In this document: positions 1 through 64,000 of the stretch, piece by piece
Position numbering within the stretch: the stretch's first letter is position 1
Layout of the letters: every line of letters starts with the position of its first letter
Origin: Planctomycetota bacterium
Lineage (GTDB): Bacteria > Planctomycetota > PLA2 > JAEUHO01
DNA length: 64,000 bases
Reading direction: 5' to 3'
NCBI GenBank assembly: GCA_020631815.1
Contig: JACKGW010000001.1
Span: forward strand, 209,683 to 273,682
Notes under the pieces: generated by a model
Told to the model about the DNA's origin: nothing
Seen by the model: the letters and a program-made list of their open reading frames with translations, nothing else
Databases searched by the model: none
Made by a program: the position numbers and the translations under genes

Positions 1-1530
1 CTCGTCCTCCGGCCAGCCATCGACCGTGGGGGGCTGCGTGGCGGTGTTGCCCAGCAGCACGGCGCGACGCGTGACCTGGTTGGGATCGCCGTAGAGCTGC
101 GTCGAGCGCTGGAAGCCCGTGAGGTGTTCGATCGGCGTCTTGACGAAGCCGGCCTTGGCCTGTGCCGAGTAGAACGCCTCGGACAGGAAGAGCGTGTCGA
201 AGACGGGCTTCAGCTCCCAGCCGGACGTCTCGAGCACGCCCGCCAGCTGGTTGATGAGCTCGTCCGGCGGGTTGTTCATCGCGAAGCGGCGGATGATGGA
301 GCGGACGATCCAGCGCGCGCAGCGGCTGTGGCCGCTGACCGGGTCCTGCAACGCCAGCGTGAGGTCGGTCATGGCGTCGTAGTCGTCGGTCGTGTCCTGC
401 GCGGGGATCACGACGCCCAGCACCGTCTTGCTGCCGCCGTCGTGGCGGGCCGCGCTGAACTCGATGTAGCTCTGGCCCGTGCCGTTGTTGAAGCGCGAGC
501 GGTAGCCGGTGAAGGCGCGTGCGGCCTCCACGATGTCGGTCTGCGTGTAGCCGTTGTCCACGCCCAGGCAGAACAGCTCGAACCACTCACGACCAAAGTT
601 CTCGTTGGGCTGCTGACCCTCGGCGCCGTTGTTCTCGACGCCGTCGAGCCACTCGAGCATCGCCCAGTCGCGGGCCAGCGCCGTGAGGAAGGTGCGCAGG
701 TTGCCCGTCCCCATGTGCCGCAGCAAGTCGACGTGGCCGATCATGTAGTAGAGGTTGCCGCCCTCGAGGACCGACGACGACGTGGCGAAGTGGTCGTGCC
801 AATGCAGCGCAACGACCTCTTGGAAGGGGTTGGGGTTGACGACCTGCATGTAGGCCCACCAGTTGATGAGGTCCTGGTGCGAGGGGAACATGCCGGTGGG
901 GTCGTTGTCGTCGACGAGGTAGTTGTTGCGCGCATCGGTCTCGACCTGGGTCTGCGTGGGCAGCGAGGTCATGGCGCTGACGTAGGTCGGCATGCCCTGG
1001 GCCTGGATCAGCGCGTAGTGCGCGTCGCTGAACCCGAAGTGCGTGCGGTCCAGGAAGTGGCGAATGTCGTCGTCACTCAGGTTGGCCTTGGGGAGGATCG
1101 ACTTGGGCTCGGACCAGAGCACCTCGATCGTGATGTTCACCGCGTCCTGGCCGGACTCGTTGGAGGCGGTGACCGTGTGCACCTGCGAGGGCGTCGCCGC
1201 GGTCGGTGTGCCCGAGATGACACCGCTCGTCGCGTTGATCACGAGGCCATCCGGAAGATCGGGCACGCAGCTGAACGTGGTGGGGGTGCCCCCGGTCCAC
1301 GACGGCGTGTTCGGCGTGACGGGGTCGTCCGTGCGCACCGTGTAGGTGGGCGCGTCGTACGCCAGGTTCTGCGGCGCGTTCGGGTCCACCGTGGGGCCGC
1401 CGCCTCCGCCGCCGCAGGCGGTCGCGGTGAGCGCGAGCACGGCGAGGAGGGAGAGCGTGAAGGCGGAGCGGCTCCAAGACCTACGCGACGGGGCGTGGCG
1501 CCCTCCGTCCGTTCGGTGCGTCCACGTCAT
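1..1530 (-). CDS. DUF1800-family lipoprotein (5'-truncated by the window edge; start codon at 1530)
   Basis: My own translation of the minus strand from ATG at 1530-1528, preceded by GTGAGGAGGAG (SD). N-terminal signal peptide plus a Cys/Gly-rich stretch (LLAVLALTATACGGGGG). Conserved HWHDHF motif typical of DUF1800. High GC3. Not in the ORF track because it runs off the window edge. Confidence 0.55.
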   Translation of the reverse strand, partial: MTWTHRTDGGRHAPSRRSWSRSAFTLSLLAVLALTATACGGGGGGPTVDPNAPQNLAYDAPTYTVRTDDPVTPNTPSWTGGTPTTFSCVPDLPDGLVINATSGVISGTPTAATPSQVHTVTASNESGQDAVNITIEVLWSEPKSILPKANLSDDDIRHFLDRTHFGFSDAHYALIQAQGMPTYVSAMTSLPTQTQVETDARNNYLVDDNDPTGMFPSHQDLINWWAYMQVVNPNPFQEVVALHWHDHFATSSSVLEGGNLYYMIGHVDLLRHMGTGNLRTFLTALARDWAMLEWLDGVENNGAEGQQPNENFGREWFELFCLGVDNGYTQTDIVEAARAFTGYRSRFNNGTGQSYIEFSAARHDGGSKTVLGVVIPAQDTTDDYDAMTDLTLALQDPVSGHSRCARWIVRSIIRRFAMNNPPDELINQLAGVLETSGWELKPVFDTLFLSEAFYSAQAKAGFVKTPIEHLTGFQRSTQLYGDPNQVTRRAVLLGNTATQPPTVDGWPEDE

Positions 1531-1936
1531 GGCACTCCTCCTCACGTAGCCGGCGAACACCGCGGAAACGGGCGCGCGCCCCGATGGGCCTTCGTCAGCC
1601 ACAAGCCCGACTCGACCGGGGGGGGACTTGAGTCGTGGCGCCGAGCGTGTCACCGCGCGACGCCCACCGGGGGCGCGTCACCCTTCCAAGGGGTTGTAGC
1701 CCTGATCGGCCCTCGGCGGACGAACCTCCAGTCGCCCCCTCGTGCGCACCCGTTCGCGGGGGTATCCCCGTGACGATGTGGTTGAACAGGCGGGAGTCTG
1801 GAACCCCGCGGGCTGCAAGGGGTTGCGATCTGACGAAGGCTCGCGCAGGCGGGTCGTGTTGCGTCCGATGGACGCCGCTGCCCGTTTCCTCGCGGCACGT
1901 ACATCGACCTTCCGTGCGCCGTGGTGTCATGGACGC

Positions 1937-3295
1937 ATGACGCCGAACGTCCCCGATCGCCTCGATGCCCTCTCGCGGCGCCGTGCAGCGTGCACCCCGC
2001 GAGAGGACGAGGTCGTGTCCATCGTCCCGGCTGGCGTCCCGATCCCCGTCGAGGGCACCGATGCCAGCTATCGGTTTCGAGGCCACGATCACGTCCGCCA
2101 CCTGCTCGGCGAGGTGCATCCCGGCGACGTCCTCGTGCACGTGCCCGGAGAGCCGTGGTGTCTGTACGCACCGGTCCCCGGGGCCGACGACGCGGTCTGG
2201 CACGGACCCACACCGCGCCCGGAGGAACGGGCCGAGCGCGCGGGTCTGACCCTCGGGCGTCCGCTCGACGAGCTCGCCCACCGGGTGGAGGGGGCGCCGG
2301 CCGTCGCCTACGCCGGTGCTCGCGACCTCCTCGAGCGGCCGGGCGCGTACGGCCTGCATCCCGAGATCGTGGGGAATTGGCGGATCGACGCGGACGCCAG
2401 CGCGGAGCTCGAGGACCGCATCGTGGGCTCACGCCTCGTGAAGGACGACGTGGCCCTCGATGCCATGCGGCGGGCCGTCGCGGCATCCGCGGCCGGCCAC
2501 CGCGCGGCCCGGGCCGCAGCCCGGGCCGGGCGCACCGAGCGTCAGATCGCTCGCGTGCTCGAACACGCGTTCGACGACGCCGGCGGCGAGGGCACGGCGT
2601 ACCCGTCCATCGTGTTGGCGGGCCGGCGCTCGCAGATCCTGCACGGTGGTCCCGACGACACCGAGATGCAGGACGGTGACTTGGTGTTGATCGACGCGGG
2701 CGCGGAGATCGACGGTTACGACGCGGACATCACGCGGACGTTCGCCGTGGGAGGAGTCGCCTCGCCGGAGACGCGCGCGGTCCACGACGTCGTGCGTCGC
2801 GTGCAGGCTGCCGTCGTCCGTCTCGTGGCGCCGGATGTCAGCACACGCATGCTCCACGAGGCGGCCTCGCGCGGCCTGGCGGAGGGACTTGTCGAGCTGG
2901 GCTTGCTGCGCGGCCGCGTGGACGACCTCCTTGCGGCCGATGCGCAGACCGTCTTCTTCCCGCACGGCATCGGCCACTTCCTCGGCCTTGCCACGCACGA
3001 CGTGGGTGGCTACCTGCGTGGTGCGCAGCGCTCGTCGCGGCCGAGCCTCAAGTACTTGCGCGCCGATCGCACGCTCCAGCCCGGCATGGTGATGACGATC
3101 GAGCCGGGGCTCTACTTCATCGACGCGTTGCTCGACGACCCCGACGTGCGCAGCGAGCGCAGGGCCCAGGTGGACTTCGAGCGTGCCGAGGCCTTCCGCC
3201 ATGTGGGCGGCGTCCGCATCGAAGACGACGTCCTCGTCACCCCCACGGGCCACGAAGTCCTCGGCGCCGACCTGGAGCGCGACCTAGGTGTCTGA
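1937..3295 (+). CDS. Xaa-Pro aminopeptidase / M24B metallopeptidase (PepP-like)
   Basis: ORF 1742..3295. C-terminal M24 pita-bread motifs: DAGAEIDGYDADITRTF, HGIGHFLGL, EPGLYF, GVRIEDDVLVT. Start chosen at ATG 1937 (MTPNVPDRLDAL...); ATG 1868 is an alternative. Upstream R-rich extension judged non-coding. Confidence 0.85.
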   Translation: MTPNVPDRLDALSRRRAACTPREDEVVSIVPAGVPIPVEGTDASYRFRGHDHVRHLLGEVHPGDVLVHVPGEPWCLYAPVPGADDAVWHGPTPRPEERAERAGLTLGRPLDELAHRVEGAPAVAYAGARDLLERPGAYGLHPEIVGNWRIDADASAELEDRIVGSRLVKDDVALDAMRRAVAASAAGHRAARAAARAGRTERQIARVLEHAFDDAGGEGTAYPSIVLAGRRSQILHGGPDDTEMQDGDLVLIDAGAEIDGYDADITRTFAVGGVASPETRAVHDVVRRVQAAVVRLVAPDVSTRMLHEAASRGLAEGLVELGLLRGRVDDLLAADAQTVFFPHGIGHFLGLATHDVGGYLRGAQRSSRPSLKYLRADRTLQPGMVMTIEPGLYFIDALLDDPDVRSERRAQVDFERAEAFRHVGGVRIEDDVLVTPTGHEVLGADLERDLGV

Positions 3296-3545
3296 TCCGG
3301 CGCTGCGGAGCGATAGCGACGCGGGGCGCCGGGTCTGACTCCGTGGTGGCGCTTCCAGGCGCATGTACGCGGTAGCCCGATCGCACGGGAGGGGCGTACA
3401 TGCCGGCGGACGCGGTTCAACCGAGCCAGACCCGGACGCCTCGCGTTGCCGCTGCGCGGCGCCGCAGCGCCGGATCAGGCACGTGGCCAGACCCGTGCGC
3501 CTCGCATCGTCGCCGACGCGACTCCACACCACCGGGTCAGGCGCC
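3288..3545. repeat. Cluster of three GTCTGA/TCAGAC-box elements (direct-repeat-flanked hairpins) plus a 10-bp-stem palindrome
   Basis: Unit 3288-3342 (gtgtctgatcc-[ccggcgc...gcgccgg hairpin]-gggtctgactcc). Units 3423-3483 and 3485-3545 (gagccagacccg...ggatcaggcacg; ggccagacccg...gggtcaggcgcc). Palindrome gcatgtacgc/gcgtacatgc at 3361-3403. Confidence 0.7.
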
Positions 3546-3627
3546 AGCCTTCCGGGCTCCCCGAACCGGTACCCGGGGGCCCGTGGACGGGGCGTAGACT
3601 CGCGCCCCCCTCGCTTCGGAGCAACGC

Positions 3628-6483
3628 ATGCATCGCTTCCCCGCCGCCCTGCTGGCCGCCGCCGCCCTGGCCGCTGGTTTCAGCCCGGCCCTTGCCAAGG
3701 AGACCGTGCCCGTGGACCGCCCGCTGCCCGTGGACGACCGCTACGACGTCCGCGAGACACTGCCCTCGGGCCTCAAGCTGTACGTTCGCCATCACGAGGT
3801 GCCCAAGGGCATGGTGGCGATGTGGCTCCACTTCGGTACCGGCTCGGTCAACGAGACCGATGCCGAGCGGGGGCTCGCGCACTTCCTCGAACACATGGCG
3901 TTCCGCGGCAGCACCCACTTCAAGCCCGGCACGGTCACGTCGCGCTTCGAGGACCTCGGTGTGCGCTTCGGCCGCGACCAGAACGCGATGACGTCGTTCG
4001 ACCAGACGACGTACCAGATCGCGTTGCCGCGCACCGACCCGCATGCCATCAGCGAGGCCCTGCTGTTCCTCTCCGACGTGGCGCATCGCCTCGCCTTGCT
4101 CGACCCGGAGATCGACGACGAGCGCGGCGTGGTGCTCGAAGAGGCGCGCGCCCGTGCCGGCGCGCAGATGCGCATCCTCGAGCAGCTGTTCCCGCTCGTG
4201 GCGCCCGGCTCGCTCATCGCCGAGCGGCTGCCGATCGGCATCCCCGAAGTCGTGCAGAAGATCGACTCCAAGGCCATGAAGGCCTACTGGAGCAAGTGGT
4301 ACCGGCCCGAGACGTCGACGTTGATGATCGTCGGCGACATCGATGCGCCGACCGTGGCCGCCATGGCCAAGCTGGCCTTCGCCGACTGGCGTCCGGCGGG
4401 CGACGTCCCCACGCCGCAAGACGGTGGCTTGCTCAGCCAGGGTGCGCGCCGCGCGGCCGTGCTGACCGACCCCGAGGTCACGCAGGCCGATCTCACGTGG
4501 ATGCGTGCCGAGCCCCTCGAGGCCTCCACGACCTACGGTGACTTCCGCGACTGGTGCGTGGATCGCCTGGGCACATGGATCGTGGGCCAGCGCCTCGACG
4601 AGCTGCGACGCACGGGCAACGCCCCGTTCCAGGACGCCGCGTTCCGCACGCAGCCTTTCGTCTCGGGCGCGCAGATCCGCACGCTGGACGTGCAGTCTCC
4701 GCCCGAGCGCTGGCGCGAGGCCGCCCAAGCGCTGCTCGTCGAGTGGCGCCGTGTGCAGCAGCACGGTGTGCTGCCGGAGGAGCTGACGCGCGCCAAGAAG
4801 GCGCTGCTTGCCGGCTTCGAGCAAGCCGTCGAGGGCGCTGGCGGCGTGCCGACCATCGGTGTCTTGGCGCAGCTCAACAACCTCGTCACGCAGGGCCGTC
4901 AGCCGATGTCCGAGGCCCAGCGCCTCGAGGTGGCCACCGACCTGCTGCCCGGCATCACCGCCGACGAGGTCACGAAGGAGCTGCAGACGGCGTACAACCT
5001 CGAGGGCGGCGTCGTCTACCTCGTGATGCCGGAGAAGGCCGGTCTGACCGTCCCGAAGGCCGAGGAGCTCGAGGTACTCGTTGCCGAGGCGGCCGCCATG
5101 GACGTTCCCGCGCCGACGTCCTCGGCCGACGTGGACCGTCTCGTGGCTCCGCCGGCCGCGGCCGGGGCCGTGACCAGCTCCGAGGTCCACGCCGGTCTCG
5201 ACGTGACGCATGTCACGTACGCGAACGGCCTGGAGGGCTACTACAAGACGCTGCCCTCCGGCGGCGACTCCTACATCCAGCTCGTGCTGCATGGTGGCAT
5301 CTGCGATGAGAACGCGGAGAACCGCGGCATCACGGCGTTGGCCGTCGATGCGCTCGACAGCGATGGCTTGGCCAGCAGCGAGCACGACGCCAGCGCGATC
5401 GCGGGCTGGCGCGTGGGCAAGAAGTTCCGCCTGAACCTCGCGCGCAATGGCGCGTCGGTGGTGCTGACCGTGTCGGGTGCGCCCGACGGATTGGCCGCGG
5501 GCTTGGAGCTGGCCCATCTGCTGCTGACCGACGGCGTCGTCACGCCGAGCGCATTGGAGACCGTTCGCGAGTCGCTCCTGCAGGATCTCGAGGACGCGCG
5601 CCGCAGCACGCAGCAGCAGGCGTTCACGCGCGTGCGTCAACGCGTCGGCGGTGACGACCCGCGTCTGGGCCTGCCGCCCGAGGCGACCGTCCGCGCGATC
5701 GATGCGGCCGCGGCGACCGCGTGGTGGAAGCACCTGGCGGCGACGGCTCCGATGGACGTGGTCGTCACGGGGCCGATCGGTGCGGACGCCGCGCAGGCCC
5801 TGGTCGGCACGTGGCTCGCCACGCTGCCCGCGCGACCCGAGGGCGCCTGGGCCGAGCACGTCAAGCACACGACGTTCGAGCGTCATCTGGCACCGGGTGG
5901 CGAGAACATCCGCGTGGTCACGATCACGCCGACGGCCGTGGCGCTCGAGGCGTGGGTGGGCATCGACCGCGATGACCCGGTCGCGCTGGCCCATGCCCAG
6001 CACGGCTCGATGATCCTCACGACGCGCTTGCTCAAGGAAGTGCGCGAGACGCGCGGCCTGACCTACTCGATCCAAGCCTTCCCCATGATCGGCGACTACC
6101 GCGGCCTCGAGCTGATGGGCGCGTTCTTCACCGCCGACAAGGACAAGCTCGAAGAGGCGGCCAAGATCGCCTACGAGACGGCGAAGGGCCTTGGCGAGGA
6201 AGGTCCGACGGACGTCGAGGTCAACGCGATCAACGTGCAGATGGCGCTGGGTCTCGCTCGCGAGAAGCAGCTGCCGACGTTCTGGCTGGGCACCCTCGGC
6301 GGTGCCCGTCAGCTCTCCGGCGGCCTCGACGCCGTCGCGCAGGGCATCACGGCTGCGGAGAAGGTCGACGTCGAGGGCCTCAAGGTGTTCCTCGCCAACC
6401 TGCTGCGCGACGAAAACTACCTGCATGTGCTCGCGCGTCCCTCGCCGCCCGACGACAGCGTCAAGCCCGAAGGCGTCAAGTAG
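3628..6483 (+). CDS. Secreted M16-family zinc peptidase (pitrilysin/insulinase-like, two M16 domains)
   Basis: 951 aa. N-terminal signal peptide (MHRFPAALLAAAALAAGFSPALA). HxxEH zinc-binding motif (GLAHFLEHMAFRG) near the N-terminus. Second inactive M16 domain. GGAG SD 6 nt upstream. Confidence 0.9.
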   Translation: MHRFPAALLAAAALAAGFSPALAKETVPVDRPLPVDDRYDVRETLPSGLKLYVRHHEVPKGMVAMWLHFGTGSVNETDAERGLAHFLEHMAFRGSTHFKPGTVTSRFEDLGVRFGRDQNAMTSFDQTTYQIALPRTDPHAISEALLFLSDVAHRLALLDPEIDDERGVVLEEARARAGAQMRILEQLFPLVAPGSLIAERLPIGIPEVVQKIDSKAMKAYWSKWYRPETSTLMIVGDIDAPTVAAMAKLAFADWRPAGDVPTPQDGGLLSQGARRAAVLTDPEVTQADLTWMRAEPLEASTTYGDFRDWCVDRLGTWIVGQRLDELRRTGNAPFQDAAFRTQPFVSGAQIRTLDVQSPPERWREAAQALLVEWRRVQQHGVLPEELTRAKKALLAGFEQAVEGAGGVPTIGVLAQLNNLVTQGRQPMSEAQRLEVATDLLPGITADEVTKELQTAYNLEGGVVYLVMPEKAGLTVPKAEELEVLVAEAAAMDVPAPTSSADVDRLVAPPAAAGAVTSSEVHAGLDVTHVTYANGLEGYYKTLPSGGDSYIQLVLHGGICDENAENRGITALAVDALDSDGLASSEHDASAIAGWRVGKKFRLNLARNGASVVLTVSGAPDGLAAGLELAHLLLTDGVVTPSALETVRESLLQDLEDARRSTQQQAFTRVRQRVGGDDPRLGLPPEATVRAIDAAAATAWWKHLAATAPMDVVVTGPIGADAAQALVGTWLATLPARPEGAWAEHVKHTTFERHLAPGGENIRVVTITPTAVALEAWVGIDRDDPVALAHAQHGSMILTTRLLKEVRETRGLTYSIQAFPMIGDYRGLELMGAFFTADKDKLEEAAKIAYETAKGLGEEGPTDVEVNAINVQMALGLAREKQLPTFWLGTLGGARQLSGGLDAVAQGITAAEKVDVEGLKVFLANLLRDENYLHVLARPSPPDDSVKPEGVK

Positions 6484-6635
6484 GCGCTCGGCCCTGGACT
6501 GGGCGCCGGAGCACCGCTTCGTCGTCCTTGCGTGGAGGACCACGCGGCGTCCTCCTCATCGGCACCCGGCATCCCATCCAGGGCCGAGCGCGGCACTCCC
6601 CCGGGAGGGGTGGTCACGCTTCGGATCCGACAGGG

Positions 6636-6664
6636 GCTCGGGACCAAGCATCTGGCGAACCGTT
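6636..6664. repeat. Isolated fragment resembling the element-C 3' tail (gggaccaagcatctggcgaaccg)
   Basis: Compare gggaccgagcatctggcgagccg (29195) and ggaccgagcatctggcgggccg (40032). Confidence 0.5.
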
Positions 6665-6695
6665 CCCGCGCCCCCCAGGAGGTGATCGCCTACCC

Positions 6696-7322
6696 GTGTT
6701 GACGCTTGGGCATCGTGGGTGCACACGGGCGGCACCCGAGAACACCTGGGAGGCCTTCGAGGCCGCCCTCGCGGCCGGTCTCGATGGATGCGAGACCGAC
6801 GTACGGCGTAGCGCCGACGGCCAGCTGGTTCTCGTGCACGACGATCGTCTCGCCGACGGACGCCGCGTGGCCGAGCTGGACCGCGCCGCGCTCGAAGCGG
6901 CGCTCGGCCACGCGGTGCCCACGGTTCCCGAGGTGCTCGGGCGTTGGCCCGACGCCGTCTGGAACCTCGAGGTCAAGGACCAGGTCGCCACGGCGCCGCT
7001 GCTGCACGCACTGCGCCGCCATGACCTGGAGCGCGTGCTCGTCACCTCGTTCGACCATCCGGTCGCCATGCGCGCTGCCCTGGAGAGCGAGGCCGGCGCC
7101 GGCGTCCTGATCGCGCATCGCCCTCTGCGCGGCGCCACACCGTTCGCCACGTGGCGGCGCGCCGGCATCGGCACCCTCATCCTGCCGTTCCCCTACCTCG
7201 CGCCGTGGTTGGTCGACGAGGCCGCCGAGGCAGGCATGAACGTGGGCACCTGGGGGCTGGCCACACCCGAGAAGCACGCCCAAGCCCGCGAGGCAGGCGC
7301 CACGATCCTGATCACGGACTGA
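6696..7322 (+). CDS. Glycerophosphodiester phosphodiesterase (GDPD) family protein
   Basis: GTG start at 6696, preceded by AGGAGGTGA. N-terminal LTLGHRG...PENTWEAFEAA..GLDGCETDVRRSADGQLVLVHDD matches the GDPD catalytic signature (HR...E.D.). 208 aa. Confidence 0.8.
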   Translation: MLTLGHRGCTRAAPENTWEAFEAALAAGLDGCETDVRRSADGQLVLVHDDRLADGRRVAELDRAALEAALGHAVPTVPEVLGRWPDAVWNLEVKDQVATAPLLHALRRHDLERVLVTSFDHPVAMRAALESEAGAGVLIAHRPLRGATPFATWRRAGIGTLILPFPYLAPWLVDEAAEAGMNVGTWGLATPEKHAQAREAGATILITD

Positions 7323-7372
7323 CGCCCGAGCCTCGTTGCGGGGACGTGACAACTGCCCCAGCGAGGCCGTGG

Positions 7373-9160
7373 ATGCTCGCCGGCGTGAGGCGGACGAGCT
7401 CCCCCTGGTTGCTACCGGTGGTGTTGGCCGTCGTGGGTGTCGCCCTCGGCTTCCTCGGAGCGCGCCTTGCCAACCTGGAGGTCGACGCCCGGGCCAAGGA
7501 CGACCGTGCGCACCTGCAGGAGGTGCTCGCCTCCGTGCCGAAGTCGCTGCAGATGCAGCTGACCAGCCCCTCGGAACCGCCGCTCCGCACGTGGCAGCTG
7601 GTCTCCGGGTACCAGCCGGTCCCGCTCGACGAGGGCGAGCGCCTGCGGCTGGACGAAGCCGAGTGGCGCTTCACGCACGGAGAGCCCGACGTCGCGCGGC
7701 GGTCTTGGCAGGCCATCGAGGCGACGGGATCGCGCGGTGCACGCTCTCTTGCGGCCCTGCGCTTGGCTGCGGCCCTTCGCAGGGAAGACCCGGGTCGGGC
7801 GAAGGAGCTGCTCGAGCGGCTTGCCAACGTCCCTGGAACCTGGGCGGAACAGGGTGTGCCCCTGTCGCTGGGCGCAGCGTGGTTGGCTGCCGAGATCGAG
7901 CGCGAGAGATGGCCCGGTCAGATGTCGGCTCGCCGCCAGCTGCTCCAGCTCTCGGGCCACGGCCTGCTGTTGGGACCATCCAACATGGTGGGCCCTGACG
8001 CGCTGTTGCTCGCTGCGCCGCCCCCCTCGTCGAAGGGTGGGCCGCTGGACCCCGGCATCGAGCGCGAGCTCGAGGCGGCGCGACGTGTGGCGCGCGAGGG
8101 GCGGCAGTGGCGTGAGCGTCTCGGCGACCATCTCGAGCTGGCCGTGTCGGGCTCGCTGGCCGTCTGGCGTCGCGGTGATGCGATCCAGACCCGTCCCGTG
8201 AAGGCGCTGCTCGATCCGGTGGCCAAGGCGAGTGGGGCGGACCTACGCCTTCTCGGCGTGAACACGGCTCCATCTGCCGAGGCCCTCGTGACCCCCGCCC
8301 TCCCGCCGCCTCTGTCGCTGTTCCGTGTGGAGGCAACGCCTCCCCACCTGGAGCGGGGATGGACCATCCACATCCCGTGGGTGGTCGGGCTCGGTGTGTA
8401 CCTGCTGGGGGCCGTCGTCGCCCTGCTCGCCTTCCGCCGCCACGCCCGAGCGGCGCGCATGCAGGGTGACTTCGTAGCCGCGGTCAGCCATGAGCTGAAG
8501 ACGCCGATCGCCAGCGTGCGGGCCATGGCCGAGCTGCTTGCCGACGGCGTGGCGGACGATCCGCAAAGGACGCGCACCTACGCCGAGCGCATCGAGAACG
8601 AGATGACCCGCCTTGGCACCACGGTCCGCAACATCCTCGACGCCTCGCGTGTGGAACAGACCGGCGAGCTGGCCCTCGCGCGTGTCGCCCAGGACCCCGC
8701 CCGGCTCGTCGAGGACGTCGTCGCAGGCGTACGGCCGCTGCTGGAACGCCGCGGCTTCCGCGTCGAGCTCGATGTGCAGGCTGCCGAGCGGCTCGCCTTG
8801 CTCGATGGTGCGGCGCTTCGCAGCGTGCTCGTGAACCTGCTCGACAACGCCATGAAGTTCGCCGGGCCTGGCCGCACGGTGCGCGTCGTCGGCCGCAGCG
8901 AGGTCGACGGCCGCTACCGCATCGAGGTGGTCGACGACGGCGTGGGCCTGCCGCCCGGTGACCCCGAGCGGCTGTTCCGTCGCTTCCATCGCGGCGCCGG
9001 GGCCAAGGAGGCGGCGATCCCCGGGATCGGTCTCGGGCTGTTCGTGGCCCGCCAGGTCGTCGAAGCCCATGGCGGCACGATCTACGCCGAGGACGTGCCC
9101 CAGGGGGGCGCCCGGTTCGTCGTGGTACTCCCTCCGGCTCGCGAGGAGGCCCGCGCATGA
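7373..9160 (+). CDS. Sensor histidine kinase (2 TM helices, ~300-aa periplasmic sensor domain, HisKA + HATPase_c)
   Basis: H-box AAVSHELKTPIASV. N-box LVNLLDNAMKFA. G-boxes VVDDGVGLP and GIGLGL. TM helices at the N-terminus and at ~residue 340 (GWTIHIPWVVGLGVYLLGAVVALLAF). ATG 7373 with a GAGG SD; the upstream part of ORF 7151.. overlaps the GDPD gene and is rejected. Confidence 0.85.
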   Translation: MLAGVRRTSSPWLLPVVLAVVGVALGFLGARLANLEVDARAKDDRAHLQEVLASVPKSLQMQLTSPSEPPLRTWQLVSGYQPVPLDEGERLRLDEAEWRFTHGEPDVARRSWQAIEATGSRGARSLAALRLAAALRREDPGRAKELLERLANVPGTWAEQGVPLSLGAAWLAAEIERERWPGQMSARRQLLQLSGHGLLLGPSNMVGPDALLLAAPPPSSKGGPLDPGIERELEAARRVAREGRQWRERLGDHLELAVSGSLAVWRRGDAIQTRPVKALLDPVAKASGADLRLLGVNTAPSAEALVTPALPPPLSLFRVEATPPHLERGWTIHIPWVVGLGVYLLGAVVALLAFRRHARAARMQGDFVAAVSHELKTPIASVRAMAELLADGVADDPQRTRTYAERIENEMTRLGTTVRNILDASRVEQTGELALARVAQDPARLVEDVVAGVRPLLERRGFRVELDVQAAERLALLDGAALRSVLVNLLDNAMKFAGPGRTVRVVGRSEVDGRYRIEVVDDGVGLPPGDPERLFRRFHRGAGAKEAAIPGIGLGLFVARQVVEAHGGTIYAEDVPQGGARFVVVLPPAREEARA

Positions 9161-9861
9161 GATCGCCGCACGTGCTGATCGTGGAAGACGACGAGTCGCT
9201 GGGGCTGGCGCTGGTCGATGCCTTCGAGCGCGATGGCTACCGCGTGGATCACGTCATCGACGGTCGCGAGGCGCTCGAGCGCGGCTTGGCCCGCCGCTTC
9301 GACCTCATCGTGCTCGACTTGATGTTGCCGGGCATGGACGGCTACGAGGTGTGCAAGCGACTGCGCGCCGCGGGCCGCGACAGCCCGATCTTGATGCTCA
9401 CGGCCCGCGGCCGTGAAGAGGATCGCGTGCACGGCCTGGACCTGGGCGCCGACGACTACCTGTGCAAGCCGTTCTCGCTGCGCGAGCTCCTGGCCCGCGC
9501 GCGGGCTCGGGTGCGCGCGAAGAAGCCCATCGCGCCGCAGCGCGTGGCCTTCGACGGCATCGAGATCGATCTCGGGGCGCGCGTCGTTCGCGAGGGAAGC
9601 CGCGTGGCCCAGCTGACGCCGCTGGAGACCGGGATGCTCTCGATCCTCTTGGCGCATCGGGCGGAGGTCGTTACGCGCCACCGCTTCCTCGACGAGGTGT
9701 GGGGCTACGACCGCCATCCGACCACGCGAACCATCGACATGCACATGGCGCGGCTGCGCGCCAAGCTCGGCGCCGACGACGTCATCGCCACCGTGCATGG
9801 CGTCGGCTACCGCTTCGATCCGCCCGAATCGTTCGAAGTCCGTGACATCGACGTGGCATGA
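9157..9861 (+). CDS. OmpR/PhoB-family response regulator (REC + winged-helix)
   Basis: HVLIVEDDESLG...DLIVLDLMLPGMDGYEVCKRLR (receiver). C-terminal trans_reg_C (TPLETGMLSILLAHRAEVVTRHRFLDEVWG...TRTIDMHMARLRAKLG...GVGYRF). ATGA overlap with the kinase stop, indicating translational coupling. Confidence 0.9.
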   Translation: MRSPHVLIVEDDESLGLALVDAFERDGYRVDHVIDGREALERGLARRFDLIVLDLMLPGMDGYEVCKRLRAAGRDSPILMLTARGREEDRVHGLDLGADDYLCKPFSLRELLARARARVRAKKPIAPQRVAFDGIEIDLGARVVREGSRVAQLTPLETGMLSILLAHRAEVVTRHRFLDEVWGYDRHPTTRTIDMHMARLRAKLGADDVIATVHGVGYRFDPPESFEVRDIDVA

Positions 9862-9923
9862 GCGTCACCACCGCGCCTCGCGCCGCGTCCACGCTGGGAA
9901 CCCTGACCCAAGGAGACCTCCCC

Positions 9924-12458
9924 ATGCGAACCACCACCCGCACGCGCTACTTGGCAGCCCTCGGGCTCGGCTTGGTACTGCTCGTCGCGGCGCCCGCCCG
10001 CGCGGACGATGCGCCCGCCGATATCGTCGCGCTCCTCGAGCGCGCACGCGCGGCAGAGCGCGTCGAGAAGGATCTGGCCAAGGCGCAGGCGCTCTACGAG
10101 CAGGTCTTCGCCAAGGCAGCGTCTACCGAGGCGGGTCGGGAGGCCGGCATTCGCCTCCTAGACCTTGACGCGGACCGCACCCACGAGGCATGGCTCACGT
10201 TGATCGGCACGCTCAGCGAAGCCCACGGGGCCACGCTCGACAAGGCCACCGTCGACAAGATCGTCGAGCTGGCCCAGACGCACTTGCAGCCTGGCGAGAT
10301 GGTGAAGACGCCGCGGGGGGTGTTCGTGCGCGCGCGCGAAGGTGAGCTGACCGAGGGGGAACCCTCTCCCGCATTGCGTGCCCTCCAGGCTGGCCTGAAG
10401 CAACTGGGCCCCATCAACTGGGCCTACGGACCGGGGATCCCCGACGGGATCGAAACCGATGTCGACCGACTTGTCGCGTCCCTGGGAGATAGCGCGCGAG
10501 CTACCGTCGAGCAGTACCTCTCGATGCGACGGGCGCCCTACGTTGACGGGCTTCTTGCCCTGCTTCGAATCGACGCCTCCGCCGGTTGGCGCGAGGTTGG
10601 CGTTTCCCTGAGGGAGCTCCCGGCTGTGGCGCGCGCCCAGCTCGCTGGAATCCTGAAGTACATGCACGCGTGGGGGCCGGTCGATCCACCCGTGCTTCTG
10701 GAGGCACTCGGACCGGTCTTGAAGTCGGACAATGCGGAGTCCGTGCATGAGCGTGTGTTGGCATTCCTCTTGGATCGAGCGGATAGCCCGGCCGACTCCA
10801 GGTACGCAGAACTGGCGCGCACCGAGAGGCTCCAAGCGTTGTGGTGGGCCGCCGTGGTTTCGTGGATTGGCCGCGACGCCGAGCGACTTCGCCGAGTCGT
10901 TGCCCTCGAGAGGTATCTCCCCTCCGACGGAGCTGCGCTGGTCCAGCTGCTGCTAACTCTGATGGGACTGGACGGTAGCTACAGTCCTGGCAGGAGCAGC
11001 TTGGATGCCTCCGCATCAGAGGGCTGGCGTGATGCCATCGCCGAGTTCAGCATGTTCGCCCTGGACCTTCCTGCCATGCGCGGGATTCTCTCTGGCCTCC
11101 CCTGGGTCAAGAGCCATGCCGCGCTCCATGGTCACGATGGAAGATCCCAGCGCTGCATCCAGGGGCTCATAGAGCGGACCCAAGCGGCTTCGACGCAGGC
11201 ACTCCGGAGGCGTGCAGCGCTTTGGTCTGGGCGCCGACTGGTCGCTGCTCCCGGCGCCGAGCGCCACAAGTGGCTGCTGTGCTGGTCGGCGAGCGTAGAG
11301 ATCGACTTTGCGGACGCGGGGGCGGAGGAGGGCTACGTCCCGCGGCTCCTGGATCTGCTCTCGGACCTGGATGCCGCTTCCGTGTCCAGTCGCGGCGGTG
11401 TTGCCAGGGCCGCGCTCAAGCTCCCGAGAGTGTGGGACGGCCTCCTTGACCGGCTCTCGAGCACCGAGGGGGAGGAATCTCCGCTGGCTTGGGTCCTCGC
11501 CATGGATGGGTTGCCTGAGTCGCCACCCAGTGCTGCGAGTGCGGTCCTTCGTTGGGTCGAGCTGTTCCTCGCCGACGCGAAGGTCGTGCCGCGGCCCTCG
11601 CGCGCAATCTGGCAGGCTGCGTCGGATCTCGACGCTGCGCGCTATGACCGCGCGGTTCTCGAGGCGCTGACGACGCGCGGTTGGGTCGTTCCCACGGAGG
11701 CTATGCTCCCGCTCGGGGATGCAGACGTGGCCCGCGTGCAAGCCTGGCTAGATGCGATGGAGGCGCCATCGGTTTCGAGGCCACCCCCCTCTCACCTCGC
11801 CCGCAATGTTCTCGCGATCATCCTCCAGAAGCTTGGCCCCGAGCCTGTACTGCAACGAGCGGAGGATTCTCGGTCTCCGTTCAGCACAGAAGCGCTGGCC
11901 GTAGTTGCGACGAGCCGCGATCTGGCCGTGCAGGAGCGGCTTGTCCGTCTGGCCACAGCGGAGGCCGCCCAGCAGCCTTCGCCCGCCCTGCAGCCAGAGC
12001 GTACGCTGCAGTGGCTCGTGTTCGCTGATCGGTACCCCGCGCGCGGTCTCGTTCCACTCCTGGTCACCATTTACGAGACTCTTGGCTCAGAGGGCGTGAC
12101 GAGCCGCGCGCGTGCTGCGTCCATCCTGGACCAGATCCGGGACCGCGAAGATCGGATGCGCTACTTCCACGCCATGCTCGACGGACCCGATGACCCAGAG
12201 GGCGAGATCCTACCGCTTCTCGAGGACACGGACGCCGCCGTCCGCCAGGGTGCGATCCAAGCCTTGGGCGCCGTGGGGGGGCCACGGGCGTTGGTGCAGC
12301 TGTTGAAGCTGGCCAAGCGCGAGGGGGCACCGGCAGGCGAGCGTGCGGCGGCACTTGATGCCGTTGCCAAGATCTCTGCGCGAGCGCCCGCCGGTGCGAC
12401 GTCGACGCAGGCACGTTCCCCCGCGGCGGCCGAGGCGGGGAGCGGTGGCGGCAAGTAG
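9924..12458 (+). CDS. Secreted HEAT/PBS-lyase repeat protein (hypothetical)
   Basis: ATG 9924 preceded by AAGGAGA. Signal peptide MRTTTRTRYLAALGLGLVLLVAAPARA. C-terminal HEAT-like repeats (EDTDAAVRQGAIQALGAVGGPRALVQLLKLAK). Consistent GC3. Confidence 0.6.
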   Translation: MRTTTRTRYLAALGLGLVLLVAAPARADDAPADIVALLERARAAERVEKDLAKAQALYEQVFAKAASTEAGREAGIRLLDLDADRTHEAWLTLIGTLSEAHGATLDKATVDKIVELAQTHLQPGEMVKTPRGVFVRAREGELTEGEPSPALRALQAGLKQLGPINWAYGPGIPDGIETDVDRLVASLGDSARATVEQYLSMRRAPYVDGLLALLRIDASAGWREVGVSLRELPAVARAQLAGILKYMHAWGPVDPPVLLEALGPVLKSDNAESVHERVLAFLLDRADSPADSRYAELARTERLQALWWAAVVSWIGRDAERLRRVVALERYLPSDGAALVQLLLTLMGLDGSYSPGRSSLDASASEGWRDAIAEFSMFALDLPAMRGILSGLPWVKSHAALHGHDGRSQRCIQGLIERTQAASTQALRRRAALWSGRRLVAAPGAERHKWLLCWSASVEIDFADAGAEEGYVPRLLDLLSDLDAASVSSRGGVARAALKLPRVWDGLLDRLSSTEGEESPLAWVLAMDGLPESPPSAASAVLRWVELFLADAKVVPRPSRAIWQAASDLDAARYDRAVLEALTTRGWVVPTEAMLPLGDADVARVQAWLDAMEAPSVSRPPPSHLARNVLAIILQKLGPEPVLQRAEDSRSPFSTEALAVVATSRDLAVQERLVRLATAEAAQQPSPALQPERTLQWLVFADRYPARGLVPLLVTIYETLGSEGVTSRARAASILDQIRDREDRMRYFHAMLDGPDDPEGEILPLLEDTDAAVRQGAIQALGAVGGPRALVQLLKLAKREGAPAGERAAALDAVAKISARAPAGATSTQARSPAAAEAGSGGGK

Positions 12459-12592
12459 GCGGCCCGGGTCCTCTACGGTCACGTAGCTCCATGCGGCCTG
12501 GCTACTCGTCTGGCCCACAGCCCGCTCCGGCCCCGGTCCTCTCGCGAGGGTGCTCTTCCCGACGGCTGCCAGCCGCGAGGCGTCGCCCAGGC

Positions 12593-13246
12593 CTACCCGC
12601 CGTTCCTTGGATCGACGCGCACCTCCGACTCTCCCGTGAGAACGTCGATCCGCACCGCGCCTCGAGCGACGTTGAACGAAGAGCCCTCGCGCCCGAACTG
12701 GCTGTGGATGTGGCCATGGATGTGGACGCACGGTCGCCGTTCGGCGATCAGGGCGGCGAGGCTGGGACTACCGGCGCGGTATCCCGAGGAGGTCTGGTCG
12801 AGGACGCCGTACGCCGGGGAGTGGGTGACGAGGACCGTGCGTTGGTCGACCTGGTTGGCGAGCTGCCGAAGGTCCATGGCGATCTCCTCTTCTCCCCTTT
12901 CGTGGATGCCGCCCATGAAGGGCAGTGAGTACTGGTAGCCGACGAAGCCCCAGCCGCCGAGCTCGATGCGACGTCCGTGCAAGTCGTGAAACTGATCCCC
13001 TGGCGGGTGCCAGACCACCATGTCGTCGTTGCCCATGACGAAGAGGACAGGGCAAGCGAGTCCCTGCAGGGTCTTGGTCAGGATCTCGCCGCACTCGCGC
13101 TGACCATCGCGCACACTCACGTCGCCGCGTCGGCGCTCGAGCAGATCCCCCGCCAGCACGACGACGTCCGCGCCAGCAGCGTGCTCCACGATGGCGTCGA
13201 AGAGGTCCTGGCGCCCATGGAGGTCTGACATGGCCAGCAAGATCAT
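12593..13246 (-). CDS. Small metallophosphoesterase (calcineurin-like, YfcE-type)
   Basis: 217 aa from ATG at 13246 (GGAGG 10 nt upstream). MPP motifs: MSDLHG (D-x-H), VVVLAGDLL (GD), FVMGNDD (GNH[DE]-like), LVTHSPAYG, HIHGHIH (GH-x-H). The longer ORF 12593..13981 is rejected upstream of this start. Confidence 0.75.
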   Translation of the reverse strand: MILLAMSDLHGRQDLFDAIVEHAAGADVVVLAGDLLERRRGDVSVRDGQRECGEILTKTLQGLACPVLFVMGNDDMVVWHPPGDQFHDLHGRRIELGGWGFVGYQYSLPFMGGIHERGEEEIAMDLRQLANQVDQRTVLVTHSPAYGVLDQTSSGYRAGSPSLAALIAERRPCVHIHGHIHSQFGREGSSFNVARGAVRIDVLTGESEVRVDPRNGG

Positions 13247-13284
13247 CGCCGTGCGGCCTCCTTGTGGCCGGGTTCGACGCTCCG

Positions 13285-14697
13285 CTAGCGCACCGACCCG
13301 TACGGCGTCGTGTTCTCGATCCACACGCCGAGGCGGTGCACCTCGTCTCCACGAGGACTGTGAACGACCCGCTTGCCGACTGGATGGAAGGCACGCGAGG
13401 CGGGTAGGTCGACCGTCGCGCGCTGCAGTCGCAGCTCGGGAAGCTCGATGGTCACGGCGACAGGCTGACGTGATCCCAGGGTCGTCGCAAAACTCGGAAC
13501 GGGTTGCACGAGCTCGGCGAAGACGATCTCCAGGCCGAGCTTGCCGTCGACTGACTCGAGGGACATCGAAGTCCCGTCTTGAAGGGTGCCGATGATGGGG
13601 TCGTACATCTCTTCGGGGGGCACCCCGGCGCCCTCGGCGCTCGGCCGCACCAGCATGGACCAGTCCGCGATCTCGTAGTCCTGCACGTACGCGTGCTGCC
13701 GGACGTGCTGACTCATGACGCCGGCCACCGGGGCGGACGTGAGCGTCAAGACCTGCAGGAGGCGGCTGCCAGGAGGGCGCGTGGGCGTGCCCGCAGCCGT
13801 CGCGGAAGCGGCCCCGGGCGGCACGTCGAGCAGCTCGACGCGAAGACGACGTGCTTCCGATGGGGCGGAGACGGCCGCATCGAGCAGGGCGTCCAAGCCC
13901 AGCACCGTCGGCCCGATGGGCAGGTCCCGCGGCGTTTCCCGCGCGCGCTCGTTCGCCGTCGACGGGGACTGCGGGGTCCATGCCACGCTGTCGACGTCGC
14001 GACCTGGCGCGACCCGCACGTGGATGGCGAGATCCGCTCTTCCGCTCGGATGCGACATCCTGCCCAAGACCACATCGGCGTCGGGCTCGACCGTGCGCAC
14101 ACCAACACTCGACATCACGGCGCGCGTCGGAAGCTGGACCTCCACGGACGGTCCTCGCCGGCTACAGCGAAGCCGAGCGGAGCGTAGGGCCCCCAGACGG
14201 CCCGACGTCGTGGCGCGCCACGCCAGCCACGTGGTTGCCTCGCCGTCTCGTGACGGCGCCGCGCAGAGCTCGATCGCAAGCCCTTCTTGCAGCACGTCGA
14301 CAATCGGGTCTGCGATGTAGACGCCGCCCGTCTGCGTGGCTACGCCCTCCGACCGCGTGACGACACCTCCCGACTTCGTGACGTCGACATCGGCGACGTA
14401 GGGCGTGGAGGCCACGGCGTCCAAGGTGCCGACGTGGCCGGGTTCGAGGCAGAGGCTCCCCTCTGCCACCTCCTTGCCCTGGGGCTCCTGGACGATGCGA
14501 ATGTCGACGCGGTAATGGGGGCCCGACGGCGCTGAAGCGGATGAGGCCACGAGCGCCGGGAGAGGGGCGACGGAGATCGCCGTGCTCGGCAGGACCTTGT
14601 CCGTAGCGTCCTCGTTCGATCGAGGACAACACGGTCGCCGCCCCGCACAGCCAGTCAGGGCCAGGAAGGCCAGTATGCCGATTCCCACCGCTCGCAT
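13285..14697 (-). CDS. Hypothetical lipoprotein
   Basis: ATG at 14697 preceded by GGAGG. Signal peptide + lipobox MRAVGIGILAFLALTGCAG. Good GC3. No recognisable catalytic motif. Ends 39 nt before the MPP gene on the same strand. Confidence 0.55.
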   Translation of the reverse strand: MRAVGIGILAFLALTGCAGRRPCCPRSNEDATDKVLPSTAISVAPLPALVASSASAPSGPHYRVDIRIVQEPQGKEVAEGSLCLEPGHVGTLDAVASTPYVADVDVTKSGGVVTRSEGVATQTGGVYIADPIVDVLQEGLAIELCAAPSRDGEATTWLAWRATTSGRLGALRSARLRCSRRGPSVEVQLPTRAVMSSVGVRTVEPDADVVLGRMSHPSGRADLAIHVRVAPGRDVDSVAWTPQSPSTANERARETPRDLPIGPTVLGLDALLDAAVSAPSEARRLRVELLDVPPGAASATAAGTPTRPPGSRLLQVLTLTSAPVAGVMSQHVRQHAYVQDYEIADWSMLVRPSAEGAGVPPEEMYDPIIGTLQDGTSMSLESVDGKLGLEIVFAELVQPVPSFATTLGSRQPVAVTIELPELRLQRATVDLPASRAFHPVGKRVVHSPRGDEVHRLGVWIENTTPYGSVR

Positions 14698-14775
14698 GAC
14701 GCCTCCACCACGACCACCCTCGGAAGGAGACGTCATGCCGGAGTCACACCAAGCGCCTCGTGAGCTGCGCGTTCC

Positions 14776-16452
14776 CTACGGTAGGGGCTCGAGCACCAAC
14801 GCGTCGAACCAGAGCGAGTAGCGGCCATCGTGCGCGCGGCGCTCCAGCAGCCGCAGGTGGAACACGTGCTCTCCGGCGGCAAGAGACACCTCGCCGAGTG
14901 CGGAGAGGGCCGCCCCCGCGTTGCCGTCGATCCCCCGGATCGTGGCTCGCGGCTCCGCCACCATCGCAGCGTCCCCGTCATCGAACCGCCACGAGAAGGG
15001 CGACACCATGCCGTCTGCACCGAGATGCTCCAGGCCGGGCCCGAGGAGGTGCACGCGGTAGCGGCCGGCTTCGAGAGCACGAACCAAGACCGACGCCTGA
15101 TGTCCTCCCTCATCGGGCTCCTGGTCACTCCAGATCTCCACATTGAGCCCCTCGGACTGCGCATCGCGCTGCGCGAGGTACCACTGCGCGCTTCGACCTC
15201 CGCGCTCGGCTTCGATGACGATGGGTGTGGTTGCCCCGCCCCCGTAGCTCGCAAGCGCGTCCCGAACGGCCGCGGGCGTGCAGGCGGACACCCACGTCGC
15301 ACCGTCGATGGCATGCCGACGCGCCTTGTCGACGCGGTCACCCATCCACACATTCCCCGGAGCGAAGTCGGGGCAGAGGATGGTGGCGTCGTCGCACGTG
15401 AGCGATTGCTCCGGCACGAAGTCCTCCACGTAGCGCGCTCCCTCCGTGATGCGCAGGGCGCGCAAATCGAGCTCGGCCACGCGGTTGGCCAAGCCGTGTT
15501 GGCGGGCGCCGATCGAGAGGTTGCCCGTTCCTGGCAGCAGGTGCGTGCGCGGCAGCGACCGCGCCGCCACCAGGCACCCGTCGCGGAACAGCCGTAGGAC
15601 GGAGCCGTCGCTGGTGGCGGCGACGTGCTCCCAGTCATCGCGAATCGCGAGGGGTGGGCTTTCGACCGAGAACCACGCGTCCGGTGCTACGGCCATCGTC
15701 AGCTCGAGAGACGCTCGACCGTCGCCTCGCGCATTGCGACGAAGGGCAAACCCGAGCTTGGTCGCGGTGGGGAGCACATCGGGGGCCATCTCGGGCCACG
15801 CTTCGTCGCTGAGCAGATACTGCGCACTGGTTGGGTGCGGCCAGCGCACCCAGGCCTCGACCGTGGTCGGCGAGTCCCATTGGACCAGCCCGGCCGACCC
15901 GTCCAGCACGACGCGGTTGCGTCCGTGAAAGCGCAGGGGCGCAGCGTCTTCGGCCCAGGCCTGCCACGCGAGGAAGCGGTCCACGGCTGGCGCGAACCGG
16001 TAGGCGTGAACACGGTCGATCCACCAGGAGAGATCCCAGCTCTCCGGCGCATCGGCCGGCGCGATACGGCGAGCGCGCGCGGCCGCGCGGGGCCCGCGAG
16101 CCAGGAGCCCCGAGATGGAGGACGCCAACCCCGACCGCTCGACGCGGTCTTCCTCGCACTGGAGGACCTCCAGGTGCCGCGAGGCCCGCTCCGCCACGTC
16201 GTCGGCCCCACTCGCCAAGTGAAGGAGCGCGCGGCGCGCGGGCTCGCCCAGCATCCGAAGCCTGTCGAGCGCCTCGCGGGACCCGTCCGCGACCAACGCC
16301 CGCACGGTGTCGGTTGGCAGGTCCACGCTCGGACCGTGGGTCAGGACCCACTCCACCGCGCGCGTCTCGTCAGGCTGGGGGGAAGCGCCGACCTGGGAGC
16401 CCAGCACGCACAGGAGACCGAGGGAGCGACCGATCCGACCGTGCACGCGCAT
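14776..16452 (-). CDS. Secreted protein with LamG/concanavalin-A-like lectin domain (hypothetical)
   Basis: 558 aa. Signal peptide MRVHGRIGRSLGLLCVLGSQVGA. Central region resembles a LamG jelly-roll (..LRLFRDGCLVAARSL..GTGNLSIGARQHG..). First gene of a three-gene minus-strand cluster. Confidence 0.55.
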   Translation of the reverse strand: MRVHGRIGRSLGLLCVLGSQVGASPQPDETRAVEWVLTHGPSVDLPTDTVRALVADGSREALDRLRMLGEPARRALLHLASGADDVAERASRHLEVLQCEEDRVERSGLASSISGLLARGPRAAARARRIAPADAPESWDLSWWIDRVHAYRFAPAVDRFLAWQAWAEDAAPLRFHGRNRVVLDGSAGLVQWDSPTTVEAWVRWPHPTSAQYLLSDEAWPEMAPDVLPTATKLGFALRRNARGDGRASLELTMAVAPDAWFSVESPPLAIRDDWEHVAATSDGSVLRLFRDGCLVAARSLPRTHLLPGTGNLSIGARQHGLANRVAELDLRALRITEGARYVEDFVPEQSLTCDDATILCPDFAPGNVWMGDRVDKARRHAIDGATWVSACTPAAVRDALASYGGGATTPIVIEAERGGRSAQWYLAQRDAQSEGLNVEIWSDQEPDEGGHQASVLVRALEAGRYRVHLLGPGLEHLGADGMVSPFSWRFDDGDAAMVAEPRATIRGIDGNAGAALSALGEVSLAAGEHVFHLRLLERRAHDGRYSLWFDALVLEPLP

Positions 16453-16596
16453 CTCGAGCCTCCCGTGTCCGAGTCTCCGACCGGGAGAACGGACCGCCCA
16501 TTCTCGCGTTCACTCCGCGGGTCAGGGCGCGGGGCCCGAGCTTGTCCGAGGACACTCGGGCAGCAGTCGCCGCACCCCTCGCTCCGGCATGGCCCA

Positions 16597-16713
16597 GCTC
16601 GAGTCCGGATCCTCTGAGGTCAGGAGGCCGCCTCCGCCCCGGATTCTCGTCGTGCCTGTGGCTCGCTTCGGCCCCGGTGCCCTCGCGACGGAGTGTTTCC
16701 AGACAGACCCCAG
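16597..16713. repeat. Element E copy 1 (~115 nt), in the divergent intergenic region upstream of the SLC13 transporter
   Basis: Aligned against 38475-38590. A 55-nt core (ttctcgtcgtgcctgtggctcgcttcggccccggtgccctcgcgacggagtgtt) differs at one position. Confidence 0.8.
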
Positions 16714-16752
16714 GGGCCCTCGCATCTAAAGTCCGCGTCCGGGAGGCCGCGG

Positions 16753-18564
16753 ATGGACGGGCACGGCTGGGTGGCGATCGCGGTCCTCGTGGTCGCCACC
16801 GTGCTGTTCATCAAGAAGTGGCTGCCGGTGGGCGTCACGGCGCTGTCGATCCCCGTGGTGCTCCACGTGACGGGGGTGCTCCCGAAGGCCAGTGACGCGC
16901 TGCGTGGCTTCAGCAGCCCGGCCGCGGTGGCCATCGGGGCGGTGTTCGTGCTCGGCACGGGCCTGCGTGAGAGCGGCGTGGCCACGCTGCTGGCCCGCGG
17001 CATCCAGGCCTTGGGCGGGCGCAGCGAGGCGCGGCTCTGCCTCTTCGTGATGATCGCCACGGCGGCGCTGTCGGCGTTCATGAGCAACGCCGCCGTGGTG
17101 GCCATGCTGCTGCCCACCGTTCTCGTGCTGTCGCGGCGCTCGGGCGTGGCGGCCTCGCGGCTGCTCATGCCGCTGGCCTTCGCTGCCGTGCTGGGCGGCA
17201 CGATCACGATGGCCGGTACCGCCGGCAACATCCTGGTGGCCGACTACATCACGGGGCCCGAGGTGCCTGCGGGCATTCCGCCGCTCCAGCTGTTCGACTT
17301 CACGCCCATCGGTCTGGCCATCACGGCGGCGGGCATCGCCTTCGTGGTGCTGGTCGGGCGATGTCTGCTGCCGCGCAACCTCGCCGACGACCGGCGTCGC
17401 AAGCGCATGCCCGAGGACGTTGCGAAGAGCTTCAAGCTGTCCGAGTCGCTGCTGATGTTCGGCGTGCGCGAGGCCTCGCAGGCGGCGGGCCGCACGCTGG
17501 GCCAGCTCGACCTGCCAGGTCAGTACGGGATGAACCCGTTGATGGTGCGCCGTCCGGCACCCATGGGCGACAAGTGGATCCCGCCGGACGCGGGTGTGGT
17601 CCTGCAGCCCGGCGACCGGCTGTACGCGCAAGGGGCCGAATCGTCGGCATGGCTGCTGGCCGAGAGCGAGATGCTCCAGTTCGGCCTCGCTGGCCCGCGC
17701 GCGGTCGAGCGCATCCTCGGACGGGGCACGACGTTGGCCGAGGTCGCACTCCCGCCGCGCAGCCTCTATCTCGGCAAGACGCTCGAAGAGGAAGACTTCA
17801 CCGCGCGCTATGGCCTGCAGGTCTTGGCACTCTGGCGAGCCAACGGGGAGGAGATCGAGGAGCCCCTCGGCCACAGGCTGGACGTGGGTGACAACTTCCT
17901 CGTGTCGGGTACGGCCCGCGCCGTCCATCGCCTCGAGACGCAGGCCGACTTCACGGTGCTGACCGACCAGAGCCAGGTCGAGGACGTCACGCGCGCCCCG
18001 CTGGCCATCGGCATCCTCGTGGCGTGCTTGGTGCCGGTCGTGGCATTCAACATGCCGTTGGCCCTGGCAGCCCTCGGCGGTGCATTGCTGATGGTCGTGA
18101 CGGGATGTGTGACCAAGCCCGCCCTGCGACGGGCCGTCGACTGGAACGTGCTCGCCTTGATCGTGGGCACGCTGCCGCTGGGCTTGGCGCTCGAGATGCA
18201 TGGGATTGCCGACGTTGCCGCGAGTGCGGTTGTCGACGTGGGTACGTCCGCGTCATCCGTGGGCGTGATCGCGATCCTGTTCGCGCTGGCGGCGGTGCTC
18301 GCCACGCTCACCAGCAACGCGGCAGCTGCCCTGATCGTGGCGCCCGTGGCAGCCCGCGCCGCGGCCGTTGCCGGGCTGCACCCGACCACCGCCCTGCTGG
18401 CCGTGGCCTATGGGACGTCCTGCGCGTTCGTCCTGCCCTTTGCCCAGTGGAACCTGATGGTGGCGGTGCCCGGCGGCTACGGGAACCGCGACTACCTGAA
18501 GATGGGCAGCCTCGTCACGCTGGTCTACGCGATCGTGGCCATCGCCCTGCTCTCCCTGCGCTGA
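16753..18564 (+). CDS. SLC13/DASS-family anion transporter with two internal TrkA-C (RCK_C) domains
   Basis: ATG 16753 after GGGAGG. About 12 TM segments. Cytoplasmic TrkA-C-like inserts (LGQLDLPGQYGMNPLMVRR..; LAEVALPPRSLYLGKTLEEEDFTARYGLQVLALWR). Typical CitT/SLC13 C-terminal hairpins (SNAA motifs, two copies). Confidence 0.85.
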   Translation: MDGHGWVAIAVLVVATVLFIKKWLPVGVTALSIPVVLHVTGVLPKASDALRGFSSPAAVAIGAVFVLGTGLRESGVATLLARGIQALGGRSEARLCLFVMIATAALSAFMSNAAVVAMLLPTVLVLSRRSGVAASRLLMPLAFAAVLGGTITMAGTAGNILVADYITGPEVPAGIPPLQLFDFTPIGLAITAAGIAFVVLVGRCLLPRNLADDRRRKRMPEDVAKSFKLSESLLMFGVREASQAAGRTLGQLDLPGQYGMNPLMVRRPAPMGDKWIPPDAGVVLQPGDRLYAQGAESSAWLLAESEMLQFGLAGPRAVERILGRGTTLAEVALPPRSLYLGKTLEEEDFTARYGLQVLALWRANGEEIEEPLGHRLDVGDNFLVSGTARAVHRLETQADFTVLTDQSQVEDVTRAPLAIGILVACLVPVVAFNMPLALAALGGALLMVVTGCVTKPALRRAVDWNVLALIVGTLPLGLALEMHGIADVAASAVVDVGTSASSVGVIAILFALAAVLATLTSNAAAALIVAPVAARAAAVAGLHPTTALLAVAYGTSCAFVLPFAQWNLMVAVPGGYGNRDYLKMGSLVTLVYAIVAIALLSLR

Positions 18565-18686
18565 GGGGCCTCCCCGCGCCGCAGGCTCCGGTCCGCGGAC
18601 GGGGCAGGAGACCCGAGCGCCCGATCGCCGGGGGGCGACGCCCCGCGCACCGGGTACCTTGACTCGCCCGCTTTGGAGGACTCCCC

Positions 18687-19979
18687 ATGCGCGCCCTGCT
18701 CCTGATCGCCCTGGGTCTGGCCCTGGTCGCCCCCGCCGCCCTCGCCGAGGACCCGCCGACGTTCAGCGTCGAGACGCTTGCGCCGCAGGCGGACGACCTC
18801 CAGGACGGCTGGACGATGGGTTCCGGTGACGCCGCCGCGGACCAGCCGAGCGCCGACGCGATCATGGAGATCGCCAAGGCCGTGGGCCTGAGCGACCTCG
18901 AGGTCTATCCCGAGGCACGTCGCCTCACCGCCCCCGAAGGTCCCACGGTGGACGTCGCCTACATCGACGTCGACACGGACCCGGGCACGTTCCGCAAGGC
19001 GCTCGACGAAGCCGCCGCCGCCAAGGGTTGGGTCGTCCGCGAGGCGAGCACGCCCTACCGCCTGCTCGTCGTCGGCGGAACGGGCGCAGGGCAGGAAGCG
19101 GCCATCCGCAACCAGCTCGAGCATCTCGTCCGACGCTTCGTCGGCATGGCCGAGACGCGCCTCATGGCGCGCACCCGCCACGAGGACGAGCGTCTCGCTT
19201 CGGAGGCGGCTGCGCGCGACTTCCTCGAGCGCGGCAAGTCCCTCGGCGTGGACGCTTCGGCGCTCGACACGCTCGAGGCGTTCCTCCACTGGCGCGCGTG
19301 GGGTGCTGCCGACGGCAAGATCAAGACGGCCGAGGCCAAGCTCAAGAAGACGCCCGACGACGCCGAGTCGAAGAAGACGATCGAAGAGAACAAGCCCATC
19401 CGCGACAAGGAGAAGGACGCGTACATCGCGCTGGCCAAGAAGGCGTTCGCTCCGGATCGTCGCGTTCCCCCGACGGGTTGGCTGCCGGTCTCGGTTGCGG
19501 GTCGTTCGGGCGGCATGCTGCTCGAGAAGAAGGACAAGGCCCTGTTGCCCGAGGCCGTGCACCTGCTCGAGGTGGCGGTCGACGCCGAGACGCGCTCTCC
19601 CAACCCGACCCTGGCCTACGAGAACCGCTACAACCTGGCCTGCGCCTACGCCCTGCAGACGCGGATCGACGACGCGTTCGACATGCTCGAGAAGGCACTC
19701 GAGGCCGGCTCCACGCAGCCGCCCTTCCAGTTCGGCCCCTCGTTCCTGCACATGCGCGACAAGGACCCCGACATGGGCGTCCTGCGCAAGGACCCGCGCT
19801 GGGACCCGCTGATCGAGAAGTACTACTCGGACAAGATCAAGAAGTGGGAAGAGGCCCAGAAGAAGAAGGGCAACAACCCCCACGGCACCAACCCGCACGG
19901 TGACGACCCGAATGCGGGTGGCGATGACGACAAGGGTGGCGACGAGGACGGGGGTTCCGAGGACGAAGGCGGCGAGTAG
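18687..19979 (+). CDS. Secreted hypothetical protein with TPR-like C-terminal region and acidic/Gly-rich tail
   Basis: Signal peptide MRALLLIALGLALVAPAALA. C-terminal NLACAYALQTRIDDAFDMLEKALEAG (TPR-like). Acidic GDDDKGGDEDGGSEDEGGE tail. GGAGGA SD. Confidence 0.6.
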   Translation: MRALLLIALGLALVAPAALAEDPPTFSVETLAPQADDLQDGWTMGSGDAAADQPSADAIMEIAKAVGLSDLEVYPEARRLTAPEGPTVDVAYIDVDTDPGTFRKALDEAAAAKGWVVREASTPYRLLVVGGTGAGQEAAIRNQLEHLVRRFVGMAETRLMARTRHEDERLASEAAARDFLERGKSLGVDASALDTLEAFLHWRAWGAADGKIKTAEAKLKKTPDDAESKKTIEENKPIRDKEKDAYIALAKKAFAPDRRVPPTGWLPVSVAGRSGGMLLEKKDKALLPEAVHLLEVAVDAETRSPNPTLAYENRYNLACAYALQTRIDDAFDMLEKALEAGSTQPPFQFGPSFLHMRDKDPDMGVLRKDPRWDPLIEKYYSDKIKKWEEAQKKKGNNPHGTNPHGDDPNAGGDDDKGGDEDGGSEDEGGE

Positions 19980-19987
19980 CGCGCGGA

Positions 19988-20120
19988 GGTGTCTGAACCC
20001 GTGCCACGGCGCATGGCGCCAGTGGAACGGGGTCTGACACCGAAGTGCGCCTTCCGCTTGGGTTCAGACCCCGTGCCCGCGGCGTCGCCAAGGCGACGCC
20101 GCATCACGGGATCAGACCCC
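19988..20120. repeat. Two tandem GTCTGA/TCAGAC-box elements in the convergent intergenic space
   Basis: 19988-20041 ggtgtctgaaccc-[hairpin]-ggggtctgacacc. 20059-20120 gggttcagacccc-[gcggcgtcgcc aa ggcgacgccgc perfect 11-bp hairpin]-gggatcagacccc. Confidence 0.75.
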
Positions 20121-21302
20121 GCGCTCCACCAGCGCTGCGAGGCCGAGGCCGCCGGAGATGCAGAGCGTGGCGACGCCGCGCTTCGCGCCGCGCTCCTTCA
20201 TGCTGTGCAGCAGCGTGACCAGGATGCGGCAGCCTGTGGCGCCGATCGGGTGGCCCAGCGCGATGCTGCCGCCGTCGACGTTCATGCGATCCAGGTCGAT
20301 GCCCAGCTCGCGGTTGCAGGCCAGGACCTGCGCCGCGAAGGCCTCGTTCAGCTCCCACAGGTCGATGTCGTCGATCGACAGACCCGTCTTCTCGAGCAGC
20401 TTGCGAACCGCGGGCACCGGCCCCAGGCCCATCTCGCGCGGCTCGACGCCGGCCTCGGCGTAGGCCACCAGACGGGCCTCCGGGGTCACACCGTGCTGCT
20501 TCACGGCGTCGTCGCCGAGCACGACGATGGCGGCCGCGCCGTCCGTGATGCCGCTGCTGTTGCCGGCGTGCACGGTGCCGTTCTTGCGGAACACCGGGGG
20601 CAGCTTCGCGATCTGCTCGATCGTCACGTTGTCGCGCGCGTGCTCGTCGGCGGTGAAGTCGTACGTGCCCTTCTTGCGGTCCGTGATCTGGATCGCGACC
20701 TTCTCGGCGTCGAAGCGCCCGCGCTCGCGCGCGGCCTGGGCGCGCTGCTGGCTGGAGAGCGCGTAGCGGTCCTGCTCCTCGCGCGGGATGCCGTAGCGGT
20801 CCACGAGGTTCTCGGCCGTCTCGCCCATCAGCTGGTCGGCGAGCTTGCAGTGGAAGCCGTCCTGGTACATCCCGTCCACGATCTGGTCGTGACCGAGGCG
20901 GTAGCCCCAGCGCGCGCGCGGCAAGAAGTAGGGCGTGTTCGACATGCTCTCCATGCCGCCCGCGAGAACGATCTCCGCTTGGCCAAGCCGGATGGCGTCG
21001 GCACCGAGCAGCACGCTCTTCAGCCCGCTGCCGCAGGCCATGTTCACGGTGTAGGCGGGACTCTCGACGGGCACGCCCGCGCGCACGGCGACCTGCCGAC
21101 CGGTGCTGGGGCCCTGTCCCGCCTGGCGACCATGGCCGAAGATCGACTGGTCCACGGCCGAGGCCTCGACGCCTGCGCGGCTCAGCGCACCGCGCGCCGC
21201 GGCCTCGCCGAGATCCGGGGCTGACAGCGGGGCCAGCGTGCCGCCGAAGCGGCCGATCGGGGTGCGTGCCGAGCCGGCCAGCCAGATCGCCGTGTCGCGC
21301 AT
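20112..21302 (-). CDS. Acetyl-CoA C-acetyltransferase (thiolase II)
   Basis: 396 aa from ATG 21302 (GGAGAC SD). Active-site motifs [11 protein letters not shown] (Cys), [17 protein letters not shown] (His), CISGGLGLA (Cys). The upstream R-rich extension to 21431 is rejected. Confidence 0.9.
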
Positions 21303-21560
21303 GGGGGTCTCCACGCCCGGTCCCCGCCATGAGCCCCATGGCGAGGAGGGGGGCGTGAGGGTAGCCCACGACCTGCAGGGCGCTGGCCTCGTGGCGCGGT
21401 GCCGCCGCGTGCACCGCCGACCGAGGGCCACCGGGGAAGGTGGCGGCCCCCGCGAGCGTGGGTACCCTCCCGAGCGAGACCTCGCCGCTCGCGCCTTCGC
21501 GTCGCGCGCCCGTCGCAGGGCCCTCGCGCCAGGGCCGTGCCGGTCTCGCGGGAGGGCGAG

Positions 21561-22841
21561 ATGGCCGCGAAGAAGAAGACCGCGAAGAAGAAGGCCGCGG
21601 CCAAGAAGGCCCCCGCGAAGAAGGCCCCGGCGAAGAAGGCGGCCAAGAAGACCGCTGCCAAGAAGGCCCCGGCCAAGAAGGCCGCCGCCCCGAAGAAGAA
21701 GGCCGCGAAGAAGGCCGCCAAGAAGACGCCGGCGACGCAGAAGAAGGCGCCCGCCAAGGCCGCGGCCCCCGCCGAGGCCCCGGAGGAGGTCGTCGAGACC
21801 CGGGCCGCTTCCGAGGCCGCGGCGGCCCCGAAGGCGCGCTCCGCGGCCCCGGCCACGCCCGCTGCGGCCCCGCCGCCCAAGAAGAAGGCCCCCGCCCCGG
21901 CCGCCGACGACGAGCCGAAGCCCGCTGCAGCGGAGGACGCCGAGGACGACGTCGAGGCCGAGCCCGAGCTGCCGCCGATCCCGAAGATGCCGGCGCGGCG
22001 CAGTGACGGACGCATCTCGCTGACCTTCTCGGCCTCAGGCGACCAGGCGTTCCTCGTCTACGCGCTGACGGCGGGCAAGGTCGACACGGAGGACCGCGAG
22101 TACCACGTCGAGCGCGTCGAGCTCCACGAGTCCGAGGCGGCCGCCGAGTCCGGCAAGCCGGACGTCGTCACGTTCTCCGCGGGTCACTACGGCGCCGTCC
22201 AGGACCGCTACCTCCTCCTCTCGTGCGGTGGCACGTACGGAGACAGCCGCGGCCCGGTGCTCGTCGCGCGCTCGCCCATCCGGGCCGGCGAGGTGCGGGG
22301 CCTGCGCGTCGCCGTTCCGTCGCTCGATCACCCGGCGGCGCTTGCCCTGCAGCTCTGGCTGCCTCAGCTCGAGCCCGAGCTCGTCCCGATGCCGGTGCCG
22401 CACATCTCGCTGATGGTGCGCGCCGATCGCGTTCGCGCCGGTGTGTTGGTCAACGAGGACCAAGTCGCCTACATCCAGCACAACCTCGTCCGCGTCGTGG
22501 ACCTGGGGCATTGGTGGGGCGAGCGCACCGAGGGCCTGCCCATGCCGAACACGCTCATGGGCGTGCGACGCGACATCGACGCCGACCTGCGGGCGAAGAT
22601 CGCGTTGGACCTCAAGCGCTCGATCGCCTACGCCTTGGGTCACCGCGAGGACGCGCTGGACTTTGCCATGGCGCATGCGGGCAAGCACGAGCGGTCCACC
22701 GTGGACTCGCTCGTGGGTCGCTACGTGAACGACCTCACGCTGGACGCCGGCGAGCGGGGCCGCCAAGCCCTGTCGATGCTGTTCCGCGAGGCCAACCGCC
22801 ACAAGAAGCTCGAGACGGTTCCGCACCTGTTCTTCTCGTAG
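21561..22841 (+). CDS. Fusion protein: histone H1-like Lys/Ala-rich N-terminal tail (~170 aa) + MqnA/MqnD/SBP-like periplasmic-binding-fold domain
   Basis: ATG 21561 after GGGAGGG. The (A/P)KKA repeats are encoded exclusively by AAG, so they are genuinely coding. C-terminal domain (ISLTFSASGDQAF...VAVPSLDHPAALALQLWLP...) resembles the MqnA/MqnD family. Domain call is moderate. Confidence 0.6.
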   Translation: MAAKKKTAKKKAAAKKAPAKKAPAKKAAKKTAAKKAPAKKAAAPKKKAAKKAAKKTPATQKKAPAKAAAPAEAPEEVVETRAASEAAAAPKARSAAPATPAAAPPPKKKAPAPAADDEPKPAAAEDAEDDVEAEPELPPIPKMPARRSDGRISLTFSASGDQAFLVYALTAGKVDTEDREYHVERVELHESEAAAESGKPDVVTFSAGHYGAVQDRYLLLSCGGTYGDSRGPVLVARSPIRAGEVRGLRVAVPSLDHPAALALQLWLPQLEPELVPMPVPHISLMVRADRVRAGVLVNEDQVAYIQHNLVRVVDLGHWWGERTEGLPMPNTLMGVRRDIDADLRAKIALDLKRSIAYALGHREDALDFAMAHAGKHERSTVDSLVGRYVNDLTLDAGERGRQALSMLFREANRHKKLETVPHLFFS

Positions 22842-22858
22842 GCGTGCGGCGTTCGCTT

Positions 22859-22919
22859 GGGATCAGACCCCGTGCCCGCGGCGTCGCCAGGGCGACACCG
22901 CATCACGGGATCAGACCCC
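22859..22919. repeat. GTCTGA/TCAGAC-box element, near-identical to 20059-20120
   Basis: gggatcagacccc-gtgcccgcggcgtcgccagggcgacaccgcatcac-gggatcagacccc. 59 of 61 nt identical to the 20059 copy. Confidence 0.8.
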
Positions 22920-22947
22920 GCGCGGGCGCTTCCGTACGTGGTGCCGC

Positions 22948-23502
22948 CTACACCTCTTCGGGGCGCGTCTTGCGGCGGAACTTGGGCTCGGAGTCCTGCT
23001 CCGGGTCGTAGCGGAAGACGTCGGCGTCTTCGACGATGCCCGTGCGGCGAACGGCCAACGACTTGAGCGCCGCGCGGATGCTGCCGTCGGTGGGGACCAG
23101 GGCGAGATCGTCGACCCAGTTGGGAAACTCCAGCCGCAGCGAGGCCGCGTCGAAGCCCTCACGCGGCAGCAGGTCCTGACGGTGCAGGAAGCGCACCAGC
23201 TGCAGCACCTTCTCGGTGTCGAACATGAGCGCGTCGATGTCCGCCGCGTCCGTACGCGCGCCCGTCTGCCACTGCAGATAGGCCTCCTCGAAGCGATCGG
23301 GCTTGGCCTGCTTCTGGGCCAGGGCGGCGGCCCGGTAGAGGTGGTACTCCACGAGCAGGGCGCGACGGACGTCGTCCTCCGCCCGCTGTCGCGTGCGCTG
23401 GGCCTCCAGGGCGCGGGCCTGGGCCTGCTCGCGGGCCTCGCGCTGGGCGCGGGCCATGGCCTCGATCTGTTCGAGCGTCGGACGGTCGGCGGTGAGATCC
23501 AT
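22948..23502 (-). CDS. Hypothetical protein (184 aa)
   Basis: ATG at 23502. Good GC3. Coiled-coil-like N-terminus. No recognisable domain. The long upstream extension of ORF 22948..23970 is R/P-rich and rejected. Confidence 0.45.
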   Translation of the reverse strand: MDLTADRPTLEQIEAMARAQREAREQAQARALEAQRTRQRAEDDVRRALLVEYHLYRAAALAQKQAKPDRFEEAYLQWQTGARTDAADIDALMFDTEKVLQLVRFLHRQDLLPREGFDAASLRLEFPNWVDDLALVPTDGSIRAALKSLAVRRTGIVEDADVFRYDPEQDSEPKFRRKTRPEEV

Positions 23503-23596
23503 CGCACGGCCTATCGACCGTCCCTGCGAGACAGTGGAGGGCTTTCTCGCAGACAAGGGCCGTGACGCCTCGGCGAGAGGGGACGAGGCCCCTCGC

Positions 23597-24373
23597 GTGG
23601 ACCCCGCCGACCTGTCTCGCCCTCTGTCTCGCCGGTCCGCGGGCTCTTGTCTCGCGCTGGGCCTCCTGGCCCTGCTGCCCGGGCTCTGTGCGTGTGGGGG
23701 AGCCGTGGCCACGCCGGGGCCGGAGAGTGCCGGGGGCCTCGTTCTCGGGCCCGTCCCGCCGGTCTCCCCGGGGCCCCGCCCCTGTGTCCGGGCCCTCCCG
23801 TGGACGTTCGCCGGCGAGACCGCAGCTCGGCTCCTGGGCTGGCGCGCCGACTGCGCATGCGTGGGCCTGGAGGGGCTACCCGAGCGCCTGGTGCCCGGCG
23901 CCTGCGGGACGCTCACCTTGCGCGTGAGGCCCCGCCGCCTGCCGGGTCGCGACGCGGTCGACGTGCGCATCTACCTGAGGGCGCTCGGCGCGCGCCCGAC
24001 GGCGGGTGCTGGCGTTGCCTCGCTTCGTGTCGAGCGGCTGGGGCCGCCCGGGCCCCTGTTCGTCCCGTCGCGCGTCCACGCCGGCACGGTGCCGCCGGGC
24101 TCCCACGTCGACGTGGAGCTGGACCTCCACTGGGATTCCGCCGCCCTCGTGCCACGCCCGTCGGACCTGCGACTCCTCGCGAGGGGTGCCCCGGTCCTCG
24201 ACGCGCAAGCGCATTGGGCGCGCTGGGATGCCGACGCAGGCCGCGCCACGCTGCAGCTGCAGCTTGGAGCCGGCGGCGTCCTCCCGGTCGACGTGCAGCT
24301 GGGCCCGGCTCGCGCCGAGATCCGCTGGGCGCAGGCCGTGGATCCAATCGACTCCGGACCGAGTCCCCGCTAG
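23597..24373 (+). CDS. DUF1573-like putative lipoprotein
   Basis: GTG 23597. Signal-like LALGLLALLPGLCACGG. Motif ADCACVGL...LVPGACGTLTLRVRP resembles the DUF1573 'CGCT ... PGE..I.V' core. Start and domain call are uncertain. Confidence 0.4.
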   Translation: MDPADLSRPLSRRSAGSCLALGLLALLPGLCACGGAVATPGPESAGGLVLGPVPPVSPGPRPCVRALPWTFAGETAARLLGWRADCACVGLEGLPERLVPGACGTLTLRVRPRRLPGRDAVDVRIYLRALGARPTAGAGVASLRVERLGPPGPLFVPSRVHAGTVPPGSHVDVELDLHWDSAALVPRPSDLRLLARGAPVLDAQAHWARWDADAGRATLQLQLGAGGVLPVDVQLGPARAEIRWAQAVDPIDSGPSPR

Positions 24374-24432
24374 CAGCGCATGTAGCGAGGCGACTCGTTC
24401 AGCCCCGATGACCTTGCGGCACGAACCGGCCT

Positions 24433-24526
24433 GTCAGGGCGACGGTAGCGGGCCACCATCGGCGACGACTCGTGGTCTGTTCACTCGAGGAGCCGATGGT
24501 GGCGCGGGACCGAGCATCTGACGGGC
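24433..24526 (+). repeat. Element C (ccaccatcggc...gccgatggtgg hairpin + GGGACCGAGCATCTGRCG tail), copy 1
   Basis: gtcagggcgacggtagcgg-gccaccatcggcgacgactcgtggtctgttcactcgaggagccgatggtggc-gcgggaccgagcatctgacgggc. 11-bp stem, 27-nt loop. Confidence 0.75.
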
Positions 24527-24563
24527 AGTACCTTCCCACGCCAGCAGACGCGCGCACCCAGCG

Positions 24564-25766
<1,203 letters not shown>

Positions 25767-25884
25767 GGGTCCTCCTCCAGGCCGGGCGCGTCTGCCCCCG
25801 ACGAGCGCGCCACGGTACCCGTGGGCCTTCTTCTCGGCCACGCCGGGCTGCCAGGGATGCGTGCACCCCCTCGCGTGCCTGGGT

Positions 25885-25946
25885 GCGGCTCGTCAGATGC
25901 TCGGTCCCGCACCCGCATCCGCTCCTCGAGTGCAGGTGCACCTGCC
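25885..25946 (-). repeat. Element C partial copy (reverse orientation), ending in a perfect 14-bp palindrome gcaggtgcacctgc
   Basis: ggctcgtcagatgctcggtcccgcacccgcatccgctcctcgagtg is about 85% identical to 39793-39845. Palindrome at 25932-25945. Confidence 0.65.
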
Positions 25947-25963
25947 GACTCTTTCCGCGCTCA

Positions 25964-26038
25964 CGCGCGGACTAGGCGCTCGGGCCGTGGCCCTCGCGGC
26001 AGAGGGGCTATTCCGTACCCCCTCTGCACTCCTCACGG
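25964..26038. repeat. Element D copy 1 (75 nt; contains the gcagaggggctattccgtaccccctctgc hairpin)
   Basis: cgcgcggactaggcgctcgggccgtggccctcgcggcagaggggctattccgtaccccctctgcactcctcacgg. Confidence 0.8.
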
Positions 26039-26192
26039 CCCGTGACGACCCGATGCGCGGCGGACGCAAGCCGATCCGAACAGTGTTCGGGCCCAGTTGC
26101 TCGCGCAGCTCCAGCCGCTGGTGAGGGGGTACGGCGCGGGGCCGCCGCACAGCGCCCCGTGTTCCCCAGGCTCCGGGTACCTTCCGCAGGTG

Positions 26193-27623
26193 ATGGTCCG
26201 TCTTCGTCTTCTCGTGTTCTTCCTCGCTCTCGTGCCCGTGGTGGTGCTTCCGCCCGGGGCACGCGCCGACGACTGGGAGGACGCGAAGCGGGAGTTCCGT
26301 GCCGCCCAGAAGAACAGCGACACGGCTGTGCGCTCCGACGCGTACGTCCTGTTGGCAGGGTGGGACACGCCCGAGGCGATCGACGAAATGCTGTCGGCGC
26401 TGGGTCGCGAGAAGCACCCCGCCGTGATGCGTGCAGCACTTCGCGCGCTGGGCAGCGCCCGGTCCAAGGAGGCACTCGCGTCGTTCGCGGATGCCCTGGC
26501 CAAGCGCAAGGGCGAGGAGCGCCTGTTCCTGTTGATGGCGCTGGGCGACCAGCCTTCCTCGGCCTCCAGCGACGAGCTGCTGCTGGGTGAGCTCGCCGGC
26601 AAGGACGGCGCATCCGCTGCGTTGGCGGCCCGTGCCCTGGGGAGTCGGCGGGCGATGGGGGCTCGCGACGCGCTCCTCGCCGCCCTGCAGCACGACGACA
26701 ACCGCGTGCGAAGCGCCGCCGCGTGGGCGCTGCAGGGCTTGGCCACGCCGCCGCACGAGGCGCCCCCGCCGGGGCAGCCCGACCCCGGGCCCCCGCCCGT
26801 GCCCGAGGAGATGCGGGAGACGACGGTGACCACCGCGCTGGTGGACGCACTGTTCGCCAAGGACGCCGGGGTGGAGCGGATGCCGCTGCTCGCCGCACTG
26901 AAGCAGATCACGGGGCAGGAGTACTTGCTCGACGAGAAGGCATGGCGGGCGCTGCTCGCCGGCACCGACGTCGCGTCGATTCGCCCGCGCCCCGTCACGG
27001 TGCCGTACTTCCTGGGGATCCCGATCTACGGTCAGCGCATCGCGCTCGTCATCGACAAGAGCACGCGCTATCACGACATCCATCCGTTCAGCGATGAGCG
27101 CTTGCGCGAGATCTGCGAGGTGCCGGGCGCTCGCGCCATCGCGCACTTCAAGCTGTTGCGCGTCGAAGATCTCGTCGGGGCCCACGCCATGCGCCTGCTC
27201 GAGGACCTGCCCTCCAGCGCCGAGGTCGAGGTCCTCTTCTTCAACAAGGCGGTGAACCCGGTCTTCGGCCGGCTGACCCGTGCTGGCGGCGGCGCGCGCA
27301 AGAAGCTGACGGAGGCTCTCGAGGAGCTCAAGGTCGACGACGGGATCGCGGCCTACGACGCGCTGAACGAGGCCCTCGACCTGGGCGGCAAGTCGTTCGC
27401 GCAGCGGTGGAAGAAGGGCGTCGACGAGATCGTGTACGTCACGGTCAACATCCCCACGAAGGGGGAGATCACCGACTCGGCCGAGGTGGCCTCGGCCATC
27501 TCCCTGCGGGCCCGGATGGCAGGCGTCCGGGTGCATACGGCCGGGATCCTCACGCATTCGTACGAGCTGTGCCGGACGCTGGCCACGGAGACGGGCGGCA
27601 TCTACCGGGACCTGACCAAGTAG
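26193..27623 (+). CDS. Secreted HEAT-repeat protein with C-terminal VWA-like domain
   Basis: ATG 26193. Signal peptide MVRLRLLVFFLALVPVVVLPPGARA. HEAT repeats (AVMRAALRALGSARSKEALASFADAL..., DNRVRSAAAWALQGL). C-terminal RIALVIDKSTRYHD... resembles VWA. Confidence 0.6.
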   Translation: MVRLRLLVFFLALVPVVVLPPGARADDWEDAKREFRAAQKNSDTAVRSDAYVLLAGWDTPEAIDEMLSALGREKHPAVMRAALRALGSARSKEALASFADALAKRKGEERLFLLMALGDQPSSASSDELLLGELAGKDGASAALAARALGSRRAMGARDALLAALQHDDNRVRSAAAWALQGLATPPHEAPPPGQPDPGPPPVPEEMRETTVTTALVDALFAKDAGVERMPLLAALKQITGQEYLLDEKAWRALLAGTDVASIRPRPVTVPYFLGIPIYGQRIALVIDKSTRYHDIHPFSDERLREICEVPGARAIAHFKLLRVEDLVGAHAMRLLEDLPSSAEVEVLFFNKAVNPVFGRLTRAGGGARKKLTEALEELKVDDGIAAYDALNEALDLGGKSFAQRWKKGVDEIVYVTVNIPTKGEITDSAEVASAISLRARMAGVRVHTAGILTHSYELCRTLATETGGIYRDLTK

Positions 27624-27702
27624 GGCAGGGGCCCCCGCGGGGTCCCGGGACGGCGGCCGGACGGGCGCACACCGCCGGACGGCGCTGGGCTATCCTGGGC
27701 CC

Positions 27703-28641
27703 ATGCGTCCGCCCCGCCGCTCCCGCTTGCGTCGCACCCTTCCCTGGCTCACGGCGCTCCTGTTGGCCGCTCCGTTCCCCGTATCGGCCGATGACGTCGA
27801 GCCGCCGCTGCCCCCGCTCGCCGGGGCGGAGGAGGTGGGCGAGGCCATGGCCCGCTTCGAAGAGGACTTCAAGGCCAGGGGTCTCAAGGGCGACGACAAG
27901 CTCATGCAGAAGGACCATGCGGTCCTCTTCCTGTCCGGCGTCCCGCACCCCAAGGTCATCGATCGCCTCTACGACCTCGCGCGCCGTGACCGCGCCTCCG
28001 AGGTGCGTCGCATGGGGCTGACTGCGCTGGGCAAGCAGTCGACGCTCGCGGCCTACGCCGGGCCGAAGGTGGTCCAGCTCCTGGAGGACAAGAAGCTCGC
28101 CAAGGACGACGACCATGTGCTGGCGTGCTTGAAGGCCCTCGGGCGTCTGGGCTACCACCCGCCCGTGGAGACACTCGAGGCCACGCTCCGCCACAAGGAC
28201 TACGCCGTGCGCAAGCAGACGCTCGCCCTGATCGGCGAGCTCAAGGACGTGCGCCACCTCGAGGCGCTCCTGCGCGAGCTCGGCACGCTGGACGCCCAGG
28301 AGAAGGGCGAGTCGTGGGACGGCGCCGAGGCCAAGGTGGACACGGGCTCGGCCGGTGACGCCGACCAGAAGGCCGCCGAGGCCCGGGCCAAGGCCGAGGC
28401 CGCGCGCAACAAGGGCGCCGCGGGCGGCAAGGGCAAGGGCGGCGGCAGCACCCGCGACATGAAGGACCAGCTGCTGGCCTCGCTCGAGGGCATGACCGGC
28501 CAGGACTTCGTGGACCAGAAGGACGCGGGCACTTGGCTGGAGAAGAACCCGCAGTGGCGGCCGCAGGCCGAAGCCGAGCTCGAGAAGACGCTCGAGCGCG
28601 AAGCGCACCTCGAGAAGGAGCTTGCGAAGGCCGCGAAGTAG
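27703..28641 (+). CDS. Secreted HEAT-repeat protein (hypothetical)
   Basis: Signal peptide MRPPRRSRLRRTLPWLTALLLAAPFPVSA. HEAT-like repeats (SEVRRMGLTALGK.., DYAVRKQTLALIGELKD). Lys-rich coiled C-terminus. 79 nt downstream of the previous HEAT gene. Confidence 0.6.
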   Translation: MRPPRRSRLRRTLPWLTALLLAAPFPVSADDVEPPLPPLAGAEEVGEAMARFEEDFKARGLKGDDKLMQKDHAVLFLSGVPHPKVIDRLYDLARRDRASEVRRMGLTALGKQSTLAAYAGPKVVQLLEDKKLAKDDDHVLACLKALGRLGYHPPVETLEATLRHKDYAVRKQTLALIGELKDVRHLEALLRELGTLDAQEKGESWDGAEAKVDTGSAGDADQKAAEARAKAEAARNKGAAGGKGKGGGSTRDMKDQLLASLEGMTGQDFVDQKDAGTWLEKNPQWRPQAEAELEKTLEREAHLEKELAKAAK

Positions 28642-28662
28642 CGCGGCTCGCGACGGGGCGGC

Positions 28663-28902
28663 TCAGTCCTCGGCGCCGTCCTCGCCGATGGCTTCCACGG
28701 GGCAGCCTTCCATGGCTTCCAGGCACAGCTCACGGTCGGCCGGCGTCTCCGGCTGGCGGTAGACGAACGAGTAGCCCCGGTCGTCGTTGCGGCGGAAGAA
28801 GTCGGGCGCCGTCTCGCGGCAGGCATCGCAGTCGATGCACTGGTCGTCCACGTAGAACGGGCCGGGCACGTTCTCGGTGAGCTTGGCGTCCTTGTCGGCC
28901 AT
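28663..28902 (-). CDS. Small ferredoxin (4Fe-4S type, 79 aa)
   Basis: CIDCDAC cluster motif plus a distal CP (MEGCPVEAI). Typical 7Fe/4Fe ferredoxin fold signature. ATG at 28902. Confidence 0.8.
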   Translation of the reverse strand: MADKDAKLTENVPGPFYVDDQCIDCDACRETAPDFFRRNDDRGYSFVYRQPETPADRELCLEAMEGCPVEAIGEDGAED

Positions 28903-29118
28903 GGCGTGTCGTCCTCCGCGGGCGGCGGGTCACCGTACCCCGGCGGCCGGTCCTCTCCAGCCCGGGCCCAGCCGCTGTCCGGCGGGCCACGAACCTCGGC
29001 CTTGGTGGCCCAACGCGTCCTTCGACGTCGATGCGGTCATCCTTCGGCCGCCTCGAGACGTGCGCGACCGCCGGGGGGACGTGCGGCCCAGCCGCAGGTT
29101 CCTCCTGGGCGGGTCGGG

Positions 29119-29217
29119 TCGTCAGGGCGAAGGCAGCGCGCCACCATCGGCGACGACTCGTGGTCTGTTCACTCGAGGAGCCGATGGTGGTGTGCGGCCG
29201 AGCATCTGGCGAGCCGC
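29119..29217 (+). repeat. Element C, copy 2 (same orientation)
   Basis: About 90% identical to 24433-24526 over ~90 nt, including the hairpin and the ccgagcatctggcgagccg tail. Confidence 0.8.
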
Positions 29218-29241
29218 ACCTACGCACCCCGGCGCACGCCC

Positions 29242-30264
29242 CTACCTGCCCAGGACCTCGCAGAACAAGGCGCGCTGGATGTGGAGGCGGTTGGCCGCCT
29301 GTTCCAGGATGAGGCTGCCCGGGGCGTCCACGACGGCGTCGTCGGCCTCCACGTTGCGGCGGATGGGCATGGCGTGCATGAACCGCGCGTCCTGTGTGCG
29401 GGCCATGGCCGTGGCATCGACGCGCCAGTCCACGTGACGCTGGCGGAGTGCCGCCTCCGCCTCGGGATCGTGGTTGTGGTGGATGCTGCCCCACGGGGCC
29501 GCGTAGACGATCTCGGCGTCGGCCAGGCCGTCGCGCATGTCGTGGACGAAGCGCAAGCTGCCCCCGCTCTCGCGGGCACCGTGCTCGAGGTTGGCGCGCA
29601 CGCCCGGGTCGAGCGGGAAGCCCTCCGGATGGGCGACCGTGAGGTCCATGCCGAGCTTCGTGGCCATGGTCGCCACGCCCTGCGGGACGGCCAGCGATCG
29701 GGCCTTGGGATGCCACGCCCAGGTCAGCGTGATCTTGCGGCCGCGGACGTCGCCCAACGCCTCGACGAGCGTCATGGCATCGCCCCAGGCCTGGCACGGG
29801 TGGTCCAGCACGCTCTCCATGTTGAAGATCGGGACCTGCGCGTGCTTCTGGAACGACACGATCACCATGTCGCGCCGCTCTTGCGCCCAGTCCCGGCGGC
29901 GGGCCAAGGAGCGGATCGCCAGCACGTCGGCGTGTTCCGAGAGCACGGCTGCGGCGTCGCGCACGTGTTCGTCCGCAGGTCCGTCCATCGGTACGCCCTC
30001 GCGGAACTCCAGCGGCCACAGGTCGCGACCGGCCGCCATGTCCACGACGGCTCCGCCCAGGGTGGAGAACGCGATGTGGAAGGACGTCCGCGTGCGCAGC
30101 GAGGGGTCGAAGAACACCATGGCCAGCGCACGACCCTGCAGGCGCGGCTCGGGCGGCGCGGCCTTCATGGCGCGGGCCCGCTCCACGACGTGCAGCAGCT
30201 CCTCGGCACGGAAGGTGTCCAGCGTGACCACGTCACGCCCGCGAATCGAGACGGCAGCACTCAT
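29242..30264 (-). CDS. Ornithine/aspartate carbamoyltransferase-family enzyme (possibly N-acyl-ornithine carbamoyltransferase, ArgF'-like)
   Basis: 341 aa from ATG 30264. Carbamoyl-phosphate motif SLRTRTSF (STRTR). HPCQ (HPxQ) and MHAMP (HxLP) motifs present. Weak SD. The upstream extension to 30456 is rejected. Confidence 0.8.
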   Translation of the reverse strand: MSAAVSIRGRDVVTLDTFRAEELLHVVERARAMKAAPPEPRLQGRALAMVFFDPSLRTRTSFHIAFSTLGGAVVDMAAGRDLWPLEFREGVPMDGPADEHVRDAAAVLSEHADVLAIRSLARRRDWAQERRDMVIVSFQKHAQVPIFNMESVLDHPCQAWGDAMTLVEALGDVRGRKITLTWAWHPKARSLAVPQGVATMATKLGMDLTVAHPEGFPLDPGVRANLEHGARESGGSLRFVHDMRDGLADAEIVYAAPWGSIHHNHDPEAEAALRQRHVDWRVDATAMARTQDARFMHAMPIRRNVEADDAVVDAPGSLILEQAANRLHIQRALFCEVLGR

Positions 30265-30572
30265 GCCTGCGGAGGCTACCCGCGAGGGGCCGTGCCGCGA
30301 CGCGCCGAACCGGCGTGCTCCGGCTCGGTCGGATTGCGCGCGACCCCCCCGCCCATGCATGATGGAGGGGTCGTGCGACGCGGGCTTCGCCGGGCCCGCC
30401 CGTGCGGTCGGGTTCGTTTGCGTCTGCGCCCACTGGGTCGCGGCGTCTTCGGTCACCCCGCCGTCCGGGCCCCGCGAGCTTTTCGTGGGGCCTGGGGAGG
30501 GCGAGCGACCGGGGCATCGCCATCCCGGTTTCCGCGCCGACGTGCGCTCCCGGCTCGCGGACGGGAGGGCGC

Positions 30573-31133
30573 GTGGAACAAGCGATCTACACCTGGATGG
30601 CCGTCATCGGCTGCGGGATCTTGCTCGTCCAGGTCATCTTGCAAGTCATCGGCGTGGGTGACCACGACGGCGACCTCCACGTCGACATCGATGGCGACGT
30701 GGGCGACGGCGACTTCGGCCACGGCGACTGGTTCTTCGGGTTCTTGTCCTTCAAGACGCTGGTCGCGTTCGTCGGCTTCTTCGGCCTGACCGGTCTGCTG
30801 CTCCTGGAGCGCGACATGGGCACGCCGCAGCGGGCGCTCTACGCGACGCTCGCCGGCCTGGCCGCCGTCGTGGTGGTCGGCTACTTGATGAAGATGCTCC
30901 ATGCGCTGGGGCACTCGGGCACGCTCGACGTGACCAACGCCCTCGGCGTCGAGGGCACCGTCTACCTGCGCATTCCCGCGGCCGGGGCCGGGCGCGGCAA
31001 GGTCACGCTCGACGTGCAGGGCCGCAGCGTGGAGCTGGGCGCCGTCACGGACGGCCTCGAGCTGCCCACCGGCGCACGCGTGCGCGTCGTGGAAGTCGTC
31101 GGTGAGGACCTCGTACGGGTCGAAGCGCGCTGA
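30573..31133 (+). CDS. NfeD-like membrane protein (YqiJ-type flotillin partner)
   Basis: GTG 30573 after GGGAGGG (alternative ATG 30597). Two to three TM helices, a His/Asp/Gly-rich loop, and a C-terminal OB-fold-like β-domain (GTVYLRIPAAGAGRGKVTLDVQGRSVELGAV). Immediately upstream of a flotillin gene, the classic NfeD-SPFH pairing. Confidence 0.7.
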   Translation: MEQAIYTWMAVIGCGILLVQVILQVIGVGDHDGDLHVDIDGDVGDGDFGHGDWFFGFLSFKTLVAFVGFFGLTGLLLLERDMGTPQRALYATLAGLAAVVVVGYLMKMLHALGHSGTLDVTNALGVEGTVYLRIPAAGAGRGKVTLDVQGRSVELGAVTDGLELPTGARVRVVEVVGEDLVRVEAR

Positions 31134-31178
31134 ACAGATGTCGCCTCTGGCACGCGCCAGGGGACCAAGGAGAACGCC

Positions 31179-32822
31179 ATGGGGTCGATGTTGGACGTAG
31201 GACTGCAGCTCGGGGGTGATCAGGTCGAGCTGATCATGGTCGCCTTCGGCGTCCTGTTCCTGTTCAGCTTCATCGTGCTGCTGGTCAAGCGCTACAAGCG
31301 CTGTCCCAGCAACCGGGTGCTGGTCAAGTACGGCAAGGTCGGAGGCGGAGGCGCCTCCCAGTGCATCCACGGCGGCGGCACGTTCGTCTGGCCGCTCATC
31401 CAGGACTACGACTTCCTGGACTTGGAGCCGCGGCAAATCGAGATCCCGCTACGCGGCGCCCTCTCCATGGAGAACATCCGCGTCAACGTGCCGTCGGTTT
31501 TCACGGTCGCCGTGGGTACCGAGCCGGCCGTCATGAACAACGCGGCCATCCGCCTGCTCGGGCTGAAGCCCCACGACATCGACGCCCAGGCCCGCGACAT
31601 CATCTTCGGTCAGCTGCGTCAGGTGATCGCCTCGATGCGCATCGAGGAGATCAACCGCGACCGCGACGCCTTCCTCGATCGCATCCAGACGTCGCTCGAA
31701 CCCGAGCTGCGCAAGATCGGCCTCGTCCTGATCAACGTGAACATCACCGACATCACGGACGAGTCCGGCTACATCGAGGCCATCGGCCGCAAGGCCGCGG
31801 CGACGGCCGTGAAGCAGGCCGAAGTCGACGTGGCCGAGCAGGAGAAGCGCGGCGCGATCGGCGTGGCGCTGGCCGAGCGCGAGAAGGACATCCAGGTGGC
31901 CGACGCCACCAAGGAGCGCGACATCGGCACCAAGGGTGCGGAGAAGGACCGCGTGATCGAGGTGGCCAACCTCGATCGCCAGGCTCGGGTCGGCGAGCAG
32001 ACCGCGGCGCTCCAGCGCGACTCGGACATCGCGGACGCCGAGCGGGACAAGCGCGTGCGCGTGGCCCAGGCCGATGCATTGGCCGTTACGGGCGAGAACG
32101 CCTCCAAGGCCAAGATCGCCGAGGCCGACGCCGAGCTTCAGGTCAAGCGCGCCGAGGCCTACCAGCGAGGCGAGACGCGCAAGCGCGTGGCCGAGGCCGA
32201 GGTGCTGCGTGAGCAGTACCTGGCGCAGGCCGAGGCCGCCAAGGCCCAAGGCGAGAAGATCGAGGCCGAGCGGATGGCCGATCTCGTGGCCACCGCCCGC
32301 GCCACACGCGCCAAGGTCGTCGTGGACGCCGAGGCCGAGGCCGAGCGCCGGCGGATCGAGGCCACGGGTGACGCGGCTGCGATCTACGCGAGGCTCGAAG
32401 CCCAGGCCCGAGGCGAGTACGAGATCCTGGCCAAGAAGGGTCAGGCGCTCGGTGAGATCGTGAAGGCCTGCGGCGGTCCGCAGAGCGCCTTCCAGATGCT
32501 CATGCTGGAGCACCTGGAGAAGCTGTCGGAGAACGCGGCCCAGGCCATCAGCAACATCAAGTTCGACAAGATCGTCGTCTGGGACGGTGGCACGGGCACG
32601 GACGGCCGTGGGGCCACGTCGAACTTCCTCTCCGGTCTGGCCGGTTCCCTGCCGCCGATGATGCACATGATGCGCGACATCGGTGGCGTCGAGATGCCCG
32701 AGTACTTCGGCAAGCTCGTGCGCGCCGAGGAGGTAGCCGACGCTGAGGCGGCGACGGATGACACCCCGCCGGCCGAGACCAAGCCGACGCCGCCCAAGAA
32801 GGGCAAGCCGCCGAGCGCGTAG
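31179..32822 (+). CDS. Flotillin-family SPFH/band-7 protein (YqiK/FloA-like)
   Basis: 547 aa. AGGAGAA SD. N-terminal TM helix, SPFH domain, long EA-rich coiled coil (flotillin repeats). C-terminal Gly-rich, Pro/Lys tail. Confidence 0.9.
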   Translation: MGSMLDVGLQLGGDQVELIMVAFGVLFLFSFIVLLVKRYKRCPSNRVLVKYGKVGGGGASQCIHGGGTFVWPLIQDYDFLDLEPRQIEIPLRGALSMENIRVNVPSVFTVAVGTEPAVMNNAAIRLLGLKPHDIDAQARDIIFGQLRQVIASMRIEEINRDRDAFLDRIQTSLEPELRKIGLVLINVNITDITDESGYIEAIGRKAAATAVKQAEVDVAEQEKRGAIGVALAEREKDIQVADATKERDIGTKGAEKDRVIEVANLDRQARVGEQTAALQRDSDIADAERDKRVRVAQADALAVTGENASKAKIAEADAELQVKRAEAYQRGETRKRVAEAEVLREQYLAQAEAAKAQGEKIEAERMADLVATARATRAKVVVDAEAEAERRRIEATGDAAAIYARLEAQARGEYEILAKKGQALGEIVKACGGPQSAFQMLMLEHLEKLSENAAQAISNIKFDKIVVWDGGTGTDGRGATSNFLSGLAGSLPPMMHMMRDIGGVEMPEYFGKLVRAEEVADAEAATDDTPPAETKPTPPKKGKPPSA

Positions 32823-32834
32823 TCGACCCGCGGC

Positions 32835-32894
32835 TGTGTCAGAACCCTTGCTGGGGAGCCGCGCAGCGGCGACGCGGGCAAGGTGTCTGACACG
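32835..32894. repeat. GTCTGA/TCAGAC-box element (inverted-box variant)
   Basis: tgtgtcagaaccc-[hairpin-like 34 nt]-ggtgtctgacacg. An additional lone box ggggttcagacacc at 33052-33065. Confidence 0.6.
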
Positions 32895-32979
32895 CCGGGG
32901 GCGCTTCCGATCGCCAGCGAACGCCGCACTGCGCCAACTGACCGAGGGCTGGGTGCACGGTGGGTCGTGCCGCGCTCCC

Positions 32980-33054
32980 GCGCGGAGTCGGCGCTCGGGC
33001 AGACGCCCTCGCGGCAGAGGGGCTATTCCGTACCCCCTCTGCACTCCTCACGGG
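32980..33054. repeat. Element D copy 2
   Basis: cgcgcggagtcggcgctcgggcagacgccctcgcggcagaggggctattccgtaccccctctgcactcctcacgg. About 67/75 identical to copy 1. The 52-nt hairpin-containing 3' part is identical. Confidence 0.8.
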
Positions 33055-33056
33055 GT

Positions 33057-34181
33057 TCAGACACCTCCGCGCGCCGGCGCGAACACAGCCGGCGCGGGAG
33101 CGCCACCGAGCGCGGCCTCGGCCACAGCGGCTCCGAGGCCGAGGCCCCAGCCCATGCCGTGTCCCATGAGACCCGCGAGCACGTAGAGTCCGTCGGCGCC
33201 GGGCCAGGCGCCGGCGAGCGGCAGGCCGTCGGGCGTGAACGCCATCGTCCCGGCCCAGCGCGCAATGACCTTGCGCCGCTGCGCATGGGGAAACCAGCGT
33301 GCGAGCAGCCGCTCCAGCGCTCGTTGCACCGCGGGGCCGGGCGTCTCGTCCGTGGTGCGTTCTTCATCGCCCCCCTCGTCACGCTGACCGCCGAGCAGCA
33401 CCGTTCCCGTCGACAGCACGCGGAGGTAGTCGTGCCCGCCGCGGGCGTACACGGGACGGGGTGCGCGCGGTGTCGGCTTGACGCGCGCGGCCAGCATCTG
33501 GGCGCGCCACGCCGTGAGCCGCAGGTCGGCAGTTCCGGCCGGCGCGAGCGCGCCTGACGCGTGCGAGGCCGTGACGACGACGATCGCCGGCTCGATCACG
33601 CGCTCACCCACCACGACCCGCCAGCGCGTGCCGTCGCGCTCCGGACGTGTCACGCGCACACCCTCGCTCAGGGCGGCACCTGCGCGGCGCGCTTCGGCGA
33701 CTACCGCGTCGAGGAGGTGGAGGGGGTCGACCGCGCCATCGCCGTCGTCGACGAGGCCGCCGAGCCAGGGCCCACCCCGCCAGGGCGCGGGCAAGCGATC
33801 GGCGGCGAGCCATGTGAGGCCCAAGGCGTCTGCCGTGGCCTCGAGGTCGGCGGCCTCGTCGGGATCCACCGCCAAGCGCAAGCTGCCGGAGGGGACCCAG
33901 CCGATGTCGTGGTGACGGGCCAGATCGCGGACCGCCTCGCGCGTGGCGAGCCCTGCCGCACGAAGCGCATCCGCCACGTCCCGCCCCTGGGACTGGGCGA
34001 CGCGCGCGTAGGGGTCGGCGCCGTCGGCCAAGATGAAGCCTGCGTTGCGTCCCGTCGCGCCCTCACCGGCGCGGCGCACGTCGACCCAGGCGACCGTGGC
34101 CCCGCGTTGCGCGGCCGCGCGCGCCACAGCGGCGCCGGCGATGCCGGCGCCCAGGACCAGCACGTCCGGGCGTGCGGGCAC
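33057..34181 (-). CDS. FAD-dependent oxidoreductase (DAO family, glycine/D-amino-acid oxidase-like)
   Basis: N-terminal Rossmann dinucleotide motif DVLVLGAGIAGAAVARAAAQRGATVAWVD. C-terminal DAO-type motif GLYVLAGLMGHGMGWG. Start set at GTG 34181 (uncertain; no in-frame ATG nearby). The remainder of ORF 33057..36653 is rejected. Confidence 0.75.
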   Translation of the reverse strand: MPARPDVLVLGAGIAGAAVARAAAQRGATVAWVDVRRAGEGATGRNAGFILADGADPYARVAQSQGRDVADALRAAGLATREAVRDLARHHDIGWVPSGSLRLAVDPDEAADLEATADALGLTWLAADRLPAPWRGGPWLGGLVDDGDGAVDPLHLLDAVVAEARRAGAALSEGVRVTRPERDGTRWRVVVGERVIEPAIVVVTASHASGALAPAGTADLRLTAWRAQMLAARVKPTPRAPRPVYARGGHDYLRVLSTGTVLLGGQRDEGGDEERTTDETPGPAVQRALERLLARWFPHAQRRKVIARWAGTMAFTPDGLPLAGAWPGADGLYVLAGLMGHGMGWGLGLGAAVAEAALGGAPAPAVFAPARGGV

Positions 34182-34331
34182 GTCGTCGCGCCAGGGGTCG
34201 CGCTCGCGACGCCGCTCCAGCCACCATGAGGTGGTGGGGACGGGGTCGGGAGCAGGATCGACAGGCTCGGAAACGGCGCACCTCCGGGGCCGGGATCGTA
34301 GTCCGGAGGGCGGCGTACCCTGGGCCCCCCG

Positions 34332-35900
34332 ATGGCTGACGCCCGCACCCGCTCCGACGACCCTCCCTCGCTCCGCGTGGTCCGCGGCGAGCTGGAGCTC
34401 GCACTCCGCGTCACCGACCCGGACGTCGTCGCCGAGCTCGAGTCGGTCCCGGAAGGCGCCGCGCGCGAGGCGCACGCGCTGAAGGCACTGCGCATCGGTG
34501 TTACGGCGCTGCAGGGCGCCCGGGGGCAGGTCGACGCCGCCGTCGTCCGCAAGGAGGGCGAGCGTCTCGTCGCGGAGCTTCGACGGTCGCTCGACGCCCA
34601 CCGCGAGGGGCTGGGCGGTCGCCTGGAGACCACGCTCAAGGAGTGGTTCGACCCGCAGAGCGGCAAGCTGCCCGAGCGCATCCGCGGCCTCGTCAAGAAG
34701 GACGGCGAGCTCGAGACCGTGCTGCAGCGCGCCGTCGGCAGCGACGGCAGCGCGCTGGTCGCCACGTTGCGCACGCACGTGGGCCCCGAGAGCCCGCTCA
34801 TGAAGGTCCTGAGCCCGTCCCAGAGCGAGGGGTTGCTTCATTCCCTGGGCCAGGCCGTGGAGAAGCAGCTCGCCACGCAGCGCGAGCACATCCTCCAGCA
34901 GTTCAGCCTCGACCGCAGCGACAGCGCGCTGTCGCGTCTGGTCCAAGAGCTGGAGAAGAAGCACGGCGACCTCACCACCGAGCTCAAGGGCCGTATCGAC
35001 CACGTCGTTCGCGAGTTCTCGATGGACGAGGAAGGCAGCGCGCTCAAGCGGCTCGTGGACCGCGTGGACCAGGCGCAGAAGCGCATCACCCGCGAGTTCA
35101 CGCTCGACGAAGAAGCCTCGGCACTCGGGAACCTCCGCAAGCAGCTGCTGGACGTGCTGCACGAGCACGAGAAGCGCAACGTGGCGTTCCAGCAGATGGT
35201 CGTGGAACAGCTCGGCCGCATGCAGGGGGCCAAGGAAGAGGAGCAGCGCAGCACGCGCCACGGTCTCACCTTCGAGCAGGCCCTCTTCGAGCGCGTCCAG
35301 GCCTACGCCCAGGGAGCTGGCGACGTGGCCTCGTTTACCGGCAACGAGACGGGCCTCGTACGCAATGACAAGAAGGGCGACGTCGTAATCCAGCTGGGCC
35401 CCGACGCGGTCGCGGCGGGCGCGCGCATCGTGCTCGAAGCCAAGCAGGATCAGTCCTACTCCATGCGCCACGCGGCCGAGGAGATCGCCGCGGCCCGCAA
35501 CAACCGCGGGGCCGAGGTGGGGGTCTTCGTCTTCTCCAAGCGCTCGGCGCCCGAGGGTCTCAAGGTCCTCCAGCGCATGGGCTCGGACGTGTTCGTCGTA
35601 TGGGACGCCGAGGACGAGAGCAGCGACACCGCTCTCGAAGCCGCGCTGCTCCTGGCGAAGGCCCTCGTCACGCGCGCCGCCACGGAGAAAGACGAGGAAG
35701 CCGTCGACCCGGAGCGCTTCGAGCGCGCCATCCTCGACATCGAGAAGCACGCCAACAACCTCGACGACGTCACGAAGGCCGCCGAGACCATTCGCAGCGG
35801 CGCCGACCGCATCCTCACGCGCGTGCGCATCGACCAAGACGCGTTCCGTCGCCAGATCGAGGAGCTGCGCCGGCTGCTGGACGCACTCCGCGACGCGTAG
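34332..35900 (+). CDS. Coiled-coil protein with C-terminal PD-(D/E)xK-like domain (DUF2130/RmuC-like; hypothetical)
   Basis: 522 aa. Strong GC3 with AAG lysines. About 330 aa predicted coiled coil, then ...GLTFEQALFERV...GDVVIQLGPD...ARIVLEAKQDQSY...AEVGVFVFS, which fits an E...D...ExK restriction-endonuclease-fold signature. Family assignment is inference from memory of DUF2130/RmuC. Confidence 0.65.
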   Translation: MADARTRSDDPPSLRVVRGELELALRVTDPDVVAELESVPEGAAREAHALKALRIGVTALQGARGQVDAAVVRKEGERLVAELRRSLDAHREGLGGRLETTLKEWFDPQSGKLPERIRGLVKKDGELETVLQRAVGSDGSALVATLRTHVGPESPLMKVLSPSQSEGLLHSLGQAVEKQLATQREHILQQFSLDRSDSALSRLVQELEKKHGDLTTELKGRIDHVVREFSMDEEGSALKRLVDRVDQAQKRITREFTLDEEASALGNLRKQLLDVLHEHEKRNVAFQQMVVEQLGRMQGAKEEEQRSTRHGLTFEQALFERVQAYAQGAGDVASFTGNETGLVRNDKKGDVVIQLGPDAVAAGARIVLEAKQDQSYSMRHAAEEIAAARNNRGAEVGVFVFSKRSAPEGLKVLQRMGSDVFVVWDAEDESSDTALEAALLLAKALVTRAATEKDEEAVDPERFERAILDIEKHANNLDDVTKAAETIRSGADRILTRVRIDQDAFRRQIEELRRLLDALRDA

Positions 35901-35915
35901 ATCGAGGGAGGCGCC

Positions 35916-36521
35916 GTGACCAAGAACCGCGTCGAGGCATTCAGCGACGGCGTCTTGGCCATCGTCATCACGATCATGGTGTTGGAGATGAAGGCGCCGC
36001 CGCACGCGGACCGGATCCCCGACCTGCTCCCCGTAGCGCCCGCGTTCTTGAGCTACATCCTCAGCTTCCTGTACCTCGGCATCTACTGGAACAACCACCA
36101 TCACCTCCTGCATGCGGCGCCCCGCGTGACGCCTGCCGTGATGTGGACGAACCTGCACCTGCTCTTTTGGCTCTCGCTCGTGCCCTTCGTGACCGCGTGG
36201 ATGGGGGAGAACCACTTCGCGCCGCAACCCATGGCGCTCTACGGCGCCGTCCTCCTGATGGCCGCGGTCGCCTACTGGGCGCTGCAACGGGCCATCGTGT
36301 CGATCGAAGGCTGCGACTCGGAACTGGCCCAGGCCCTCGGGCCCGACTGGAAGGGCAAGGTGTCGACCTTCGCCTATGCCGTCGCGATTCCCGGAGCCCT
36401 GCTCTCGCCCTGGATCGCGGGCATCGCCTACGTCGGGGTGGCCATCGTGTGGCTCGTTCCCGATCGCCGCCTCGCACGCGTGATCGAACGGCGATCGAGC
36501 GCGCCGGACGCGGGCGCATGA
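35916..36521 (+). CDS. DUF1211 / TMEM175-family membrane protein (putative K+ channel-like)
   Basis: GTG 35916, 4 nt after GAGGGAGG and 16 nt after the upstream stop. Signature RVEAFSDGVLAIVITIMVLE (DUF1211 helix-1 motif). Four to six TM helices. Confidence 0.75.
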   Translation: MTKNRVEAFSDGVLAIVITIMVLEMKAPPHADRIPDLLPVAPAFLSYILSFLYLGIYWNNHHHLLHAAPRVTPAVMWTNLHLLFWLSLVPFVTAWMGENHFAPQPMALYGAVLLMAAVAYWALQRAIVSIEGCDSELAQALGPDWKGKVSTFAYAVAIPGALLSPWIAGIAYVGVAIVWLVPDRRLARVIERRSSAPDAGA

Positions 36522-37324
36522 GCCACATCGTCCTCGTCCACTGGAAGCCGGCAGAGGCCGAGCCCACGCAGCGCGGGCTGGTCGACCAGGGTCATCGCCT
36601 CGAGCTGATCCGACCCGAGGGCGGCAAGGGGCTTGCACGCTACCGGGCGACACCTCCTGACGCGTTCGTGATCGATCTGTCGCGCCTGCCCAGCCACGGG
36701 CGGGAGGTGGCGGTGTACCTGCGCCGGCAGAAGGGCACGCGTGACGTGCCGCTTGTCTTCCTGGCCGGGGATCCGGCGAAGGTAGAGCGGTTGCGCGAGG
36801 CCCTGCCGGACGCGCAGTACGTGCGCACGTGGCGCGGTGTCGGTGGGGCCATCGGGCGCGCGAAGACGTCGCCGCCGCGCGCGGCCGTCGTGCCGACCAG
36901 CATCACCGGCTACTCGGGCACGCCGCTCGTCAAGAAGCTGGGCATCAAGGCGGACTCACGTGTGGTCTTGGTGGGCGCGCCCAAGGACATCCCGGTGCTG
37001 CTCGCCGATCGACCCCCAGGGAGCACGCTCGTCCAAGCAGGCCGCGGGCCCGGCGATCTCGTGCTGGTCTTCGCCACGACGCGCGCCGAGCTGACCAAGC
37101 GCTTGCCTGGCGCGCTGGCCCGTGTCGACGACCCGGGGCGCCTGTGGATCGCGTGGCCCAAGAAGACGTCGGGTCAGGCCAAGGACCTGTCCGAGCCCGG
37201 CGTTCGCGAGGCGGGACTCGCGGCGGGCTGGGTCGACTTCAAGATCTGCGCCATCGACGCCACGTGGTCGGGCCTCTGCTTCGCTCGGCCCCAGCACACC
37301 AAGCGCCAGCGCAGCGGGCGCTGA
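36518..37324 (+). CDS. Pseudo-receiver-like N-terminal domain + DUF3052 domain protein
   Basis: ATGA overlap with the DUF1211 gene stop. C-terminal GYSGTPLVKKLGIKADSRVVLVGAP...DLVLVFATTRAELTKRLP...GRLWIAWPKK...DFKICAIDATWSGLCF closely matches the actinobacterial DUF3052 consensus. N-terminus has REC-like topology (..DAFVIDLSRLP...PLVFLAG) but lacks the acidic pocket. Confidence 0.6.
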   Translation: MSHIVLVHWKPAEAEPTQRGLVDQGHRLELIRPEGGKGLARYRATPPDAFVIDLSRLPSHGREVAVYLRRQKGTRDVPLVFLAGDPAKVERLREALPDAQYVRTWRGVGGAIGRAKTSPPRAAVVPTSITGYSGTPLVKKLGIKADSRVVLVGAPKDIPVLLADRPPGSTLVQAGRGPGDLVLVFATTRAELTKRLPGALARVDDPGRLWIAWPKKTSGQAKDLSEPGVREAGLAAGWVDFKICAIDATWSGLCFARPQHTKRQRSGR

Positions 37325-37337
37325 TCGCGCGCGACCC

Positions 37338-38336
37338 TCACGCGCGGCGGTCGTGGATCCAGGCGAACGGCGTGGGCCTGTGGCGACGCTTGGCCTCCGC
37401 GTCGGCTTGGCGGCGATACCGGGCCGGCATCTCGCAGAGCTCGTCCTGCAGGCGCGCACCGTCGGGTCCAAGGCCCGTGAGGTGGCCTACGCGCGCCTCG
37501 GCGAAGAACCCCTCGAGGTTGTCGGCGTAGTCGTGGAGCGAGTAGATGCCGAGGTGCGTCCCGACCGCAGAGAAGCGGCGGAACAGCGAGACGTCGCCGT
37601 CTCCGGCCATGAGTCGCGCGGGCATGGCGACATGGCCGACCACGTGGCGCAGGGCTTCCAGGGCACCGTCGGGATCGCGCTCGAGCACGCCCAGCAGCAC
37701 GCCGCGGTAGGCGCGCTCATGGCGTGCCTCGTCGGCCGCAACCAGGCCGCACATGCGGCGGAGACGGTCCGCGCCGGCCCGGCGCACGACACGCCCGAGC
37801 TGGTTCCACGAGGTCTTGGTGGCGTGCTCCTGGATCGAGGCATAGGCCAGTCCCTTGTAGGGGTCGCCGTCCGCGCCCGTGTCGAAGCCGTTGCGCAGCA
37901 GGTGCTGGATGGTGCGCTCGACCTCGCGCATGGCCACGCGCCCGCCGAGCAGCAGGTAGGCGCGCGTGACGTCGCCGTGGCGCTTCTCTTCGGCCGTCCA
38001 GGCACGGCTCCAGCAGGCCCAGGCATGGCGCTCGGTGCCCGTGGCGTCGGTCATGCCACCGAACCGGTTGAGCGCCGTCTGGTAGGAGGGCAGGGCCTCC
38101 TCGGTCACCACGTTGCCGACGAGGACGACGAGCATGTCGTCCTCCAGGCGCTCGGCCTCCGCCCGCAGCTCGTCCAGCTCCTCCCGCCACGTGGGGCCCG
38201 CGAAGTCGGGCAGGAAGTCGGACGGCTGCCAGCAGGCCTCGACCTCGGGGAACGTCGCCAGCTGCTCCTCGACGGTCGGGAGCACGTCCGCCATCACGCG
38301 CAGGCGCTCGGCGTCCTGGCGGAGGAGGAGATGCAT
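37338..38336 (-). CDS. Soluble acyl-ACP desaturase (diiron, ferritin-like fold)
   Basis: 332 aa from ATG 38336 (GGAGAC SD). Diiron ligands EEKRHG (EENRHG-type) and DEARHE. Overall similarity to stearoyl-ACP Δ9 desaturase / DesA-type. Upstream extension rejected. Confidence 0.85.
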   Translation of the reverse strand: MHLLLRQDAERLRVMADVLPTVEEQLATFPEVEACWQPSDFLPDFAGPTWREELDELRAEAERLEDDMLVVLVGNVVTEEALPSYQTALNRFGGMTDATGTERHAWACWSRAWTAEEKRHGDVTRAYLLLGGRVAMREVERTIQHLLRNGFDTGADGDPYKGLAYASIQEHATKTSWNQLGRVVRRAGADRLRRMCGLVAADEARHERAYRGVLLGVLERDPDGALEALRHVVGHVAMPARLMAGDGDVSLFRRFSAVGTHLGIYSLHDYADNLEGFFAEARVGHLTGLGPDGARLQDELCEMPARYRRQADAEAKRRHRPTPFAWIHDRRA

Positions 38337-38474
38337 GGGCTGGGTCTCCACGGCCGGCCAGCCGACCCGGGTCGAGAGCCACCGAGGAGACGAGGACGGG
38401 TTCCGCCTGGAGCTCCGGGTCTGTCTGAGAACACGTCCTGCTGCGGCCACCGTGTCTCTCGCTGCGCCCGCCCC

Positions 38475-38590
38475 AACTCGAATCCGGGTCCTTTGGCGGT
38501 CAGGGGACCGCCTCCGGCCCGGCTTCTCGTCGTGCCTGTGGCTCGCTTCGGCCCCGGTGTCCTCGCGACGGAGTGTTCTCAGACGCACCC
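38475..38590. repeat. Element E copy 2, between the divergent desaturase genes
   Basis: About 85-88% identity to copy 1 over ~115 nt. Same orientation. Confidence 0.8.
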
Positions 38591-38748
38591 TAGGCGCGAG
38601 GAGCCCTGATTGTCAGGTCTCTTCCTCCATTTCGGGGATTCCGATGGGGATCGCGCTTCAGCGGATGTGAATCCGGTTCGACCCGGGGTATTGGCGCCCG
38701 CGTTGCGCGTCGTGCGCGTAGCCTCCCCGGACTCCCGGCGGAACCTCC

Positions 38749-39762
38749 ATGCCTCGAACCACATTTTGCGACGCCCCCGCCGCGGCGGCGTCTACATCGC
38801 GAGGCCCCTTCGCCGCGACGCGTCCCTTCACGCGGGGCAGTGCGCGCAAGGAGGCGTGGTTCCTGGTCTCGACGTTCGCCGTGATGGCCGCCTTCGCCAC
38901 GGTGGCCGTGCTGCCTCTCGCGTGGCCTCTGCGCCTCCTCGGGTCTCTGGGGACGGGCCTCACCATGGTGCGGGCGTTCATCCTGTTCCACGACCGCCAT
39001 CACGGGGCCGCGTTCACCGAGTCGCGCATCGCCAAGCTCGTGCTCGACGCGTACGGCCTCCTGCTGCTGACGCCGCCGCGCCTGTGGCGCTACACGCACA
39101 ACTACCATCACGCCCACACGGCGCGGACCGACGGCGACCAGCGCGGAACGTACACCCTGTTCACCACCGAGCAGTGGCGCAACGCGTCCAAGCGAGAGCG
39201 CTTCGCCTACCGCGCGGAGCACCACCCGCTGACCTTGCTGTTCGGCTACGTCACGGTGTTCCTGGGCACCTTCGGCGTCTGGCCCGTGCTGCGCAAGCCC
39301 GCGGCGTCCTGGGACAGCCTGGCCTCGCTCGTCGTGCACGCCGGCGTCGGCACCCTCGCCTGGGTACTCGGCGGACCCGCGGTCTTCGTCTTCGCCTTCC
39401 TCATCCCGTTCTTCCTGGCGGGTGCGATCGGCGCGTTCCTCTTCTACGTGCAGCACTACTTCGAGGAGTGCTCCGTGCCCGACGAGGCGACGTGGACGCA
39501 CGCGGGCGCCGCACTGGGCGCATCCAGCCACGTGGCCTTCGGCCCGGTGGGTAGCTGGTTCACGGGCAACATCGGCCTGCACCACATCCACCACCTCAAC
39601 CCGAAGATCCCCTTCTATCGCCTGCCCGAAGCGCTCGCCGCCGTGCCGGCGCTCCAGACCTCCAAGCCCATCGTCCTGAGCCCGCGCGCCATCGCTCGCT
39701 GCCTCCGCCTCAAGCTCTGGGATGCCGACTCCGGTCGCCTCGTCGCCTACGCCGACGCGTAG
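38749..39762 (+). CDS. Membrane-bound fatty-acid desaturase (three His-box type)
   Basis: His boxes HDRHH, HNYHHAH, HHIHH with correct spacing. About four TM helices. 337 aa from the annotated ATG; an internal start is possible. Confidence 0.85.
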   Translation: MPRTTFCDAPAAAASTSRGPFAATRPFTRGSARKEAWFLVSTFAVMAAFATVAVLPLAWPLRLLGSLGTGLTMVRAFILFHDRHHGAAFTESRIAKLVLDAYGLLLLTPPRLWRYTHNYHHAHTARTDGDQRGTYTLFTTEQWRNASKRERFAYRAEHHPLTLLFGYVTVFLGTFGVWPVLRKPAASWDSLASLVVHAGVGTLAWVLGGPAVFVFAFLIPFFLAGAIGAFLFYVQHYFEECSVPDEATWTHAGAALGASSHVAFGPVGSWFTGNIGLHHIHHLNPKIPFYRLPEALAAVPALQTSKPIVLSPRAIARCLRLKLWDADSGRLVAYADA

Positions 39763-39792
39763 GTAGGGCCGCGAGCCTGGGTGCGGTGGGGC

Positions 39793-39879
39793 GGCTCGCC
39801 AGATGCTCGGTCCCGCACCAGCATCGGCTCCTCGAGTGAACAGACCACGAGTCGTCGCCGATGCTGGCGCGCTACCTTC
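39793..39879 (-). repeat. Element C, copy 3 (reverse orientation; stem variant ccagcatcggc/gccgatgctgg)
   Basis: ggctcgccagatgctcggtcccgcacc-agcatcggctcctcgagtgaacagaccacgagtcgtcgccgatgctgg. Compensatory change within the stem (atggt→atgct on both arms) preserves pairing. Confidence 0.75.
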
Positions 39880-40090
39880 GCCCTGACGACCCGATGCGTA
39901 GCGGGTGGCATTCGAAGCCAAGATGCGGGCGTGATGTGCTGAGGCGGCTCCGGGGGAGCCCGGGCGGACGCGCGTTTCCGGTCCGCTGCAATCGGTCACC
40001 GCGCGGCGCTCGAGCCGGGCGCGCGGCTCGGGACCGAGCATCTGGCGGGCCGTACCTGGGCACGGTGGGGCCTCAGCGCATACTCACTCC

Positions 40091-40366
40091 ATGGCGCGGG
40101 TCGAGCTGACGAACCATCTGTATGCGTTCTTTCCGGTGCTCGAGGGAAGTCATGAAGTGGCGCCGGGGACGGTTCGCGACGTGATCGCGGAGCTGGAGGC
40201 GAAAGCCCCGGGCTTCGAGTTCTACGTCTGTGATGAGGCCGGGCGCATGCGTCAGCACGTCAACGTGTTCGTCGATGGCGAGCGCATCCGCGATCGCGGC
40301 ACCTTGGGGGATCCCGTGGGCCCGGATTCCAGGGTGGTGATCGTGCAGGCCCTGAGCGGCGGGTAG
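40091..40366 (+). CDS. MoaD/ThiS-family ubiquitin-like small protein (C-terminal Gly-Gly)
   Basis: 91 aa ending ...VVIVQALSGG. β-grasp pattern (HVNVFVDGERIRD...D.V.I.PA.SGG). Confidence 0.7.
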   Translation: MARVELTNHLYAFFPVLEGSHEVAPGTVRDVIAELEAKAPGFEFYVCDEAGRMRQHVNVFVDGERIRDRGTLGDPVGPDSRVVIVQALSGG

Positions 40367-40402
40367 GCTCTCCGACCCCGCAGCCGGAGAGGGAGGTCGG
40401 TC

Positions 40403-41566
40403 ATGTCGAATCGCATTCTCGTGGGTACGCGCAAGGGGACCTTCTTCGTCGACCGCGGTGGCAGCGGTTGGTCGATGCGCTTGGCCGGGCACCGCGGCTC
40501 GGGCGTCAACTACGTCGCGCGCGACCCGAACACGGGCACGACGTGGGCCCTGCTCGGCCACGGCCACTGGGGCGCCAAGCTGTCGCGCTCCACGGACGAC
40601 GGCGCCACGTGGTCCGACGCGCCGCAGCTCAAGTACCCCGAGGGCGCTCGCCACTATCTGCCTCCGCCGCCCTCCGACACGGGAGCGGGCGAGGGCGCCC
40701 CGGTCCTCAAGCCCGCCACGCTCTTGAAGCTGTGGGTCATGGCATTCGGCGGCGACGGGGCCATCCACATCGGCACCATCCCCGGAGGCCTCTTCACCAG
40801 CCGTGACGGCGGCGAGTCGTTCGACCTCGTGCGAGGCCTGTGGGACCACGAGTCGCGTGGCGGTGATCTCTTCAGCGGCGAGGGCAACGGCACCACCAAG
40901 TGGTTCGGTACCCCTGCGGCCGACGGCGAGTTCTCGCCGGGCATCCACTCGGTGGTGGTCGACCCGCGTGATCCCAAGCACATGTACGTCGCCATCAGCA
41001 CAGCCGGCGTCCTCGAGACTACCGACGGCGGCGAGACGTGGCACGTGCGGAACACCGGCCTGATCATGGATTACTCGCCCGACCCGACGGACGAGTGGGC
41101 GGGCCACGACCCGCACTTCGTCGCACTCTGCACGAGCGACCCCGACCACGTCTGGCAGCAGAACCACTGCGGCGTGTTCGCCAGCACCGACGCGGCCGCC
41201 ACGTGGAAGCGGGTAAGTGCCCCGGACCAGGGCGTGCACTTCGGCTTCCCCGTCGCCGCCGACGAGAAGGACGGCAACACGGCCTGGCTCGTGCCGGGGC
41301 ACTCCGACGCCCAGCGCACGACGGTGGACGGCGGCCTGTTCGTGGCGCGTACCGAGGACGGTGGGGCGACGTGGCAGCAACTGCGCAAGGGCCTGCCGCA
41401 GGAGCACGCCTATGACGTCGTCTACCGCCACGCCCTGGACAACGCGGGCGACCGCCTCGCGTTCGGCAGCACGACGGGCAACCTGTACGTCAGCGAGGAT
41501 CGCGGCGACTCGTGGACCAGCGTCGCCTCGAACCTGCCGCCGATCTACTCCGTGCGCTTCGCCTGA
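40403..41566 (+). CDS. BNR/Asp-box repeat protein (β-propeller, sialidase/Ycf48-like fold)
   Basis: Multiple S-x-D-x-G-x-T-W Asp-box motifs (STDDGATWS, TTDGGETWH, STDAAATWK, TEDGGATWQ, SEDRGDSWT). 37 nt downstream of the MoaD-like gene. Confidence 0.75.
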   Translation: MSNRILVGTRKGTFFVDRGGSGWSMRLAGHRGSGVNYVARDPNTGTTWALLGHGHWGAKLSRSTDDGATWSDAPQLKYPEGARHYLPPPPSDTGAGEGAPVLKPATLLKLWVMAFGGDGAIHIGTIPGGLFTSRDGGESFDLVRGLWDHESRGGDLFSGEGNGTTKWFGTPAADGEFSPGIHSVVVDPRDPKHMYVAISTAGVLETTDGGETWHVRNTGLIMDYSPDPTDEWAGHDPHFVALCTSDPDHVWQQNHCGVFASTDAAATWKRVSAPDQGVHFGFPVAADEKDGNTAWLVPGHSDAQRTTVDGGLFVARTEDGGATWQQLRKGLPQEHAYDVVYRHALDNAGDRLAFGSTTGNLYVSEDRGDSWTSVASNLPPIYSVRFA

Positions 41567-41577
41567 GTCGACGGGGC

Positions 41578-41928
41578 CTACGCCCGCCGCTTGAGGTGGG
41601 AGAGCACGTAGAGGCCGCAGAGTACGCCCATCGCGACCTGGCCGCCGACGGCCAGCGGTCGCTCCAGGGGCTCGCCTTGCAGGTAGGCGATCCCCTTGGG
41701 CACACCCATGGCCAAGCCGCCGATCGCACCCACGAGCGCGAAGAGCAAGCCGCCGCGCAACGCGGAGCGGGCCACGCCGGGGCGCGCTGCCGCGGAAGCC
41801 AGCATGACCTCGACGGCGCCTAGGAAGGCGGGGATCAGCGAGGTCACGTGCTCGCGGCCCGTCGCCAGCCAAAGGCCGACGCCCAGCAGGACGAGGCTGA
41901 GCCCCAGCGCGTGCAGAGCGAGACGCAT
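41578..41928 (-). CDS. Small hypothetical membrane protein (≈4 TM, 116 aa)
   Basis: Hydrophobic segments throughout. Good GC3. No motif recognised. Confidence 0.45.
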   Translation of the reverse strand: MRLALHALGLSLVLLGVGLWLATGREHVTSLIPAFLGAVEVMLASAAARPGVARSALRGGLLFALVGAIGGLAMGVPKGIAYLQGEPLERPLAVGGQVAMGVLCGLYVLSHLKRRA

Positions 41929-42040
41929 CCTGCTCTCCCTTCGTCACCCATCCCCGCGGGCGTGCCCCCTGGGGTAGCATCCGGCCCGGGGTTGGCGCCA
42001 TGAGCATCCGGGCGGCGCGCCCCGGGAAGGACGTCCCTTC

Positions 42041-43321
42041 ATGAGCCCCTCTTCCGACGAGTCGGCCGGCCCGGCCAGCGCCCTTGACCCGCAGGTTCTT
42101 GCCCGGCTTCTCGACGTTACCCGTCGCATCAACTCGGAGACCGATCCCGACGCGATCCTCGGGACGATCGTCGACAGCCTCGTGTCCATCGCCCACGCCG
42201 ATCGTGGCTTCCTCATGCTTCGGGGAGAGGACGGTCAGCTGCGCTTCACCGTGGCACGCGATCGCAAGGGTCAGCCGCTGGAGGAGCGCAAGTTCCAGGT
42301 GTCGCGTGGTGTCGTCGACGAGGTCGCCCAGTCCGGCGAGCCGCGTCTCATCGACGATGCGGCCAGCTCGGATGCCTACAACGCGCGCATGAGCATCGTC
42401 AGTCTGAGCCTGCGCACGATCCTCTGCGTGCCGCTCCAGACCCAGGCCGGCGTGATCGGCGTGATCTACGTGGACAGCAACGCGATCACGCGCCGCTTCA
42501 CCGAGGGCGACCTGCCGTTGGTCGAGAGCTTTGCCGCGCAGGCCGCCGCCACGCTCGAGCGTGTGCGGTTGGAGCGTGTCGCGCGCGAGCGCGACCGCAT
42601 GGCTGCCCAGCTGCAGGTGGCTGCCGAGATCCAGCGCACGTTCCTGCCGGCCACGTTCCCGCCCGCGGCGGGCGTGGTGGGGGCCGTGGCCGCCGTGCCG
42701 GCCCAGCAGGTGGGCGGCGATCTCTACGACGTGCTGCGCTTCCCGGACGGCCGCGTCGGCGTCATCGTCGGCGATGTCGCGGGCAAGGGTGTGCCTGGCG
42801 CCTTGTTCGGCGCGCGGCTGTTGAGCGACCTGCGCGCCCAGGCGCTCTTGCACGGCGACGTGGGCGACACCGTCACGGCCCTCAACGCCATCGTGGCGGA
42901 GCGGGCCACGCGCGGCATGTTCGTCACGCTGATCTACGTCGTGCTCGATCCGCAAACGGGCCGCTGCCAGTACGCCAACGCCGGTCACATCGCACCGACG
43001 GTGCGGCGGCCAGACGGCACGCTCGTACGCTGGACGGGGGTTCTTGGGCCGCCGCTCGGCATCCTTCCCTCGCTCACCTACGAGATGGGCGAGGCCCAGC
43101 TCGAGCCTGGTGAGGTGCTCGTGCTGCTCACCGACGGGCTCGGCGATGCGGTGGGCGAGAACGACCAGCGCTTCGAGGACGACCGCGTCGACGCCGTGAT
43201 CACCCGCGCCGCCGGCGGTCCGCAGGATGTCGTGGACAGCTTGCTGGCCGCGACGGCCGAGTTCACCGGCGCGCGCCCGCAAGCCGACGACCAGACGCTC
43301 CTGGCCATCGCCCGGTCCTAA
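42041..43321 (+). CDS. GAF-domain PP2C-family (SpoIIE-type) Ser/Thr phosphatase
   Basis: N-terminal GAF (..IAHADRGFLMLRGEDGQLRF..VPLQTQAGVIGVIYVD). C-terminal SpoIIE/PP2C (QQVGGDLYDV...VGVIVGDVAGKGVPGALF...LLLTDGLGDA). Confidence 0.85.
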   Translation: MSPSSDESAGPASALDPQVLARLLDVTRRINSETDPDAILGTIVDSLVSIAHADRGFLMLRGEDGQLRFTVARDRKGQPLEERKFQVSRGVVDEVAQSGEPRLIDDAASSDAYNARMSIVSLSLRTILCVPLQTQAGVIGVIYVDSNAITRRFTEGDLPLVESFAAQAAATLERVRLERVARERDRMAAQLQVAAEIQRTFLPATFPPAAGVVGAVAAVPAQQVGGDLYDVLRFPDGRVGVIVGDVAGKGVPGALFGARLLSDLRAQALLHGDVGDTVTALNAIVAERATRGMFVTLIYVVLDPQTGRCQYANAGHIAPTVRRPDGTLVRWTGVLGPPLGILPSLTYEMGEAQLEPGEVLVLLTDGLGDAVGENDQRFEDDRVDAVITRAAGGPQDVVDSLLAATAEFTGARPQADDQTLLAIARS

Positions 43322-43329
43322 GGGAGCGC

Positions 43330-44508
43330 GTGACCGCGTCGTCGTCCGGGGTGCTGCGGCCGAGCCCGCTCTCGGCGTGGTTGTGGCTGCGTCGCCATCC
43401 GCGACAGGCAGCACCGCTCGTCGCCATCCAGGCCCTGGTGACGGCGCTGCTGGTGATGATCATCACGCCCACGAATGCGTTCCGGGCCACGAGCGAGGCC
43501 TACGCCGAGGCGCTCGCGCGCGTCACCATCGCGAGCCCGCTCCGGCAGTTCGCCTTCGATGACGATCTCCTGGCCCGCCTCGACGCGAACCCCGGCCAGG
43601 CCGAGCGCGTCGAGGCCAAGATGTTCTGGCTCAAGATGCCCATGATCGTGGGTCAGGGCTTTGCCCCGTTGATCGCCGTGCCGGACGACGCGCGTGACGC
43701 GTTCCTGGAGCGCGTGGGCGCCCGCCTCGTGGAGGGTCACTGGCCTCGCCCGGGCACCGACGACGCCGTGCTCCACGACAGCCTGATCACGGCGCGCGGG
43801 TTCCGGCTGGGCGACGCCTTCGGTCGCCTGGAGGACCCGGCGGATCCCACACCCGGCCGCTTCGTCGTCGTGGGACGCCTGGAAGGCAGCGCGCGTCTGG
43901 GCATCGTGGATCACGCCTACGCCAGTCGGCCCGCCAGCGTGCTCGCACGCACGCCGCCGTTCCAGCTCGTCTACGCCAAGGCGGGCCGTGAGGCGGAGTC
44001 CGATGCCTACCTCCGTGACCTCGTCGACGACGAAGGCCGATCCCTGCTCCACGTGGTCGACCGTGCGTACCTCGCCGAGCGCATCGACGAGAGTCTGGCC
44101 AACTTGCCCGTGCTACTGGGCTTCATCACCGCGGCCGTGGCTCTCGTGGTGGCGCTGGTCACGTCGTTGCTGGCCGTCGTCGCGTTCCAGGCGCGCGTGG
44201 ACGAGTTCGGCCTCCAGCTCGCCGTCGGCCACCGCGTGCGCACACTGGTCCGCAAGCTGGCGCGCGAGACGGCGCTCGTCGCCACGCTGGGCTGGGCGAT
44301 CGGCCTCGGCATTGGCCTGACGAGTGTCACGCTATACCGGGATCTCGTGCTCGAGCCCAAGGGCATCCTCATGCAGGTGCCCGACATGCGGCCGATCCTG
44401 CTGTCGCTGCTCGTGCCCACGCTGAGCACCGTGGTGGCGTCCTTCGTGATCGCCCGCCGGCTGCGTGGCATGGATCCCGTCTCCGTCATCCAGCGGAGGG
44501 GCGCATGA
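43330..44508 (+). CDS. ABC transporter permease, FtsX-like (MacB/LolE-type)
   Basis: GTG 43330 after AGGGAG. N-terminal TM, large periplasmic domain, C-terminal three-TM FtsX domain. ATGA-coupled to the downstream ATPase. Confidence 0.75.
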   Translation: MTASSSGVLRPSPLSAWLWLRRHPRQAAPLVAIQALVTALLVMIITPTNAFRATSEAYAEALARVTIASPLRQFAFDDDLLARLDANPGQAERVEAKMFWLKMPMIVGQGFAPLIAVPDDARDAFLERVGARLVEGHWPRPGTDDAVLHDSLITARGFRLGDAFGRLEDPADPTPGRFVVVGRLEGSARLGIVDHAYASRPASVLARTPPFQLVYAKAGREAESDAYLRDLVDDEGRSLLHVVDRAYLAERIDESLANLPVLLGFITAAVALVVALVTSLLAVVAFQARVDEFGLQLAVGHRVRTLVRKLARETALVATLGWAIGLGIGLTSVTLYRDLVLEPKGILMQVPDMRPILLSLLVPTLSTVVASFVIARRLRGMDPVSVIQRRGA

Positions 44509-45167
44509 CCGACGCGGAGACCGTGATCGAAGCGCGTGGCGTGGGCCTGTCCTATCGCGACGGACAGCGCCACGTCACGGCGCTGCACGACATCGATCTC
44601 GCGGTGGCGCGCGGCGAGCGTGTGGCGCTGGTCGGTCCCAGCGGCTCCGGCAAGTCGAGCCTGCTGTTCGTGCTCGGTGGGCTGCGGCGTCCCACGCACG
44701 GCGACGTGCTCTTGCTCGGGCGTTCGCTCGTCGGCGGCGCCGACGCCACGGCCGACGTACGCCGTCGCCACGTGGGCTTCCTGTTCCAGGAGCCGTTCCT
44801 CGTGCCCTACCTGACGGTGCGCGAGAACGCCCTCGCCCACGTGCCGACCGCCGAGGCGAGCGAGCGTGTCGAGGCCCTGGCCGTCAGCATCGGCATCGCC
44901 CACCTCCTCGACGAGCGTCCGCATCGTCTTTCGGGTGGGGAGCGCCAGCGCGCCGGCCTGCTGCGGGCCCTGGCCGCGGGCCCCGACCTGATCTTGGCCG
45001 ACGAGCCGACGGCGTCGCTCGACCACGCAACGGGCAGGGCCGTGCTGGACGCCCTCGCCGCGCACGCCCGCGATGCGGCCCTGGTGGTGGCCACCCACGA
45101 TCTCTCCATGCTCGATGCGGTGCACCGGGTGCTGCGGCTCGCCGACGGCCGGCAGACCCCCGGGTAG
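44505..45167 (+). CDS. ABC transporter ATP-binding protein (LolD/MacB-type)
   Basis: Walker A GPSGSGKSS, Q-loop, signature LSGGERQRAGLLRAL, Walker B LILADEPTASLD, H-loop VATHD. Confidence 0.9.
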   Translation: MTDAETVIEARGVGLSYRDGQRHVTALHDIDLAVARGERVALVGPSGSGKSSLLFVLGGLRRPTHGDVLLLGRSLVGGADATADVRRRHVGFLFQEPFLVPYLTVRENALAHVPTAEASERVEALAVSIGIAHLLDERPHRLSGGERQRAGLLRALAAGPDLILADEPTASLDHATGRAVLDALAAHARDAALVVATHDLSMLDAVHRVLRLADGRQTPG

Positions 45168-45203
45168 GGTGGATGGACTTCGCCCCGACGGGGGCCTGCG
45201 GAG

Positions 45204-46583
45204 GTGCCCATGACCTGCTCGCGTGCGCGTGCGGCGTGCCTCGTGCTCGCCCTTCCGGTGTTCCTTCTCGGCGGCGCGTGGGCCTCGTCCTCCGCGGCGC
45301 GAGCCGAGGAGCCCGCCGTCGTCGACGTGCCCGACGTACGTCAGCAGCGGGTGCCGGTGGCCCAGCTGCGCTTGGAGGAGGCGGGACTCGCTGTGGGGCG
45401 CCTCTGGCGCATGTCCGTGGAGCGCCTCGCCAAGGACTACGGCATCGAGACCACGGCGGGAGCCGTCGCCTTCCAGCGTCCCAAGGGCGGCGTGCGCCGT
45501 CCGCGCGGCCATGCGGTCGACCTGATCGTGGCCGCGGCCGTCGACGGCCCGCTGCCCGAGCGTCTGCCGCCGCCCACGGTGCCCCGCGACCCGACGCCCA
45601 CGCCGGACACGCCGAGCCCGGGCGTCACCGAACCCGAACCCGGCTCGCCGCACAGGCCGGAGGTGGCCCCGGGCACGACGCAAGCGCCCACGCCGCCGGT
45701 GTCGCCGCCCTCCAACCCCGACGACATCGGCTCCCCGGAGGCGCCCGCGCCGGCACCGCCTGCCGACCGCCAGGTCGTGCCGCCGCTGCTGGGTTTGCAC
45801 CTGCCCGTCGCCGAGCAGCTGGCGCGCGACGCGGAGATGACGCTGTACGTCGATCGCGTGCCGGGCCATCCCGTGGGCCGCGTGCTGCGGCAGTCCCCCG
45901 AGCCGTACAGCGCGCGCCCGCGCGGCGGTGTCGTCAAGGTCGTGGTCACCGCCGGCGGCGACTTCGAGGGCGAGACCGCGCCGCCGCCCGCCGTCCACGT
46001 GGACGAAGTCGACGTACCTTCGCTGCTCGATCGAACCGGGCCGCAGGCGCTGCGCATCCTGCGTGACCTGCGGCTCGTGGGCACCGTGCTCGAGGCCGAG
46101 CGCGGCCCGGCGGGCCGCATCGTCGACCAGAAGCCCCGCCCTCGCGAGCGTGTGCCCGTGGGCACACTCGTGCAGGTCTGGGTTGCTCCGGGCGAGCCCA
46201 GCAAGCCCACACCGCCGCCGGCCGTCGAGGTGCCGAGTGCGCCGGAGGTGCCCGCGCGCCCCGAGCCTGGCCCTGCAGCGCCTGCCGATGCGCCGAAGCC
46301 GCTGGCCCCCGCTGCTGGGACGGCGCTTCCGCGTCAGGCCAGCATCGACGTCGGGTTCACGTGGTCGGCGGTCGATGGGGCAGATGGCTACCTGCTCGAA
46401 GTCGACGAGCAGACGGCCGACGGCGCGTGGCTCGGCGTGTCGCGCGTGCGCGCCCAGCGCACGGCCGAGATCGTCACCGTGGAGCGTCTGGACCCGCGGA
46501 CGCCGCGGGCGTTGCGCTGGCGCGTGGCAGCCCTGGTCGCAGGCCGCCCCGGGCCGTTCTGCGCGTGGATCGCGCTTCCCTAG
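45204..46583 (+). CDS. Secreted protein with three PASTA domains and Pro-rich linkers (no kinase/PBP domain)
   Basis: Signal peptide. PASTA-like units beginning VPDVRQQRVPVAQLRLEEAGLAVG, VPPLLGLHLPVAEQLARDAEMTLYV, VPSLLDRTGPQALRILRDLRLVG. PT/PE-rich linkers. C-terminal FN3/Ig-like ~100 aa. Confidence 0.65.
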   Translation: MPMTCSRARAACLVLALPVFLLGGAWASSSAARAEEPAVVDVPDVRQQRVPVAQLRLEEAGLAVGRLWRMSVERLAKDYGIETTAGAVAFQRPKGGVRRPRGHAVDLIVAAAVDGPLPERLPPPTVPRDPTPTPDTPSPGVTEPEPGSPHRPEVAPGTTQAPTPPVSPPSNPDDIGSPEAPAPAPPADRQVVPPLLGLHLPVAEQLARDAEMTLYVDRVPGHPVGRVLRQSPEPYSARPRGGVVKVVVTAGGDFEGETAPPPAVHVDEVDVPSLLDRTGPQALRILRDLRLVGTVLEAERGPAGRIVDQKPRPRERVPVGTLVQVWVAPGEPSKPTPPPAVEVPSAPEVPARPEPGPAAPADAPKPLAPAAGTALPRQASIDVGFTWSAVDGADGYLLEVDEQTADGAWLGVSRVRAQRTAEIVTVERLDPRTPRALRWRVAALVAGRPGPFCAWIALP

Positions 46584-46586
46584 CCG

Positions 46587-47408
46587 TCAGGCGCGGTCGA
46601 GGAAGTCGGCTTCCTTCGAGGCCGCGGCCGATGCGGCGTCGCGGATCTTGCGCAGCACGCGCTCGGCGGCCTCGCGCTCGCGCTTGCGGGCATCGCTCTC
46701 GATGACGCGCAGCGGCTCGACATCCACGTCCACCTCGTCGAGGGAGGCGCCGCTCTCCGGAGCGGGCTCGGCCGGGGGCTCGGCAGCCTGCTCGGCAGGC
46801 CGCGCGGCCTTGGAGCGTGAAGGGCCGTTGCGCCACTCGTCGTAGGCGCGAACGCCTTCCATCGCGAGCTGCGTGGTCGAGATCTCGAAGGTCGGCAGGC
46901 CGCCCAGGCGGGGGGTGCCCTCGACGATGATGAAGTGGGCGCGGCGTGCAAAGCACAGGGTGGCCGCGATCTCCCAGATGCGACGTTCGGCCGCCCAGCG
47001 CGCCGCGTCCTCGGGCAGCATGGCCACGGCAGAGGCCTGCCCCTGCTTCTCCTCGACCTCGACGAGCTGCACCATGTCTTCGCGCCCGAGCAGGTCCTCG
47101 CGGTAGAGGATGCGGCCGAGCCGCTCGAACAGGACGGTGCTGGTCGCGGCCACCACGTTGCCCTGGCGGAACATCAGCACGCGGACGTCGTCCGCATCGG
47201 CGATCACGAGCGCGCCATCGAGCGCCTGGTTCGTGCAGAACGTCAGCAGGTCGGCCGTCTGCCGACCCGTGAAGCGGCCGGACGCGCAGACGCGGTGCAG
47301 GCCCCCGTCGCCCACCGGCGTCAGCAGCCCGGCCAGTGCCTGTCCCAGCAGCGGGGACAGGGACTCGGGAAGCAGACGCTCGAATAGGATGGCGACTTCC
47401 AGTCCCAT
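46587..47408 (-). CDS. DUF4388-domain protein (hypothetical)
   Basis: 273 aa from ATG 47408. Segment ADLLTFCTNQALDGALVIADADDVRVLMFRQGNVVAATS...FERLGRILYREDLL resembles DUF4388. Acidic/Ala-rich C-terminus. Upstream R/G-rich extension rejected. Confidence 0.5.
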   Translation of the reverse strand: MGLEVAILFERLLPESLSPLLGQALAGLLTPVGDGGLHRVCASGRFTGRQTADLLTFCTNQALDGALVIADADDVRVLMFRQGNVVAATSTVLFERLGRILYREDLLGREDMVQLVEVEEKQGQASAVAMLPEDAARWAAERRIWEIAATLCFARRAHFIIVEGTPRLGGLPTFEISTTQLAMEGVRAYDEWRNGPSRSKAARPAEQAAEPPAEPAPESGASLDEVDVDVEPLRVIESDARKREREAAERVLRKIRDAASAAASKEADFLDRA

Positions 47409-47539
47409 GCCTCGTCCCGTACCGGCCAGCCGCGCCCATGGGCATGGACACGGGACCCCCCCGGTGGGGCCGCCTGTCCTACCTTTCGGCTCGTAGGGGC
47501 CTCGGCCCGAACCCCGGCCACCGTATCCCTCGGGCACGC

Positions 47540-47977
47540 CTAGCGGAAATGCGGTGTGAAGCCATCGGCGCTGCGGATGCGCCAGTCGCCCGCTGCGTCC
47601 TTCAGCAGCCGGACGCGCCCCGTCAGGGGCAGGACCTGGCCCAGGGCCCGCACGCGCACCGTGACCCGGCTGGAGGCCTCGTCACCGTCCACCTCGATGT
47701 CGTTCACGTCGACGGAGGTCCCCACGGGGCCGAAGCGCTTGGACAGGGCCTCCAGCCGCGCCAGCGCTTGTTCGCGTGGTGTTCCGTCCTGGACGAAGTC
47801 CTCGTGGAGCAGGGCGCCCAAGCCCTCGAAGTCCTTGCGGTCGAAGGCCTTGGCCGCGTCCTCCAGGACGTGGTCCACGGCCTCGGCGTCCGTGACCACC
47901 AAGCGCTCGATGCCCCAGCCCAGCGCCACGAGCGCGAGCAGGGACCAGGGGGAAAGAAGCCGGGCGAGCCTGCTCAT
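47540..47977 (-). CDS. Small secreted hypothetical protein (145 aa; NTF2/SnoaL-like suspected)
   Basis: ATG 47977 after GGTGGAGG. Signal peptide MSRLARLLSPWSLLALVALGWG. Remainder is an α+β pattern. No motif. Confidence 0.45.
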   Translation of the reverse strand: MSRLARLLSPWSLLALVALGWGIERLVVTDAEAVDHVLEDAAKAFDRKDFEGLGALLHEDFVQDGTPREQALARLEALSKRFGPVGTSVDVNDIEVDGDEASSRVTVRVRALGQVLPLTGRVRLLKDAAGDWRIRSADGFTPHFR

Positions 47978-48050
47978 GGACCTCCACCGTATCCGACGAC
48001 GCCCGCCCCCGGGGCCGCCCGCCGGTGCGGCAAGGGGTACACTTCCGCCC

Positions 48051-48992
48051 ATGTCGGACGACGTACAGAAGTGGTGCGCGCTGGGTGCCCAGCACCTCGA
48101 GCAGGGCGAGCCCGAGGAGGCTCTGCACTGGTACGAGCGGGCCATCGACGCCGATCCGGACAACGCCGACGCCTGGTGCGGGCGGGCCAAGAGCCAGTAC
48201 GACATGGGGCGCCTCGAGCGCGCCGACCGGGACTACCGGCATGCGCTGCGCTTGGCCAAGGAGCAGCTGCGGCTGGGCGAGGCCGAGACCGGCCCGCGCC
48301 GCTGGTGGCTGGACCCCGAGACGCGGCCCTACCTGCATGCGCTCCGGGGCAAGGGGCTGTGCCGCTACTGGCTGGGTGACTGGCCGGGGGCCGTGCGCGC
48401 CTTCCAGCGCCTGCTCCAGCTGGCGCCGACGGATCCGCTCGACGCCCGCTACATGCTGGGCGAGGCCTGGCTCCGCGACGGTGACATCGACCGGGCGGTC
48501 CGCGCCTGGCAGGAGATGGGGGACGACCCCGACGCCCTCTACAACCTCGGCCTCGGCTACTTCTACCGCGGCGAGTTCGCCCGCTCGGTGCATGCGTTCC
48601 GTCGCGGCATCTTCGAGAACCTGTTCCTCGTGGCTCGCTTGGCCAACGCCGAGATCATCTCGAACGTGCCCCATTACAGCGGCACGCACACGAAGGGCCT
48701 GGACTGCGAAGGGTCGGCAGCCGACTACCTCGACCGCTGCGGCGACCTCTGGCGTGGCCGTCCGATCCTGGCCCGCTGGCTGCGCTCGATCTACGAGCAC
48801 CCCCAGGTGCAAGAGGACGTGACGCGCCACGTCGAGCACCTGCGTGCCCTCGTGCGCGAGGACCTCGCCATCGGCGACCGTGCCCAGCTCGAAGGCGCCA
48901 ACACGGCGCTGCGCAGCGAGGAACGCCTCGAGCAGACCGACGCCACCATCGCTGCCGAGCTCTGCGAGCGCCTCTTCCGCGTCAACGATTGA
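48051..48992 (+). CDS. TPR-repeat protein
   Basis: ATG 48051. Repeated W..G/Y..A TPR-like helices (EEALHWYERAIDADPDNADAWCGRAKSQYDMGRLERA; PGAVRAFQRLLQLAPTDPLDARYMLGEAWL). Confidence 0.7.
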   Translation: MSDDVQKWCALGAQHLEQGEPEEALHWYERAIDADPDNADAWCGRAKSQYDMGRLERADRDYRHALRLAKEQLRLGEAETGPRRWWLDPETRPYLHALRGKGLCRYWLGDWPGAVRAFQRLLQLAPTDPLDARYMLGEAWLRDGDIDRAVRAWQEMGDDPDALYNLGLGYFYRGEFARSVHAFRRGIFENLFLVARLANAEIISNVPHYSGTHTKGLDCEGSAADYLDRCGDLWRGRPILARWLRSIYEHPQVQEDVTRHVEHLRALVREDLAIGDRAQLEGANTALRSEERLEQTDATIAAELCERLFRVND

Positions 48993-48999
48993 CGGGGAG

Positions 49000-49194
49000 G
49001 TGTCTGATCTGGCGCAGCGGAGCGAAGCGACGCGGGGCGCCGGGTCTGACACCCCCCGTGCGACGCTCGCCGGCGAGGCGGCGCCTCCGCAACCGAGGGG
49101 CAGCGGCCGCTGGGGTGTGCGGGACCCTCGGTGGAGCCAGACCCCGCGCCCCGCGTCGCCCCTGAAGGGCTCCGCTGCGCGGGATCAGGCACCC
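49000..49194. repeat. Two GTCTGA/TCAGAC-box elements
   Basis: 49000-49054 gtgtctgatc-[tggcgcagcggagcgaagcgacgcggggcgcc]-gggtctgacacc, about 90% identical to 3288-3342. 49134-49194 gagccagaccccg...gggatcaggcaccc is similar to 3423-3483. Confidence 0.75.
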
Positions 49195-49196
49195 CC

Positions 49197-50459
49197 TCAG
49201 TCCTTCGTGCGCATCCAGCGCCAGATCTCCTTGAGCGACGGAGGCTGGCCGTAGAGGAGCACGCCCGTGCGGAAGACGCGGGCGGCCACGCGCATGGCGA
49301 CCCACGTGCTGACGGCGAGCAGGGCGAGGCTGGCGGGGATCTGCCACGTCGGCGGTTCGGGCACGCTGGCCACGCGGGCCATCATCAGGAACGGCGTGAA
49401 CGGCGGGATGAAGGAGAGGATCGTGGCGAGCTGCCCGTTCGGGTCACGGAGCACGATCATCGCCAGGAAGATCGGCAGGGCCAGCAGCGCCGAGATCGGC
49501 GCCATCAGGTTCTGCGCTTCCTTCAACGTGTTGCACGCGCTGCCGACCGCGACCATGAGGCTGGCGATCATCAGGAAGCCCAACACGTAGTACGCCATCA
49601 GCAAGCCGATCTGGCGGCCGGACACCAAGTCGCTCGCCCCTCCCAGCGCCGAGGCCAGCAGTCCGCCGCCGCTCCAGACGAGCAACAACGTGAAGCCGAC
49701 GGCGCAGATGCCGAAGATCTTGCCCGTCATCAGCTGCCGCGGCGAGACGCTGCTCAGGAGCACCTCGTACACGCGGTTGGACTTCTCTTCGAGTGTGCTC
49801 GAGACGAGCATCTGGCTGATGCCCACGATGCCCATGAACAGCAGCATGATGAAGAGGTAGGGCAGCACAGCCGACGTGGGTGCCCCCACCTCGCCCTTCT
49901 CGTCCACCGGCACGTAGGTCACGGCGGGGCGGGCCAACCGCTCGAGGATGTCGCTGCCGATGCCCTCCTGCTCGGCAATCCGCATGTTGACGACGTCGTT
50001 GACCATGGCGGCCAACGAGGGTCCGCGGAACGCGTCGTCGCTGCTGCGGCTCGCGCCGATGACCTCGCTGGCGCGCTCGCCGCGCTCCAGCTTGGCCTTC
50101 TTCTCCAAGGCCGAGTTCGTGAGCACGATGGCGTAGAGCTGCCCAGCGCCCGCCTTGACGCGTAGCTCGTCGATGCGGTTGATGTCGGCCGCGTCCTTCT
50201 TCCAGGGATCCTCGTCCGTCTCGATCTCGACTTCGAAGCCGCCGGCTTCGCGGATCCGCTCGGCCAGCGGCGCGGCGAGGACGCCGGTGGTGTCCACGAT
50301 GACGACCGGCTTGGCCTCGGACTTGGCACCGCGCATCAGCTTGGGCACGACCAGGACGAGGCCCATCCAGAGCGGGGTGAGCACGAGGCCGATCAAGAAC
50401 GCCTTGGTCCGGACGTTCTCGATGTACTCGCGGCGGGCGATGTCGAAGACGCGACTCAT
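49197..50459 (-). CDS. ABC-2 family transporter permease (NatB-like)
   Basis: 420 aa from ATG 50459. N-terminal TM, large extracytoplasmic domain, then five C-terminal TM helices. ATGA overlap with the upstream ATPase stop. The long R-rich upstream extension is rejected. Confidence 0.75.
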   Translation of the reverse strand: MSRVFDIARREYIENVRTKAFLIGLVLTPLWMGLVLVVPKLMRGAKSEAKPVVIVDTTGVLAAPLAERIREAGGFEVEIETDEDPWKKDAADINRIDELRVKAGAGQLYAIVLTNSALEKKAKLERGERASEVIGASRSSDDAFRGPSLAAMVNDVVNMRIAEQEGIGSDILERLARPAVTYVPVDEKGEVGAPTSAVLPYLFIMLLFMGIVGISQMLVSSTLEEKSNRVYEVLLSSVSPRQLMTGKIFGICAVGFTLLLVWSGGGLLASALGGASDLVSGRQIGLLMAYYVLGFLMIASLMVAVGSACNTLKEAQNLMAPISALLALPIFLAMIVLRDPNGQLATILSFIPPFTPFLMMARVASVPEPPTWQIPASLALLAVSTWVAMRVAARVFRTGVLLYGQPPSLKEIWRWMRTKD

Positions 50460-51376
50460 ACGGCGTCGGCCTCCGCGGCGATGCGCTTGAAGATCTCGTG
50501 CAGGCTGGGCTCCTTGCGCTCGAAGCGACGGACCTCGGCGCGCTCCAGCAGTGCGCGCAGCAGCGGCTCCGTCTCGGCGTCCGGCGCGAGCTGCAGCTCG
50601 GCCTCCTGGCCCATGGCCGTCATCGAGACGACGCCCGGCAGGTCGTCGAGCGTGGCGCCGGGGCGCAGGCGATACGCCACGTGCACGGCCTCGCGTCCCT
50701 GCTGGCGGCGTACCTCGTCGAGGCTGCCCGAGAGTCGGACACGACCGCGATGGATCATGACCAGGCGATCGCAGAGCTGCTCGGCCTGCTCCATGACGTG
50801 CGTCGAGAACAGCACCGTGGTGCCCTCGCGATGCAGGTCCAGCACGGCGTCCCGCAACACGTCGCGGTTGACCGGGTCCAGCCCTGCGAACGGTTCGTCG
50901 AGCACGAGCAGCTCGGGGCCGTGCAGCACGGTCACGACGAACTGCAGCTTCTGGCTCATGCCCTTGGAGAGCTCTTCGACGCGACGATCGCGCCAGCCGC
51001 CGATGCCCATGCGCTCGAGCCACGAGTCGATGCGCGGCGCGAGCCACGCATCGTCGCGCCCCTTGATGCGGCCGAAGAAGGCGAGCATCTCGCGGACGCG
51101 CATCTTCTTGTAGAGACCGCGCTCCTCGGGGAGGTAGCCGACGCGCGGCTTCAGGTCCTCGTCCATCGTCTGCCCGAGCACTTCGACACGCCCGCTGTCG
51201 GGCTTGAAGATGTTCATGAGCATGCGGATCGACGTGGTCTTGCCCGCGCCGTTGCTGCCGAGCAAGCCGAAGAGGCTGCCAGGGGCCACCTCGAAGGAGA
51301 TGCCCTTCACGGCCTCGAAGTCGCCAAATCGCTTGCGGACGTCTTCGAAGCGCGCAGCGGGGCCGGCCGTGGACAT
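50456..51376 (-). CDS. ABC transporter ATP-binding protein (ABC-2/NatA-type)
   Basis: Walker A GSNGAGKTT, signature LSKGMSQKLQFVVTV, Walker B LLVLDEPFAGLD, H-loop FSTHVM. Confidence 0.9.
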   Translation of the reverse strand: MSTAGPAARFEDVRKRFGDFEAVKGISFEVAPGSLFGLLGSNGAGKTTSIRMLMNIFKPDSGRVEVLGQTMDEDLKPRVGYLPEERGLYKKMRVREMLAFFGRIKGRDDAWLAPRIDSWLERMGIGGWRDRRVEELSKGMSQKLQFVVTVLHGPELLVLDEPFAGLDPVNRDVLRDAVLDLHREGTTVLFSTHVMEQAEQLCDRLVMIHRGRVRLSGSLDEVRRQQGREAVHVAYRLRPGATLDDLPGVVSMTAMGQEAELQLAPDAETEPLLRALLERAEVRRFERKEPSLHEIFKRIAAEADAV

Positions 51377-51386
51377 GGGCCGGATG

Positions 51387-52316
51387 CTACCGGTCCTCAG
51401 CCGGTCCCTCGCGCTGAATCGTGCCGCGCAGCCGCCCGTGTTCGACGACCTCGTCGCGGTTCTGGCGCGTGCGCTTCACCGTCTTCAGCTCGAACGAGAG
51501 CGGACGACCCGTGCGCGCCGAAATGCGAGCCGTGCCCTCCAGGTCCTCGATCAAGCGAATCGGCGCCAAGCCCTCGGCGCCTTGACGCTCGAGTCGCGTG
51601 CGAATGGCGCCTGCGACCACCACGATCGGGTCATCGGCCTCGCCCTCGATGGCCTCGACACGGAAGGCTCCGCTGCGCCACGGGCCTTCGGGCGGCACCG
51701 TCCACCCCGACGGCGCGGGATCGAGCGGGCCTTCCACGTCCGTCAGAGGCCACGCGTCGCCGACGTGCACGTCGCCCGGTGGAACCCAGGGCGCGCTGGC
51801 GCCGATCCCCAGGCCGTCCAAGCGCTCGATGCCCTGCTCGAGCGTGGCGTTCTGGCGCTTCGGCCAGAGCAGCATCGGCTTGCGGCGCGAGGAGCGATCC
51901 ACCATCCCGACCAGCGGCGCGCCGTCCGTGCCGCTCCCCGAGAACACCACCTTGCCGTCTTCCTCGTAGCGGATGGCCAGCTCCGCGCGCAGCGGGCGCT
52001 GGCGGTCATCCAGCGCCGTCGTGGTCTCGATCAGCGTCCAGCGCGCGCGGCGCGAGATCTCGCGCACGGCGCCCACGGCGGGGCGCTGCTCCACGGTGAT
52101 CGCAGCCTCGAGGCTCGCCTCGTAGCGCTCGCCGACTTCACCCCACCAGTGCACGGTGACAGCGTCCCCGTGCGGCGCCGGCGCGGGGGCCACGTGCGCC
52201 GCCGGCCACGGTGCCTCTCCGGACGGCAGAGGCTCTGTCTGCGGCGCGTCCCCGCAGGCGGCGGTCAGGAGCAACAAGGCCGCGCCGGCCATGCGCACGA
52301 CAAGCGCGAGCTTCAT
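51387..52316 (-). CDS. Hypothetical lipoprotein
   Basis: ATG 52316. Lipobox MKLALVVRMAGAALLLLTAACG. ATGA overlap with the upstream dipeptidase stop. The R-rich upstream part of ORF 51387..53501 is rejected. Confidence 0.55.
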   Translation of the reverse strand: MKLALVVRMAGAALLLLTAACGDAPQTEPLPSGEAPWPAAHVAPAPAPHGDAVTVHWWGEVGERYEASLEAAITVEQRPAVGAVREISRRARWTLIETTTALDDRQRPLRAELAIRYEEDGKVVFSGSGTDGAPLVGMVDRSSRRKPMLLWPKRQNATLEQGIERLDGLGIGASAPWVPPGDVHVGDAWPLTDVEGPLDPAPSGWTVPPEGPWRSGAFRVEAIEGEADDPIVVVAGAIRTRLERQGAEGLAPIRLIEDLEGTARISARTGRPLSFELKTVKRTRQNRDEVVEHGRLRGTIQREGPAEDR

Positions 52317-53269
52317 GCCGGCAAGGCCTGCTCGAGCACGCGCATCCAGCTGCGGCCGAGGATCTTGGCGACGGCGTCGTCGCTGTAGCCGTTGCGCAGG
52401 AGCAGCTCGCCGATGCGCGGCAGGTCGGCGACGCTGCGGATGCCCTCGGGCGCATCGTCCGTGGTGAACCCGCCATCGAGGTCCGAGCCGATGCCGACGT
52501 GGTCCGGCCCGACGAGCCCCACGATGTGGTCGACGTGGCGAATGACGGTCTCGAGGTCCACGCGCCCTTCGCCCAGGAACGGTCGGTAGAGCACGATGCC
52601 GACCAAGCCGTCGCGATCGGCGATGGCGCGGATCTGCGCGTCGGAGAGGTTGCGGCGGTGTGCGTGCACCGCGGCTGCATTGCTGTGCGACGCGACGACC
52701 AAGCCGCGGTGCGACTCGAGGACCGAGTCGAACGCCGCGGGCGTGAGATGGCTCAGGTCCGGAACCACGCCCAGCTTGCCCATCTCCTCGATCAGGGCCA
52801 CGCCGTCGGGCGTGAGGCCGCTGCCGTCTTCCACGCCGCCGCACCAACGGTTGGGCGTGTTCCACGCCGGCGCCACGATGCGCACGCCGCGGTCCACCCA
52901 GCGCGCCAGCTCGCGCACGCTGCGGATGGGGTCGGCGCCCTCCATGAGGTGCACGATGCCGATGGGGCCGCCCGGCGCACAGAGCGACAGGTCGCCGCGG
53001 CTCTCCAGGCGGAAGATCTGTTCGGCGTGGCGGTGCAGCAGCTCGTCGTACCAACGCACCTGCTTCTCGGCCGTCTCCGTGGGGCTGCCGTTTCCGCCGT
53101 GGCCCTGGGGCGCGAAGATGGTGGCCAGGATCACGGCCAGCCCGCCGCGCCGGGCGTCGGCGAGGGAGAGGGCACGGCCCGCGGGCGCCGGCGCCGCGAA
53201 GTCGCGGGTCGGGTCTTCGAGCAAGGACATGGCGATGTCCTGGTGCCCGTCCACGATGAGCCAGCCCAT
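52313..53269 (-). CDS. Membrane dipeptidase (peptidase M19, renal-dipeptidase family)
   Basis: 318 aa from ATG 53269 (GGAGAAGAGG SD). M19 metal-binding motifs DGHQD (N-terminus), HLMEG, ASHSNA, GIGSDLDGG. Confidence 0.85.
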   Translation of the reverse strand: MGWLIVDGHQDIAMSLLEDPTRDFAAPAPAGRALSLADARRGGLAVILATIFAPQGHGGNGSPTETAEKQVRWYDELLHRHAEQIFRLESRGDLSLCAPGGPIGIVHLMEGADPIRSVRELARWVDRGVRIVAPAWNTPNRWCGGVEDGSGLTPDGVALIEEMGKLGVVPDLSHLTPAAFDSVLESHRGLVVASHSNAAAVHAHRRNLSDAQIRAIADRDGLVGIVLYRPFLGEGRVDLETVIRHVDHIVGLVGPDHVGIGSDLDGGFTTDDAPEGIRSVADLPRIGELLLRNGYSDDAVAKILGRSWMRVLEQALPA

Positions 53270-53410
53270 GGGGATCCTCTTCTCCTGCCCGTGTGCCCAC
53301 ACGCGTGCCAGGGCCCGCCGCGGCACGTACTGCCACGGTCGTCGGGGTCCCGGACGGAGTGGGCGGGCATTGTGGTCCAGCGCCCCCGGCCAGGGAAGGA
53401 GGCAGACGCG

Positions 53411-54100
53411 ATGACGCAGCCGCCGCCGCCGATTCCCGCAGCCCTTGGACCCGACCCCGAGGGCCACGCCTGGTCGTGGCGCGCCCTGCCCGCCGCCGCA
53501 CGCCCGGACTTCGGGGTCTACGTCCACGACGACCCCGACGCCCTGCTGGATGCCCTGGCCGCGGACCCGGAGGCCCGCGAGGAGCGGCTGCCCTACTTCG
53601 CCAGCCTCTGGCCCTCCGGGGCGGCGCTGGCCAGGCACCTGCTGGAGGGCCCGAACCTGGGCGGCCTGGAGGTGCTGGACCTGGGCTGCGGCTGCGGCGT
53701 GGTCGGCTTGGCGGCGGCCTGCCGCGGGGCCGACGTGACCCTGCTGGACCGCGACGAGCGCAGCGGGTTCGGGGTCGCGGGGAGCGCGGCCGTGCTGGGC
53801 GTCACGCGTGCGGCTTTCGTGGCCGGCGACTGGACCCAGGCTTTGCCGGGCCGGCGCTTCCCCCGGGTCCTGGCGGCCGACGTGCTCTACGAGCCCGCGT
53901 TCGCCGCCGCCCTGGCCCCCGCACTGGCCCGCCTCCTGGCGCCCGCGGGCGAGGCCTGGATCGCCGATCCGGGGCGGCGCCATGCGGACGCGCTCGACGC
54001 CGAGGCCCGCCGCGCAGGGCTGGAGGTGTTGCCTCCCTTGGCGCTCCCGGCGCACGGAGGCATCCAGGTGGTGCTCCGCCGCTACCGTGGCCGTCCATGA
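53411..54100 (+). CDS. Class I SAM-dependent methyltransferase (Methyltransf_16/lysine-MTase-like)
   Basis: ATG 53411 after GGAAGGAGG. Motif I VLDLGCGCGVVGLAAA. Acidic post-I LDRDE. Motif DVLYE typical of the Nnt1/EFM family. Confidence 0.75.
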   Translation: MTQPPPPIPAALGPDPEGHAWSWRALPAAARPDFGVYVHDDPDALLDALAADPEAREERLPYFASLWPSGAALARHLLEGPNLGGLEVLDLGCGCGVVGLAAACRGADVTLLDRDERSGFGVAGSAAVLGVTRAAFVAGDWTQALPGRRFPRVLAADVLYEPAFAAALAPALARLLAPAGEAWIADPGRRHADALDAEARRAGLEVLPPLALPAHGGIQVVLRRYRGRP

Positions 54101-54783
54101 GCCCCGGACCCTCGCACGAGACGCCGATCCTCTTGCTCCTGCCGGAGGGCACGCCGCTCGCCCAGGGCCTGGCGGCGGTGCTCGATCGGCCCGAGGTGCG
54201 CCAGATCGCCTGGCCCGCCCCGTGGCAGCTGGACGAGCACGGGTTGGACCTGTGCACGGCGCAACCCGACCTCGCCAGCATCGACCGCTCCACGCTCGAT
54301 CGCGCGGTCCAGGCCTGGCTCGACTTGGCGCGCCCCGAGGCGCTGGACGCCCACGTCGCTCGCCAATGGCACGCCGTGGACGAGCGGGTACGCGACCACT
54401 ACCTCGGCCGCAGCGCGCTCGCCGTCCTCGCCGGCGCGTTCAAGATGGGCGCCGCCACGCGCACCTACGCACCGCCGGCGGCCTTCCGTCGCGACCGCGT
54501 TTTCGAGGCCTCCGTGCCGTTCTCGTACCGCTTGGCGCGCGAGCCGGGTGAGCACGACGCCCGCGCGCCCGCCGAAGAGGCGACGCTCTCGTTCCACCCC
54601 TACGACCCCGACGGCGTGGAAGCACGCAACGAAGCCGGCCTCGACGCCGGGCGCGGGCCCGTGCTCGAGATCTACGCCTACGCCTCGGGGCGTCGGCGCC
54701 ATCTCGAGCTGGCCCAGGCCGTGGCGCGTGCGCAGGGTGGGTGGCGCGTCATCGACGTGGGCGGTCACGTCGAGCGCAGCTGA
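54097..54783 (+). CDS. Hypothetical protein (228 aa), translationally coupled to the methyltransferase
   Basis: ATGA overlap at 54097. Good GC3. No motif recognised. Confidence 0.45.
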   Translation: MSPGPSHETPILLLLPEGTPLAQGLAAVLDRPEVRQIAWPAPWQLDEHGLDLCTAQPDLASIDRSTLDRAVQAWLDLARPEALDAHVARQWHAVDERVRDHYLGRSALAVLAGAFKMGAATRTYAPPAAFRRDRVFEASVPFSYRLAREPGEHDARAPAEEATLSFHPYDPDGVEARNEAGLDAGRGPVLEIYAYASGRRRHLELAQAVARAQGGWRVIDVGGHVERS

Positions 54784-54789
54784 CCCCTG

Positions 54790-56571
54790 CTACGGGAGCA
54801 CCGCCATGCAGGCGGGTTCGCCGTCTGCCGCGACGAAGGGTCCGAAGACCTGGCCGCGGTGCGCGTCGACGCCAAGGTCGAAGCGATCGAGCGCAAGCTC
54901 CAGGGTGGAGCCGTTCCACGCCGCCTCGACGGGCGTCAGCTCCACACCGAGCCCACTCACCATCGCGCGCACCGGACTCGCGACGGTCACCTTCTCGTTC
55001 GCCGCATCGATGGTGATGCGTAGGCCCGCGTCGTCGAGCGCCAGCGTGCGCGGTGCGGCCTCGGTGCCCGAGCGGACGGCGAGGTAGAGGCGTCGTCCGT
55101 CGGACACCGCCCACACGTCCTCCGTGCCGGGCAGCGGCACGGCATGGGCCCACGCCGGCTCGCCGAGCTGGCCGTCCACCGTGGGGGACAGGGGAACGAT
55201 CGGCACCCGCGCCAGACGCACGCCCTGGCAGCGCTGCACGGCCTCGCGCAGGTTCGCGCGCCAGGGCGCGCCCCCGGGCACGGGAAGCCAAGAGAGCACG
55301 TTGTCCACCACCGTCAGGGGGTCCGCGCGAAGCGCCAGACCGGCCGAGAGCGGCTGCGCCAGGACCGCTTGGGGATCCGGAGCCGGACGGCCATCCCACG
55401 CGGACTCGAGCAGAGGTGTGGCCGCACCGAACGCGCCCGTGACCAAGATGCCCTGCGCGTCGCTGCGATCGGCCAACACCTCGGGAGGCGGGAGGGGGAC
55501 GAGGCGCTGCGAGGCCAACGACGGCGCCGCCCACGTCTCGTCGAGGACGAGGTCGACGCCCGTCGTGCGGGCCAACGTCACGACCTCGGCGTCGCTCGGG
55601 TCCGCGCTGCGCGCGGGCACGACGAGCGACGCCCCGCGCAGGCGCGACGCCAGACCGGCACGCAGCACGCGAAGGCGCGACGGTGCATCGGGCAAGGCGA
55701 CGACGACGCGGTCCAGCGGCCAGGACGCCAGCGCGTCGAGCAGCGGCGCGGGATCGTCGGCGAAGCGCCGCGCGTCCACGATGGCCTCGGTCACGCCGTG
55801 CTCGCGGGCCAGCGTCGTCACCTCCGCGGCGACGCGGTGCAACGACTCGGGCGAGGGATCGACGCGGACGACGACCTCGATGCCTGCGCCCTCCAAGGCG
55901 CGTGCGGTGGCGGGCACCGCTGCGACCGGGGCCACGACACGGTTGATGTGCGCGCCCGCCAGGCCCAGGTGAAGTCGCCTCAGGTCGCTGCGCGAGAGGT
56001 GGGGGCCGCCCAGGCTCGAGACGTCCCCGCGCCACGCACGCCAGGCACGCACGGGGCGGACGTCGCGGCGACCGGTGCGCACGCGCGTGCGGCCGCTCTC
56101 CGACGGCATCTGCAGCTCGACCGTGCGCATCATCGGATCGAGGCGCTCCGGCTCGATCGTGACCACCAGCTCGAAGCGCGCTGCCAAGAGCGCGGCGGCG
56201 TCATCGGCCACGATGACGACGATGTCGCGCTCGCCGTCATGCCAAGCCGCGACGCGGTAGCCGCCTCCGAGGTCGTCGCCCTCTCGCCACACGCCCAACG
56301 CCTCGACGATGTCGGCGGCCATGTCGTCGTGCGTCGGCAGCGCCAGCACGAGCACGGGGCCCTCGGCGGGCAGCGGCCACGCGAGCGCCTGGGACGCGCG
56401 TCCCTCCGGCAGGTGGTCGACCAGCGCCGTGGGCACGCCCGGGGAGCCGAGCACGTGCGCGCCCGTGAGCTCGGCCCACGGCGACGCCAGCATCTCGCCG
56501 TCCGCGCCGGCCGGTGGGGTTCCCAGGCACGGGAGGACGACAAGGACGGCCACGAGCAGGGAGCAGCGCAT
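54790..56571 (-). CDS. Secreted hypothetical protein (593 aa) with CBM9-like C-terminal β-sandwich
   Basis: Signal peptide MRCSLLVAVLVVLPCLGTPPAGA. C-terminal PTVDGQLGEPAWAHAVPLPG... resembles family-9 carbohydrate-binding/DOMON-like modules (tentative). Confidence 0.5.
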   Translation of the reverse strand: MRCSLLVAVLVVLPCLGTPPAGADGEMLASPWAELTGAHVLGSPGVPTALVDHLPEGRASQALAWPLPAEGPVLVLALPTHDDMAADIVEALGVWREGDDLGGGYRVAAWHDGERDIVVIVADDAAALLAARFELVVTIEPERLDPMMRTVELQMPSESGRTRVRTGRRDVRPVRAWRAWRGDVSSLGGPHLSRSDLRRLHLGLAGAHINRVVAPVAAVPATARALEGAGIEVVVRVDPSPESLHRVAAEVTTLAREHGVTEAIVDARRFADDPAPLLDALASWPLDRVVVALPDAPSRLRVLRAGLASRLRGASLVVPARSADPSDAEVVTLARTTGVDLVLDETWAAPSLASQRLVPLPPPEVLADRSDAQGILVTGAFGAATPLLESAWDGRPAPDPQAVLAQPLSAGLALRADPLTVVDNVLSWLPVPGGAPWRANLREAVQRCQGVRLARVPIVPLSPTVDGQLGEPAWAHAVPLPGTEDVWAVSDGRRLYLAVRSGTEAAPRTLALDDAGLRITIDAANEKVTVASPVRAMVSGLGVELTPVEAAWNGSTLELALDRFDLGVDAHRGQVFGPFVAADGEPACMAVLP

Positions 56572-56609
56572 GCCGGCGAGTGTACGGATCCCGCCACTTG
56601 CGCGGGTCG

Positions 56610-57806
56610 CTACTCCGCGGGTTCGGCCGGAGGCGGCGCCATGCCGCCCGTCGGCGCGTCACCGTGACGCCACCGGGCCAGCCGCGCGCGCAGCGCCAAC
56701 GGCCAGCGCGTGAGCAGCGTGGGTAGCACGCCGCGGCGGACGAGGTGCACGTGCACGTACTCGTAGGGCGTGCAGCCCCAGCGCAAGCGGATGTCGTCGC
56801 AGCCGATCGTGTCGATGACGTGGACGTCGTCGCGCTCGCACGCCCAGGCCACGGTTTCGGCCCACCGCACGTGGCCAGGGGACTCGCGGGCGACGTCTTC
56901 GGCGAACGTGATCTTCTGCATGAAGAGCGTGCCGGCGAACAGCGCGCACAGCTCGCCCGCAACCGGGCGACCTCCGACGGTGCTCCAGTTCAGCTGCAGC
57001 CACGAGCGCGCCGCAAGGCGTCGGCCCCACGCCAGGTAGAAGGCCTTGGTGTGTTCGTCGGTCGCGATGGCCGACGTGTCACGGCCCTTCCACGTGGAGG
57101 CTTCCAGATCGAGGAAGGTGGACAGCGAAGCGAGGGCGGCTTCCCCTTCGTCCGTGTGATGTTCCAGCGCGCCGATTTCGCCCAAGCGCCGGCGGGCCAG
57201 CTTGAGGCGCTGGCGCGACTTGCTGCTGAGCGACCGCCACGGGACGTCGTACGGCGTGTCCGTGCCCAGACGCGCGCCGCGGAAGCGGGCGCGACGGACG
57301 ATCGGCACCCAGCGCTTCAGTCGCATCCCGGCGAGCGCGCGGTGCATGGGGTCGTCCTCCACGAGACCCAGGACGCTCGTGCGATGGGCCTTCTTGGCGA
57401 GCCCGCCCGCCAGCAGGGCGTCGAGCACCGTGGCCAGGACCTCGTCGGGGTCCACGACGGGCCCGCCGGTGAAGGTGTGGAGGTCGGACGGGGGCTCGAG
57501 ATGCAGCGGCCACGCCCGCTTCGTGACGAACGGCCAGGCGCCCACCAGGCGGTCGCCGCGCAGCGCCAGCCCGACCTCGAAGGCGGGGCCCGGTGCCGGC
57601 AGGGTCTCGAGCCAGGCGGCGGCCCACGAGCCGCTGCACATGGGCCGTCCGGGGGCGGATCGCTCGGCCAAGGCGTCCCACCGCTCGATCCAGGGTTCCA
57701 GGGCTGCAAGGTCGTGCACCCGCTGGACGACAAGGGAAGGGGCGGTCCCACCTCCGGTGGGGGGCTGGACGGCCTCGGACTTCGGAGGTTGGATCAAGGT
57801 TGGCAC
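56610..57806 (-). CDS. GNAT-fold acyltransferase, FemAB/CelD-like (Acetyltransf_6 type)
   Basis: 398 aa. N-terminal ..AALEPWIERWDALAERS.. and C-terminal ..ELCALFAGTLFMQKITFAED.. are typical of CelD/BcsL-like GNAT proteins. Assignment moderate. Confidence 0.6.
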   Translation of the reverse strand: MPTLIQPPKSEAVQPPTGGGTAPSLVVQRVHDLAALEPWIERWDALAERSAPGRPMCSGSWAAAWLETLPAPGPAFEVGLALRGDRLVGAWPFVTKRAWPLHLEPPSDLHTFTGGPVVDPDEVLATVLDALLAGGLAKKAHRTSVLGLVEDDPMHRALAGMRLKRWVPIVRRARFRGARLGTDTPYDVPWRSLSSKSRQRLKLARRRLGEIGALEHHTDEGEAALASLSTFLDLEASTWKGRDTSAIATDEHTKAFYLAWGRRLAARSWLQLNWSTVGGRPVAGELCALFAGTLFMQKITFAEDVARESPGHVRWAETVAWACERDDVHVIDTIGCDDIRLRWGCTPYEYVHVHLVRRGVLPTLLTRWPLALRARLARWRHGDAPTGGMAPPPAEPAE

Positions 57807-57859
57807 CGCCCTTGCGCAGGACGGACGGCCGGGATCGCGACCGCCGGGAGCCCCACGCC

Positions 57860-58789
57860 ATGCCGAAGACCCAGACGATGCCTCACCTCGTGCCCGATGC
57901 CTCCGTTGGCGCGGCCCCTCCCCTGGACCGGCCGTTCCTGCTGGACCATGACCTCGTCGGCCATCCGCTGCTCCAGATCGACTCCTTGATCGATCTGGCC
58001 CGCCGGCTGCCGCCGAGCCAGCTCCAGTACAACCGCGGTGACCTCGAGCCGTTCTTCGATCGTCGCAACGTGCCTAGCAACGGTCTGACAGCCGAGCAGA
58101 CCCTGGCCGAGATCGAGCGCTGCCGCTCGTGGATGGTCATCAAGCACGTCCAGAGCGACCCCGCTTACCGCGGTCTGCTCGACGACGTGCTCGACGCGGT
58201 CGAGCAGGAGGTGTTCGGCGGGCGCATCCCCGAGATGCACCAGCGCGAGGGCTACATCTTCGTGACGTCGCCCGGCAGCGTGACGCCCCTCCACATGGAC
58301 CCCGAGCACAACGTGCTGTGGCAGATCCAGGGCTCGAAGACCATGACCGTCTGGGAGCCCGGACGTCAGGAATTCCTGCCGGACCGCTTCCTCGAGGACT
58401 TCTACACGTCGCGCGCCCACGGCACGCTGCAGATCGAGCGCATCGACGAGCCGGGCCAGCCGTTCACGATCCAGGCGGGCCAGGGCTTGCACGTGCCGCT
58501 CGAGTCGCCGCACTACGTCCAGAACGGCGATGCCGTCTCGATCTCCTTCAGCACGACGTGGCGCTCCGCGGCGTCCGTGCGCAAGGCCACGGTGCACCAG
58601 TTCAACGCCAAGGCGCGCAAGCTGGGCCTGCACCCGGCGCCGTTCGGTCGCCATCCGTGGGCCGATGGCAGCAAGGCCGCCATGATGCGCACGGGACGGG
58701 CCCTCAAGCGCGCCCTGGGTCGCGGGGACGAGTCGCCGGGCGCGCGCGGCGAGCGCTACGGGAGCCCGGACGGCGGGGGCATGCAGTAG
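57860..58789 (+). CDS. Cupin/JmjC-like domain protein (putative 2OG-Fe(II) oxygenase fold)
   Basis: ATG 57860. Core YIFVTSPGSVTPLHMDPEHNVLWQIQGSKTMTVW (HxD...H facial-triad-like). Second His in HVPLESPHYVQN. Confidence 0.65.
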   Translation: MPKTQTMPHLVPDASVGAAPPLDRPFLLDHDLVGHPLLQIDSLIDLARRLPPSQLQYNRGDLEPFFDRRNVPSNGLTAEQTLAEIERCRSWMVIKHVQSDPAYRGLLDDVLDAVEQEVFGGRIPEMHQREGYIFVTSPGSVTPLHMDPEHNVLWQIQGSKTMTVWEPGRQEFLPDRFLEDFYTSRAHGTLQIERIDEPGQPFTIQAGQGLHVPLESPHYVQNGDAVSISFSTTWRSAASVRKATVHQFNAKARKLGLHPAPFGRHPWADGSKAAMMRTGRALKRALGRGDESPGARGERYGSPDGGGMQ

Positions 58790-58838
58790 CAGGGGCCTGT
58801 TGCACGCGGTCGACATCCGCCGAAGGGATGTCGCGCCG

Positions 58839-59579
58839 ATGCAACGCGTAGACTCCCTGGCCATGCGCACCCTCGGGCTGCTGGTCGTAGGCGACGAGAT
58901 CTTGGCGGGCGAGGTCCGGGACCGCAACGGGCCGTACCTCCTCGACCGGGCCCGCACCCTCGGTGTGCCGGTCGTCCTCGTGGTCACCGTGCCCGACGAC
59001 GCGGAGGCCGTTGCCGAAGCCCTCGAGCTGCTGCGGGCACGTGCAAGCACGGTGATCGTGTCCGGCGGCATCGGGCCCACGCACGACGACGTCACGCGCC
59101 AAGCGGTGGCCGCCGTCCTGGGCGTGGGCCTGTCGTGCCACGCGGACGCTGCGCGACGCCTGCGCGGCTTCTACGGCGAGGACGCCACCACCGCCGACCT
59201 CTCGATGGCGGACCTGCCGGAGGGTGCCGAGCTGGTCGAGGGGCTCCGGACCTCGGCCTTCGGCTTCCGCTGCGGGGACGTCGTCGTGTTGCCCGGCGTC
59301 CCCTCGCTCTATGCCGATCTCGTGGACGGCCTGGCCGCGTCCTGGGGCGGGACACCGCTCGCCCGCGCCGAGGTCATGACCCCCCATCGGGAGGGCGAGA
59401 TCGCGCCGGTCCTGGCGCGCATCCAGGACGACGCCACGGACGTCAGCATCGGTTCGTACCCCGAGCTGGAGGCCGGTCGGTGGCACGTCCGCGTCGTCGT
59501 GCGCGGGGCCGACCCCGACCGGGTGGAGGCCGTCCGGGTTCGTCTTGCCCGCGAGCTGGCCCGCTCCGTGGACCTCTAG
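58839..59579 (+). CDS. Molybdopterin-binding (MoCF-biosynthesis fold, CinA/MoaB-like) domain protein
   Basis: LGLLVVGDEILAGEVRDRNGPYLLDRARTLG...VIVSGGIGPTHDDVT matches the MogA/MoaB/CinA-N fold signature (GGTG..D.T). Start could be 58800, 58839 or 58863. Confidence 0.6.
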   Translation: MQRVDSLAMRTLGLLVVGDEILAGEVRDRNGPYLLDRARTLGVPVVLVVTVPDDAEAVAEALELLRARASTVIVSGGIGPTHDDVTRQAVAAVLGVGLSCHADAARRLRGFYGEDATTADLSMADLPEGAELVEGLRTSAFGFRCGDVVVLPGVPSLYADLVDGLAASWGGTPLARAEVMTPHREGEIAPVLARIQDDATDVSIGSYPELEAGRWHVRVVVRGADPDRVEAVRVRLARELARSVDL

Positions 59580-59672
59580 CGAGTCGCCCCGGGCCGGCCT
59601 GAAGCGCAGCCTTCCCAGCCTGGGGCGGCCTTGACGAGGGGGCGCGGGTGGCTACCGTTCTGGTCCCCGGGT

Positions 59673-59748
59673 GGGGCTGTAGCTCATTTGGTAGAGCGCC
59701 TGGTTCGCAATCAGGAGGTAAGGGGTTCGACTCCCCTCAGCTCCACCA
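59673..59748 (+). tRNA. tRNA-Ala (anticodon CGC), with encoded CCA
   Basis: Hand-folded cloverleaf: acceptor GGGGCTG/CAGCTCC with a G3:U70 wobble (alanine identity element). D-arm GCTC-ATTTGGT-AGAGC. Anticodon stem CCTGG/TCAGG with loop TTCGCAA (CGC). T-arm AGGGG-TTCGACT-CCCCT. Discriminator A then CCA. Confidence 0.9.
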
Positions 59749-59767
59749 CCCTTCTTCCCCGTTGGTG

Positions 59768-61150
59768 TCAGTCCTGCCCCGAGGCTTGGGCAGCAAGCGC
59801 TTCGAGGAAGGGCAGGGGCTCGTCGGCGAGGCACTTGAGGATCGTGCCGCCCGCCGTGAAGGCATGGGTGACGTCGCCCAGGCTGCCGTAGCGCTCGAGA
59901 GCCGCGCGGCCTTCGCCGCCGCCGACGTACACGGCGACGCCCGCCGCATGGAGCGCCTTCAGGGTCTCCACGAGCGACTCGGTCCCCGCCGCGAACGCGC
60001 GGTTCTCGAACTGGCCCATGACGCCGTTGTGGAACGCGACGCGGCGCTTGGTCGAGCCGGCCCAGGCCAGCGCCTCGTCGTGGAACAGCTGGCGCGTCTT
60101 GGGGCCGATGTCGCGCTGCCACGCATCCGGCGGGATCTCGTCGGCCACGCGACCGTCGTCCAGCACGAAGTCGACCGGCAGGACCACGCGCACGCCGCGC
60201 TCCTCGGCCGTGGCGAGGAGCTTGCGCGCCTGCTCGACGGCCGTGGCGGGCACGTAGGCCTTCGCCTCGCGCTGCGCGGGGTCACCCGCCGCCCCGATGG
60301 AGATGCGGCGGCCGTCGCGCTCGGCCGAGGCCTTGAGCAGCGCCATCGCGAGCCCACCACCGGCCAAGATCAGCTCGACGCGGCCGCGGGCCACGACGCC
60401 ATGCAGCTGCTTGAGCTTGTCCAGCTTCATGCCCGAGAAGCAGACGAGACCTGCCTCGCGCGCACGCACGACGTGCTCGGCCAGCTCGCGGCGCGAGAAC
60501 ACGCCCAGCGCCACGCGGCCCATGGCGAGCGGCATCGCGGTGGTGGAGAAGTCCTTGTTGCCCGACGCGATCGCGTCGTTGAGGTAGACGGTGCCCCCCT
60601 GGCGCATGGCCGTGGCGACGCGGGCGAACTGCGCGGTCAGCTGCGGCAGCTGCTCCTCGGTGGTGGTCCAGAGGCGACGCTCGAAGTCGTAGCGACGCAC
60701 GTTCTCGAGCACGAGGAACTGGCCGGGCTTGAGGCTCTCCACACCCTTCACGGCGATGCCGGTGAGCGTCTCGGCGTGCTCGTCGAACCAGTCGCGGATG
60801 AACGGACCGGCGCCCGGCTCGAGGTCACGCAGCCGCTGGTACACGTACTCGAGCGTGCTGTCGGCGTCGCGGCCGCGGTGGCCGAACACGAGCATGCGCC
60901 AGCCCTGGCGACGGCCCAGCTCGAGCGTCTCGTGCAGGCTCTTGAGGCGCGGGTCGTCGCCGATGACGCCGTCCACGTCGGCCACGTCGAGGTCCGCGCG
61001 AATCCAGACGGGCGTCCCCGGCGGCAGGTCGCTCAGGGACTCCGCCGTGGGAATCGCGGCCAGGCGCTCCTCGATGGTGGCGCGGGCCTTGTCGTAGCCC
61101 GCGGCCAGGCGCAGGGCGCGGGCGAAGGTGTCTGCGTGCAGCTGAGGCAT
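59768..61150 (-). CDS. Phosphoglycerate kinase-family protein (divergent, ~45-aa N-terminal extension)
   Basis: 460 aa from ATG 61150. PGK-like landmarks VWIRADLDV (cf. RVDFNVP), LENVRRYDFE (cf. LEN.RF..EE), GGGEG..AL (cf. GGGDS), C-terminal GGT.LK.L. The upstream extension to 61300 is rejected. Confidence 0.7.
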   Translation of the reverse strand: MPQLHADTFARALRLAAGYDKARATIEERLAAIPTAESLSDLPPGTPVWIRADLDVADVDGVIGDDPRLKSLHETLELGRRQGWRMLVFGHRGRDADSTLEYVYQRLRDLEPGAGPFIRDWFDEHAETLTGIAVKGVESLKPGQFLVLENVRRYDFERRLWTTTEEQLPQLTAQFARVATAMRQGGTVYLNDAIASGNKDFSTTAMPLAMGRVALGVFSRRELAEHVVRAREAGLVCFSGMKLDKLKQLHGVVARGRVELILAGGGLAMALLKASAERDGRRISIGAAGDPAQREAKAYVPATAVEQARKLLATAEERGVRVVLPVDFVLDDGRVADEIPPDAWQRDIGPKTRQLFHDEALAWAGSTKRRVAFHNGVMGQFENRAFAAGTESLVETLKALHAAGVAVYVGGGEGRAALERYGSLGDVTHAFTAGGTILKCLADEPLPFLEALAAQASGQD

Positions 61151-61277
61151 GGCGTGGCTCCGAAGAGGGAGGATAGCCGCGGGCGGCCGCGCTTCCCCCG
61201 CGGCGCCGTGCGCGCCCCCCGGAGCGCCCGTGGCCGGGGGGCGAGCCCGTTGGAGCGGTCGGGGTAGAGTGCCCGCC

Positions 61278-62141
61278 ATGACCGTCGAAGACGTCCTCAC
61301 CCGCGTGGCCCGGTTCCGCCAGCCCGACCACGACGACGGCGAGCCCGTCGTCCAGGTGCGCGACCTCGTCGTGCGCTACGACCAGCAGGTCGTGCTCAAC
61401 GGCATCGACATGGACGTGCGCCGCGGCGAGATCGTGACGATCCTCGGTGGCAGCGGCAGCGGCAAGTCCACCTTGCTCCGCGCGATCCTCGGCCTGCTCA
61501 CGCCGGTGAGCGGCTCGGCGCGCGTGCTGGGCGTGGACCTTTCCTCGGCATCCGACGTGGAGCGCAACGCCGTCTACCGCAACCTCGGCATGGTCTACCA
61601 GGGTGGCGCGCTGTTCAGCTCGATGACCGTGTTCGACAACGTGGCCCTGCCGTTGCGTGAGCACACCGACCTGGACCCGGAGATCATCCGCATCGCCGTG
61701 CGCATGAAGCTCGGCGTCGTCGGCTTGGCGGGTTTCGAGAAGCGCTTCCCGAGCGAGCTCTCCGGGGGTCAGCGCAAGCGTGTCGCGTTCGCCCGCGCCA
61801 TCGCCGTCGACCCGCCGTTGTTGTTCGCCGACGAGCCCAGCGCCGGTCTCGACCCGCGCATCGGCCGCGGGCTCGACGACCTCATCCGCCGGCTGTGCCG
61901 CGCCTTCAACATGGCCGTCGTCGTGGTCACGCACGAGATGGAGAGCGTGGAGGTCATCGCCGACCGCATCGTCATGCTCGGCGCCCAGCCGGGCGGCGCG
62001 AAGGTGCTGTTCATGGGCACCTACGCCGAGATGCAGGCCTGCCCCGATCCCGAGGTGCAGGCCTTCCTCCAGCGCAAGGCCCTCCAGGAGCCGCGCACCG
62101 AGGCCGTCGAGATTCTCAAGCAGCTCGTCGGCGAGGACTGA
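61278..62141 (+). CDS. ABC transporter ATP-binding protein, MlaF/Ttg2A-like
   Basis: ATG 61278. Walker A GGSGSGKST, signature LSGGQRKRVAFARAI, Walker B LLFADEPSAGLD, H-loop VTHEM. MlaF-like overall. Confidence 0.85.
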   Translation: MTVEDVLTRVARFRQPDHDDGEPVVQVRDLVVRYDQQVVLNGIDMDVRRGEIVTILGGSGSGKSTLLRAILGLLTPVSGSARVLGVDLSSASDVERNAVYRNLGMVYQGGALFSSMTVFDNVALPLREHTDLDPEIIRIAVRMKLGVVGLAGFEKRFPSELSGGQRKRVAFARAIAVDPPLLFADEPSAGLDPRIGRGLDDLIRRLCRAFNMAVVVVTHEMESVEVIADRIVMLGAQPGGAKVLFMGTYAEMQACPDPEVQAFLQRKALQEPRTEAVEILKQLVGED

Positions 62142-62198
62142 CCGCACGGCGGGGCCGTCCCCGATTGACAGGCCCTGCCGCGCCTCCACGATGGCGCC

Positions 62199-62618
62199 AT
62201 GCCGTACGACCCCATCTTGGTCCAGCCCATGCGTGACGAGCTCACCCGCCTCGGGGTGGAGGAGCTGCTTGATGCCGATGCCGTGGATGCGTTCGTGAAG
62301 CGCCCCGGCACCAAGCTGATCGTCGTCAACAGCGTCTGCGGATGCGCGGCGGGCATGGCCCGTCCCGCCGTGACGCTGGCCCTGCGTCACGCCGTGCGCC
62401 CCGATCACGTGGCCTCGGTCTTCGCGGGCCAAGACCTCGAAGCCACGGCCAAGGCGCGCTCGTGGTTCCCCGACGTGCCGCCCAGCAGCCCGTCCATCTT
62501 CTTGGTCAAGGACCAGGAGCTGGTCGCGTTCGTGCCGCGCCACCGCATCGAGAACCGCGACGCCGCCTCGATCGCGTTCGATCTCGTCGAGGCCTTCGAC
62601 GCACATTGCGCCGCGTAG
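62199..62618 (+). CDS. Bacilliredoxin-family protein (BrxA/BrxB, YphP/YqiW, DUF1094) with CGC active site
   Basis: Near-collinear similarity to B. subtilis YphP: LIVVNSVCGCAAGMARPAV...PDHVASVFAGQDLEATAKAR..F...PSSPSIFLVKDQELVAFVPRHRIE. Confidence 0.8.
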   Translation: MPYDPILVQPMRDELTRLGVEELLDADAVDAFVKRPGTKLIVVNSVCGCAAGMARPAVTLALRHAVRPDHVASVFAGQDLEATAKARSWFPDVPPSSPSIFLVKDQELVAFVPRHRIENRDAASIAFDLVEAFDAHCAA

Positions 62619-62625
62619 CGGGCGC

Positions 62626-62919
62626 GTGGGCACCTTCCATCACGGCAAGGGCGATCTCCACGGCATCACCGTGGTCGTCGACACGTCCGGTTCGATCGTC
62701 TACGTCGGCCGCTGCGACACGATCACACCGCAGGGCGTGATCCTGCTCGACGCCGACGTGCACGATGCGTCGGCTCCGGGCGCGCAGGGTGCTCCCGTGA
62801 GCAAGGAGGCGTACCTCAAGCGCGCCGCCGCCTGGGGCGTGTTCAAGCGGCACGACCGGGTGGTCGTGCCGCACGCCGACGTGGCTTCCGTGCGGCCGCT
62901 CGGTGAGCTCGCTTCCTGA
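62626..62919 (+). CDS. Hypothetical protein (97 aa)
   Basis: GTG 62626, 8 nt after the BrxA-like stop. Strong GC3. No motif. Confidence 0.45.
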   Translation: MGTFHHGKGDLHGITVVVDTSGSIVYVGRCDTITPQGVILLDADVHDASAPGAQGAPVSKEAYLKRAAAWGVFKRHDRVVVPHADVASVRPLGELAS

Positions 62920-62928
62920 CCCGGCCGG

Positions 62929-63999
62929 TCAGTACGAAGCTTTCGACACGATCGAGTCCAGGACGGCCTGGATGGCGTCGCCCTGCTCCTCGCGATGCGC
63001 GGGGTCGGCCATCACGACGCCGATGAACGTGCGCAGGCCGTCGCTGGCCAGCTGCATCTCCACCCAGCGCCCCACGTCCGAGATCACGTAGCGGCAGCCG
63101 CCCTGTCCGGCGACTTGGCCGTCCACGACCTTGTCGGCATCGAAGCCGGGCACCTGCATCTTGAGCAGGTAGGGCAACGCCCCCTTGGTCATGCCCTGGT
63201 CGGCGATGAGGATCTGGATCACGCTGCCGTCGGGACCGCGGGCCATGGCAAACACGGGCCCCTTGTTGATCGGCATGGCCGACCAGCCCTCGGGCAGCTT
63301 GCGCATGCCGAGCCCACGGCGAGCGTTGACGAGCACGCAACCCTCGAGCGGGTTCTCGGGGGCCGACGTCGAGCTGGCGTCACCGTGGTCACCCTCGGCC
63401 TGGACGACCTGGGTGGCCAGTACGGCCTCGCGGAACGCATCGAAGCGATCGGCCGGCACGCCGTCGAGCACGTACACCTCGTGGTCGCGCTGCAGGATGG
63501 CGCACTTCCCGTGCTCGTTCTCGTAGACGGTGAACACGAGACCGTCCGGGCTCTCGACGAGGTCGGGCAGCGTGCGACCGCGCAGCGTCTCCACGGCCGT
63601 CAGCGCCTCGACCGCCTCGCGAGCGTCCTTCGCGCTGTCGAAGGCCAGGGCCTGCAGGACGACCAGCTTCTCGCCGCCATGGTCGAAGTAGACCACCTTG
63701 CCGCCGTCCCAGCCCATGGCCGCCTCGTGCGCACGGGCGTCCACGAAGGTGCCCTGGCCCAGGCTCTGGGGGTCCAGGCGACCGCGACGACCGCCCAGGA
63801 AGAAGTCCAGGTTCAGCGCGAAGTCGAGCTCGCCCAGCGTGTGCCCGTACCAGCGCGTCCAGCCCTCGCCGAGCGTCTCGGCGAGGTTGTCGGGGATGGT
63901 GATCGTCCGCGGCAGATCGCGGCGCGACGGGTCCATCCAGCGCTCGGGGTGCAGGAAGTGCTCCTGCGTGGTGGGCGGGTCCGCCCAGAGCTTCTGCAT
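62929..63999 (-). CDS. Hypothetical protein (≥356 aa; start at 63999 or beyond the window edge)
   Basis: Good GC3 over the whole length. ATG at 63999 but the frame is open to the window end. No motif recognised. Confidence 0.45.
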   Translation of the reverse strand: MQKLWADPPTTQEHFLHPERWMDPSRRDLPRTITIPDNLAETLGEGWTRWYGHTLGELDFALNLDFFLGGRRGRLDPQSLGQGTFVDARAHEAAMGWDGGKVVYFDHGGEKLVVLQALAFDSAKDAREAVEALTAVETLRGRTLPDLVESPDGLVFTVYENEHGKCAILQRDHEVYVLDGVPADRFDAFREAVLATQVVQAEGDHGDASSTSAPENPLEGCVLVNARRGLGMRKLPEGWSAMPINKGPVFAMARGPDGSVIQILIADQGMTKGALPYLLKMQVPGFDADKVVDGQVAGQGGCRYVISDVGRWVEMQLASDGLRTFIGVVMADPAHREEQGDAIQAVLDSIVSKASY

Positions 64000-64000
64000 G

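Follow-up and report, generated by a model that had tools for sequence, protein, structure and literature searches.

Palindromic repeats that lie between bacterial genes, and the transposases associated with some of them, have been described under several names. REPs are found less than 20 bp from the 3' ends of genes, for which they can provide stop codons (PMC3733652), and REPINs are known from Pseudomonas fluorescens SBW25 (Bertels & Rainey 2011, PMC3116915). A further class, the TIRYT or 'TIRtron' repeats (Di Nocera et al. 2013, PMC3733652), belongs to transposases that have been equated with TnpA_REP subclass 2.1 (Quentin et al. 2018) and with RAYT group 1 of Bertels et al. 2017 (PMC5581495) [PMC3733652, PMC6006769]. 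TIRYT genes are flanked by repeats that carry the motif GGGGWSAS, are at times self-complementary and occur in dimers (PMC3733652, PMC6006769). These flanking sequences are described as TIRs in published accounts, and nothing REP-like is reported from the vicinity of subclass 2.1 genes (PMC6006769). Here, we describe nine units of 55–67 nt and one truncated element, spread over five intergenic gaps in a 64-kb stretch of DNA (the window) from an uncultured Planctomycetota bacterium. The units are very probably REP/BIME-like (REPIN-like) repetitive extragenic palindromes of this organism. As the palindromic elements and a matching, repeat-flanked HUH transposase gene are present in the same genome, they form a new case of a type of bacterial DNA, selfish or domesticated, that is already known.

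Units in the window and their hairpin structure

The coordinates given below are those of matches to a covariance model built from the window units. The nine units score 46.8–79.6 bits, and the next best match in the window reaches 18.8 bits. Every unit listed in an earlier note on this DNA was found again in its place; the family itself therefore stands, whereas the count of 'at least 11' units in six intergenic regions is reduced to nine full units and one truncated element in five gaps. The list in that note likewise sums to nine plus one units in five gaps. Five subtypes, A1, A2, B, C and E, can be told apart, and the features are as follows (CM, covariance-model score).

3284..3344, + strand: unit A1, GGTGTCTGATCCGGCGC...GCGCCGGGTCTGAC (CM 73.5 bits; fold −20.1 kcal/mol, z = −4.0); the aminopeptidase P gene (ORF 1742-3295, Pfam Peptidase_M24) uses the TGA of box 1 (3293-3295) as its stop codon
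3345..3419, no strand: 75-nt spacer of the A1-A2 dimer
3420..3486, − strand: unit A2, GTGCCTGATCC...GGGTCTGGC, tail-to-tail with the A1 unit 3284..3344 (CM 74.6 bits; fold z = −2.65)
3487..3541, − strand: third unit, A2-like and more degenerate, covering model positions 8-60 (CM 50.5 bits; fold z = −1.9)
19985..20043, + strand: unit C, 9 nt downstream of the TAG stop of a 430-aa gene (CM 46.8 bits; fold −26 kcal/mol, z = −7.95)
20058..20123, − strand: unit B (CM 72.8 bits); the thiolase gene (Pfam Thiolase_N/C) uses the TGA of box 1 (complement of 20112-20114) as its stop codon
22857..22922, − strand: single unit B, 29 nt past the stop of a − strand 184-aa gene (CM 73.6 bits)
32832..32896, + strand: unit E, 13 nt past the stop of the flotillin/Band_7 gene, with an A-T pair in place of T·T (CM 70.5 bits; fold z = −3.8)
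32965..33074, − strand: 'D7'-type element of ~110 nt, its 5' end being the 'lone box' 33053-33074; the FAD oxidoreductase (DAO) gene, called at L001 11879-13003 (window 33057-34181), uses the TGA of the box (complement of 33057-33059) as its stop codon
48996..49055, + strand: unit A1, 7 nt past the stop of a TPR gene (CM 69.3 bits), 93% identical to 3286-3342
49056..49130, no strand: 75-nt spacer of the second A1-A2 dimer
49131..49196, − strand: unit A2 (CM 79.6 bits; fold z = −3.7), ending 1 nt before the stop codon of an ABC-2 permease gene (49197-50459, − strand)

The high identity between copies reported earlier was reproduced, at 92.5% for 20045-20124 versus 22844-22923 and 93.0% for 3286-3342 versus 48998-49053. 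The D7-type element shares 93% identity with 25955-26038, and its 'lone box' is identical in 22/22 nt to the reverse complement of 19979-20000. Beyond the window, the neighbouring 20 kb contain six more units, and metagenomes add about 20 loci. The apparent density is ~0.18 units per kb, the genome-wide copy number being extrapolated from ~100 kb. In an Rfam 15 scan of the window only tRNA reached the gathering threshold, and permissive Rfam searches over the units returned only generic hairpin matches far below threshold. Over the whole window GTCTGA shows no overall enrichment (19 observed versus 31 expected); its concentration between genes is nevertheless pronounced, with 12 of the 19 copies lying inside the five gaps, which together make up 968 nt (binomial P = 6.5e-18). 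Each of the five clusters is intergenic (P about 3e-5, given the 12% intergenic DNA of the window gene map made in this analysis).

The units had been described as two boxes on either side of a hairpin, but the boxes pair with each other, and each unit is a single long, imperfect hairpin with 22 modelled pairs, an imperfect palindrome as REPs are. The two boxes are the strands of one basal stem, 5'-GGKGYC-T-GAWCC opposite GGKTC-T-GRCNCC-3', with a conserved T·T mismatch and a T·G wobble. The box variants CCAGACCC and GGATCAGGC, taken to be degenerate in the earlier note, do not reflect decay. They define subtype A2, in which pair 8/62 is changed from U-A to C-G on both sides. The nine window units form one alignable family, with 94.1% of cells paired over the 22 pairs and double changes at eight of them. 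An alignment of 56 distinct copies, drawn from 26 sources, is paired in 93.8% of its cells, with 90 double-changed cells and compensatory changes at nine pairs. The observed score was reached by 0/500 shuffles in the nine-unit and in the 56-copy alignment alike, and slid-control alignments are 30–52% paired (30–48% for the 56 copies). Folded as single-stranded DNA, the units are more stable than dinucleotide shuffles (z-scores −1.9 to −8). Because of the T·T mismatch and T·G wobble, the GTCTGA-reading (top) strand folds better than the bottom strand by 4–6 kcal/mol in all four units tested (−20.1 versus −13.9, −23.0 versus −19.0, −29.3 versus −23.8 and −16.8 versus −12.4 kcal/mol).

Position behind genes and turnover between strains

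The dispersed extragenic copies lie mostly downstream of gene 3' ends, as do REPs and BIMEs. In 44/52 units the box-1 side faces the 3' end of a co-directional gene, the units lie 0–30 nt past stop codons, and gene-abutting dimers occupy short gaps downstream of gene 3' ends. In six units the TGA of the box is itself the stop codon of the gene (distance −8); together with the 'lone box' that ends the DAO gene, seven genes obtain their TGA stop in this way. No unit is followed by a U-tract (0–3 T in the 12 nt downstream), and a terminator scan of 18000-34000, which covers 4/9 units, flagged none of them.

The units also differ between close relatives. Downstream of pepP and in the gap that separates the 430-aa gene from the thiolase gene, the units vary among strains whose flanks are 99% identical, and the breakpoints at the pepP and thiolase sites fall within the last codons. 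The native end of the aminopeptidase P gene in strain L082 is GGC GCG TGA, and the thiolase ends in ..VERA-TAG in L092 and L095 and in ..VERGV-TGA in the window. At the site held in the window by the C unit 19985..20043, L092 has an A1 unit. The B unit 22857..22922 is missing at the orthologous site of a relative that is 84% identical (L112), and the orthologous gaps of relatives at 84% and 57–60% identity are without these units. The D7-type composite also follows gene stops in L112 and L155, and synteny breaks are seen at the site of the D7-type element in L003 and L124. Among the strains compared, no clean pair of empty and filled sites with exact ends was found, and the differences are replacements, for which gene conversion between copies could be another source.

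The location of the units invites the reading that they are terminators, attenuators or mRNA-stabilising 3' hairpins without U-tracts that evolved locally, were selected at each gene end and are immobile. They are strong hairpins close behind stop codons and oriented with the upstream gene, and the orthologous convergent gap of distant relatives contains a simple hairpin, CCCTCC-GGGGTCAGACCCC-GGAGGG. We regard this reading as improbable, and the plain terminator or attenuator considered in the earlier note also fits less well than REP/BIME-like elements. None of the units has a T-run, the terminator scan passed over all those it covered, and independent evolution would not yield copies 92% identical behind unrelated genes next to spacers that are alike only at chance level. 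Moreover, the units are polymorphic between strains with nearly identical flanks, and a Y1 transposase gene has units on both of its sides. A secondary, exapted role of the units in 3'-UTRs may exist alongside the preferred REP/BIME-like nature.

Dimers and a repeat-flanked Y1/HUH transposase

The units are arranged in fixed tail-to-tail dimers, namely A1–75 nt–A2, C/A1–17 nt–B and C–38 nt–E, and such inverted pairs with set linkers are also a property of BIMEs. All A1-A2 dimers found are tail-to-tail, with a spacer of exactly 75 nt in 7/11 measured. The spacer sequences are at chance level (57% identity versus 54% when shuffled), although the adjoining A1 copies from different loci are 92% alike. 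An A1-spacer-A2 dimer of ~200 nt looks like a small element with inverted ends of roughly 60 nt, as would be the case for MITEs, i.e. non-autonomous derivatives of DDE-type IS elements that move by cut-and-paste and have terminal inverted repeats and target-site duplications. This explanation, also raised in the earlier note, is very unlikely: no target-site duplication was seen at the ends of units or dimers, the interior is not conserved, each 'end' is a covarying hairpin by itself and occurs as a single unit too, and the repeat-flanked gene encodes a Y1/HUH enzyme rather than a DDE transposase.

This gene is the counterpart that a REP/BIME-like family would be expected to have, and the search for a REP-associated tyrosine transposase proposed earlier was successful. 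Its product, P0024, has 309 aa (identical to L131 ORF 227-1156) and matches Pfam Y1_Tnp with 37.9 bits (cut-off 23); the match to NCBIfam REP_Tyr_transpos, 56 bits, is below the RAYT equivalog cut-off of 80. In an alignment with E. coli RayT, the residues H60/H62 match its HUH histidines and Y118 its tyrosine. Among PDB structures, the AlphaFold model (pLDDT 80.6) comes closest to 4ER8_A, in which E. coli RAYT is bound to a REP hairpin (E = 5e-8, TMt 0.73), and the IS608 and ISDra2 structures match ~1000-fold worse. Residues 218-305 are modelled as a confident helical domain. The direct HTH-type match of P0024 is weak (Sigma70_r4_2, E = 0.02), and the aligned homologues P0029 and P0030 match Bac_DnaA_C with 35–40 bits. 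P0024 resembles the HTH-bearing TIRYT proteins of TnpA_REP subclass 2.1.

The gene order at the single transposase locus is PhoU-[A1 A2]-gene-[A1 A2]-Ppx, so that, as in REP/BIME-RAYT systems, a Y1/HUH gene is flanked by matching repeats in the same genome. The locus is present in the MAGs GCA_020427815.1 and GCA_041398685.1, both of which also carry window loci, and on four metagenome contigs; A1-A2 dimers are found on both sides in six contigs of the species. Only the subtypes A1 and A2 have been seen beside P0024 in this species. In a sister species, the repeats that flank a 53%-identical homologue (P0025) are of that species' own subtypes, namely C/E units together with a D7 element.

Given the HTH domain of this enzyme class, the GTCTGA boxes might instead be double-stranded sites for a regulator or nucleoid protein that reads direct repeats, with the hairpin potential being incidental, and the near-palindromic box, GGKGTC-T-GACMCC, has the usual form of a dimer-binding site. 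This is highly improbable, however, as compensatory changes preserve the pairing of box 1 with box 2 and the inner stems, the spacing between the boxes varies from 41 to 48 nt, and the strand bias created by T·T and T·G would be meaningless for duplex binding. Integron-like attC sites, or other sites at cassette ends on which tyrosine recombinases act, are likewise imperfect palindromes of variable length with unpaired bases directly after stop codons, but they can be dismissed almost entirely, since the units are interspersed, in either orientation, with housekeeping genes (pepP, thiolase, mqnA, flotillin), no integrase is encoded in the window or its flanks, the R''/R' GTTRRRY core is absent and the associated enzyme is an HUH Y1 protein.

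We propose for the REP/BIME-like units that they are mobilised by P0024, as their genomic association and the homology of the enzyme suggest. The Y1 enzyme would recognise the single strand that reads GTCTGA, in its folded form, by way of the conserved basal stem with its mismatches and, by homology with the action of E. coli TnpA_REP on REPs, would cut and rejoin it, whereby units or dimers may be copied or moved, and homogenised. Copies would persist chiefly right after stop codons, because insertions elsewhere would be harmful. There, the units would be transcribed into 3'-UTR hairpins, which may stabilise or end transcripts, and they may act as recombination points, which would account for the synteny breaks.

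Comparison with known systems

The REP/BIME-RayT system of E. coli ('REPtron') is similar in having several palindrome subtypes in inverted pairs with set linkers (cf. Y/Z1/Z2 BIMEs), a location at 3' ends in both unidirectional and convergent gaps, and a single Y1 gene flanked by REP pairs; its RayT (TnpA_REP, PDB 4ER8) is also the best structural match of P0024. However, with 55–67 nt the units have about twice the length of classical REPs (20–40 nt), and their conserved part is a mismatched basal stem. The 5' GT[AG]G tag of REPs is also absent: the stem is preceded by GGAG (A1, C), GCGG (A2), CGCG (B) or a variable sequence (E), and the string GTAG is present in single copies only. P0024 is 22% identical to E. 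coli RayT, is twice as long and has an extra C-terminal domain. As in the REPINs of SBW25, the repeated unit consists of two inverted REPs and a spacer, and lineage-specific repeats accompany a single-copy, vertically kept RAYT. In contrast, the two arms are here of different subtypes (A1 and A2), and the spacer is constant in length and not in sequence, whereas REPIN copies normally share their whole sequence.

With the IS200/IS605 elements IS608 and ISDra2, the system shares the HUH/Y1 fold and the lack of target duplications, and the ends of these elements and of their miniature derivatives are recognised as imperfect single-strand hairpins with unpaired or mismatched bases, as the units would be. 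Unlike in these elements, the repeats do not bound the transposase gene as the left and right ends of one movable IS, and the P0024 gene is at one fixed locus in all strains. The GTAG- and CGTC-tagged REP superfamilies (Di Nocera et al. 2013) have a similar distribution relative to genes, stop codons at repeat ends and head/tail dimers. Box 1 contains TGTC, a listed variant of the CGTC tag, but here it is base-paired and not an unpaired tag. Furthermore, the stems are far longer than 8–9 bp, there is no CCA tail, and a transposase accompanies the units, whereas the CGTC repeats have none.

The TIRYT systems are alike in having a long Y1/HUH protein, of about 310 aa, whose C-terminal domain is putatively HTH-like in P0024, in the inverted repeats with a GGGG[AT][CG]A[CG] motif on either side of the gene, in repeat families that form dimers or clusters and are in part self-complementary, and in the wide phylogenetic spread of the class. 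The motif is present in exact form, as GGGGTCAG, in the repeats flanking homologues in L157 and L014 and in a hairpin of L116. The boxes of the window species, GGTGTCAG or GGGATCAG on the lower strand and GGGGTCTG on the upper, are one base off GGGGWSAS, and the earlier suggestion that the GTCTGA box is a putative protein recognition site fits this published motif (PMC3733652, PMC6006769). The difference is that the flanking repeats are here covarying hairpins in fixed hetero-dimers and have a high apparent density. We put forward, tentatively, that the HTH-bearing TIRYT or subclass 2.1 branch runs genuine high-copy REP/REPIN-type systems, with GGGGWSAS / GTCWGAC as the basal stem of the hairpin. 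On the same reading, this phylum-spanning motif would perhaps be a mismatched (T·T, T·G) stem read by the enzyme and not a linear TIR motif. If so, there would be a third REP 'superfamily' besides GTAG and CGTC, with members in Planctomycetota, Acidobacteriota, Hyphomicrobium, Burkholderiales, Gemmatimonadota, Actinomycetota and others.

Nine long hairpins in five intergenic gaps

The nine units of the window (G+C 71%), 55–67 nt long, align as one family, and a covariance model built from this nine-sequence alignment recovers exactly those nine in the window, at 46.8–79.6 bits, with the next match at 18.8 bits.

Hairpin units in the window
3284–3344, unit
3420–3486, unit
3487–3541, unit
19985–20043, unit
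20058–20123, unit
22857–22922, unit
32832–32896, unit
48996–49055, unit
49131–49196, unit

An earlier note, made from the sequence alone, had counted at least 11 units in six regions; the sequences it quoted were all found in the window and its units are real, but the correct total is nine units and one truncated element in five gaps. The 'lone box' it listed (33053–33074) matches the start of the unit at 19985 over 22 of 22 nt. GTCTGA is not over-represented across the whole window (19 observed vs 31 expected), and 12 of its 19 copies fall within the 968 nt of the five gaps (P = 6.5e-18). The units match no Rfam family; a tRNA-Ala (anticodon CGC, 59673–59748) is the sole Rfam or ARAGORN match within the window.

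The units had been described as box, hairpin, box. Box 1 and box 2 are, however, mutually complementary, which makes each unit a single long hairpin with the boxes paired. The basal stem, GGKGYC-T-GAWCC / GGKTC-T-GRCNCC, contains a T·T mismatch (alignment columns 10/60), which may have a role, and a T·G wobble (columns 13/57); the middle stem covaries (CCGGCGC/GCGCCGG, CCCGTG/CACGGG, CCCTTGC/GCAAGG, CCCGCGC/GCGCGGG) and the apical hairpin is variable. Covariance analysis, proposed in the earlier note, bears the fold out: among the nine units, pairing holds in 94.1% of pair cells and eight pairs have changed on both sides, with none of 500 shuffles equalling the score and slid controls 31–52% paired. 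Extending the set to 60 matches, 56 of them distinct, drawn from the window and its flanks as well as from other strains, a sister species and metagenome contigs, gave 93.8% paired and 90 double-change cells, again unequalled in 500 shuffles. Boxes CCAGACCC / GGATCAGGC, previously taken as degenerate, are those of subtype A2, where C-G replaces U-A at pair 8/62 (32 vs 21 sequences). Since, in all four units tested, folding favours the GTCTGA-reading strand over its complement by 4–6 kcal/mol, one strand is the meaningful one.

Five subtypes, A1, A2, B, C and E, can be distinguished, with 92% identity among A1 and 85% among A2 copies. Units are paired tail-to-tail, box-1 ends outward. The A1-A2 spacers are 57% alike vs 54% when shuffled, so that length is kept and sequence conservation lies at the shuffled level.

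Dimers and their spacers
A1-A2 dimer: spacer 75 nt in 7 of 11 measured dimers; arrangement seen for every A1-A2 pair found
C-B or A1-B dimer: spacer 17 nt
C-E dimer: spacer about 38 nt
A1-A2 spacers: window 3345–3419 and 49056–49130; also dimers of loci L081, L119, L126, L134 and L128

The stretch 32832–33074 is one composite, an E unit and a box-1 end with a second repeat, D7, interposed, and this arrangement recurs in the sister species. D7 starts with the units' box 1 in four of five copies, lies directly behind a gene stop, that of the sister-species transposase included, and has a hairpin of its own, CAGAGGGGG-TACGGAATA-GCCCCTCTG. Two further families were noted: one of up to ~190 nt, with the invariant core GGGACCGAGCATCTGGCG and unrelated in sequence to the hairpin units, and one of 100–177 nt (70–80% identity), two of whose three copies lie in divergent, promoter-side gaps.

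Other intergenic repeats
D7, ~110 nt: window 25950–26038, 32965–33053; L112 11303–11410; L155 1300–1400; L124 2521–2632
Second family: 6623–6676, 24417–24560, 25846–25932 (-), 29114–29247, 39738–39923 (-), 40013–40066; L140 1815–2010
Third family: window 12464–12576, 16543–16717, 38422–38597

Within a gene, MqnA (VitK2_biosynth) carries a 15-nt periodic Lys/Ala-rich repeat (AKKKAAKKA..., 21534–21794), an N-terminal histone-H1-like tail with a weak Pfam HC2 match.

Gene ends and turnover between strains

Of the 52 units having a neighbour, 44 have box 1 towards a co-directional gene's 3' end, mostly 4–30 nt away. The TGA of the box is the stop codon of seven genes, always in the frame GGN-GTC/GCC-TGA, among them aminopeptidase P, thiolase and the DAO oxidoreductase in the window; the repeats thus rewrite the last codons of housekeeping genes. 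REPs less than 20 bp from 3' ends that also provide stop codons are on record (PMC3733652, sect. 15). No T-run follows any unit, and a terminator scan of 18000–34000 reported none of the four units inside it; any function in the 3' UTR is putative. Annotators of high-GC MAGs can trace many spurious short ORFs, unusual C-termini ('..GV*') and contig breaks to these hairpins.

Strains were compared using contig JACKHQ010000004.1 (MAG GCA_020638895.1; 99.6% identity with the window) and further same-species MAGs and metagenome contigs, with 98.5–99.6% identity to the window where measured, in L001–L006. Activated-sludge or bioreactor samples contain the species. Behind pepP, locus L082 carries two units (C, E) where the window has A1-A2-A2 between otherwise identical flanks, and its native ..LGA-TGA end is ..LGV-TGA in the window. 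The gap between a 430-aa gene and the thiolase holds an A1-A2 dimer in locus L092 vs a C-B dimer in the window; in the former, ..VERA-TAG closes the thiolase and ~17 nt of native flank come next; in the latter, the dimer is fused to the coding sequence, which ends ..VERGV-TGA. This gap measures 1 kb, with C, E and D7 elements, in L112 (84%-identical ortholog) and just 38–50 nt in relatives at 57–60% identity; in L115 and L116 it contains only a simple hairpin with the box at its apex, CCCTCC-GGGGTCAGACCCC-GGAGGG. Solitary palindromic boxes, or 'empty sites', are confined to distant relatives, and ~150 kb from this species contains none; an insertion of the inner hairpin at the middle of such a box, splitting C from T in TCTGA, therefore stays speculation. 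A search for target-site duplications found none.

The repeats also mark synteny breakpoints. Beside the DAO gene, synteny is lost exactly at the box/D7 in L003 (window 33073/33074), where UbiA replaces DAO, and in L124 (window 32963), where the upstream gene differs, a pattern suggestive of repeat-mediated recombination or of assembly joins across the repeats. Separately, an A2/A1 dimer (L127 1–194) lies ~1.1 kb upstream of a 16S-23S rRNA operon (1352–5365), a contig that could supply the organism's 16S sequence for classification.

A Y1 transposase between A1-A2 dimers

The search for a RAYT recommended in the earlier note was productive: a Y1 transposase gene, bracketed by A1-A2 dimers, is present in the same species. 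With E. coli RayT as the query, phmmer gave no match among the ORFs of any locus and missed even the true homologue; the gene came to light only by reading a low-GC3 stretch between units of L131, a metagenome contig with three units, in which 950 nt of atypical codon usage encode a 309-aa protein. The protein scores 37.9 bits with Pfam Y1_Tnp (cut-off 23) and 56 bits, under the cut-off of 80, with the NCBIfam REP-associated tyrosine transposase model, and its HUH histidines and catalytic tyrosine align with those of E. coli RayT (22% identity). A PDB sequence search gave no match; in a fold search, its AlphaFold model (pLDDT 80.6) had as top match 4ER8_A, a structure of E. coli RAYT in complex with a REP hairpin (E = 5e-8, TMt 0.73), followed by the IS608, IS200 and ISDra2 transposases at ~1e-4. 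The identical protein P0024 is found in MAGs that also hold the window's loci, always at one locus, PhoU -> [A1 A2] gene -> [A1 A2] <- Ppx/GppA.

The P0024 stop codon lies within box 1 (..ERGGV*). A 53%-identical homologue in the sister species is flanked by C and E units of that species and by a D7 element, and it and a third homologue likewise end ..GGV*. As three homologues just 48–53% identical all end in ..GGV-stop (L150 6916–6930; L155 1301–1315; C-terminus of P0026), box-1 GGNGGTGTCTGA belongs in every lineage to the 3' end of the gene itself. From its homology and genomic setting, we infer that the Y1 enzyme would mobilise the units, with the CT steps within TCTGA, at the T·T mismatch, as candidate cut sites.

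Relationship to known repeat systems

With covarying hairpins, inverted dimers, placement at 3' gene ends, turnover and a cognate Y1 transposase, the elements are a REP/BIME-like family, and the leading interpretation of the earlier note therefore stands; this adds a clearly documented system of that type, with its enzyme, from an uncultured Planctomycetota lineage. They fall outside the classical GTAG-tagged REP class by both tag and size. A resemblance between the box and the initial 10 nt of the Tn3 inverted repeat, GGGGTCTGAC, was judged coincidental, since no match extends past them. Integron attC, Xer/dif and CRISPR readings were dropped: units of either orientation sit amid housekeeping genes, and neither the window nor the flanking loci contain an integrase or cas genes.

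A scan of genome contigs for AGGTGTCTGAN{25,50}GGGTCTGAC gave 74 matches, none from the source genome, of which we estimate about half to be chance; the rest are box-bearing repeats from other phyla. Such clusters occur in Hyphomicrobium, Burkholderiales, Gemmatimonadota, Vicinamibacterales, Actinomycetota and others, and are not the same family, since they reach only 21–32 bits with the Planctomycetota covariance model. GKGTCWGACMC clusters are present in Gemmatimonadaceae SMAG_U3122 too. A literature search for GGGGTCTGACCCC and similar strings matched only unrelated primers. Burkholderiales MAG STL-PRO89 (L077 6003–6435) has 14 GKGTCWGACMC boxes in tandem over 430 nt behind a gene end, an array much denser than the window arrangement (also L024, L033). 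Hyphomicrobium MAGs show the units' architecture in minimal form, GGTGTCTGACCC-NNN-GGGTCTGACACC, two boxes pairing around a 3-nt loop, which adjoins longer units enclosing a CCCGCC-GGAG-GCGGG hairpin.

Minimal form in Hyphomicrobium
L030 897–925
L049 694–720
L057 6804–6830

More distant transposase homologues are also flanked: L157 encodes one (33% identical) between perfect 25-nt inverted repeats, AAAACCGGGGTCAGAGTGCACTTTC, and L014, an Acidobacteriota MAG, a decayed copy, picked up by the family HMM, between GGGGTCWGACCCC boxes. L014 also has a glutaredoxin-like ORF between boxes (4740–4960, - strand), in which inspection by eye shows a TGA in frame close to the start; it may be a selenoprotein or a pseudogene. 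Homologues P0029 and P0030 end in a Bac_DnaA_C HTH domain, to which the C-terminal helical domain of P0024 can be aligned.

Di Nocera et al. described 'TIRYT' tyrosine transposases whose flanking repeats share GGGGWSAS, some being self-complementary, of moderate abundance and organised as dimers (PMC3733652, sect. 16). For Quentin et al., TIRYT corresponds to TnpA_REP subclass 2.1, long proteins with a DnaA_C-like HTH domain near whose genes REP-like sequences were not found (PMC6006769, sect. 20). The TIRYT descriptions match the present, probably HTH-bearing Y1 enzyme and its repeats with a GGGGWSAS / GTCTGAC core, and the TIRYT/subclass-2.1 branch is the best fit, by likeness rather than phylogeny. 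Tying such an enzyme to true hairpin repeats provides a concrete substrate for biochemistry on a RAYT branch.

Follow-up and report, generated by a model that had tools for sequence, protein, structure and literature searches.

Correia and Nezha elements duplicate TA at their target, and ERIC and Correia elements influence mRNA stability or supply promoters. These families, Correia/NEMIS in Neisseria, ERIC/IRU in enterobacteria and Nezha in cyanobacteria, are bacterial MITEs, as is RUP in Streptococcus pneumoniae; MITEs are defined by a length of 70-300 bp, terminal repeats of 15-30 bp and the lack of any coding capacity (PMC3733652). REP units, in comparison, are 20-40 bp long and carry a GTAG or CGTC tag, and in a REPIN they form an inverted doublet (PMC3733652). 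We analysed a 64,000-nt window from a Planctomycetota genome in which a preliminary description had reported a ~115-nt element, present twice and both times in a divergent promoter region, and had proposed that it was a functional unit. We call it element E. It is probably a non-coding, non-autonomous foldback of ~177 bp, that is, a MITE-like mobile repeat, and not a dedicated regulator of divergent promoters. Members of its family occur across a clade of uncultured Planctomycetota with high G+C.

The unit is ~177-185 nt long. Copy A lies at 16536-16720 (~180 nt; covariance model score 171.8 bits), and copy B, the best preserved, at 38414-38590 (177 nt; 193 bits). The preliminary description had placed both on the same strand at these sites, and both were confirmed, on the plus strand. 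Gene calls also agreed with it on the neighbours: copy A has on its left the minus-strand gene of a Laminin_G_3 protein (14776-16452) and on its right the plus-strand gene of a CitMHS/TrkA_C transporter (16753-18564), and copy B is likewise flanked by minus-strand FA_desaturase_2 (37338-38336) and plus-strand FA_desaturase (38749-39762) genes. Only ~36 nt separate the right end of copy A from the transporter’s ribosome-binding region, and copy A must therefore be in the promoter or 5' leader of that gene. The length of ~115 nt did not stand. Self-BLAST pairs 16543-16717 with 38422-38597 (177 nt, 80%), so that the homology runs ~55 nt further left and only the right two-thirds had been seen.

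The reported identity of 85-88% compares with 86.5% over 126 nt in our alignment of copies A and B. The reported 55-nt core with one difference corresponds to a highly conserved 54-nt right-arm core, at 16644-16697 in copy A and 38524-38577 in copy B (both plus strand), in which one base differs. It includes 36 nt that match exactly (16644-16679 and 38524-38559), where 0 matches are expected by chance. Outside the element the identity of the flanks falls to background (8/18 and 9/25). As the homology between the copies stops at its ends, element E is a discrete unit.

A third copy, copy C (12464-12580, plus strand; repeat family D2), is a degenerate relic in which the apex and the right arm remain (nhmmer E = 2.9e-6). 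It shows 67-72% identity (70-72% by BLAST), is identical in a strain contig (L051), and occupies the 134 nt between two stop codons, those of a HEAT-repeat gene (plus strand, ends 12458) and a metallophosphoesterase gene (minus strand, ends 12593). The earlier account of two copies, both in divergent promoter regions, holds for A and B but is incomplete, because copy C sits between convergent genes.

The three copies fall within ~79 kb of the source genome (the window plus L048 and L050), and the 8.6 kb and 6.4 kb of added source-genome sequence contained no further copy. These ~79 kb are also the extent to which the refuting condition of the preliminary description, dozens of copies without positional bias relative to genes, was applied. 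Two more were found in ~330 kb from relatives. L021, a distant Planctomycetota MAG whose desaturase is 65% identical, has a full copy of ~184 nt between convergent genes; this copy shows 74-77% identity, a level at which contamination from the same organism is unlikely. L025, another Planctomycetota MAG, has a relic upstream of FA_desaturase_2, oriented relative to that gene as copy B is. All copies are intergenic, in unrelated contexts. Two of the five, copy C and the one in L021, are in spacers between convergent genes, sites that have no promoter. The pattern CGCTNCGGCCCCGGTNNNCTCGCGANGG, whose strictness excludes the L021 subtype, gave 0 matches in genome contigs, a collection that does not contain this species, and in metagenome contigs it returned nothing but copies A and B from the same organism. 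A pattern that also covered the L021 subtype gave 0 matches in viral contigs, and blastn with element E found no match in plasmids.

The closest relative compared, L013, has the same divergent desaturase pair (94% and 87% identical), and both flanks can be aligned. It lacks exactly the block 38414-38590, with a single G in its place between conserved flanks, and the spacer between the desaturase start codons is 237 nt, versus 413 nt in the source genome. L013 thus keeps the pair and the flanking spacer without the element, which shows that element E is dispensable for the desaturase promoter region. With no outgroup that shares the gene arrangement, the absence from L013 may instead reflect a precise loss. 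No copy lies upstream of the transporter orthologues (76-80% identical), where a different upstream neighbour precludes a base-for-base comparison of the site, and the other loci compared contain no orthologues of the genes flanking the L021 copy.

These comparisons bear on whether any mobility is needed. Copies A and B are on one strand and 22 kb apart, as they might be after a local segmental duplication of intergenic DNA, and gene conversion could account for their near-identical right part. That the pair arose in either way, with no mobility, is nevertheless very hard to credit: the flanks of A and B show no relationship even next to the terminal repeats, a full copy stands at an unrelated locus in the distant L021 genome, and the terminal repeats coincide with the block that L013 lacks.

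The whole unit is a single long imperfect palindrome, whose halves pair over their full length. Its terminal inverted repeats are ~18-25 bp long, with the consensus roughly (CTAG)GGYYTGTCTGARAAC. In copy B the left repeat, GGGTCTGTCTGAGAACAC (38417-38434, plus strand), and the right repeat, whose reverse complement is GGGTGCGTCTGAGAACAC (38573-38590, minus strand), match at 16/18 positions and share a 12-nt core, GTCTGAGAACAC, exactly (12/12; 38423-38434 on the plus strand, 38573-38584 on the minus strand). The ‘CAGAC box’ with which the elements had been said to end is there, as part of this right terminal repeat. The cores of copy A have decayed, with two mismatches to the consensus at 16544-16555 (plus strand) and one at 16693-16704 (minus strand). 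The termini of the L021 copy read CTAGGGCTTGTCTGAAAA versus CTAGGCTGTGTCTGAAAA, with arms of ~18 nt (11/14 plus AAAA), and copy C and the L025 copy are without terminal inverted repeats. At the exact centre of the palindrome, copy B has an apex hairpin, GGCGGTC-AGGG-GACCGCC (38495-38512, plus strand; the centre of 38417-38590 is 38503.5). This apex, as GGTC-AGGR-GRCC at the exact centre, is the feature common to copies A and B. The palindromic motif earlier ascribed to both copies, GGAGGCCGCCTCC, is in copy A only, and copy B has GGGGACCGCCTCC at that place.

The junctions of copy B read ...CACCC/TAGG on the right, where TAGG is also found at the L013 empty site, and GCTCC/GGGT on the left, with neither TA nor TAG repeated. 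The right end of copies A and C reads CCAG. The L021 copy has (C)TA(G) at both sides, but as this is palindromic it could belong to the terminal repeat. Comparing the copy B junctions with the L013 empty site thus gives no clear target-site duplication, which counts against the MITE-like reading.

At least four further families of small intergenic repeats occur in the window, and two of them differ between strains that are otherwise 99.7-99.9% identical. This polymorphism between near-identical strains suggests that the population has active small mobile repeats. Other short palindromic repeats in the window carry a G(G/T)GTCTGA tag (14 matches versus 5.4 expected), and the ends of element E carry the related GGGTCTGTCTGA.

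The arms of element E have changed together. Across copies 90.8% of cells pair, as against 38-45% when the partners are slid, and 16 pairs have changed on both sides, as against at most four. Over the whole-length palindrome the compensated pairs number 13-16. Such a foldback would also be expected if the element moved in a hairpin-dependent manner, like REPIN/RAYT or IS200/IS605-type elements, or served as the substrate of a site-specific recombinase, instead of being a MITE of a DDE transposase: the arms would co-vary along their whole length because a folded single strand is recognised. The lack of a visible target-site duplication fits such a mechanism, as do the wealth of tagged palindromic repeats in the window and the related ends of element E, and tagged palindromic repeats are known from Planctomycetes (PMC3733652). 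We nonetheless think it quite improbable. At 177 nt the element is far larger than REP units or typical REPIN doublets, its ends have no GTAG or CGTC tag, it has true terminal inverted repeats, unlike the ends of IS200/IS605-type elements, and no tyrosine (Y1) transposase gene was seen in ~79 kb of the source genome.

We found little sign that element E acts as an RNA or encodes a protein. With Rfam 15 at gathering thresholds the only match in the whole window was a tRNA at 59673-59745, and at E <= 10 copies A and B, for which an Rfam check had been proposed, and the L021 copy gave only chance-level matches (E >= 1.9). The predicted RNA fold of copy B has -87.5 kcal/mol (z = -2.3), and copy A alone folds no better than shuffled sequence. 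In the 131-nt segments taken from the preliminary description neither strand folds better than shuffled sequence, and the foldback appears in the full-length unit only. It is the same on both strands (-67.6 and -74.2 kcal/mol), and the counts of G-U versus A-C pairs (plus strand 15:5, minus strand 17:10) show no clear bias. As the foldback is equally good on both strands, element E is a DNA palindrome and not a strand-specific RNA. Its reading frames are shifted by indels between copies, six-frame translations of copies A and B matched no protein at E <= 0.001 among 5.8 billion sequences, and the MAG annotations call no gene within it. A simple scan found neither a sigma-70-type promoter nor an intrinsic terminator. 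A sigma-54 promoter was considered and rejected, as the spacing does not fit.

The two arms are unevenly conserved. Between copies A and B, 68/75 positions of the right half are identical (91%), compared with 55/82 of the left half (67%; Fisher p = 0.0004), which bears out the earlier remark that the core is more conserved than the periphery. The right arm itself is identical at 42/43 positions, and 33/43 positions of it and 18/21 of the right terminal repeat are identical to the L021 copy (77-86%). In the L025 relic conservation is seen in the left arm and apex instead of the right arm. Judged from these alignments, such inequality, even across distant genomes, is not what the neutral decay of a selfish repeat would predict, and it is the single feature of element E worth following up.

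One explanation is that element E is, or has turned into, a functional module, either cis-regulatory or an RNA, which a mobile element has spread or which was domesticated from one. Its right arm (CTTCTCGTCGTGCCTGTGGCTCGCTTCGGCC...CTCGCGACGGAGTGTT) would then be a regulator site, an outward promoter or a structured leader that co-regulates the transporter and the desaturases. The 91% identity of the right arm and its retention in a genome as distant as L021 point this way. Copies A and B are also co-oriented, with the conserved arm towards the downstream plus-strand gene, copy A is close enough to the transporter’s ribosome-binding site to be in its promoter or leader, and the L025 relic has the orientation of copy B upstream of FA_desaturase_2. 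We consider a regulatory module unlikely, however, as the genes around copy C and the L021 copy are convergent and turn their 3' ends towards them, L013 has kept its desaturase pair without the element, and the transporter orthologues have no copy upstream. Neither the fold nor the G-U versus A-C counts show a strand bias, Rfam gave no match, the scan found no sigma-70-type promoter or intrinsic terminator, and L025 conserves the left arm and apex instead of the right arm. Several of these results, the lack of an Rfam match or strand preference, the two convergent sites among five and the L013 empty site, also tell against the regulatory role that had been tied to divergent promoters. What is upheld of the proposed functional unit is a discrete unit with a conserved core; a small RNA, a riboswitch-like leader and a regulator-binding site are not supported.

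The MITE-like reading could be combined with function if the conserved right arm (~55-75 nt), nearly identical in A and B and 77-86% identical in a genome with proteins at only ~65% identity, were cargo on a mobile foldback element, either a portable promoter/operator or a small structured RNA. We regard this as quite improbable, although, if true, element E would be a mobile regulatory cassette that rewires transporter and fatty-acid desaturase genes in a Planctomycetota lineage. A further point against a MITE-like repeat is that two of the five copies (copy B and the L025 relic) lie immediately upstream of FA_desaturase_2 in the same relative orientation. This coincidence may be an ascertainment effect, because the loci from relatives were all picked around the FA_desaturase_2 gene.

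The MITE-like reading draws on the terminal inverted repeats, the empty site in L013, the sharp ends, the unrelated contexts of the copies, the foldback with its co-varying arms, the lack of coding capacity and of an Rfam match, the other repeat families in the window and the agreement with the published MITE definition. If element E is a MITE-like repeat, its copies would have been inserted by a transposase that is supplied in trans and recognises the terminal repeats. Copy B would be a fairly intact insertion into the control region common to both desaturase genes, copy A an older copy, with decayed ends, directly before the transporter gene, and copy C a relic. Any effects on neighbouring genes would be by-products of insertion, through a hairpin in a 5' or 3' UTR, the displacement of upstream promoter elements or the formation of a hybrid promoter. 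Across ~0.66 Mb of sequence, Planctomycetota loci showed no inverted pair of the terminal motif 0.1-4 kb apart other than element E itself, and neither an autonomous element nor a transposase with matching ends was found, which counts against this reading. The small number of copies seen, three in ~79 kb of the source genome and two in ~330 kb from relatives, counts against it too.

Being best read as a MITE-like intergenic repeat, element E is fairly ordinary. If this reading is right, it defines an undescribed MITE-like family, and points to several sister families, within a Planctomycetota lineage that is uncultured and comes from wastewater. Its value is then mainly for annotation, and conserved intergenic blocks in this genome should not readily be taken for regulators. 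Elements of this kind mark recent genome change, break metagenome assemblies and can alter the expression of neighbouring genes, which here are an SLC13-type transporter and a fatty-acid desaturase pair.

Element E resembles riboswitches, leader RNAs and small RNAs in its intergenic position, its length, within ~100-200 nt, its conserved core and its predicted helices, and in that copy A stands immediately upstream of a gene. It differs from them in that Rfam gives no match, the structure is not specific to one strand and its position is not consistently tied to a gene class. Copies also occur between convergent genes, and the closest relative lacks the element in its orthologous promoter region. 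Integron attC sites are 57-141 bp long, have RYYYAAC and GTTRRRY boxes and form cassette arrays beside an integrase. They are imperfect palindromes that follow the 3' ends of genes and are recognised in folded, single-stranded form, and element E is likewise imperfectly palindromic. We rejected an attC reading, as the ends GTCTGAGAACAC and GTGTTCTCAGAC do not fit the boxes (GAG before AAC, CTC after GTT), neither an array nor an integrase is present, the neighbours are ordinary chromosomal genes and two of the copies, A and B, stand upstream of genes.

Like REP and REPIN sequences, element E is palindromic, intergenic and hairpin-forming, with compensatory changes between its arms. Unlike them it consists of one 177-nt foldback that has terminal inverted repeats, its termini begin GGGTCTGTCTGA... 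and not with GTAG or CGTC, and no RAYT gene was found in ~79 kb of the source genome. It has no detectable sequence similarity to Correia, ERIC, RUP or Nezha, and unlike Correia and Nezha no clear target-site duplication. It also departs from known MITE families in its unequally conserved arms, its few copies (three in ~79 kb) and its host, an uncultured Planctomycetota lineage. In the traits that define bacterial MITEs, however, it is alike. The block absent from L013 and the alignment of A and B (177 nt each) and the ~184-nt L021 copy are all within ~70-300 bp, copy B and the ~18-nt arms of the L021 copy have terminal inverted repeats within ~15-30 bp, and there is no coding capacity. As bacterial MITEs do, element E lies between genes, near gene starts or between convergent genes, it could form a long hairpin if transcribed, and it is dispersed, with presence or absence at orthologous sites, as three copies in the window, a copy in L021, a relic in L025 and an empty site in L013.

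The preliminary description placed a ~115-nt element, E, on the + strand at 16597-16713 and 38475-38590, and both copies are there, flanked by the genes it named, in agreement with the MAG gene calls. Aligning these segments gave 86% identity, with an exact 36-nt stretch (16644-16679 = 38524-38559) that had zero matches in any shuffle of the window, inside a core of 55 nt that indeed contains a single difference (16644-16697 vs 38524-38577). The repeat is real but was drawn too short: self-BLAST (16543-16717 vs 38422-38597, 80% identity) makes the unit 177 nt, and beyond these limits identity falls to background (8/18 positions on the left, 9/25 on the right). Copy A (16536-16720) has the gene for a Laminin_G_3 protein (14776-16452, minus strand) on its left and that for a CitMHS/TrkA_C transporter (16753-18564, plus) on its right. 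Copy B (38414-38590) separates a soluble-type FA_desaturase_2 gene (37338-38336, minus) from a membrane FA_desaturase gene (38749-39762, plus).

E has terminal repeats with the motif GGGYYTGTCTGARAAC. In copy B, GTCTGAGAACAC occurs without mismatch at 38423-38434 (+) and 38573-38584 (-), and the terminal arms, GGGTCTGTCTGAGAACAC and GGGTGCGTCTGAGAACAC, match at 16 of 18 positions; at the same positions copy A differs from the consensus at 2 bases on the left and 1 on the right. The CAGAC box reported at the end of the element exists, but as part of the right terminal inverted repeat. RNAalifold folded the three full copies into one hairpin that spans the whole unit, from its ends to an apex at the centre, with 58 pairs on the + strand (13 with compensatory changes) and 65 on the - strand (15 compensated, at slightly better energy). 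Under this structure 90.8% of cells paired, against 38-45% when partners were slid by 1-3 columns, and 16 pairs had changed on both sides, against at most 4 when slid, figures that with three sequences are indicative only. The counts of G-U against A-C mismatches (15:5 on the plus strand, 17:10 on the minus) show no convincing strand preference. As both strands fold, E is a DNA palindrome, and it could take this form as a transcript of either strand or as single-stranded DNA. Full copies folded better than shuffled sequences (z = -2.3 for copy B, z = -4.1 for the copy in the distant Planctomycetota MAG L021, JARGNS010000012.1). Copy A at full length folded no better than shuffled sequence, which fits an older, decayed insertion.

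The closest available relative, L013 (JBFWRP010000029.1), has the same divergent desaturase pair, 94% and 87% identical to the window's. Its spacer can be aligned on both sides of copy B, and one base stands for window 38414-38590: the junction reads ...GGAAGC-G-TAGGCC... in L013 and ...GGAGC[177 nt]TAGGCG... in the window. With 237 nt between its two start codons, L013 is 176 nt shorter here than the window (413 nt), and both limits of the missing block coincide with the inverted repeats. Either E was inserted in the window or it was precisely lost from L013. No target duplication is evident at copy B, where TAGG on the right side is part of the empty site and the left junction is TCC. The L021 copy is flanked by CTAG, which is palindromic and hence ambiguous as a target duplication. 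A TA or CTAG target of the IS5-like or IS630-like kind is no more than a lead; no autonomous partner element was found within the 0.66 Mb of sequence examined.

A repeat search of the window found a third, degenerate copy, C, at about 12464-12580 (BLAST identity 70-72%; nhmmer E = 2.9e-6). It occupies the 134-nt spacer separating the stop codons of two convergent genes, a HEAT-repeat gene (plus, ending at 12458) and a metallophosphoesterase gene (minus, ending at 12593), where no promoter is expected. A full-length copy in L021 (1468-1654; nhmmer E = 5.7e-48; covariance model 186.6 bits), with ends CTAGGGCTTGTCTGAAAA... and ...TTTTCAGACACAGCCTAG, also lies between convergent genes, unrelated to those near copies A to C and ~6 kb from a desaturase only 65% identical to the window's. 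The association with divergent promoters proposed earlier reflects the chance landing of two copies.

The locus L025, from a distant Planctomycetia MAG, carries a relic of E on its minus strand (845-994; 20.9 bits, E = 0.026 in 391 kb) that lacks terminal repeats. The relic precedes an FA_desaturase_2 gene by ~130 nt and is oriented relative to it as copy B is to its own, which may hint at an old association with the gene or be due to coincidence or sampling bias. Two of the five E copies are just upstream of FA_desaturase_2 in the same orientation, for which the chance is ~0.08, a rough estimate and not significant, and the relatives' loci were all fetched around that gene. Three copies were seen in ~79 kb of this genome and two in ~330 kb from relatives, with none in the 8.6 kb and 6.4 kb of this genome added to the window. 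Every relative that the desaturase search recovered is a Planctomycetota MAG. Proteins of the window have exact matches in GCA_020638895.1 (contig JACKHQ010000004.1), GCA_041398635.1 and several metagenome assemblies. A pattern matching all three window copies had no match in the species-representative genome collection, so the species is absent from it.

The two halves of E are unevenly conserved. Between copies A and B, 68 of 75 right-half positions are identical against 55 of 82 on the left (p = 0.0004), and comparison with the L021 copy gives 33/43 for the right arm and 18/21 for the right terminal repeat. Asymmetric transposase binding, gene conversion or functional cargo could explain the better-kept right arm. 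The L025 relic keeps the left arm and apex instead, a pattern that argues against a single functional right-arm module. A functional role for the conserved arm, as mobile regulatory cargo, is improbable. The suggestion of an RNA element found no backing in Rfam 15, where neither copies A and B nor the L021 copy had a match, whether at gathering thresholds or with E <= 10, and simple scans found no promoter or terminator in E. The original observation is confirmed and extended, and its functional interpretation only partly supported.

Some influence of E on its neighbours is nevertheless likely. Copy A ends ~36 nt before the GGGAGG ribosome-binding region of the transporter gene. This short stretch is the sole upstream part that aligns with the orthologue in the relative's locus L043 (80% identical, without E), so the promoter or 5' leader of the transporter must include E. 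Copy B divides the 237-nt control region shared by the desaturases into 80-nt and 159-nt parts, both conserved with L013.

At least four other families of small intergenic repeats are present in the window. The motif G(G/T)(G/T)TCTGA has 14 matches there against 5.4 expected, and clusters in intergenic repeats (for example at 3288, 3331, 19989, 20030, 20064, 20112, 22863, 22911, 32883, 33057, 49000 and 49042). A G(G/T)GTCTGA tag is common to several of these families and resembles the terminus of E, whose ends carry the related GGGTCTGTCTGA; it may be a shared recognition signal for one mobilising enzyme. Two families differ among strains otherwise 99.7-99.9% identical. Small mobile-type repeats are apparently a general and active feature of this genome, which raises the prior for reading E as a MITE, a miniature, non-autonomous, transposon-like repeat.

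A ~134-nt intergenic family containing GGGACCGAGCATCTGGCG (24433-24551, 29114-29247, 39761-39894 in reverse, and 25875-25932; 85-93% identity) has copies at gene ends, one just after the membrane desaturase gene. An 84-nt pair lies at 25955-26038 and 32970-33053 (93% identity). Strain contigs L007 (5199-5347) and L010 (3299-3475) contain, at window position 39838/39880, an additional block with 97% identity to window 25880-26057, so that a small repeat is polymorphic for insertion between strains. The 80-nt repeat at 20045-20124 and 22844-22923 (92.5% identity), both times between convergent genes, has two GGG(A/T)TCAGACCCC boxes around a GC hairpin and so looks like a repeat of terminator type; the E covariance model matches it weakly (15.5 bits, E = 0.37). 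A self-palindromic ~195-nt repeat has copies 45 kb apart (3288-3482 and 48998-49192), and in strain contig L051 (374-547), 99.93% identical elsewhere, a related repeat, in another variant, takes the place of window 3311-3543. In L043, two direct copies of CCCTCCTGGGGTCAGNCCNACCGAC lie in the spacer in front of the transporter orthologue (9830-9900); this is a further short repeat, with a box of the GGGGTCAGAC type.

The transporter directly follows a GDPD gene in the relatives' loci L043 (9828-10001) and L047 (9836-10001), whose transporters are 76-80% identical to that of the window. The window has between these genes a ~9.2-kb block (about 7385-16536) encoding a histidine kinase, a response regulator, the HEAT protein, the metallophosphoesterase, a hypothetical protein and the Laminin_G_3 protein; the block contains copy C and ends on the right at copy A. 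The metagenome contig L009 (1301-4643) carries an identical membrane desaturase and copy B, and departs from the window at 39894, within a repeat, with different downstream genes (DUF2207, LemA), reflecting either rearrangement at the repeat or chimeric assembly. Within coding sequence, ~12 tandem imperfect 15-nt units (21543-21779) specify a Lys/Ala/Pro-rich (AKKAA-type) tail resembling that of a histone-H1-like DNA-binding protein.

Several known classes were compared with E. Coding sequence is ruled out: the copies differ by frame-shifting indels, and six-frame translations, searched as one concatenated query, had no match in a large protein database. attC sites have characteristic boxes at their ends; these do not fit the ends of E, ruling out that class. 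REPs and REPINs are tagged units of 20-40 bp (PMC3733652), an architecture that E lacks, and they too are ruled out. A bacterial MITE is, by the working definition, a sequence of 70-300 bp with 15-30 bp terminal repeats and no coding capacity (PMC3733652). E has the size and the terminal inverted repeats, is non-coding, is dispersed between genes and has a precise empty site, and on these grounds we read it as probably a new, MITE-like family of foldback repeats, which would be moved in trans by a transposase.
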